From Caecitellus pseudoparvulus (Eukaryota; Protista; Bigyra: Bicosoecida), in NCBI GenBank assembly GCA_965644315.1, contig CBFFRQ010000021.1, forward strand, positions 1 through 26,026: DNA of 26,026 nucleotides, read 5' to 3'. Positions within the stretch are counted from its first letter, which is position 1, and each line of letters begins with the position of its first letter. Shown here one piece after another: positions 1 through 26,026 of this stretch. A program made the position numbers and the translations under genes. The notes beneath the pieces are model-generated. The model had not been told where the DNA came from. It was given only the letters and a program-made list of their open reading frames with translations, and searched no databases.

Positions 1-280
1 ACACACCACCTCGCTCACGCTGCCCCGCCAACAGCCCAGCCTGCTCCAACAGCGCACTCCCCGCATCACGCAGTGTAGCTTCCAGCTCCACCAGGCTCAT
101 GGCCGATGGAGCGTCGCCTGCAGCAGGCGCTTCGCCACGCCCAATGGCTGCCAGTCCTCGCAGTGCTGGGCCGTGGTCCATGACGCTGCCCGGCAAGCAC
201 TTCACCTTGCGCAAGCATGCCGCCACCACCTCAGCCTGCTTGCCGTCGACGCCTGCAGTGGGCGCTGCACTGCCCTCCAT
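1..280 (-). CDS. Ankyrin-repeat family gene copy 0, 5' end only (runs off left edge)
   Basis: Near-identical to 5549-5828. ATG at 280 (MEGSAAP..., GCCATGG context). The upstream ATG at 407 is out of frame here (127 nt away vs 129 nt in the other copies). Confidence 0.75.
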   Translation of the reverse strand, partial: MEGSAAPTAGVDGKQAEVVAACLRKVKCLPGSVMDHGPALRGLAAIGRGEAPAAGDAPSAMSLVELEATLRDAGSALLEQAGLLAGQRERGGV

Positions 281-1017
281 GGCTTGTCCTGTTGCTGCTG
301 CCTGAGGCGTCGGGGAGGGGCAGGGCGCACTGTGCTGTGGTGTGTGCGACACGCTCTGTCGCAAGTGCTGGCGAAAGCGAGGCACCATGCCTACACCCAC
401 GTACCATGGCGATGGAGAGTAGGGGGTCTAGTCAGGCGTAGCTGTGCTGTAAAGCCGACTCCTGTGGGGTGATGGCAGTGGACGCGTGTGTTGGTGCCGT
501 GGGAAGGCGCTGTCGCATCTGACGTGCGAGGGAGCAACTTCCGCACTTGCACCAGTGCACGCTCACCTGTGGCGGCCAGAAGTGGAGACAAGGCACAATG
601 CACGCTGATGTGCAGATGCCCAATGAACCCACAAGTAAGAGTGGGAAATGGATGAGGAGCAATTTGGTGCAAGACATTGGAAGGGTGCCCCGCTCCGCTC
701 GATGCGATGCCCATCATCCCAGCAAGAAAGGTGCGGAACAAGCTATCTGGACATCCGCAAGATCCCCGTTCGAGTGCTGACGGGAGCTGCGCCAAGGCGC
801 AGAGTGCGATAGAGGGGGTCGACTCGTGCGCTCCGAGCAGCGCTGTCCATACACGGCACTGGACGGGGCAAAACCGCCCGCTTTGCTGTGCCCGCACATG
901 TGCGTGTGAGAGTTGCGGCCTTGTCGTGTCTGGCAGTGTGGCTCCGTCACCCTTCCTTGCCCACTCGATATTCATTGGCGTGGTGGCGATTGCTCTGTCC
1001 CAAGCCACAACAAAGCC

Positions 1018-1442
1018 ATGGCGCTGTCCAGCGCCTCCATGGGGGCACCCGTCTTCCAGCTGGTGCCCCTTGCAGGTGGTACACTGGCTGTTTCAGGCGG
1101 TGGCAGCTCCAAGACTGGCATTGAGAATGCCCTGGTGCGCAGGCGGGCATTCGACGGCTTCGAGAGGCGTGCAAATTCCGCAACCTCCGCTGCCTTGCTC
1201 CACAGACCATGGTGCACGTGGAGAACACCGGCGCCAACAAAGTGGAGCTGGCGAAAGGCACTGCGTTCCTCTCGGGCAGCACCTTTATCACGCACGTGGC
1301 AGTGTCGGAGGACGTGCGTGCCGGCGCAGCCGACGTGGCAACCACTTCTGCACCTTCCTCGGCGACTTTCGCAGGGCAAGCGCGTGGCAGGGGCGGCTGG
1401 AGACAGCATCGTCGTGTTCAACCGCGACGGCGAGAGTGGCAG
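1018..1442 (+). pseudogene. SEC12: SEC12/PREB-like WD40 GEF, 5' fragment, copy A; exons 1018-1134, 1206-1313, 1375-1442
   Basis: Removing introns 1135-1205 (GTGCGC..CAG) and 1314-1374 (GTGCGT..CAG) gives MALSSASMGAPVFQLVPLAGGTLAVSGGGSSKTGIENAL-TMVHVE...FITHVAVSED-GKRVAGAAGDSIVVFNRD. GGGSSKTGIEN resembles the PREB/Sec12 K-loop (GGGGxxKTGIxN), followed by a WD40-like blade. Truncated just after the third donor GTACGG at 1443. Confidence 0.7.
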
Positions 1443-1454
1443 GTACGGGAGCCG

Positions 1455-2432
1455 GCAGCCAGGTGGCTGGGCGCCGTCCTGAACACCGTGGCAGTGGCGA
1501 GCGTGAGGAGCTGCCCCCCACCGCCTGGCGTGGCGGCGTGGCTGGCTGGGGATGAGCGCCTGTTCGCCCTGACCCGGGCAGCCTGTGTGCAGCTGGCGGA
1601 CGGGGCGCTGAGCAGGGAGCAGGGCACGGCTCTGGCGCCGGTGCTGCTGTTCACGGCGGTGGGGCTGTACGCCACGACGCCGCCCAGCTGCCGCAACACC
1701 ATCCCGCCCCACCTCGCCGAGCGCACGGCTCGCTTGGCCGGCAAGTGCACCCTGCTCGTGGGTGGCGTGGAGGTGGTGGGCGGCAAGGCGGTGCAGCGTG
1801 ACAGCCCGCCCTCCACACACACCGCCCACGACGACGACGGCAGTGCGCGTGACCTGCTGTTCTGGCTGCTGCAGCGCCTCAGCAACACGGCAGTGCACAA
1901 GGGCGGGCCGGCGGCCACCACGGGCCTGAACGTGTTCGGGGCCATGGCTGGGCAGGTGCCACAGGCGGACCTGCAGCGGTACGTGGTGCCGGTGGCGCGG
2001 GCAGTGTTCCGCACTGTGCAGGCAGCAGAGCACGTGGCCAGCGACCCCCGCCTGGCCGACGCGCCATCCTGGTCAGAGCAGGCACAGCAGGCAGCCGCTG
2101 GAGCGGAGGCAGGTGCCTTGGCGTGTGAGGTCATAGAGGGTGTGCAGGCTGCCATGGGTGCAGATGTGTTCCTGACGGCGTACAACGGCGAGCGGCGGGC
2201 CAGGGCAGCGGCGAAGGAGCGGCGGGCGAAGCAGGTGGCGCAGGGGGCGGTGGCGAACCCGGCAGCAGCTGCAGGGTGTCTGAGTCGGAAGGCACAGGCG
2301 AAAAAGCGCCACGTGGTGAAGCGCATGGGCAAACTGAAGGTGCTGCGAGGTGGTGGTGGAATGGGCAGGAAGCGGGTGTGGGAGGCGTTGGTGCGGTGCG
2401 GAGGGGAGTGCCGGTGTGGGAGGGAGGGCTGA
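1455..2432 (+). pseudogene. UTP20: UTP20-like (SSU processome) C-terminal fragment, copy A; frame still open
   Basis: LFWLLQRLS...LACEVIEGVQAAMGADVFLTAYNGERRARAAAKERRAKQVAQGAVANPAAAA..SRKAQAKKR matches the remembered UTP20 C-terminal pattern (LA.EV.E.L...VG...F..AY..VR...R..R......V.NP..AA.RK.KK). Only about 320 aa of a normally >2000 aa protein, with no native start. Confidence 0.7.
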
Positions 2433-2582
2433 GTGGGGATGGTGATGAGGTGTGATGCGGTGTGGTGTCTGCGGTGGAATGTGGTGCGGTATGGGCAGAG
2501 GTGGAGGTGGGGCAGGTGTGCTGGTCTGAGGTGCGTGTCAGGTTTGTCGAATGGTGCATTGGTCTGTGCTTGAAGCTTGGGA

Positions 2583-5500
2583 TCAAATCAACTCCTTCAA
2601 GCTCTCAAACTTGGTGGCTTCCTGTCTCACGCTGTCTGGGATCCTGCGGTGCCCCGTCAGGCCCAACAGCTCACGCACGATGTCTGTGTGGCCATTGCGA
2701 CATGCCCATCGGAAGCCAGCCTCAGGTCCACCCCAAGCCGCCGCGTGCACATCCACCTCCCGCGCCCCAGTCAGGCCCAGCAGCTCACGCACGATGTCTG
2801 TTTCGCCAAGGCGGCATGCCCATCGGAAGCCAGCCTCAGGCCCATCCTCATCCGCCGCATGCACATCCACCTCCCGCGCCCCGCTCAGGCCCAGCAGCTC
2901 ACGCACGATGTCTGTGCGGCCATTGCCGCATGCCTCTCGGAAGCCAGCCTCAGGTCCATCCTCATCCGCCGCATGCACATTCACCTCCCGCGCCCCGCTC
3001 AGGCCCAGCAGCTCACGCACGATGTCTGTGCGGCCATCGCGGCATGCCCATCGGAAGGCGGCCTCAGGTCCATCCTCATCCGCCGCATGCACATTCACCT
3101 CCCGCGCCCCGCTCAGGCCCAACAGCTCACGCACGATGTCTGTGCGGCCATCGCGGCATGCGTACCGGAAGGCGGCCTCAGGTCCATCCCCATCCGCCGC
3201 ATGCACATCCACCTCCCGCGCCCCGCTCAGGCCCAACAGCTCACGCACGATGTCTGTGCGGCCATCGCGGCATGCCCATCGGAAGGCGGCCTCAGGTCCA
3301 TCCTCATCCGCCGCATGCACATTCACCTCCCGCGCCCCGCTCAGGCCCAACAGCTCACGCACGATGTCTGCGTGGCCATTGCCGCATGCCCATCGGAAGG
3401 CAGCCTCAGGTCCATCCCCATCCGCCGCATGCACATCCACTGCCCGCGCCCCGCTCAGGCCCAACAGCTCACGCACGATGCCTGTGCGGCCCCAGCGGCA
3501 TGCACCTCGGAAGGCAGCCTCAGGTCCAGCCCCATCCGTCGCATGCACATCCACCTCCCGCGCCCCAGTGAGACCCAGCAGCTCACGCACGATGTCTATG
3601 TGTCCACTGTAGCATGCACCTCGGAAGCCAGCCTCAGGCCCATGATCATTCGCCGCATGCACATTCACCTCCCGCGCCCCAGTCAGGCCCAGCAGCTCAC
3701 GCACGATAGCTGTTTGTCCATTGGCGCATGCCTCTCGGAAGCCAGCCTCAGGTCCATCCCCATCCGCCGCATGCACATCCACTGCCCGCGCCCCGCTCAG
3801 GCCCAACAGCTCACGCACGATGCCTGTGCGGCCCCAGCGGCATGCCGCTCGGAAGCCAGCCTCAGGTCCATGCTCATCCGCCGCATGCACATCCACTTCC
3901 CGCGCCCCAGTCAGGCCCAGCAGCTCACGCACAATGTCTGTGTGGCCACTGGCACACGCGGCTCGGAAGGCAGCCTCAGGACCATCACTTCTGCGAAATG
4001 GCGCCACCTGAACAAATCCCGCCGCGTGCACGTCCACTGCCTCATCCCCCGTCAAAGACAGCAGCTCACGCACCCTGGCAAGTTTGCCATCCTTGCATGC
4101 TGTAATATACGCTGTCGTGTTCCCCTCACTGAATCTCTTCGGCTCAGGGGCTGGCTCCGACTCTGTTGCCGGTGCTGCCGCAGCTTCAGCTGTCTCCGCC
4201 TGCGCCTGAGCTGCCGCACCAGCTGCCTGCTCCTCATCAAGCACACCCCGCACAGCACTTTCCACACCTTCCAGATGACCCACTCCACCTCCACTTCCCT
4301 CACACGCCATCGCATATGTACCCATGCAGCAACCACTCCCTCCACTCTCCAACACCTCCAACGCGCTCAGCAGTCCATGCTCACCACCTTCACCGCTGCC
4401 CACGAAGTTTGAGTCAACCCCCGAACCGCCACCCAACGCACCACTCTCCATACCAAGCACCTCACACAAAACACACAACACACCACCACCATCACCTCTG
4501 CCACCATCAAGGCGAACTGTGCCCCACACACCGCCACATGCACTCAACACCACCTCACACCCACCCCCATCCAGTGCGCCCACCAGATCACCCACACTGC
4601 CACTCCCCACACCCACCACCACAAAGCTCCCCACACCCACACCACTCAGACTCACTCCACATGCCTCCGCCACAGCACACACACCCAGCACCCTCACAGC
4701 CACGCGCTGCTTCACCTCCAGCCCAACATCGCCCCACGCTTCATCCTCCAGGAACACCCTCAACGGCCACCCCGCCTCACACAGTACCTGCACCGTCACC
4801 ATGCTCCTCTGACCGAGTGGCTCATCAGCCCTGCCTGCTGTACTGCTGTGTGCTAGTGCTGCTCTGCGTGGAGTCTGCGCCATGCGCGGCAGTCCATGGG
4901 CGATGCGAGCAGCTTCGCCACGGTTCACAGCGCCAACACACGTGACAAGCGCTGTCGCACCCGCCTCCACACTCCCTGCCCACTGCTCCGCATCACCAGC
5001 TCCACCCACATCCTCATCCACGATCTCAACCCGTCCACTGTACACACTCACACCCTTGCCGTTCAGACACTCCAAGCCGCTCGACAAGTCCAAGCCATCC
5101 ACAGCCTTCACCCTCCGACCACTCATCACCGGCGCACACCCCAACAGCCCACGCAGCTCCTTCACTGCACTCGCTGCACTCTCCAAGTGCTCCGCAGCAC
5201 TCTCACTCGCCAGATCGCCTGCCGCCTCGCCTCGCAGCCAACCAGCCTGCTGACGCATGCCAGCCAGAGCCGCCTCCGCCGCTGCGTCGCCACCGGCATC
5301 ATGCGTGACTGGGCCACCTTCACCAGCTACATCCACCTCCACCCCCTCAAAGCCTTGCCACCATCGTGTCAGGTCAGCCAGCGCACCCTCCACGTTCACA
5401 CCGGCCCGCACACTGCCCCAAGCACCCACAATGGCGCCCCACAGTGCGCCACCCTCCGGCACTGCATCAACACCCACACCAGACACCGCTGTATGAAGCA

Positions 5501-5828
5501 CATCCACCGCGCAGAAGCACCGAAACGACAGATACTGCAGCGCAGCACACACGCCACCTCGCTCACGCTGCCCCGCCAACAGCCCAGCCTGCTCCAACAG
5601 CGCACTCCCCGCATCACGCAGTGCAGCCTCCAGCTCCACCAGGCTCATGGCCGATGGGGCGTCGCCTGCAGCAGGCGCTTCGCCACGCCCAATGGCTGCC
5701 AGTCCTCGCAGTGCTGGGCCGTGGTCCATGACGTTGCCCGGCAAGCACTTCACCTTGCCCAAGCATGCCGCTACCACCTCAGCCTGCGCGTCATCGATGC
5801 CTACAGTGGGCGCTGCAGCGCCCTCCAT
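2583..5828 (-). CDS. Ankyrin-repeat protein copy 1 (about 1081 aa from ATG 5828; ORF extends to 5957); cap plus 12 repeats
   Basis: Uninterrupted ORF. 38-aa repeat VDVHAADxxGPEA(A/G)FRxACxxGxTDIVRELLGL(T/S)GARE aligns with ankyrin DVNA.D..G.TPLH.A...GH.EIV..LL..GA. Confidence 0.9.
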   Translation of the reverse strand: MEGAAAPTVGIDDAQAEVVAACLGKVKCLPGNVMDHGPALRGLAAIGRGEAPAAGDAPSAMSLVELEAALRDAGSALLEQAGLLAGQRERGGVCAALQYLSFRCFCAVDVLHTAVSGVGVDAVPEGGALWGAIVGAWGSVRAGVNVEGALADLTRWWQGFEGVEVDVAGEGGPVTHDAGGDAAAEAALAGMRQQAGWLRGEAAGDLASESAAEHLESAASAVKELRGLLGCAPVMSGRRVKAVDGLDLSSGLECLNGKGVSVYSGRVEIVDEDVGGAGDAEQWAGSVEAGATALVTCVGAVNRGEAARIAHGLPRMAQTPRRAALAHSSTAGRADEPLGQRSMVTVQVLCEAGWPLRVFLEDEAWGDVGLEVKQRVAVRVLGVCAVAEACGVSLSGVGVGSFVVVGVGSGSVGDLVGALDGGGCEVVLSACGGVWGTVRLDGGRGDGGGVLCVLCEVLGMESGALGGGSGVDSNFVGSGEGGEHGLLSALEVLESGGSGCCMGTYAMACEGSGGGVGHLEGVESAVRGVLDEEQAAGAAAQAQAETAEAAAAPATESEPAPEPKRFSEGNTTAYITACKDGKLARVRELLSLTGDEAVDVHAAGFVQVAPFRRSDGPEAAFRAACASGHTDIVRELLGLTGAREVDVHAADEHGPEAGFRAACRWGRTGIVRELLGLSGARAVDVHAADGDGPEAGFREACANGQTAIVRELLGLTGAREVNVHAANDHGPEAGFRGACYSGHIDIVRELLGLTGAREVDVHATDGAGPEAAFRGACRWGRTGIVRELLGLSGARAVDVHAADGDGPEAAFRWACGNGHADIVRELLGLSGAREVNVHAADEDGPEAAFRWACRDGRTDIVRELLGLSGAREVDVHAADGDGPEAAFRYACRDGRTDIVRELLGLSGAREVNVHAADEDGPEAAFRWACRDGRTDIVRELLGLSGAREVNVHAADEDGPEAGFREACGNGRTDIVRELLGLSGAREVDVHAADEDGPEAGFRWACRLGETDIVRELLGLTGAREVDVHAAAWGGPEAGFRWACRNGHTDIVRELLGLTGHRRIPDSVRQEATKFESLKELI
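2650..4110 (-). repeat. 114-bp coding tandem repeat array, copy 1 (12 units plus degenerate first unit)
   Basis: cagctcacgcacgatgtctg recurs at a 114-bp period. Confidence 0.95.
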
Positions 5829-6569
5829 GGCTTGTCCTGTTGCTGCTGCCTGAGGCGTCGGGGAGGGGCAGGGCGCTGTGTGCTGTGGTGTGTGTGCGAC
5901 ACGCTTTGTCGCAAGTGCTGGCGAAAGCGAGGCACCACGCCCACGCCCACGCACCATGGCAATGGACGGCAGGGGGTCTAGTCAGGCGTAGCTGTGCTGT
6001 AAAGCCGACTCCTGCGGGGTGATGGCAGTGGACGCGTGTGTTGGTGCTGTGGGAAGGCGCTGTCGCAGCTTACGTGTGCGAGGGAGCAACTTCCGCACTT
6101 GCACCAGTGCAAGCTCACCTGTCGCGGCCAGAAGTGGAGACAAGGCAGAAGACACGCTGATGTCCGGATGCCCAATGAACCCACAAGTAAGAGTGGGAAA
6201 TGGATGAGGAGCAATTTGGTGCAAGACATGTGAAGGGTGTCCCGCTCCGCTCGATGCGGTGCGCATCATCTCAGCAAGAGAGGTGCGGAACTAGCTATCT
6301 GGACATCCGCAAGATCCCCGTTCGAGTGCTGACGGGAGCTGCGTCAAGGCGCGGAGTGCGATGGAGGGGGTGGACTCGTGCGCTCCGAGCAGCGCTGTCC
6401 ATACACGGCACTGGGCGGGGCAAAACCGCCCGCTTTGCTGTGCCCGCACTTTTGTGTGTAAGGGTTGCGGCCTTGTCGTGTCTGGCAGTGTGGCTCCGTC
6501 ACCCTTCCTTGCCCACACGATATTCATTGGCGTGGTGGCGACTGCTCTGTCCCAAGCCACAACAAAGCC
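5829..6569. promoter_or_regulatory. Putative bidirectional promoter/5' UTR region between divergent ankyrin and SEC12-like starts (also 281-1017, 10480-11217, 21546-22286)
   Basis: Position between head-to-head ATGs only; no motif identified. Confidence 0.35.
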
Positions 6570-6994
6570 ATGGCGCTGTCCAGCGCCTCCATGGGGGCAC
6601 CCGTCTTCCAACTGGTGCCCCTCGCAGGTGGAACTCTGGCTGTTTCAGGCGGTGGCAGCTCCAAGACTGGCATTGAGAATGCCCTGGTGCGCAGGCGGGC
6701 ATTCGACGGCTGCGAGTGGCGTGCAAATTCCGCAACCGCCGCTGCCTTGCTCCCCAGACCATGGTGCACGTGGAGAACACCGGCGCCAACAAAGTGGAGC
6801 TGGCGAAAGGCACTGCGTTCCTCTCGGGCAGCACCTTCATCACGCACGTGGCAGTGTCGGAGGACGTGCGTGCCGGCGCTGCCGACGTGGCAACCACTTT
6901 TACACCTACCTCGGCGACTTTCGCAGGGTAAGCGCGTGGCAGGGGCGGCTGGAGACAGCATCGTCGTGTTCAACCGCGACGGCGAGAGTGGCAG
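6570..6994 (+). pseudogene. SEC12: SEC12/PREB-like 5' fragment, copy B; exons 6570-6686, 6758-6865, 6927-6994
   Basis: Colinear with copy A at offset 5552; splice sites conserved. Confidence 0.7.
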
Positions 6995-7006
6995 GTACGG
7001 GAGCCG

Positions 7007-7961
7007 GCAGCCAGGTGGTTGGGCGCCGTCCTGAACACCGTGGCAGTGGCGAGTGTGGGGAGCTGCCCCCCACCGCCTGGCGTGGCGGCGTGGCTGGCTG
7101 GGGATGAGCGCCTGTTCGCCTTGGCCCGGGCAGCCTGTGTGCAGCTGGCGGACGGGGCGCTGAGCAGGGAGCAGGGCACGGCCCTGGCGCCGGTGCTGCT
7201 GTTCACGGCGGTGGGGCTGTACGCCACCACGCCGCCCAGCTCCCGCAACACCATCCCGCCCCACCTCGCCGAGCGCACTGCTCGCTTGGCCGGCAAGTGC
7301 ACCCTGCTCGTGGGTGGCATGGAGGTGGTGGGCGGCAAGGCGGTGCAGCGAGACAGCCCGCCCTCCACACACACCGCCCACAACGATGGAGGCAGTGCGC
7401 GGGACCCGCTGTTCTGGCTGCTGCAGCGCCTCAGCAACACGGCAGTGTACAAGGGCGGACCGGCGGCCACCACGGCGCTGAACGTGTTCGGGGCCATGGC
7501 TGGGCACTTGCCTCAGGCAGACCTGCAGCGGTACGTGGTGCCGGTGGCGCGGGCAGTGTTCCGCACTGTGCAGGCAGCAGAGCACGTGACCAGCGACCCC
7601 CGCCTGGCCGACGCGCCATCCTGGTCAGAGGAAGGCACAGCAAGCGTCCGCTGCAGTGGAAGCAGGGGCCTTGGCGTCAGAGGTCATGGAGGGCGTGCTG
7701 GCTGCCATGGGCGCAGATGTGTTCTTGACGGCGTACAACGGCGAGCGGCGGGCCAGGGCGGCGGCGAAGGAGTGGCGGGCGAGGCAGGTGGCGCAGGAGG
7801 CGGTGGTGAACCCGGCAGCAGCTGCAGGGTGTCGGAGGGGGAGGGCGCACGTGAAGAAGCGTCACGTGGCGAAGCGTGTGGACATGGTGAAGGTGCTGCG
7901 AGGCGGTGGTGGGAAGGGCAGGAAGTGGGGAAGGAGGAGTGGGAGGCGTGAGAGGGATTGA
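7007..7961 (+). pseudogene. UTP20: UTP20-like C-terminal fragment, copy B, frameshifted
   Basis: Homologous to 1455-2432. A +1 insertion near 7631 splits it over ORFs 7019-7951 and 7656-7961. Confidence 0.7.
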
Positions 7962-8127
7962 TGTGTGGAGGGGTGGAGGGGTGTGCAATGCAGGTGTGGG
8001 AGCGGGGGGGCGTTGAAGTGGTGGTGAGGTGTGCTGTGTGGTGTGTGGAGGAGGGACGTGTATGCTGGTATGGAGGTGTGGCGGGTGTGCTGGCCTGACG
8101 TGGGGACCAGGTTTGCCACATGGTGCA

Positions 8128-10479
8128 TTAGTCTGTGCTTGGGGCCTGGGGCTGAATCAAGTCTTTCAAGCCCTCAAACTTGGCTGCTTGCTGCCGCACA
8201 GTGTCTGGGATCCTGCGATGCCCAGTGAGGCCCAGCAGCTCACGCACGATGTCTATACGGCCATTGATACATGCGCCTCGGAAGGCGGCCTCGGGTCCAC
8301 GCCTATCCGCCGCGTGCACATCCACCTCCCGCGCCCCAGTGAGGCCCAGCAGCTCACGCACGATGTCTGTGCAGCCCCAGCGGCATGCTCCTCGGAAGCC
8401 AGCCTCAGGTCCAGACCCATCCGCCGCATGCACATCCACCTCCCGCGCCCCAGTCAGGCCCAACAGCTCACGCACGATGTCTGTACGGCCATGGAGGCAT
8501 GCGCCTCGGAAGCCAGCCTCAGGTCCAGACCCATCCGCCGCATGCACATCCACCTCCCGCGCCCCAGTCAGGCCCAACAGCTCACGCACGATGTCTGTGC
8601 GGCCCCTGGCGCATGCCACTCGGAAAGCGGCCTCAGGGCCCTGTCTGCAAACCCCTGGCCGGATCTCAACACTTCCTTCCTCATGCACATCCACTGCCTC
8701 ATCCCCCGTCAATGCCAGCAGCTCGCGCACTCTCGCAAGCTCCCCATCTTTGCACGCTTCCACAAACGCTGTGGTGTTCTCCTCACTGAACTTCACTTGC
8801 TTGGCAGCAATTTCCAACTCTGTAGCCGGTACAGCCTCTGCGTCAGCTGTCTCCGCCTGACCCGCCGCACCAGCTGCCTGCTCCTCATCAAGCATACATC
8901 GCACAGCACTTTCCACACCTTCCAGATGACCCAAGTCACCCCCACTTCCTTCACACGCCATCGCATATGCACCCATGCAGCAACCACTCCTTCCCCGCGC
9001 CAACACCTCCAACGCACTCGACAGTGCATGCTCATCACCTTCACTGCTCCCCACAAAGCTCGACCCAACGCCCGATCCGCCACCCATCGCACCACCGTCC
9101 ACATCAAGCACCTCACGCAGCACACTCAACACACCACCACCCTCACCACTGCCGCCATCCCAGTGACCAGTGCCCCACACTCTGCCACATGCACTCAACA
9201 CCACCTCGCACCCACCCCCATCCAGTGCCCCCACCAGATCACCCACACTGCCACTCCCCACACCCACCATCACGAAGCTCCCTACACCCACACCACTCAG
9301 ACTCACTCCACACGCCTCCGCCACAGCACACACACCCAGCACCCTCACAGCCACCCGCTGCTTCACATCCAGCCCAACATCGCCCCACGCTTCATCCTCC
9401 AGGAACACTCTTAACGGCCAACCCGCCTCACACTGCACCTGCACTGTGACACTGCTCCTCTCGCCAACCGGCTCATCAGCCCTGCCTGCTGTGCTGCTGT
9501 GTGCCAGTGCTGCTCTGCGTGGAGTCTGCGCCATCCGCGGCAGGCCATGGGCGATGCGAGTCGCTTCGCCACGCTTCACAGCGCCAACACTCGTGGCAAG
9601 CGCCCTCGCACCCGCCTCCACCTTTGCTGTCCACTGCTCCACATCCCCAGCTCCACCCACATCCTCATCCACGATCTCGCTCCGCCCACTGTACACACTC
9701 ACATCCTTGCCGTTCAGGCACTCCAAGCCGCCCGACAAGTCCAAGCCACCCACAGCCCTCACCTTCCGACCACTCATCACCGGCGCACACCCCAGCAGCC
9801 CACGCAGCTCCCCCACTGCACTCGCAGCACACTCCAAGTGCTCCGCAGCACTCTCACTCCTCAGCTCCCCTGCCGCCTCGCCTCGCAGCCACTCAGCCTG
9901 CTGACGCATGCCAGCCAGAGCCGCATCCGCCGCTGCCTCGCCACCGGCATCATGTGTGAGTGGGCCACCCTCACCAGCCACATCCACATCCGCCCCCTCG
10001 AAGCCTTGCCACCATCGCGTCAGATCTGCCAGCGCACCCTCCACGTTCACACCGGCCCGCACACTGCCCCAAGCACCCACAATGGCGCCCCACAGTGCGT
10101 CGCCCACCGGCACTGCATCAACACTCACGCCAGATGCCGCCTGATGCAGCACATCCACCGCGCAGAAGCACCGAAACGACAGGTACTGCAGCGCAGCACA
10201 CACACCACCTCGCTCATGCTGCCCCACCAGCAGCCCAGCCTGCTCCAACAGCGCACTCCCCGCATCACGCAGTGCAGCCTCCAGCTCCACCAGGCTCATG
10301 GCCGCTGGGGCGTCGCCTGTAACAGGCGCTTCGCCACGCCCAATGGCTGCAAGTCCTCTCAGTGCTGGGCCGTGGTCCATGACGCTGCCCGGCAAGCACT
10401 TCATCTTGCGCAAGCATGCCGCCACCGCCTCAGCCTGTATGTCGTCGACGCCTGCAGTGGGCGCTGCACTACCGTCCAT
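8128..10479 (-). CDS. Ankyrin-repeat protein copy 2 (about 783 aa from ATG 10479; ORF extends to 10608); cap plus 4 repeats
   Basis: Uninterrupted ORF paralogous to copy 1, with a short C-terminal extension QPQAPSTD. Confidence 0.9.
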   Translation of the reverse strand: MDGSAAPTAGVDDIQAEAVAACLRKMKCLPGSVMDHGPALRGLAAIGRGEAPVTGDAPAAMSLVELEAALRDAGSALLEQAGLLVGQHERGGVCAALQYLSFRCFCAVDVLHQAASGVSVDAVPVGDALWGAIVGAWGSVRAGVNVEGALADLTRWWQGFEGADVDVAGEGGPLTHDAGGEAAADAALAGMRQQAEWLRGEAAGELRSESAAEHLECAASAVGELRGLLGCAPVMSGRKVRAVGGLDLSGGLECLNGKDVSVYSGRSEIVDEDVGGAGDVEQWTAKVEAGARALATSVGAVKRGEATRIAHGLPRMAQTPRRAALAHSSTAGRADEPVGERSSVTVQVQCEAGWPLRVFLEDEAWGDVGLDVKQRVAVRVLGVCAVAEACGVSLSGVGVGSFVMVGVGSGSVGDLVGALDGGGCEVVLSACGRVWGTGHWDGGSGEGGGVLSVLREVLDVDGGAMGGGSGVGSSFVGSSEGDEHALSSALEVLARGRSGCCMGAYAMACEGSGGDLGHLEGVESAVRCMLDEEQAAGAAGQAETADAEAVPATELEIAAKQVKFSEENTTAFVEACKDGELARVRELLALTGDEAVDVHEEGSVEIRPGVCRQGPEAAFRVACARGRTDIVRELLGLTGAREVDVHAADGSGPEAGFRGACLHGRTDIVRELLGLTGAREVDVHAADGSGPEAGFRGACRWGCTDIVRELLGLTGAREVDVHAADRRGPEAAFRGACINGRIDIVRELLGLTGHRRIPDTVRQQAAKFEGLKDLIQPQAPSTD
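8221..8765 (-). repeat. 114-bp coding tandem repeat array, copy 2 (4 units plus cap)
   Basis: Same 114-bp unit. Confidence 0.93.
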
Positions 10480-11217
10480 GGCTTGTCCTGTTGCTGCTGC
10501 CTGTGGCGTCGGGGAGGGGCAGGGCGCTGTGTGCTGTGGTTTGTGTGCGACACGCTTTGTCGCAAGTGCTGGCGAAAGCGAGGTGCCATGCCCACACCCA
10601 CGCACCATGGCGATGGAGAGTAGGGGATCTTGCCAAGTGTGGCAGTGCTACGTAGGTGGATCCTGTGGGGTGGATGCAGTGGGCAGGGTGTGTTGGTGTG
10701 GCGGGGAGGCGCTGTCGCAGCTGACGTGCGAGGGAGCAACTTCCGCACTTGCACCAGTGCAAGCTCACCTGTGGCGGCCAGAAGTGGAGACAAGGCACAA
10801 TGCACGCTGATGTGCAAATGTCCCGTGACATCACAGGTGTTTGGGATACAAATGAGGTGCATTTTGGTGGCAGGCATCTCAAATGTGTCCCGCTCCGCTC
10901 GATGCGGTGCGCATCATCTCAGCAAGAAAGGTGCGGAACTAGCTATCTGGACATCCGCAAGATCCCCGTTCGAGTGCTGACGGGAGCTGCGCCAAGGCGC
11001 GGAGTGCGATGGAGGGGGTCGACTCGTGCGCTCCGAGCAGCGCTGTCCGTGCACGGCACTGGACGGGGCAAAACCGCCCGCTTTGCTGTGCCCGCACTTA
11101 TGCGTGTAAGGGTTGCGGCCTTGTCGTGTCTGGCAGTGTGGCTCCGTCACGCTTCCTTGCCCACTCGATATTCATTGGCGTGGTGGCGATTGCTCTGTCC
11201 CAAGCCACAACAAAGCC

Positions 11218-11642
11218 ATGGCGCTGTCCAGCGCCTCCATGGGGGCACCCGTCTTCCAGCTGGTGCCCCTTGCAGGTGGTACTCTGGCTGTTTCAGGCGG
11301 TGGCAGCTCCAAGACTGGCATTGAGAATGCCCTGGTGCGCAGGCGGCCATTCGACCGCTGCGGGTGGCGTGCAATTTCCGCAACCGCCGCTGCTGTGCTC
11401 CGCAGACCATGGTGCACGTGGAGAACACTGGCACCAACAAAGTGGAGCTGGCGAAAGGCACTGCGTTCCTCTCGGGCAGCACCTTCATCACGCACGTGGC
11501 AGTGTCGGAGGACGTGCGTGCCGGCGCAGCCGACGTGGCAACCACATTGGCACCTTCCTCGGCGACTTTCGCAGGGCAAGCGCGTGGCAGGGGCGGCTGG
11601 AGACAGCATCGTCGTGTTCAACCGCGACGGCGACAGCGGCAG
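11218..11642 (+). pseudogene. SEC12: SEC12/PREB-like 5' fragment, copy C; exons 11218-11334, 11406-11513, 11575-11642
   Basis: Colinear with copy A at offset 10200; splice sites conserved. Confidence 0.7.
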
Positions 11643-11654
11643 GTACGGGAGCCG

Positions 11655-12650
11655 GCAGCCAGGTGGCTGGGCGCCGCCCTGAACACCGTGGCAGTGGCGA
11701 GTGTGGGGAGCTGCCCCCCACCGCCTGGCGTGGCGGCGTGGCTGGCTGGGGATGAGCGCCTGTTCGGCGTGGCCCGGGCAGCCTGTGTGCAGCTGGCGGA
11801 CGGGGCGCTGAGCAGGGAGCAGGGCACGGCTTTGGCGCGGGTGCTGATGTTAACGGCGGTGGGGCTGTCCGCCACGACGCCGCCCAGCTCCCGCAACACC
11901 ACCCCGCCCCACCTCGCCGAGCGCACTGCTCGCTTGGCCGGCAAGTCCACCCTGCTCGTGGGTGGCGTGGAGGTGGTGGGCGGCAAGGCGGTGCAGCGTG
12001 ACAGTCCGCCCTCCACACACACCGCCCGAGTTGACGACGGCGGCGGTGCGCGGGACCCGCTGTTCTGGCTGCTGCAGCGCCTCAGCAACACGGCAGTGCA
12101 CAAGGGCTGACCGGCGGCCACCACGGCGCTGAACGTGTTCGGGGCCATGGCTGGGCAGCTGCCGCAAGCGGACCTGCAGCGGTACGTGGTGCCGGTGGCA
12201 CGGGCAGTGTTCCGCACTGTGCAGGCGGCAGAGCACGTGGCCAGCGACCCCCGCCTGGCCGACGCACCATCCTGTTCAGAGCAGGCTCAGCAGGCGGCCG
12301 CTGCAGTGGAGGCAGGCACCTTGGCGTCGGAGGTCATGGAGGGTGTGCAGGGTGCCGTGGGCGCAGATGTGTTCCTGACGGCTTACAACGGCGAGCGGTG
12401 GGCCAGGGCGGCGGTGAAGGAGCGGCGGGCGAAGCAGGTGGCGCAGGAGGCGGTGGTGAACCCGGCAGCAGCTGCAGCACGCCGGAGTCGGAAGGCTCAG
12501 GCGAAGAAGCGCCATGTGGCGATGCGCATGGGCAAGGTGAAGGTGCTGCGAGGCGGTGGTGGGAAGGGCAGGAAGCGGGTGTGGGAGGCGTTGGTGCGGT
12601 GCGGAGGGGAGTGCAGTGGAGAAGGAGGTGTGGCAGGTGTGCTGGTCTGA
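11655..12650 (+). pseudogene. UTP20: UTP20-like C-terminal fragment, copy C, premature stop
   Basis: In-frame TGA at 12108-12110; homology continues in ORF 12135-12650. Confidence 0.7.
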
Positions 12651-12703
12651 GGTGCGTGCCAGGTTTGTCGAATGGTGCATTGGTCTGTGCTTGAAGCCTG
12701 GGA

Positions 12704-14447
12704 TCAAATCAAGTCCTTCAAGCTCTCAAACTTGGTGGCTTCCTGTCGCACGCTGTCTGGGATCCTGCGATGCCCAGTGAGGCCCAGCAGCTCACGCACG
12801 ATGTCTGTGTGGCCATTCTCGCATGCCCATCGGAAGCCGGCCTCAGGTCCACCCTCATCCGCCGCATGCACATCCACCTCCCGCGCCCCAGTGAGGCCCA
12901 ACAGCTCACGCACGATGTCTGTATAGCCATTGTGGCATGCCAGTCGGAAGCCAGCCTCAGGTCCATCCTCATCCGCCGCGTGCACATCCACCTCCCGCGC
13001 CCCAGTCAGGCCCAGCAGCTCACGCACGACATCTGTGCGGCCATTGTAGCATGCCAATCGAAAGCCAGCCTCAGGTCCAGCCCGATCCGCCACATGCACA
13101 TCCACTTCCCGCGCCCCAGTGAGATCCAGCAGCTCACGCACGATGTCTGTGTGGCCCCAGCGGCATGCCAGCCGGAAGGCGGCCTCAGGTCCATCCCCAT
13201 CCGCCGCATGCACATCCACCTCCCGCGCACCAGTGAGGCCCAACAGCTCACGCACGACATCTGTGCGGCCATTGTAGCATGCCCATCGGAAGGCGGCCTC
13301 AGGTCCACCCCAAGTCGCCGCATGCACATCGACTTCCCGCGCCCCAGTCAGGCCCAGCAGCTCACGCACGATGTCTGTATGGCCATTGTGGCATGCCAGC
13401 CGGAAGCCAGCCTCAGGTCCATCCCCATCCGCCGCATGCACATCCACCTCCCGCGCCCCGCTCAGGCCCAACAGCTCACGCACAATGTCTGTGCGGCCAT
13501 AGCGGCATGCCCATCGGAAGCCGGCCTCAGGTCCACCCTCATCCGCCGCGTGCACATCCACTTCCCGCGCCCCAGTCAGGCCCAGCAGCTCACGCACGAT
13601 GTCTGTGTGGCCATTGACGCATGCCCATCGGAAGCCAGCCTCGGGTCCATCCCCATCCGCCGCGTGCACATCCACCTCCCGCGCACCAGTGAGGCCCAGC
13701 AGCTCACGCACGACATCTGTGCGGCCCCAGCGGCATGCCTCTCGAAAGGCGGCCTCGGGTCCATCCCCATCCGCCGCATGCACATCCACCTCCCGCGCCC
13801 CAGTCAGACCCAGCAGCTCACGCACGATGTCTGTGCGGCCATCGCCGCATGCCCATCGGAAGGCAGCCTCACGGCCATTGCTGGTGCGCCCAATCAAGTC
13901 CACAACACATCCTTCCGCATGTATATTCACTGCCTCATCCCCCGTCAATGACAGCAACTCGCGCACTCTCGCAAGCTCCCCATCCTTGCACGCTTCCACA
14001 AACGCTGTGGTGCTCTCCTCGCTGAACGTCACTTGCTCGGCAGCAATCTCCGACTCTGTAGCCGGTACAGCCTCAGCTTGAGCTGTCTCCGCCTGACCTG
14101 CCGCAGCAGCTGCCTGCTCACCATCAAGCACACTCCGCACAGCACTTTCCACACCTGACAAACGCCCCACTCCACCCCCACTTCCTTCACATGCCATCGC
14201 ATATGCACCCATGCAGCAACCACTCCCTCCCCTCCCCAACACCTCCAACGCGCTCGTCAGTTCAAGCTTAACACCTTCACCGCTGCCCACGAAGCTTGAC
14301 CCAACGCTCGAGTCGCCACCCATCGCACCACCTCCCACACCAAGCACCTCACGCAGCACACCTAACACACCGCCACCCTCATCACCACAGCAGCCGCCGT
14401 CAGAGCTACCTGTGCCCCACACACCGCCACATGCACTCAACACCACC
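12704..14447 (-). pseudogene. Ankyrin-repeat gene copy 3, 3' part (cap plus 10 repeats), separated from its 5' part by the retrotransposon
   Basis: Homology to the paralogues resumes at VVLSACGGVWG. Deleting 14448-20271 rejoins it in frame with 20272-21545 (about 1005 aa). Confidence 0.9.
12771..14000 (-). repeat. 114-bp coding tandem repeat array, copy 3 (10 units plus cap)
   Basis: Same 114-bp unit. Confidence 0.93.
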
Positions 14448-14621
14448 GAGGTTGCCGGCACCCCAGCCGGCAACCATGTTTCCCGGCAGGAGGGGCGGCG
14501 GGCAGTCCCACGCTAGTGGCACAATTGTCCCCCGCCGCCCCAACGCAGAGTAGACGACGGCAGGACCGGGCATGACAAAACCAGTCATTAGCCGGCCTCG
14601 TCACTCTCTTTCCTTTTTTTT
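14448..14621 (+). repeat. Split direct repeat A1 (174 bp)
   Basis: Identical by eye to 19934-20107; ends in an oligo-T tract. Confidence 0.95.
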
Positions 14622-14625
14622 CGAG

Positions 14626-16708
14626 ATGGCATCGGATGATCCAGCTTCCAGCGACACGGAGGGCGGAAGCTGGGAGGACATCCACGACAAAATGATGTCT
14701 GTCAACTCCGCCAAGCAAGCCAAGGCGCTCATAACGGAGCAGGAGTTCGAGTACTGGCTGAAGTGGGCGGATTCTGAGGATTTTGGTAAGATGGAGGCCG
14801 CTTGGCGCCTCCGGGAGGTGCCCGAGGGATTCCGGGCAGATCGCATGCGATCCCTCATTGCGGGCAGAGCTTTCCGCCTCCCCGCTGACGGTGCCCCTCA
14901 TCGCGCAGGCGGCTCACCACGGGGGCACGGCACGAAGCGAACCCGTCCGCGCGGTGCGAGCAGTGGCACGCCCTACGGCCCGCACCTACCCCCGCGCCCG
15001 ACCCAGCCGGACGCAGTCGCAGGCGACCTCCCGCAAGATCCCGCCACAGTGCTTACGTGGTTCCTGCAGAGGGGAGCGACGGTGCCGAGCGAGGACGTCG
15101 CCGTGCAGCTGCAGTTCTACGTGGGCTTGGCAACGGAGGAGACATCGCCGTACGCCCTCTCCGCTTGGCCTCCACGGCGCTTCGCCGCATGGTGCAGACT
15201 CAACGGTATTCCCCCCGACCTCACCCCCGACGACATCGTGATGCATTTGCAGCGGGTCCTGGAGGCCGCGCTGGCGGGCGACGACGACTTTGGCGACGAC
15301 GATGCCGGCGCCCCGTTCTTTCCCGTTTTCCCGGGCACCACACCGGATGCCGCCCGGTTACAGCCCCGTGCGGCGGCCCCGGGTCACCCCCCGGCCTCCA
15401 AGAGGCACAGGGCGGCCTATAGCCCGCAGCCCCCCTCCCCCGTGGGGCGGCGGAGCCTCGCCGGCAGTCCACCCCGAAGGCGGGTCGGCTGTTTTCGGTC
15501 ACATGGGGGAGAACAGCGGTCGGTCGTCGCCAGCCGACGAGGTACTGGTCACTGTAGGCGCGCTGCGGGTCATTGGGCCGACCGCACACCCCTCGTCGGC
15601 GGTGGCCCGGGACCGCCTGTCAGCCTTGGGGGCAGTTTTCGCTGCGGGGACCACAGACGCCTTGACCACGGTGGCTGTCGAGATGGCTGAGGCTGCTGCA
15701 CGAGAGGTGCCCGCAGCAACGGGCCCAGTGCCGTCAGGTACGTTCCTGTCCCGCCAGCTCCCCCCCCACTCGCCCCGCGTGCCCGCTCCCGGCGACCCGT
15801 CCTGGCTCACAGCCCCCGGCGATGAGGTAGCCCCGCCGTCCGCGTCGGTCATGATGGACGACGCTATGGACGTAGTGACTGCTGTACGCCTGGTGCAAGG
15901 GAGGGTGGAAGTTACAGTTGACCCAACCCATCTAGTGGCAGTAACTGGGGCGGGTGCCCTGTCGGCATGCCACATGCTGGGCAACCGTGGGGGCGCTTGG
16001 TGGCTTGCTGCGATGACCAGGGACTTGCTGACGGCGCCTTCCGACGACCTCCACCGCTCCCTCCGAGCGTTCTGGTGGAAGTGGGCGTCCGAGGTGCCCG
16101 CCCTGGCAGACCAGCGGGGCCTGTGCCGAGCCATGGCGTGCGCACTCCTGATCACAATCGCAGTGCGGGCCGTGGCGCAGACCGCCGCTGCGTTGCCCGA
16201 AGGCCAGCGCAGGCGATGGGCCCAGCTGACGTGGGCCTCCTGGGTGGCCACGTTCCGCACTAACGCCACCATTGTCATGATGGCGTCGGCGACGGGGCAA
16301 GCACTGGTGGCCAGCTCGCTGGCGCGCGAGGCATGGGCGGCCGGGGCCGCCGCCACACCGATGCCAGGTGCGGGGGGCGGCCCGGCGCAAACCCCCGCTC
16401 GTGGCCCTCCCGCGGGGCTGTACCGGCAGGACGACCCGAGCACATTCGTGTGGTGCCCCGGGTGCGTCGGATCCGACCGGCGGCGCCGGTCGCTGGCATC
16501 CTGCCCACGCCTGGCCCAGCATGTGGCCCACCTGCGCCGGACCCACACAGTCGGAGGTAAGCCCGCAGAACTTACCCAGGCGCAGGCAGTGGCCATGCTG
16601 GTGCGCCAGTGGGAGCGGAAGGTGGCATCCAAGGGACGTGACTTCCAGCGGCGCATGCAGCCCCGCGCTGTCACCACGGCCATGGTGGAGGCAGCTCTCA
16701 GCCTCTAG
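14626..16708 (+). CDS. ORF1, gag-like, split by a frame change near 15430-15441
   Basis: First position in the element, ATG just after A1 (MASDDPAS...). Continues in ORF 15290-16708 with a Cys/His cluster WCPGC..C..QHVAHLRRTH. Function inferred from position only. Confidence 0.55.
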
Positions 16709-16711
16709 GAG

Positions 16712-18926
16712 GTGGGCCGGAGCGCGGTGGTGAGAGCGACCACGGGGTACCGGGCCGTGCCCGTGGAGTGGAGGGCTGCCGCCCCGCTCTCGACAGACCA
16801 CCGCGCCATGGCCGTGCTCATCGAATCAATGGTCCAGCAGCTGCATGGGGACCGTTGTTGGACTCCACCGGGGCTCTTCGAGGACATCTTGCGTGGGGGC
16901 TTGGACTGGGGCCCCCACCCCGTGGTCTCATACTGGGGTTGCCAGGAGGCCCACGCTGACGTGTGTCCCGCATGCGGCGAGACCACTTCCAGATTACGGC
17001 AGCTTGAGCGGTGCGCAGCCATGCGACTGCTCACCGTGGTCACGCTGCGCGGGTGGGACCCCGCTTGGCTGCTGTTCCGCCGCCCCCCGGCAGCGGCATC
17101 CCCGTCCTCGGCATACGTGCTGCAGCCGCACGACGAGCGGGCGGTGGCAGCGGCCTATGACGCCTTCGCGGCTGCGCGCGTGCTGCAGCCGGTCACCCCC
17201 AGCAGCTGCAGCAGCACCGAAAGATGGGGGGGCCAGCCGCTTCTGCCTTCGTTGTCACGACATGGGCCCCCCAGCCGGGCGTCAGCGACGAAGCTCTGCG
17301 ACAGTGGGCTGCTGCGAACCCAGGCGAGGCGGTGCAGGCCGCCAGCTCTTCCCGCGCGCCCGCCCGCCCGAGCCGCCTGTTCCGGGCCAAGCAGCGGGTG
17401 GTGTACGATCTGGCAGCCGTCAACCAGGCCTCAGTGAGCCCCCCATTCCACTACCCCACGCTGGAGAGCTGGGCGCTGCGCCTCCCGCCGAACTCGGACT
17501 GTGTTGTCCTGGACGTGGAAGCAGGGTACACGGCCATCCCCATCGCTCCGTCGGGCGCCGGACTGTTCACCATGCTCGCCCAGGGCAGGCCAGCCTTCCG
17601 CATGCTTCGGATGGCCTTCGGGTACAGCCCGGCCGGGGCCATTTTCTGCTTTTTTTCTGGACTTCTGGGCGCCAAGATCGAAGCGGCGTTCCCAGCAGGG
17701 CATGTGGTTGTGTACGTAGACGACGTCGGGCTTGGGGGAGCTACGTTGGGGCCACGGCCATCGATCGTGCCCAAGATAACTCAACTGTTCGAGGACGTGG
17801 GCTTCCGGGTGTCGCGCAAGAAGACGCAAGGGCCACAGCGCGTCGTTCAGTACTTGGGGATGGTGGTCAGGTGTGCCCCGTGTGGGGTGTACCTTGAGTG
17901 TCCTCAAGCCAAACGAACTCAGCTGCGGTGGCAGCTGGCCGCGGTCCTTAATCGCCTCGGCGCTTGCTCCACCATCCCCAAGCGCGTTTTCGCCGCGGTC
18001 ACAGGGCGCTTGCACGGCCTGTCGGCCGTGGTGCCCCACGCAAAACAAACGCTGTCGCTCTTGTACGACACCATGCGCACACACAAGTACCGCGTCGGCC
18101 CCCCGGCGCTCTCGTGCCTGTCCCCCCGGCGTCGCACGGGGCCCTGCGGACCCTCCTTGAGGCCCTCGGTGGGCCGTTATCGACGGGCCCGATGCGCCCG
18201 CTCTCCCCACTGTCAAGCAGGTGGCGCGCCGCCCTCTTTGGCTCGTGCGACGCGTCGGGGGAAGGCGGGCTGGGGGCAACAGTGTCGAGGTGGGCAGGGC
18301 CAGGAGAACGCACAGACTCCGCTTGGTACGCGTCCATGCGCATCCCCGGCACAGCCCCGGGCGAGGAGCTCGTGGGAGCCTCCACGATGCTGGAGCTGTA
18401 CGCAATCGCCTTGGCTATGGCAATGGCGCGGCATGTTTTTCCCGAGCCGGGGCCGCTGCTGCTATGCCTAGCTGCGGACAGCCAGGCAGCGGTGGCGCTG
18501 GCGCGACGAGGGTACAGCAAGCACAGCCGTGAACTCACGCGCGTCTGCGGGGTCCTCGAGCGGGTTTCCCGCGTTTTGGACGTCCACTTGGCGCCTCGGT
18601 GGATCCCGAGGAGCCTGAATTGGCGGGCGGACGCCCTCAGCCACCCCGAAAGGGTGGATAGCAGCACACCGGCAGCGCTCGGCCTCCCGCCAGGGCAACC
18701 AGCCGAGCTGGAGGTATCAGCAGGGGGAAGCAGCGCCGCTGAGCGGTGGCATGATGTGTCCCTAGACGTAGGGCCGTCGGGAAAGGCCGGGGCGGGCACC
18801 GCGTGGATTCACTCAGCTCAACTCTCCGTCGCCCTGCACAGACACACTCTGGATAAGGAAGCAGACCTTCTGGCAGATGATCAGGGCCATCCCCGCGTCC
18901 CCGATCAGCAGGATTCACCAACATAG
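16712..18926 (+). CDS. pol: Pol: DIRS-type reverse transcriptase plus RNase H, with frame changes near 17200 and 18104
   Basis: RT motifs KQRVVYDLAAVN, LDVEAGYTAIPI, MAFGYSPA, YVDD, GFRVSRKKT, YLGMVV. RNase H D-E-D-D residues in CDAS, LELYAI, ADSQAAV, NWRADALS. Start uncertain (GTG 16712 or ATG 16808). Confidence 0.9.
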
Positions 18927-19776
18927 GCTGGCAAAGGGGACGGTGGTCAAGTACGTTCGCGCGGTTGCTGGCCTGATCAGGGCCGCTCCAGCACCCCGGG
19001 ACAGGGCGCGGACCATGGTGGGCATCTTAACGGGCGGCGTGGCCGCAGGCAGATGGGCCCCCCATCGGGCGAAGCAGATCCTGGCGCAATGGGTCGGTGG
19101 TTTTAGGTATCTGGGCCTGCCAATCCCGTCGCTAGCCCCGCTGGGGCTCACAGTCGGCAGCATCTGCCGGGCAATCCGCCGGCTCCACCGAGGGAGAGGG
19201 GAGCAACACCGCCGCCCTATCAGCAAAGAACAAGTCATGGAGGCCATGAAGCGGGCATGGGACGGGCCACACCTCGGGAGGCATGCCCCAACTGCCGCCG
19301 CAGCTATCTACATCGGCTTTCATGGCATGTGCAGGCCGGGAGAGCTCCGGGGCCTGCGATGGGAGGAGTTGCACTTCGGGCGGGCGGGCCCCCTGCAGTG
19401 GGTGGAGGCCAGGGTCACGGATAAAACGCACCTGAGTGCAAACCGCCACATCCAGGTGGTGCGCCAGGCCGAGTGGGCGGGGGCCTTCGACCGCCTCCGG
19501 GAGCAGGCCCGGGACAAGCGGGGAAGCCTGCTCCCAAGGTGGGCGTGGCTCAGCCTGCAAGGCATCCTGAAGGCTGTAGCGGGCGTGTCCTTGGCCCACC
19601 TGAGACCCGGGGGCAATATGTTCTGGACAGGCCGGGCCCCCGACGTCTTGGTGGAGCACGCGGCGGGCTGGGCGGCTGGCTCCCCCACCCGGGCACGATA
19701 CTACACCCAGGGGGGGGGGGAGGGGGCGAGGCTGTGGCACGAGGCCATGACACCCAGGGGAGGAAGCAAGCATTGA
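18877..19776 (+). CDS. Tyrosine recombinase (YR), 299 aa, overlapping the pol 3' end
   Basis: Catalytic pattern GFHGMCRPGEL (R), DKT (K), AHLRPGG (R), AGW (W), RARYY (Y). Confidence 0.88.
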   Translation: MIRAIPASPISRIHQHRLAKGTVVKYVRAVAGLIRAAPAPRDRARTMVGILTGGVAAGRWAPHRAKQILAQWVGGFRYLGLPIPSLAPLGLTVGSICRAIRRLHRGRGEQHRRPISKEQVMEAMKRAWDGPHLGRHAPTAAAAIYIGFHGMCRPGELRGLRWEELHFGRAGPLQWVEARVTDKTHLSANRHIQVVRQAEWAGAFDRLREQARDKRGSLLPRWAWLSLQGILKAVAGVSLAHLRPGGNMFWTGRAPDVLVEHAAGWAAGSPTRARYYTQGGGEGARLWHEAMTPRGGSKH

Positions 19777-19781
19777 AAAGT

Positions 19782-19930
19782 ATTGGCGGGTGCCGCAAGG
19801 AGGCGTCCCCTCCCCCAAGAGATGCAGCGAGCCCTGGTGGCCGCTGGCATAGAGGGGGGAGGGGACGGCCTCGAGGCGGGCCCAGTTCAATGCATTTCGA
19901 TTGCCACGCACAACGCACCAACACGAGGGA
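19782..19930 (+). repeat. Split direct repeat B1 (149 bp)
   Basis: Identical by eye to 20120-20268. Confidence 0.95.
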
Positions 19931-19933
19931 ACC

Positions 19934-20107
19934 GAGGTTGCCGGCACCCCAGCCGGCAACCATGTTTCCCGGCAGGAGGGGCGGCGGGCAGTCCCACGCT
20001 AGTGGCACAATTGTCCCCCGCCGCCCCAACGCAGAGTAGACGACGGCAGGACCGGGCATGACAAAACCAGTCATTAGCCGGCCTCGTCACTCTCTTTCCT
20101 TTTTTTT
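19934..20107 (+). repeat. Split direct repeat A2
   Basis: Copy of 14448-14621. Confidence 0.95.
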
Positions 20108-20119
20108 TTCTTTTTCTCG

Positions 20120-20268
20120 ATTGGCGGGTGCCGCAAGGAGGCGTCCCCTCCCCCAAGAGATGCAGCGAGCCCTGGTGGCCGCTGGCATAGAGGGGGGAGG
20201 GGACGGCCTCGAGGCGGGCCCAGTTCAATGCATTTCGATTGCCACGCACAACGCACCAACACGAGGGA
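20120..20268 (+). repeat. Split direct repeat B2
   Basis: Copy of 19782-19930; followed by ACC and then host sequence. Confidence 0.95.
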
Positions 20269-20271
20269 ACC

Positions 20272-21545
20272 TCACACCCACCCCCATCCAGTGCCCCCAC
20301 CAGATCACCCACACTGCCACTCCCCACACCCACCACCACAAAGCTCCCTACACCCACACCACCCAGACCCACCCCACACGCCTCCGCCACAGCACACACA
20401 TCCAGCACCCTCACAGCCACGCGCTGCTTCACCTCCAGGCCGACATCGCCCCAAGCTTCATCCTCCAGGAACACTCTTAACGGCCACCCCGCCTCACACT
20501 GCACCTGCACCGTCACACTGCTCCTCTCACCAACCGGCTCATCAGCCCTGCCAGCTCCACAAATGTGTGCCATAGCGACTTTGCGTGGAGTCTGTGCCAT
20601 CCGCGGTAGTCCATGGGCGATGCGAGCTGCTTCGCCACGCTTCACAGCGCCAACACTCGTAGCAAGCGCTGTCGCACCTGCCTCCACACTTGCTGCCCAC
20701 TGCTCCACATCACAAGCTCCACCAACATCCTCATCCACGATCTCGCTCCGTCCACTGTACACACTCACATCCTTGCCGTTCAGGCACTCCAAGCCGCCCG
20801 ACAAGTCCAAGCCACACACAGCCTTCACCCTCCGACCACTCATCACCAGCGCACACCCCAACAGCCCACGCAGCTCCTCCACTGCGCTCGCTGCACACTC
20901 CAAGTGCTTCGCAGCACTTTCACTCCTCAGCTCGCCTGCCGCCTCGCCTCGCAGCCACTCAGCCTGCAGCCGCATGCCAGCCAGAGCCGCATCCGCCGCC
21001 GCCTCGCCACCAGCATCATGCGTGACAGGGCTAACCTCACCAACTACAGCCACATCTGCCACCTCGAAGCCTTGCCACCATCGCGTCAGATCAGCCAGTG
21101 CACCCTCCACGTTCACACCGCTCCGTACATTGCCCCAAGCACCCACAATGGCGCCCCACAGTGCGTCGCCCTCCGGCACTGCATCGGCACTCACACCCGA
21201 CACCGCCTGATGCAGCACATCCACCGCGGTAAAGCACCGGAACGACAGGTACTGCAGCGCAGCACACACACCACCTCGCTCACGCTGCCCCGCCAACAGC
21301 CCAGCCTGCTCCAACAGCGCACTCCCCGCATCACGCAGTGCAGCCTCCAGCTCCACCAGGCTCATGGCCGATGGGGCGTCGCCTGCAGCAGGCGCTTCGC
21401 CACGCCCAATGGCTGCCAGTCCTCGCAGTGCTGGGCCGTGGTCCATGACACTGCCCGGCAAGCACTTCATCTTGCGCAAGCATGCCGCCACAACCTCCGC
21501 CTGTGTGTCGTCAAGACCTGCAGTGGGCGCTGCACTGCCGTCCAT
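20272..21545 (-). pseudogene. Ankyrin-repeat gene copy 3, 5' part (N-terminal region up to ...GGGCE)
   Basis: ORF 19887-21674 matches the paralogues until the insertion, then reads into element repeats B2/A2. Confidence 0.9.
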
Positions 21546-22286
21546 GACTTGTCTTGTTGCTGCTGCCTGAGGCGTTGGGGAGGGGCAGGGCGCTGTGTGC
21601 TGTGGTGTGTGTGCGACACGCTTTGTCGCAAGTGCTGGCGAAAGCGAGGTGCCGTGCCCACATCCACGCACCATGGCGATGGACGGCAGAGGGTCTAGTC
21701 AGGCGTAGCTGTGCTGTAAAGCCGACTCCTGCGGGGTGATGGCAGTGGACGCGTGTGTTGGTGCCGTGGGGAGGCGCTGTCGCAGCTGACGTGTGCGACG
21801 GAGCAACTTCCGCACTTGCACCAGTGCACGCTCACCTGTGGCGGCCAAGACTGGAGACAAGGCACAATGCACGCTGATGTGCAGATGCCCAATGACACCA
21901 CAAGTGAGAGTGGGAAGTGGATGAGGAGCAATTTGATGCAAGATATATGAAGGGTGTCCCGCTCCGCTCGATGCGGTGCCCATCATCCCAGCAAGAAAGG
22001 TGCGGAACTAGCTATCTGGACATCCGCAAGATCCCCGTTCGAGTGCTGACGGGAGCTGCGCCAAGGCGCGGAGTGCGATGGAGGGGGTGGACTCGTGCGC
22101 TCCGAGCAGCGCTGTCCATACACGGCACTGGGCGGGGCAAAACCGCCCGCTTTGCTGTGCCCGCACTTTTGTGTGTAAGGGTTGCGGCCTTGTCGTGTCT
22201 GGCAGTGTGGCTCCGTCACACTTCCTTGCCCACACGATATCCATTGGCGTGGTGGCCCCTGCTCCGCCCCAAGCCACAACAAAGCC

Positions 22287-22711
22287 ATGGCGTTGTCCAG
22301 CGCCTCCATGGGGGCACCCGTCTTCCAACTGGTGCCCCTCGCAGGTGGAACTCTGGCTGTTTCAGGTGGTGGCAGCTCCAAGACTGGCATTGAGAATGCC
22401 CTGGTGCGCAGGCGGGCATTCGACGGCTTCGAGTGGCGTGCAATTTCCGCAACCGCCGCTGCTGTGCTCCACAGACCATGGTGCACGTGGAGAACACCGG
22501 CGCCAACAAAGTGGAGCTGGCGAAAGGCACTGCGTTCCTCTCGGGCAGCACCTTCATCACGCACGTGGCAGTGTCAGAGGACGTGCGTGCCGGCGCAGCC
22601 GACGTGGCAACCACTTTTGCACCTTCCTCGGCGACTTTCGCAGGGTAAGCGCGTGGCAGGGGCGGCTGGAGACAGCATCGTTGTGTTCAACCGCGACGGC
22701 GAGAGTGGCAG
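22287..22711 (+). pseudogene. SEC12: SEC12/PREB-like 5' fragment, copy D; exons 22287-22403, 22475-22582, 22644-22711
   Basis: Colinear with copy A at offset 21269; splice sites conserved. Confidence 0.7.
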
Positions 22712-22723
22712 GTACGGGAGCCG

Positions 22724-23690
22724 GCAGCCAGGTGGCTGGGCGCCGTCCTGAACACCGTGGCAGTGGTGAGCGTGGGGAGCTGCCCCCTGCCGCCTGGCGT
22801 GGCGGCGTGGCTGGCTGGGGATGAGCGCCACTTCGCCCTGGCCCGGGCAGCCTGTGTGCAGCTGGCGGACGGGGCACTGAGCAGGGAGCAGGGCACGGCT
22901 CTGGCGCCGGTGCTGCTGTTCACGGTGGTGGGGCTGTACGCCACGACGCCGCCCAGCTCCCGCAACACCATCCCGCCCCACCTCGCCCAGCGCACTGCTC
23001 GCTTGGCCGGCAAGTGCACCCTGCTCGTGGGTGGCGTGGAGGTGGTGGGCGGCAAGGCGGTGCAGCGTGACAGCCCGCCCTCCACACACACCGCCCACGA
23101 CGACGACGGCGGTGCGCGGGACCCGCTGTTCTGGCTGCTGCAGCGCCTCAGCAACACGGCAGTGCAGCAGGGTGGGCCGGCGGCCACCACGGCGCTGAAC
23201 GTGTTCGGTGCCATGGCTGGGCAGGTGCCGCAGGCAGACCTGCAGCGCTACGAGGTGCCGGTGGCGCGGGCAGTGTTCCGCACTGTGCAGGCGGCAGAGC
23301 ACGTGGCCAGTGACCCCCGCCTGGCACCGACGCGCCATCTTGGTCAGAGCAAGCACAGCAGGCGGCTGCTGCAGCAGAGGCAGGCGCCTTGGCGTGGGAG
23401 GTCATGGAGGGTGTGCAGGGTGCCATGGGCGCAGATGTGTTCCTGACGGCGTACAACGGCGAGCGGCGGGCCAGGGCGGCGGCGAAGGAGCGGCGGGCGA
23501 AGCAGGTGGTGCAGTAGGCGGTGGTGAACCCGGCAGCAGCTGCCGCACGCCCGAGTCGGAAGTCACAGGCGAAGAATCGCCACGTGGCGATGCGCATGGA
23601 CAAGCTGAAGGTGGTGCGTAGGCGGTGGTGGGAAGGGCTGGAAGCGGGTGTGGGAGGCGTTGGTGCGGTGCGGAGGGGAGTGCAGTGAAG
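22724..23690 (+). pseudogene. UTP20: UTP20-like C-terminal fragment, copy D, frameshift plus stop
   Basis: +2 insertion near 23325 and TAG at 23515-23517 relative to copy A. Confidence 0.7.
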
Positions 23691-23859
23691 GTGAGGGGGC
23701 GTGGGGTGCGTGGGAATGGTGATGAGGTGTGATGCGGTGTGGTGTGTGCGGTGGAATGTGGTGCGGTATGGGCAGAGGTGGAGGTGGGGCAGGTGTGCTG
23801 GTCTTAGGTGCGTGTCAGGTTTGTCGAATGGTGCATTGGTCTGTGCTTGGTGCATGGGA

Positions 23860-26026
23860 TCAAATCAACTCCTTCAAGCTCTCAAACTTGGTGGCTTCCT
23901 GCCGCACACTGTCTGGGATCTTGCGATCACCAGTCAGGCCCAACAGCTCACGCACGATATCTGTGTGGCCATTGCCGCATGCCACTCGGAAGGCGGCCTC
24001 AGGTCCACCCCGAGCCGCCGCATGCACATCCACCTCCCGCGCCCCAGTCAGGCCCAGCAGCATACGCACGATGTCTGTGTGGCCATTGACGCATGCCCCT
24101 CGGAAGCCAGCCTCAGGTCCAGCCCCATCCGCCGCATGCACATCCACCTCCCGCGCCCCGCTCAGGCCCAGCAGCTCACGCACGATGTCTGTGTGGCCCT
24201 TGGTGCATGCCCATCGGAAGGCAGCCTCAGGCCCATACCCATCCGCCGCGTGCACATCCACCTCCCGCGCCCCAGTGAGGCCCAGCAGCTCACGCACGAT
24301 GTCCGTGCGGCCCCAGCGGCATGCCACTCGGAAGGCGGCCTCAGGTCCACGCTCATCTGCCGCGTGCACATCCACCTCCCGCGCCCCAGTCAGGCCCAAC
24401 AGCTCACGCACGATGTCTGTGCGGCCCCTGGCGCATGCCACTCGGAAAGCGGCCTCAGGGCCCTTTCTATAGAACCTAAGCCTCACCTCAACTCTTCCTT
24501 CCACATGCACATCCACTGCCTCATCCCCCGTCAATGACAGCAACTCGCGCACTCTCGCAAGCTCCCCATCCTCGCACGCTGCTACAAACGCTGTGGTGTT
24601 CTCCTCGCTGAACTTCACTTGCTCGGCAGCAACCTCCGACTCTGTAGCCGGTACAGCCTCTGCGTCAGCTGTCTCCGCCTGCCCTGCCGCATCAGCTGCA
24701 TGCTCACCATCAAGCACACCCCGCACAGCACTTTCCACACCCTCCAGACGTCCCACTCCACCCCCACTTCCTTCACATGCCATGGCATATGCACCCATGC
24801 AGCAACCACTCCCTCCCCGCCCCAACACCTCCAACGCGCTCGACAGTGCACGCTCATCACCTTCGCCGCTGCCCACAAAGCTCGACACTACGCCCGATCC
24901 GCCACCCAACGCACCACCTCCTACACCAAGCACCTGACACAGCACACCCAACACACCATCACCCTCACCACCACGGCAGCCGCCATCAGAGCTACCTGTG
25001 CCCCACACACCGCCACATGCACTCAACACCACCTCACACCCACCCCCATCCAGTGCGCCCACCAGATCACCCACACTGCCACTCCCCACACCCACCACCA
25101 CAAAGCTCCCCACACCCATACCACTCACATCCACCCCACATGCCTCCGCCACAGCACACACACCCAGTACCCGCACAGCCACGCGCTGCTTCACATCCAG
25201 CCCAACATCGCCCCACGCTTCATCCTCCAGGAACGCCCTCAGCGGCCACCCCGCCTCACACTGCACCTGCACTGTGACACTGCTCCTCTCACCACTTGGC
25301 TCATCAGCTCGGCCACCAATGACTCCATGTGCGAGTGCTGCTCTGCGTGGTGTCTGCGCCATCCGCGGTAGTCCATGCGCGATGCGAGTCGCTTCGCCAC
25401 GCTTCACAGCGCCAACACTCGTGGCAAGCGCCCTCGCACCCGCCTCCACACTCCCTGCCCACTGCCCCACATCCACAGCTCCACCCACATCCTCATCCAC
25501 GATCTCAACCCGCCCACTGTACACACTCACACCCTTGCCGTTCAGGCACTCCAAGCCGCCCGACAAGTCCAACCCGCCCACAGCCTTCACCTTCCGACCA
25601 CTCATCACCGGCGCACACCCCAACAGCCCACGCAGCTCCTCCACTGCGCTCGCTGCACACTCCAGTTGCTCCGCAGCTCTCTCACTCCTCAGCTCACCTG
25701 CCGCCTCGCCTCGCAGCCACTCAGCCTGCTGCCGCATGCCAGCTAGAGCCGCATCCATCGCTGCCTCGCCACCGGCATCATGTGTGACGGGCCCACCCCC
25801 ACCAGCCACATCTACATCGGCCACCTCAAAGCCTTGCCACCATCGCGTCAGGTCAGCCAGCGCACCCTCCACGTTCACACCGCTCCGTACACTGCCCCAA
25901 GCACCCACAATGGCGCCCCACAGTGCTTCGCCCTCCGGCACTGCATCAACACTCACACCAGATGCCGCTTGATGAAGCACATCCACCGCGCAGAAGCACC
26001 GAAATGACAGGTACTGCAGCGCAGCA
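23860..26026 (-). CDS. Ankyrin-repeat protein copy 4 (5' end beyond the window); cap plus 5 repeats
   Basis: Open frame paralogous to copies 1-3, running to the right edge. Confidence 0.88.
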   Translation of the reverse strand, partial: AALQYLSFRCFCAVDVLHQAASGVSVDAVPEGEALWGAIVGAWGSVRSGVNVEGALADLTRWWQGFEVADVDVAGGGGPVTHDAGGEAAMDAALAGMRQQAEWLRGEAAGELRSERAAEQLECAASAVEELRGLLGCAPVMSGRKVKAVGGLDLSGGLECLNGKGVSVYSGRVEIVDEDVGGAVDVGQWAGSVEAGARALATSVGAVKRGEATRIAHGLPRMAQTPRRAALAHGVIGGRADEPSGERSSVTVQVQCEAGWPLRAFLEDEAWGDVGLDVKQRVAVRVLGVCAVAEACGVDVSGMGVGSFVVVGVGSGSVGDLVGALDGGGCEVVLSACGGVWGTGSSDGGCRGGEGDGVLGVLCQVLGVGGGALGGGSGVVSSFVGSGEGDERALSSALEVLGRGGSGCCMGAYAMACEGSGGGVGRLEGVESAVRGVLDGEHAADAAGQAETADAEAVPATESEVAAEQVKFSEENTTAFVAACEDGELARVRELLSLTGDEAVDVHVEGRVEVRLRFYRKGPEAAFRVACARGRTDIVRELLGLTGAREVDVHAADERGPEAAFRVACRWGRTDIVRELLGLTGAREVDVHAADGYGPEAAFRWACTKGHTDIVRELLGLSGAREVDVHAADGAGPEAGFRGACVNGHTDIVRMLLGLTGAREVDVHAAARGGPEAAFRVACGNGHTDIVRELLGLTGDRKIPDSVRQEATKFESLKELI
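23927..24590 (-). repeat. 114-bp coding tandem repeat array, copy 4 (5 units plus cap)
   Basis: Same 114-bp unit. Confidence 0.93.

Follow-up and report, generated by a model that had tools for sequence, protein, structure and literature searches.

Variable ankyrin arrays joined to a predicted pseudokinase module in the flagellate Caecitellus pseudoparvulus: candidate intracellular receptors

Ankyrin repeats and a pseudokinase occur together in single polypeptides in RNase L and integrin-linked kinase; in RNase L, the sensor and the switch that control an antiviral output are built from them. In the fungal NLRs (HNWD family, Pa_3_8560; ANK, TPR and WD repeats), an N-terminal output domain and a central module precede C-terminal repeats that are near-identical, vary in number and are shuffled, with five positively selected ankyrin sites in the hairpin and inner helix (PMC4986451). 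An N-terminal helical domain followed by a TKL/TK-like pseudokinase is found in MLKL and the plant and fungal MLKL-like proteins, MLKL being the precedent for a pseudokinase switch over a helical executor (PMC13519141), and, among stramenopiles, the ROCO-LRR and NB-ARC-TPR proteins of Ectocarpus form families with a candidate immune role, whose repeats diversify and are shuffled and whose genes arise and disappear rapidly (PMC3341825). In the engineered DARPin and ANK-N5C libraries, a fixed scaffold with N- and C-caps bears variation at ankyrin positions 2, 3, 10, 13 and 14, in the hairpin and helix 1 (PMC4308713, PMC8683736), the first four of which are randomised in ANK-N5C (PMC4308713). Little is known of the proteins by which heterotrophic protists defend themselves against viruses (PMC10945749).

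Here, we describe ankyrin repeat genes on one whole contig of 26,026 nt from the marine bicosoecid Caecitellus pseudoparvulus (CBFFRQ010000021.1, assembly GCA_965644315.1; hereafter, the window). They belong to a family of ~80 genes genome-wide (a count in which contigs C21, C22, C79, C142, C158 and C196 may be pieces of one array or haplotypes), in which a helical domain, a predicted pseudokinase and a variable ankyrin array follow one another, the reading frames are preserved, and the binding face evolves under diversifying selection. We consider the members strong candidates for protist immune receptors of a kind not described before.

The locus and its place among described systems

The family array consists of a duplicated DNA unit of ~5.5 kb that carries along decaying SEC12-like and UTP20 scraps, and the contig ends truncate the outermost family genes, 0 and 4 (Table 1). 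For the SEC12/PREB-like scrap, the PDB search matched PREB weakly (E 0.52) across the Gly-rich KTGI motif, and two genomic copies match just this 5' part of the gene; the UTP20 scrap has ~35 copies in the genome, one of them within a 4257-aa frame at C43. The original prediction of 31 repeats in four genes was recovered exactly (12 + 4 + 10 + 5, all on the minus strand, with a period of 38 aa or 114 bp), and Pfam Ank_2 exceeds its cut-off in all four genes (E 1e-7 to 4e-54), identifying ankyrin repeat proteins whose arrays have ANK-N5C, Kidins220 and DARPins as best PDB matches. The repeats are real, but what was taken for a third "gene" is no more than the 3' portion of one that an Ngaro element has interrupted. 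The 589-aa ORF with a TTG start in gene 3 was rejected as an artefact, its frame running out of the transposon.

Table 1. Features of the window
Feature	Coordinates	Strand	Remarks
Gene 0, fifth family member, N-terminal start only	1..280	(-)	C21:2-238 matches helical-domain profile; cut by contig end
SEC12/PREB-like 5' scrap, passenger	1018..1456	(+)	Further copies ~6570, 11218, 22287
UTP20 3' scrap, passenger, decaying	1442..2432	(+)	PF23099 E 0.009; other copies end ~7950, 12617, 23692
Gene 1, 1080 aa from probable start Met	2583..5825	(-)	Start agrees with homolog P0001; open frame reaches ATG at 5957
Gene 1 helical domain, ~220 aa, 9 helices	5133..5804	(-)	AF2 pLDDT 85.8
Gene 1 predicted pseudokinase domain	4287..5159	(-)	Kinase fold; beta3 Lys, HRD Asp, DFG Asp missing; alphaC Glu present
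Gene 1 N-cap repeat and first repeat, loop 9 aa longer	3897..4127	(-)	Loop positively selected, LRT 74.6, n=21 paralogues
Gene 1 ankyrin array, 12 repeats and C-cap	2583..4037	(-)	
Gene 2, intact, 4 ankyrin repeats at 8128-8694	8128..10476	(-)	
Gene 3 3' half: pseudokinase end and 10 ankyrin repeats (12704-13930)	12704..14447	(-)	
Ngaro-type tyrosine-recombinase retrotransposon interrupting gene 3	14448..20268	(+)	A1-ORFs-B1-A2-B2
Gene 3 5' half: helical domain and most of pseudokinase, no in-frame stop	20269..21542	(-)	
Gene 4, 5 ankyrin repeats (23860-24516), 5' end lost at contig end	23860..26026	(-)	

The parallel with fungal NLRs drawn in the original prediction agrees with the description of repeats of high internal conservation (PMC4986451): repeat identity is 85-88%, the defining value for this type being >85%, and repeat number ranges from 1 to 13 among the members seen. 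The family shares the other NLR traits listed above, and its domain order mirrors the output-switch-repeat order of these receptors (PMC4986451). Unlike them, it has a central pseudokinase in place of NACHT/NB-ARC, an N-terminal domain unlike known NLR effectors and a 38-aa unit. The predicted lack of an NTPase domain held up, with no Pfam match in the family proteins and a kinase fold in the region concerned. Membership of the NLR/STAND proteins was accordingly rejected, there being no central NACHT/NB-ARC P-loop NTPase, and the genome's few NACHT matches are located elsewhere. Membership of the RNase L family was also rejected, as the domain order differs and Pfam scans found no RNase (KEN) domain; RNase L and integrin-linked kinase have the opposite order, are single conserved genes and have no hypervariable repeats. 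The likeness to the Ectocarpus families extends to repeat diversification and shuffling and to gene turnover, but those proteins have one exon per repeat and a GTPase or NB-ARC core (PMC3341825), whereas the genes here are single open frames that combine ankyrin repeats with a pseudokinase. The likeness to DARPin and ANK-N5C, in scaffold, caps and variable positions, is an analogy and not a shared family: this family is natural, with 38-aa units, fixed positions 5 and 33, and an attached 540-aa N-terminal module. Relatives were undetectable beyond this lineage, and the combination of helical domain, pseudokinase and ankyrin repeats was absent from the databases and papers searched.

Helical domain and predicted pseudokinase

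The description of the locus as a natural DARPin-like library stands for the variable ankyrin face but not for bare binders, as every gene first encodes a helical domain of ~220 aa and then a kinase fold. In the predicted structure, the latter matches TYK2 JH2 (Z 11.8), MLKL (11.3) and also IRAK1/4, with Z of 10-11.8 over ~200-225 aligned residues (rmsd 3.6-4.8), and all 50 top structural matches are kinases; Foldseek and Atlas (features 0.93) concur, weakly. By our placement of the motifs on the predicted strands and helices, the VAIK (beta3) Lys, HRD Asp and DFG Asp are all missing in 13 of 13 aligned members. Pseudokinases are defined by loss of any of these residues (PMC13519141), and the central domain is, by motif loss, a predicted, catalytically dead pseudokinase.

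The helical domain was blank in Pfam, PDB-sequence, Foldseek (PDB and viral) and Atlas searches, its best structural match (Z 6.5) covering a two-helix hairpin alone. It is acidic (14 K+R vs 30 D+E) and lacks a strong membrane segment, the best hydropathy over 19 aa being 1.5; these properties, together with the lack of a match to any solved fold, the MLKL four-helix bundle, HeLo and RPW8 included, leave a pore-forming output without support. Because there was no Pfam match and no MLKL, HeLo or RPW8 chain among the structural matches, membership of the MLKL family, whose mark is an N-terminal four-helix bundle (4HB/HeLo-like) with brace helices, was rejected. A specific kinship to MLKL is not shown by the predicted structures either: the Z of 11.3 to rat MLKL is tied with other kinases, the helical domain does not match the four-helix bundle, and MLKL has neither a fused variable sensor nor an 80-gene expansion. 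The N-terminal module also occurs joined to Sel1 repeats or other tails (P0006, P0008, P0016).

In ~10% of the N-terminal codons, omega fits 3.2 (LRT 233), including a cluster at gene 1 residues 483-492, directly after the degenerate DFG, in the activation-segment region. This would suit a decoy or guard, in which the pseudokinase baits pathogen effectors that target kinases and the ankyrin array reads bait or effector, by a logic like that of ZED1/RKS1. The segment is, however, Gly-rich, modelled with low confidence and hard to align, and a pseudokinase with ~10% identity to real kinases would be a poor mimic; we regard this explanation as very doubtful.

The N-terminal module as a whole gave an omega of 0.44, and the decayed UTP20 scraps gave 0.34 in the identical model; 0.44 was therefore dropped as a sign of purifying selection, and maintenance was judged by frame intactness instead. 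All 27 N-terminal copies are unbroken, whereas 14 of the 22 UTP20 scraps duplicated along with them are broken, and a stop is present in one of ~78 helical-domain matches. Intact frames beside decaying scraps argue that function is maintained. One sequencing run, guessed to be RNA and labelled as another organism, covers the ORF and not its flanks.

Diversifying selection and reshuffling of the repeats

As predicted, change is concentrated at few sites of a constant scaffold. Amino-acid entropy reaches 1.7-2.8 bits at unit positions 8, 9, 17, 20, 21 and 23 and is mostly 0-0.6 elsewhere, and pairwise pN/pS is 0.447/0.167 for the variable set vs 0.035/0.187 for the scaffold. Codon site models, applied to 28 of the ~80 family genes (skewed to close paralogues), detected diversifying selection at positions 8, 9, 17, 20 and 21 with an omega of 3.9-5.3: M2a was favoured over M1a with LRT 231.8 and omega 3.9 (134 repeats), M8 over M8a with LRT 207, and the repeats of the window alone gave LRT 70.5 and omega 5.3. 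Per-site dN exceeds dS at positions 8, 9, 20 and 21 (p 0.002 to 1e-13), where dS is not elevated. The UTP20 value places the model's neutral baseline below 1 in this GC-rich DNA, which makes the results above 1 conservative. For C-x-x-G-x, a correction applies: selection at position 23 (G-x) is confined to the repeats of the window and does not show in the 134-repeat set.

The five selected positions align to ankyrin positions 2, 3, 10, 13 and 14, the surface used in engineered binders, as had been proposed; this placement comes from alignment to solved ankyrins, the predicted structures covering the N-terminal module. Natural selection has thus converged on the positions that protein engineers randomise, and the 38-aa scaffold with its extended first loop might be of use in binder design.

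Multi-base codon swaps had been suggested as the source of variation. At positions 17, 20 and 21, 60-79% of the pairwise codon differences are multi-base; nevertheless, the codons that occur at any one variable site are all connected through single-base steps, which makes a codon-swap mechanism unnecessary. Targeted diversification (DGR-like or by cassette conversion) was rejected on the same linkage of codons and on the unraised dS at positions 8, 9, 20 and 21, the nearby reverse transcriptase belonging to a dispersed Ngaro element.

Reshuffling of repeats takes place both inside family genes and from one to another: each of 15 near-identical repeat pairs lies within a gene, the nearest neighbour sits in another gene for 86 of 141 repeats, and linkage (r2) drops to ~0.012 past 10 nt. 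A neutral origin, in which an unstable tandem array is homogenised by conversion and mutational hot spots mimic selection, would suit arrays duplicated in tandem where transposons accumulate (of 20 Ngaro copies scored, 7 lie in or beside family genes). It is nonetheless largely refuted and retains hardly any probability, as four of the five variable sites show no rise in synonymous rate, neutral simulations with block-wise or site-wise recombination yield LRT of at most 4.7, and the frames stay open while the passengers decay.

Candidate roles and the resident retrotransposon

The family may have an immune, antiviral or prey-recognition role, as the original prediction proposed. To the reading of this lineage-specific family as one-piece intracellular non-self receptors, with sensor, pseudokinase switch and output domain, we give an even chance. 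Selection would favour point mutations on the binding face, and unequal crossing-over and gene conversion among the 114-bp units would bring them together in new arrays, as in the repeats of fungal NLRs. In the cytosol, the array would bind foreign proteins that evolve fast, most likely those of giant viruses, virophages or ingested bacteria; binding would move the pseudokinase, a non-catalytic conformational switch where an NLR has its NTPase, and this would free or oligomerise the helical domain, which would then start a defence output, cell death or signalling. Viruses of the host are a supposition of this model, and members with only one or two repeats count against it. Somewhat less probable is the wider proposal of a third intracellular immune-receptor architecture beside NLR and ROCO, whose switch, a pseudokinase rather than an NTPase, would gate a new domain for cell death or signalling, with ~80 recombining sensors set against giant viruses or other invaders.

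Selection and expansion would be accounted for equally well by a library of restriction factors or adaptors, whose arrays bind foreign proteins while the helical domain and pseudokinase form a rigid handle that recruits host machinery (e.g. ubiquitin ligases or an active kinase), with neither switch nor autonomous output. In favour, the pseudokinase has no nucleotide-binding motif at all and the helical domain no membrane-attack features, but Pfam yielded no F-box, SOCS, BTB or RING match, and the conserved output-switch-sensor order with swapping of sensors suits a receptor better; we deem the adaptor library unlikely. The family offers concrete, testable candidates with a clear arms-race signature, a domain combination without a counterpart in the databases and papers searched, and a helical domain of unmatched fold, and cultured virus-host systems exist for testing, if the host is a Cafeteria-like flagellate.

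Recognition could also serve ends other than defence against pathogens, namely, prey handling, strain allorecognition or suppression of selfish elements (resident retrotransposons, virophages). Cell fusion is not known in such flagellates, and the family proteins have no evident signal peptide or membrane anchor (hydropathy and inspection of the sequences), so surface recognition of prey or mates is unlikely. Allorecognition is nevertheless a role of fungal hypervariable repeats (PMC4986451), Cafeteria burkhardae shows an enrichment of ankyrin genes in stationary phase (PMC7852580), and active Ngaro elements are present in the genome; overall, we judge such roles quite improbable.

Gene 3 is split by a recent insertion of one of these elements, 5,821 bp long, with A repeats of 174 bp and B repeats of 149 bp, each pair identical, a reverse transcriptase (PF00078, E 7e-8) and an integrase (phrog_1, E 9e-7). 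Split direct repeats in the order A1-ORFs-B1A2B2, a reverse transcriptase and a tyrosine recombinase place it in Ngaro as structurally defined (PMC8547959). Seventeen near-full copies in the genome are 99-100% identical. Sequence-specific targeting was not supported, the flanks having just a 2-3 base core in common. The Ngaro elements of Cafeteria burkhardae are similar (~6 kb, A1-ORFs-B1A2B2, with reverse transcriptase, RNase H-like and YR frames, in 10-25 copies per genome; PMC8547959), whereas the element described here is enriched in the arrays of the ankyrin family.

Selection on the ankyrin arrays

The window is an entire 26-kb contig of a eukaryotic assembly (30.6 Mb, 215 contigs), and the 31 near-constant repeats with hypervariable sites that the original prediction had described in its four genes are real, all being recovered as units of 38 amino acids. 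Variation concentrates at unit positions 8, 9, 17, 20, 21, and 23; among the window repeats, pairwise pN/pS is 0.447/0.167 for the variable set and 0.035/0.187 for the scaffold, and 147 repeats from 28 genes comprise 128 different seven-site combinations.

Features of the window
Feature	Coordinates	Strand	Description
Tandem array, period 114 bp	2651-3986	-	12 ankyrin repeats
Tandem array, period 114 bp	8221-8637	-	4 ankyrin repeats
Tandem array, period 114 bp	12773-13878	-	10 ankyrin repeats
Tandem array, period 114 bp	23930-24459	-	5 ankyrin repeats
Chimeric passenger	1018-2432 + three copies		5' and 3' parts join near 1442-1456, ~15-bp overlap
Ngaro retrotransposon, 5,821 bp	14448-20268		Splits gene 3 at 14447/20269; split repeats identical; 3-base core common to target

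Codon site models, which had been proposed for the 114-bp units, were run in our own implementation on IQ-TREE trees using 28 of the about 80 family genes. For 134 distinct repeats, the comparison of M2a with M1a gave a likelihood ratio statistic (LRT) of 231.8 with omega 3.9, and positions 8, 9, 17, 20, and 21 formed the selected class (posterior 1.0); the differences were 266 for M8 versus M7 and 207 for M8 versus M8a. The 27 canonical window repeats by themselves yielded an LRT of 70.5 and omega of 5.3, and a tree made without the variable codons returned the identical five sites. That the array is neutral is hardly credible: in 12 neutral simulations, for which the tree was shuffled in 1, 4, or 33 blocks, the LRT never exceeded 4.7. 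With the UTP20 scraps of the passengers as an internal control, the neutral omega of the model in this DNA is about 0.34, so that the values of 4-5 at the repeat sites are conservative.

The variability at these sites reflects selection, not a mutation hot spot, because dN exceeds dS (p = 0.0013, 1e-13, 0.0017, and 0.0003 at positions 8, 9, 20, and 21, respectively) while synonymous rates at the same positions are 0.03-1.2, compared with 1.0 for the scaffold median. The largest dN is that of position 17, yet p = 0.07 in the per-site fit. The multi-base codon swaps originally envisaged are not needed: every codon at each variable site is reachable through single-base steps, so stepwise change and recombination explain the multi-base differences.

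Classic DARPins are randomized at positions 2, 3, 5, 13, 14, and 33. Aligned to the solved library protein ANK-N5C-317, the selected sites correspond to ankyrin positions 2, 3, 10, 13, and 14, which by alignment matches the predicted DARPin-like binding face; the randomized positions 5 and 33 are not among the selected sites. The ANK-N5C library varies the hairpin and helix 1, at positions 2, 3, 5, 10, 13, and 33 (PMC4308713).

In the first repeat, at window 3969-4037 and in paralogues, the hairpin loop is usually 9 amino acids longer, differs in every paralogue, and is positively selected (LRT 74.6). Long loops also occur inside internal repeats of family members on contigs C19 and C72.

Shuffling, duplication, and Ngaro insertion

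Family genes contain 1 to 13 repeats. All 15 repeat pairs that differ by at most 2 nt are intragenic, including a four-repeat block duplication; for 86 of 141 repeats, the nearest neighbor is located in a different gene, linkage decays within 10 nt, and one codon pair at positions 20-21 is common to 14 genes. The same shuffling pattern is reported for fungal NLR repeats (PMC4986451), bearing out the parallel drawn in the original prediction. In two adjoining genes on C72 (L013:2190-5579 and 7843-9900), the ankyrin arrays are identical, as are the UTP20 scraps; either the duplication is very recent or the assembly has duplicated the segment.

The window itself is a tandem DNA duplication with a unit of ~5.5 kb and 87-93% identity, each unit including a chimeric passenger that consists of a 5' scrap, assigned as SEC12/PREB-like from a weak match, and a UTP20 3' scrap. 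Older dispersed passengers contain the UTP20 scrap alone, which suggests amplification in two steps. Frameshifts or stops were found in 14 of 22 UTP20 scraps and in none of 27 longer N-terminal modules, the loci having been picked from good matches, which somewhat favors intact copies. On C43, a UTP20 match (618933-619847) lies within a 4257-aa open frame, tail-to-tail with a family member, that is likely intact UTP20; UTP20 is ~2,800 aa long, shorter than this frame.

The genome contains 17 near-full Ngaro copies (99-100% identity), and 7 of the 20 copies that were scored are either inside a family gene or no more than 1.3 kb from one (binomial p ~1e-6 to 1e-8), with two further copies by family genes at contig ends. 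Insertion sites differ, with a common core of merely 2-3 bases. The enrichment could come from a preference for the region or from redundancy of the family, which would let insertions be tolerated; on present evidence, Ngaro is no part of the diversification mechanism. Members of this very young Ngaro family near ankyrin family genes occur in the window and on C22, C71, C72, C79, C142, and C158, and resemble the Ngaro elements of Cafeteria (PMC8547959).

A predicted pseudokinase and a putative receptor

The 540 aa upstream of the repeats, a part that the original prediction had not covered, had no match in Pfam or PDB sequence searches. In the AlphaFold2 model (pLDDT 69.7, pTM 0.68), a helical region is followed by a two-lobed domain whose best 50 structural matches are all protein kinases, including the TYK2 pseudokinase (Z 11.8, 215 residues, rmsd 3.6), ALK (Z 11.7), and IRAK4, IRAK1, and MLKL (11.3); these scores are tied and do not point to a special kinship with MLKL. 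Foldseek, with weak E-values, and an Atlas feature search also indicate a kinase fold. As modeled, this domain is a pseudokinase by the definition of PMC13519141, because 13 of 13 members lack the beta3 lysine, the catalytic aspartate, and the DFG aspartate, with motifs placed on predicted elements; the alphaC glutamate is the sole retained residue among those checked. The acidic helical domain, folded separately, gave a confident model (pLDDT 85.8) with no fold match: the best structural Z was 6.5 and covered a hairpin, and neither Foldseek searches of the PDB and viral libraries nor the Atlas returned a hit. The domain also has no strong membrane segment.

The omega of 0.44 for the N-terminal module proves nothing, given the neutral value of ~0.34. 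Some of its sites, the activation-segment region included, fit omega 3.2, as would suit a decoy role for the pseudokinase, which we consider quite improbable. In gene 1, a positive-selection cluster follows the degenerate DFG at residues 483-492 (window 4480-4510), where the alignment is uncertain, and residues 150, 186, 288, and 373-374 likewise fit positive selection. In all family genes, the coding strand of the module is strongly G/T-skewed (GC skew ~-0.5 on the plus strand), and the transposon differs.

Beyond the observed architecture, expansion, frame preservation, selection, and shuffling, we give about an even chance to a cytosolic receptor. With no signal peptide or anchor evident, the protein would reside in the cytosol, where the ankyrin array would bind fast-evolving foreign proteins, the pseudokinase would be the switch, a role that the NTPase has in NLRs, and the helical domain would deliver the output. 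A binder carrying an adaptor handle is possible but less probable, and recognition of non-pathogen targets is unlikely. No run containing the gene is recorded as RNA. One run guessed to be RNA covers 14 of 16 gene bins and 0 of 14 flanking bins, DNA runs covering every bin; with its low depth and its label as another organism, it is no more than a hint of transcription.

The evolution of the family resembles that of fungal NLR ankyrin domains (PMC4986451) and Ectocarpus ROCO/NB-ARC-TPR genes (PMC3341825), and this pattern is already known; its mode of action may resemble that of MLKL or RNase L. Membership in NLR, MLKL, or RNase L families each fails on the features tested. What appears new is the combination of domains, along with the helical domain; the literature searched, the coverage of which is incomplete, yielded no description of the family.

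Family size and range

The genome-wide count that had been called for, obtained with a helical-domain profile, gave 82 places and ~80 genes, possibly including haplotypes, with an internal stop in just one. Among 1.84 billion representatives, 19 clusters matched, each with E < 1e-30 and none weaker; for those whose origin was looked up, the sources were marine metagenome and Logan assemblies. One of these contigs also carries a housekeeping gene 99% identical to that of the studied genome, so most clusters probably represent the same species or close kin. In EukProt, the housekeeping gene is closest to a transcriptome with the prefix GECG (49% identity), which we take to be Halocafeteria; together with the Cafeteria-like Ngaro elements, this makes a bicosoecid host likely. 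Stretches L021 and L023-L025, which belong to this species or a very near relative in ZHEN20-1 marine metagenomes, are a source of independent alleles for studies of polymorphism.

Some family members possess Sel1 repeats or other tails: variants of the helical-pseudokinase module (proteins P0006, P0008, and P0016, and L022:5474-9625) combine it with nine Sel1 repeats or with coiled tails, and one 1608-aa protein has the module at its C-terminus. The tail-to-tail neighbor of one family member is a Sel1 gene of 1383 aa.

Follow-up and report, generated by a model that had tools for sequence, protein, structure and literature searches.

A length-fixed, sequence-variable insertion at the first junction of an ankyrin-repeat family in Caecitellus pseudoparvulus

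The window, a 26,026-nucleotide stretch of DNA from Caecitellus pseudoparvulus, carries four members of an ankyrin-repeat family, all on the minus strand. The host is a GC-rich marine protist with a 30.6-Mb genome, assembled in 215 contigs. Gene 1 (2583..5957; open reading frame and translation) encodes 1,124 residues: about 640 residues made up of a conserved region without a Pfam match and a linker, then a cap repeat, a loop and 12 junctions of 38-residue repeats, with Pfam ankyrin families matching the C-terminal part only. Its translation contains an N-terminal cap repeat of 37 residues whose C-terminal end is DEAVDVH (4026..4136, minus strand; modelled helices H7-19 and H22-29), the loop AAGFVQVAPFRRSD, of the 'PFRRSD' type (3984..4025, minus strand), and, following the loop, the first full 38-residue ankyrin-like repeat (3870..3983, minus strand). 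Gene 2 (8128..10608, minus strand; open reading frame, translation and Pfam, with the ankyrin domain modelled) is shorter, with 826 residues and four junctions, and its translated loop EEGSVEIRPGVCRQ is of the 'GVCRQ' type (8641..8682, minus strand). Gene 3 is interrupted: its C-terminal part (12704..14473, minus strand; translation and self-comparison), which includes the translated loop AEGCVVDLIGRTSN (13877..13918, minus strand), is separated by about 5.8 kb of unrelated DNA (14447-20269) from an N-terminal part running from about 20269 to 21674, the break being called from self-comparison, where homology to the other units stops at 14447 and restarts at 20269. Gene 4 (23860..25986, minus strand; open reading frame and translation) has its N-terminus past the window end, and its translated loop VEGRVEVRLRFYRK is of the 'RFYRK' type (24463..24504, minus strand). 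In all four genes the loop sits between V-x-V/I-H of the cap and G-P/R-E-A of the next repeat, and minus-strand translation reproduces exactly the four peptides that had been proposed as hypervariable loops.

The repeat is a variant within the ankyrin fold, although it departs from the canonical form, having a period of 114 nt, or 38 residues, against 33 and the motif G-P-E-A-A-F-R instead of G-x-T-P-L-H. Genes 1 and 2 both match ankyrin profiles of Pfam clan CL0465. Gene 1 scores 121.8 bits with Ank_2 against a cut-off of 27.3 and also passes with Ank_3, Ank, Ank_5 and Ank_4; gene 2 passes with four of these five (Ank_3, Ank_2, Ank_5 and Ank), Ank_4 falling under its cut-off. AlphaFold models of both proteins have paired helices in each repeat, and the top Foldseek matches are DARPins and FEM1B, at probability 1.00 and with TM scores up to 0.84 by target. 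A search of the 1,124 and 826 residues returned no NACHT or NB-ARC domain, nor any other non-ankyrin Pfam family, at E values up to 0.1. Sequence and models together support reading the loop as a lengthened first finger in the ankyrin stack. The original prediction had pictured this finger as an extended beta-hairpin. The ankyrin stack stands, and both models draw the loop as a pair of short strands that turn at positions 8-9, but at a pLDDT of about 50 or lower, so the loop may form a hairpin, as modelled.

The length of the first junction takes only two values. Among 55 family genes taken as a census set (the family is larger than this), it is 14 residues in 30 and 5 in 25. Gene 1 has one junction of 14 followed by eleven of 5. 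The expected difference between first and ordinary junctions holds in all four window genes, and across the 30 loci every one of 171 other junctions has 5 residues, a count that exempts two truncated ends and one gene in which junctions 2 and 5 have the 14-residue form. Family members have from 2 to 15 junctions. Roughly half of a large ankyrin family thus has a fixed-length 14-residue insert in its first loop. The more distant paralogues (40-55% identity) all have a 5-residue first junction, and we therefore take 14 to be the derived state. Beyond this genome, a protein search found only 10 relatives, all of them ENA metagenome proteins, one of which has the 14-residue loop; JGI metagenome contigs scanned with a degenerate cap-plus-loop pattern gave no match. 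We suggest that a lineage-specific insertion of 9 residues (14 versus 5) entered the first beta-hairpin finger, at the junction of N-cap and first repeat, with a single origin within the family's core clade.

Judged by their sequences, the 30 genomic loops are plainly homologous, and all of them align codon by codon without a gap. The loop base is conserved, with the pattern x-E/A-G-x-V-E/K-V/I, while positions 4 and 8-13 vary. The loop has an entropy of 1.9 bits and its flanks 0.5, and at positions 4 and 8-12 the value rises to 2.3-3.2 bits. Among the four window copies G3 and V5 are indeed the only residues common to all; genome-wide, 25 of 28 glycine codons at G3 are GGA and 26 of 27 valine codons at V5 are GTT. 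Arg, Ser and aromatic residues are abundant at the variable positions and acidic ones nearly absent, the tip being 22% aromatic, 21% basic and 2% acidic. The length of the loop is constant. We found no indel in any of the 30 loops, as had been proposed for the window copies, and no stop either, while the distance to the loop from where the matched upstream region begins spans 187 to 213 residues (29 of the 30 copies, the retroelement-interrupted gene 3 being left out). Purifying selection would hold both base and length, probably because these supply a short hairpin with its first strand and hinge; position 4 and the residues of the turn and second strand (positions 8-13) would be free, or selected to differ.

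Between window copies, loop DNA is 48-69% identical, compared with 77-96% for the cap plus first repeat, which puts the loop among the lowest 0-8% of all 42-nt windows; it is therefore a real local island of divergence between near-identical flanks, as first described. The same description had called the loops almost unrelated and unique to each paralogue. Both are accurate for the four window copies only: genome-wide several loops are nearly identical, and the loops fall into a few types (PFRRSD, GVCRQ, GFHKQ, RFYRK and STWLHSQ) that recur in genes on different contigs. The gene 1 loop differs at 1 of 42 nt from that of a gene on contig C196, and as a 60-nt query it is 82% identical to a C92 gene; the gene 2 query is 92-95% identical to loops of C22, C196 and C32 genes, and the gene 4 query 95% identical to a C158 gene and 90% to two C142 genes. 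A genome-wide search with the 60-nt query of gene 3 found no second copy of its loop, whose first five codons are those of one C22 gene, L034. Overall, loops of the same type are 83-98% identical (93-98% in 7 of 10 pairs) where their flanks are 77-96% identical, whereas neighbours of different type have loops 33-69% identical between caps and first repeats that are 77-98% identical and upstream regions that are up to 100% identical.

The reading that we think probable, if far from certain, is that the loop is a derived, length-constrained extra finger whose diversity comes from point substitution and is reshuffled by recombination between paralogues. Ordinary point substitutions would have given rise to a small number of discrete loop types, which persist in genes of different contigs. 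The N-terminal region would be homogenised by gene conversion and by recombination among paralogues, and re-paired by them with different loop-plus-ankyrin parts. As for function, the finger is likely to provide an additional point of contact next to the concave binding face, and the loop could then act as a coarse determinant of type on top of the fine specificity given by five hypervariable positions in each repeat. On this reading the loop, likened at the outset to CDR3, changes through ordinary mutation and recombination instead of an antibody-like mechanism; no donors and no mutation bias were found.

An alternative that we consider unlikely, though not far-fetched, is that the loop is an idle, tolerated insertion whose distal half drifts, the types being mere lineages by descent. 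The substitution rates speak on both sides. In 15 independent nearest-flank pairs, nonsynonymous divergence (pN) is 0.34 in the loop and 0.43 in the tip, with a synonymous divergence (pS) of 0.21 in the flanks, giving ratios of 1.6 and 2.1 that are inflated because gene conversion lowers the synonymous rate of the flanks; for the four window copies the figures are 0.475 in the loop and 0.257 in the flanks. Loop divergence thus exceeds flank synonymous divergence, the comparison on which the original prediction had staked its case, and a tip pN twice the flank pS is more than an idle spacer predicts. Nonsynonymous changes are also commoner relative to synonymous ones in loops than in flanks (Fisher p=0.0075; state counts p=5e-7). 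Measured within the loop, pN/pS is 0.87-1.0 (another estimate, 1.48, is not significantly above 1), and therefore the variable half could simply be unconstrained; likewise the minimum ratio of nonsynonymous to synonymous states is 3.0, near the neutral expectation of about 3.4 from site counts. Selection may favour loop diversity, but the 'extreme' diversifying selection first proposed is not what these values describe, and the diversity signal is weaker in the loop than at the canonical hypervariable positions of the repeats: in the first repeat the framework has a pN/pS of 0.13-0.16, and the five hypervariable positions have a pN of 0.38-0.51 and a local pN/pS of 4-5. We dismissed the raised in-loop Nei-Gojobori pS (0.39-0.53) as an artefact of multiply changed codons, because codons for the same residue show no rise (0.10 at conserved loop codons, 0.15 in the flanks). 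The low pLDDT of the loop in both models would also suit an idle spacer, as would the way in which loop-tip identity tracks flank identity (Mantel r=0.35, p=0.0002), the pattern expected from simple descent. Against drift, none of the 30 copies has an indel, and none has a stop although 4.8 changes creating one were expected (P=0.009), and G3 and V5 are kept even at the third codon position (difference 0.14, versus 0.25 at fourfold sites of the flanks). Loops of one type are moreover as alike as their flanks or more so, as in a pair with 1 of 42 loop nucleotides changed and a 13% flank difference, and the basic and aromatic skew of the tip is not what drift predicts.

It is also possible, though we think it unlikely and speculative, that the loop is an 'allotype' determinant of a germline recognition repertoire, in which balancing or type-specific selection keeps the finger types apart against conversion. 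If so, each array would combine every finger type with many repeat surfaces, giving a two-tier specificity code undescribed for natural ankyrin proteins. Loop type covaries only weakly with the hypervariable residues of the repeat that follows (Mantel r=0.10, p=0.054).

Rather than the loops changing faster, conversion might keep erasing the divergence of the flanks but bypass the loop types, these differing too much to be converted together, which would leave the loop as an older island. We find this doubtful, even though it fits much of the evidence for recombination that the favoured reading also draws on. Flank identity (upstream region, cap and first repeat) is 77-96% for pairs of the same and of different type alike, while loop identity is bimodal, and the loop types disagree with the upstream tree, on which two of them are rejected as clades (AU p 0.003 and 0.006, for groups named post hoc with the tree already seen). 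Third-position GC is lower in the loop (0.52, compared with 0.66 in the flanks), as expected with less biased gene conversion, and a clear conversion tract ends at the loop: the tandem pair L058/L060 shares 552 identical upstream nucleotides ending 8 nt before loops that are only 33% identical. We read this pair as the end of a gene-conversion tract, because the repeats downstream of the loop are also only 80-88% identical. However, older loops should have accumulated more synonymous change, and at conserved loop codons synonymous difference is lower than in the flanks, in a comparison biased towards recently related pairs; loop changes are, in addition, overwhelmingly nonsynonymous relative to those of the flanks.

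That the loop is rewritten in a programmed way, from silent donor cassettes or by targeted hypermutation, we regard as highly improbable. The models for such a process are lamprey VLR assembly, antigenic-variation gene conversion and diversity-generating retroelements, and a variable segment of fixed length between near-identical flanks does recall them, as do the gene 3 loop, which looks chimeric between two types, and the L058/L060 pair with its unrelated loops after identical upstream DNA. Yet that pair, the sharpest cassette-like case, differs over its whole ankyrin part and not in the loop alone, and the loop types are stable across arrays; the cassette exchange envisaged earlier is not supported. 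We found no orphan donor in the 30.6-Mb genome: loop-like DNA, including every match to the loop queries, occurs only at junctions of full-length genes, in a search of the 215 contigs with a pattern for the conserved loop half and four 60-nt loop queries, which very short or divergent donors would escape. Six matches with one mismatch to the pattern lie outside known family genes; the four that were translated have no ankyrin context, and we therefore took these matches as chance, a reversed-pattern control giving a similar number. In passing, no reverse-transcriptase/template pair was noticed beside the genes, where the only extra DNA is the insertion that splits gene 3. In these searches no silent partial donors, the mark of a cassette-assembled receptor, turned up, and no loop had a second copy outside genes; a target of a diversity-generating retroelement would have a template repeat close to a reverse transcriptase and would differ from that template specifically at adenines. 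The biased mutation spectrum that was to be looked for did not appear, the spectrum and the transition:transversion ratio in the loop being no different from those of the flanks (chi-square p=0.21; counts pairwise and tree-free), nor is synonymous change at conserved loop codons raised. Compared over 2,041 nt, Logan contigs from four public runs list no variant inside 3984-4025, but these contigs are about 100-300 nt long, drop rare variants and mix paralogues at 90% likeness, and so are mute on within-clone variation, RNA and splicing. Least credible of all is that some or all of the 42 nt is a tiny intron that leaves the mRNA with an ordinary short junction: many loops contain GAG/GT and end in CAG/GG, like splice sites, but the candidate GT...AG segments measure 24 or 30 nt by eye and not the 27 nt that would restore 5 residues, introns of that size are to our knowledge confined to a few lineages, and specific codons are conserved in a segment that is a multiple of three, without stop or indel, in 30 of 30 copies.

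The length-constrained finger that we favour has partial counterparts in several known systems. Near-identical repeats with a few hypervariable positions are already known from fungal immune-type receptors, the NOD-like receptors, whose ANK, TPR and WD repeat domains are highly internally conserved (Dyrka et al. 2014, PMC4986451). As in those receptors (PMC4986451), repeats here are 84-90% identical to one another in DNA by self-comparison and vary in number from gene to gene, the fastest change falls on about five positions of each ankyrin repeat, located on the concave face and hairpin, and exchange of repeats and gene parts takes place both inside one paralogue and from one to another. Unlike them, the proteins described here come from a marine protist and not a fungus, have a repeat of 38 residues rather than 33, and have an N-terminal region that matches no Pfam family, with no NACHT or NB-ARC domain detected. 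We are not aware of any description of a fixed-length extended first finger in fungal NOD-like receptors. Elongated finger loops also interrupt an otherwise canonical stack in the ankyrin domains of TRPV channels, where they are conserved in single-copy orthologues (PMC2654082), whereas ours vary across dozens of paralogues. In lamprey VLRs, with the variable insert of their C-terminal LRR cap, and in antibody CDR3, a protruding variable loop likewise adjoins a repeat-built binding surface. Those loops are of variable length and are put together somatically, either from donor cassettes or through V(D)J joining. The fingers described here differ in having a fixed length, germline diversity, few types and no donors that we could find.

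A further comparison is with LoopDARPins (Schilling, Schoppe and Pluckthun 2014, as presented via PMC5405424), in which a longer, protruding and diverse loop replaces the hairpin turn and complements the concave randomised surface. According to that account those proteins are engineered and have the loop in an internal repeat, whereas this one is natural, lies at the junction of cap and first repeat, is shorter at 14 residues and has a conserved first half, and its binding is putative. If the finger does not contact ligands, it is no more than a tolerated insertion in a fast-evolving family. If it does, as we suspect, swapping loops would offer a simple handle on what the family recognises, and the loop itself would be a natural template for loop-bearing ankyrin binders. 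Engineers gave DARPins a long variable loop to reach new epitopes; this family, with a length-locked finger that has a conserved stem and a basic and aromatic variable tip and is kept in a few types over its many tandem genes, seems to have reached something comparable independently.

The 14-residue loop between the cap repeat and the first full ankyrin repeat is a real feature of this gene family: an extra finger of derived origin and fixed length whose tip varies, probably serving as an added specificity element. The window (G+C 65%) carries four tandem units of ~5.5 kb, each with one minus-strand protein in which ~640 residues, a conserved region without a Pfam match and then a linker, precede a C-terminal part that begins with an N-terminal cap repeat and continues as a row of ankyrin-like repeats, 38 residues each and near-identical. 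An unrelated stretch of ~5.8 kb interrupts gene 3: homology with the other units ends at 14447 and starts again at 20269. The four loop peptides and their positions (3984-4025, 8641-8682, 13877-13918 and 24463-24504, minus strand) are exactly as the original prediction gave them, and its 5-residue ordinary junctions recur 171 times across 30 family loci. Across these loci the 14-residue form is always at the first junction, bar one gene on contig C19 of the genome assembly, G000. In that gene (L030 / L054, G000:C19:74826-78403), alone in having a 14-residue insert elsewhere than at the first junction, SAGKISTGLFGSGE occupies junctions 2 and 5, apparently through the copying of a three-repeat block that includes it; the first junction has 5 residues. 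Searching the assembly (30.6 Mb in 215 contigs, with DNA also present in marine metagenomes) with the 203 residues preceding the loop gave 76 matches, nearly all inside open frames of 600-1,600 residues, and ~55 of them extend through the cap. First junctions are exactly 14 residues long in 30 and exactly 5 in 25 of the 55 retrieved, with no other length among them. In a tree built from the upstream region all distant paralogues have 5 residues, and the 14-residue state is therefore derived; inside the core clade both states occur intermingled, implying at least 8 changes.

The divergence of the loop is local and strong. Among the four window copies its DNA is 48-69% identical, versus 77-96% for the cap and first repeat, and among all 42-nt windows in pairwise alignments of these copies it ranks within the bottom 0-8%, so the divergence is real and no chance fluctuation. 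The earlier impression that the loops are hard to align even as DNA was an artefact of having only four copies, two of them outliers: the 30 loops align codon by codon without gaps and are homologous, not unrelated. Their majority sequence is A-E-G-N-V-E-V-R-P-G-F-H-S-Q. G3 is present in 28 of the 30 (codon GGA in 25) and V5 in 27 (GTT in 26), and positions E/K6, V/I7, P9 and Q14 are also mostly kept. Entropy is 2.3-3.2 bits at positions 4 and 8-12, with means of 1.9 bits over the loop and 0.5 bits over the flanks (cap plus repeat 1). Variant codons at variable positions are mostly single-base neighbours (for example AAT/AGT/TGT/AGA/AAA/ACA at position 4), the pattern expected of ordinary point substitution.

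For 15 independent pairs picked by nearest flanks, pN, pS and pN/pS are 0.34, 0.39 and 0.87 for the whole loop; 0.43, 0.53 and 0.82 for its tip (positions 4 and 8-13); 0.07, 0.21 and 0.35 for the flanks; and 0.38, 0.09 and 4.3 for the repeat-1 hypervariable positions. Loop pN is thus 1.6 times and tip pN 2.1 times flank pS, and the four window copies give a loop pN of 0.475 versus a flank pS of 0.257, so in these comparisons divergence in the loop exceeds synonymous divergence in the flanks, in keeping with the original prediction. When pairs are matched instead by nearest loop, the loop is the less diverged (pN 0.087 and pS 0.059 versus a flank pS of 0.166). Codons with several changes artificially raise pS within the loop; where codons keep their residue, the synonymous difference is 0.10 in the loop versus 0.15 in the flanks, and third positions of G3 and V5 differ in 0.14 of comparisons versus 0.25 at flank fourfold sites. 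Counted without a tree, nonsynonymous and synonymous states stand at 77:26 for the loop, at 75:97 for the framework and at 34:5 for the canonical hypervariable positions; against a neutral expectation of ~3.4:1 from site counts, this puts the loop close to neutrality and the canonical positions above it. Overall, the loop tip changes as fast as expected under neutrality or faster, but the proposed "extreme" diversifying selection is not supported: the sign of positive selection is modest, gene conversion in the flanks confounds it, and the canonical positions show a stronger one. The loop codons of 30 paralogues (3984-4025 in gene 1, for example) have a third-position G+C of 0.52, versus 0.66 in cap and repeat, a difference consistent with less biased gene conversion, or else quicker turnover of residues, in the loop.

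The loop had also been proposed to be unique to each paralogue, but a few types recur on different contigs, so it is neither paralogue-specific nor in continual flux. The PFRRSD type is found in gene 1 and on contigs C196, C92 and C32; GVCRQ in gene 2 and on C22, C196, C32, C211 and C142; GFHKQ on C22 and C79; RFYRK in gene 4 and on C158 and C142; and STWLHSQ with related forms in the C71 array. Between contigs, loops of one type share 83-98% identity (93-98% in 7 of 10 compared pairs) and their flanks, here upstream, cap and first repeat, 77-96%; gene 1 and its C196 counterpart differ at 1 of 42 nucleotides within the loop and at 13% of positions in the flanks. For neighbours of different types, identity is 33-69% in the loop, 77-98% in cap and first repeat, and up to 100% in the upstream stretch. 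Loop-tip identity tracks flank identity (Mantel r=0.35, p=0.0002); no such relation is seen for the canonical hypervariable positions of the next repeat (r=0.06).

Exchange of cassettes or a hypermutating process, as in a CDR3-like system, would offer another source of this diversity. In L058 and L060, tandem genes 4.8 kb apart on C79 (G000:C79:23101-24161 and 27942-29002), 552 nt of upstream coding DNA are 100% identical up to 8 nt before the loop, after which the loop is 33% and all following repeats 80-88% identical, a very recent conversion or duplication tract that ends sharply where the variable part starts. AU tests on the upstream tree reject both the PFRRSD and the GVCRQ group as a clade (p=0.003 and 0.006), the groups having been named after the tree was seen. 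The gene-3 loop (13877-13918), of which the genome holds no second copy, looks chimeric in its sequence, its first five codons being identical to the start of the GFHKQ-type loop in gene L034 on C22 and its final four residues (R-T-S-N) resembling the R-R-S-D end of the PFRRSD type of gene 1. Paralogues in the family do recombine. Neither a degenerate pattern for the conserved loop half nor four 60-nt loop queries found a donor cassette in the genome. The 20 exact pattern matches all lie at known junctions, the surplus over a reversed-pattern control is explained by known genes, and the 60-nt queries match only first junctions of full genes; six one-mismatch matches lie outside known family genes, and the four of these retrieved lack ankyrin context. 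Substitution spectrum and transition:transversion ratio are no different in the loop from the flanks (p=0.21), leaving no sign of mutational bias. With no donors found in the assembly, a flank-like spectrum and few types common to several contigs, the loop is very probably not CDR3-like, cassette-driven or hypermutating. Rather, ordinary mutation would diversify the loop, and recombination between paralogues would reshuffle loops.

The 30 copies contain no indel in the loop and no stop codon, where the codons observed and the fewest changes needed to connect them predict 4.8 stop-creating changes (P=0.009), and the loop base residues are kept even at the codon level; the loop is therefore very probably coding, not a tiny intron, and probably structurally constrained, not a free spacer. 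From the matched upstream start to the loop there are 187-213 residues in 29 of the 30 copies, a range that leaves out interrupted gene 3. AlphaFold, run on alignments of 30 paralogues with gene 1 or gene 2 first, predicted ankyrin stacks both times (mean pLDDT 77.6 and 76.8), and Foldseek groups the first model with DARPins and FEM1B. Of the extended beta-hairpin in the original prediction, both models retain two short strands (residues 44-47 and 50-53 in one run, 45-47 and 50-52 in the other) and a turn at loop positions 8-9, at a pLDDT of ~50 or lower, so that a hairpin finger is plausible, not established.

Only 10 relatives outside the assembly were found in the database searched, all ENA metagenome proteins, one of them with a 14-residue loop of the GVCRQ kind; a loop-pattern scan of JGI metagenome contigs found no match. 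The relative with the GVCRQ-kind loop, 83% identical (P0001 / L086, on a 3,260-nt ENA metagenome scaffold), has the 14-residue first loop VEGSVVVRSRVCGQ and, at its second junction, a different 12-13-residue insert, AATIGGFFSTRLY, so finger insertions in the wider family are not confined to one site. In another (P0008, 1,099 residues) the same N-terminal region leads into one or two repeats of the ankyrin-like kind and from there into Sel1-type repeats (PF08238) in a long row; this module thus pairs with different repeat types. Contigs from a seawater library labelled metatranscriptomic align to 4575-5758, in the N-terminal region of gene 1, with 4-13 differences, but the run is flagged as probably DNA and they are not evidence of expression.

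As a whole, the family resembles the repeat domains of fungal NOD-like receptors, whose ANK, TPR and WD repeat domains are highly internally conserved, vary in repeat number, evolve in concert and have about five positions under selection in each ankyrin repeat (PMC4986451), although no NOD domain is detected in the protist proteins. Natural extended fingers are known from TRPV ankyrin domains (PMC2654082), and in LoopDARPins an extended finger was engineered in, adding a protruding variable loop (PMC5405424). What is new relative to all three is a length-locked insert at the cap junction, with a conserved stem and a variable tip, occurring as few types across arrays.
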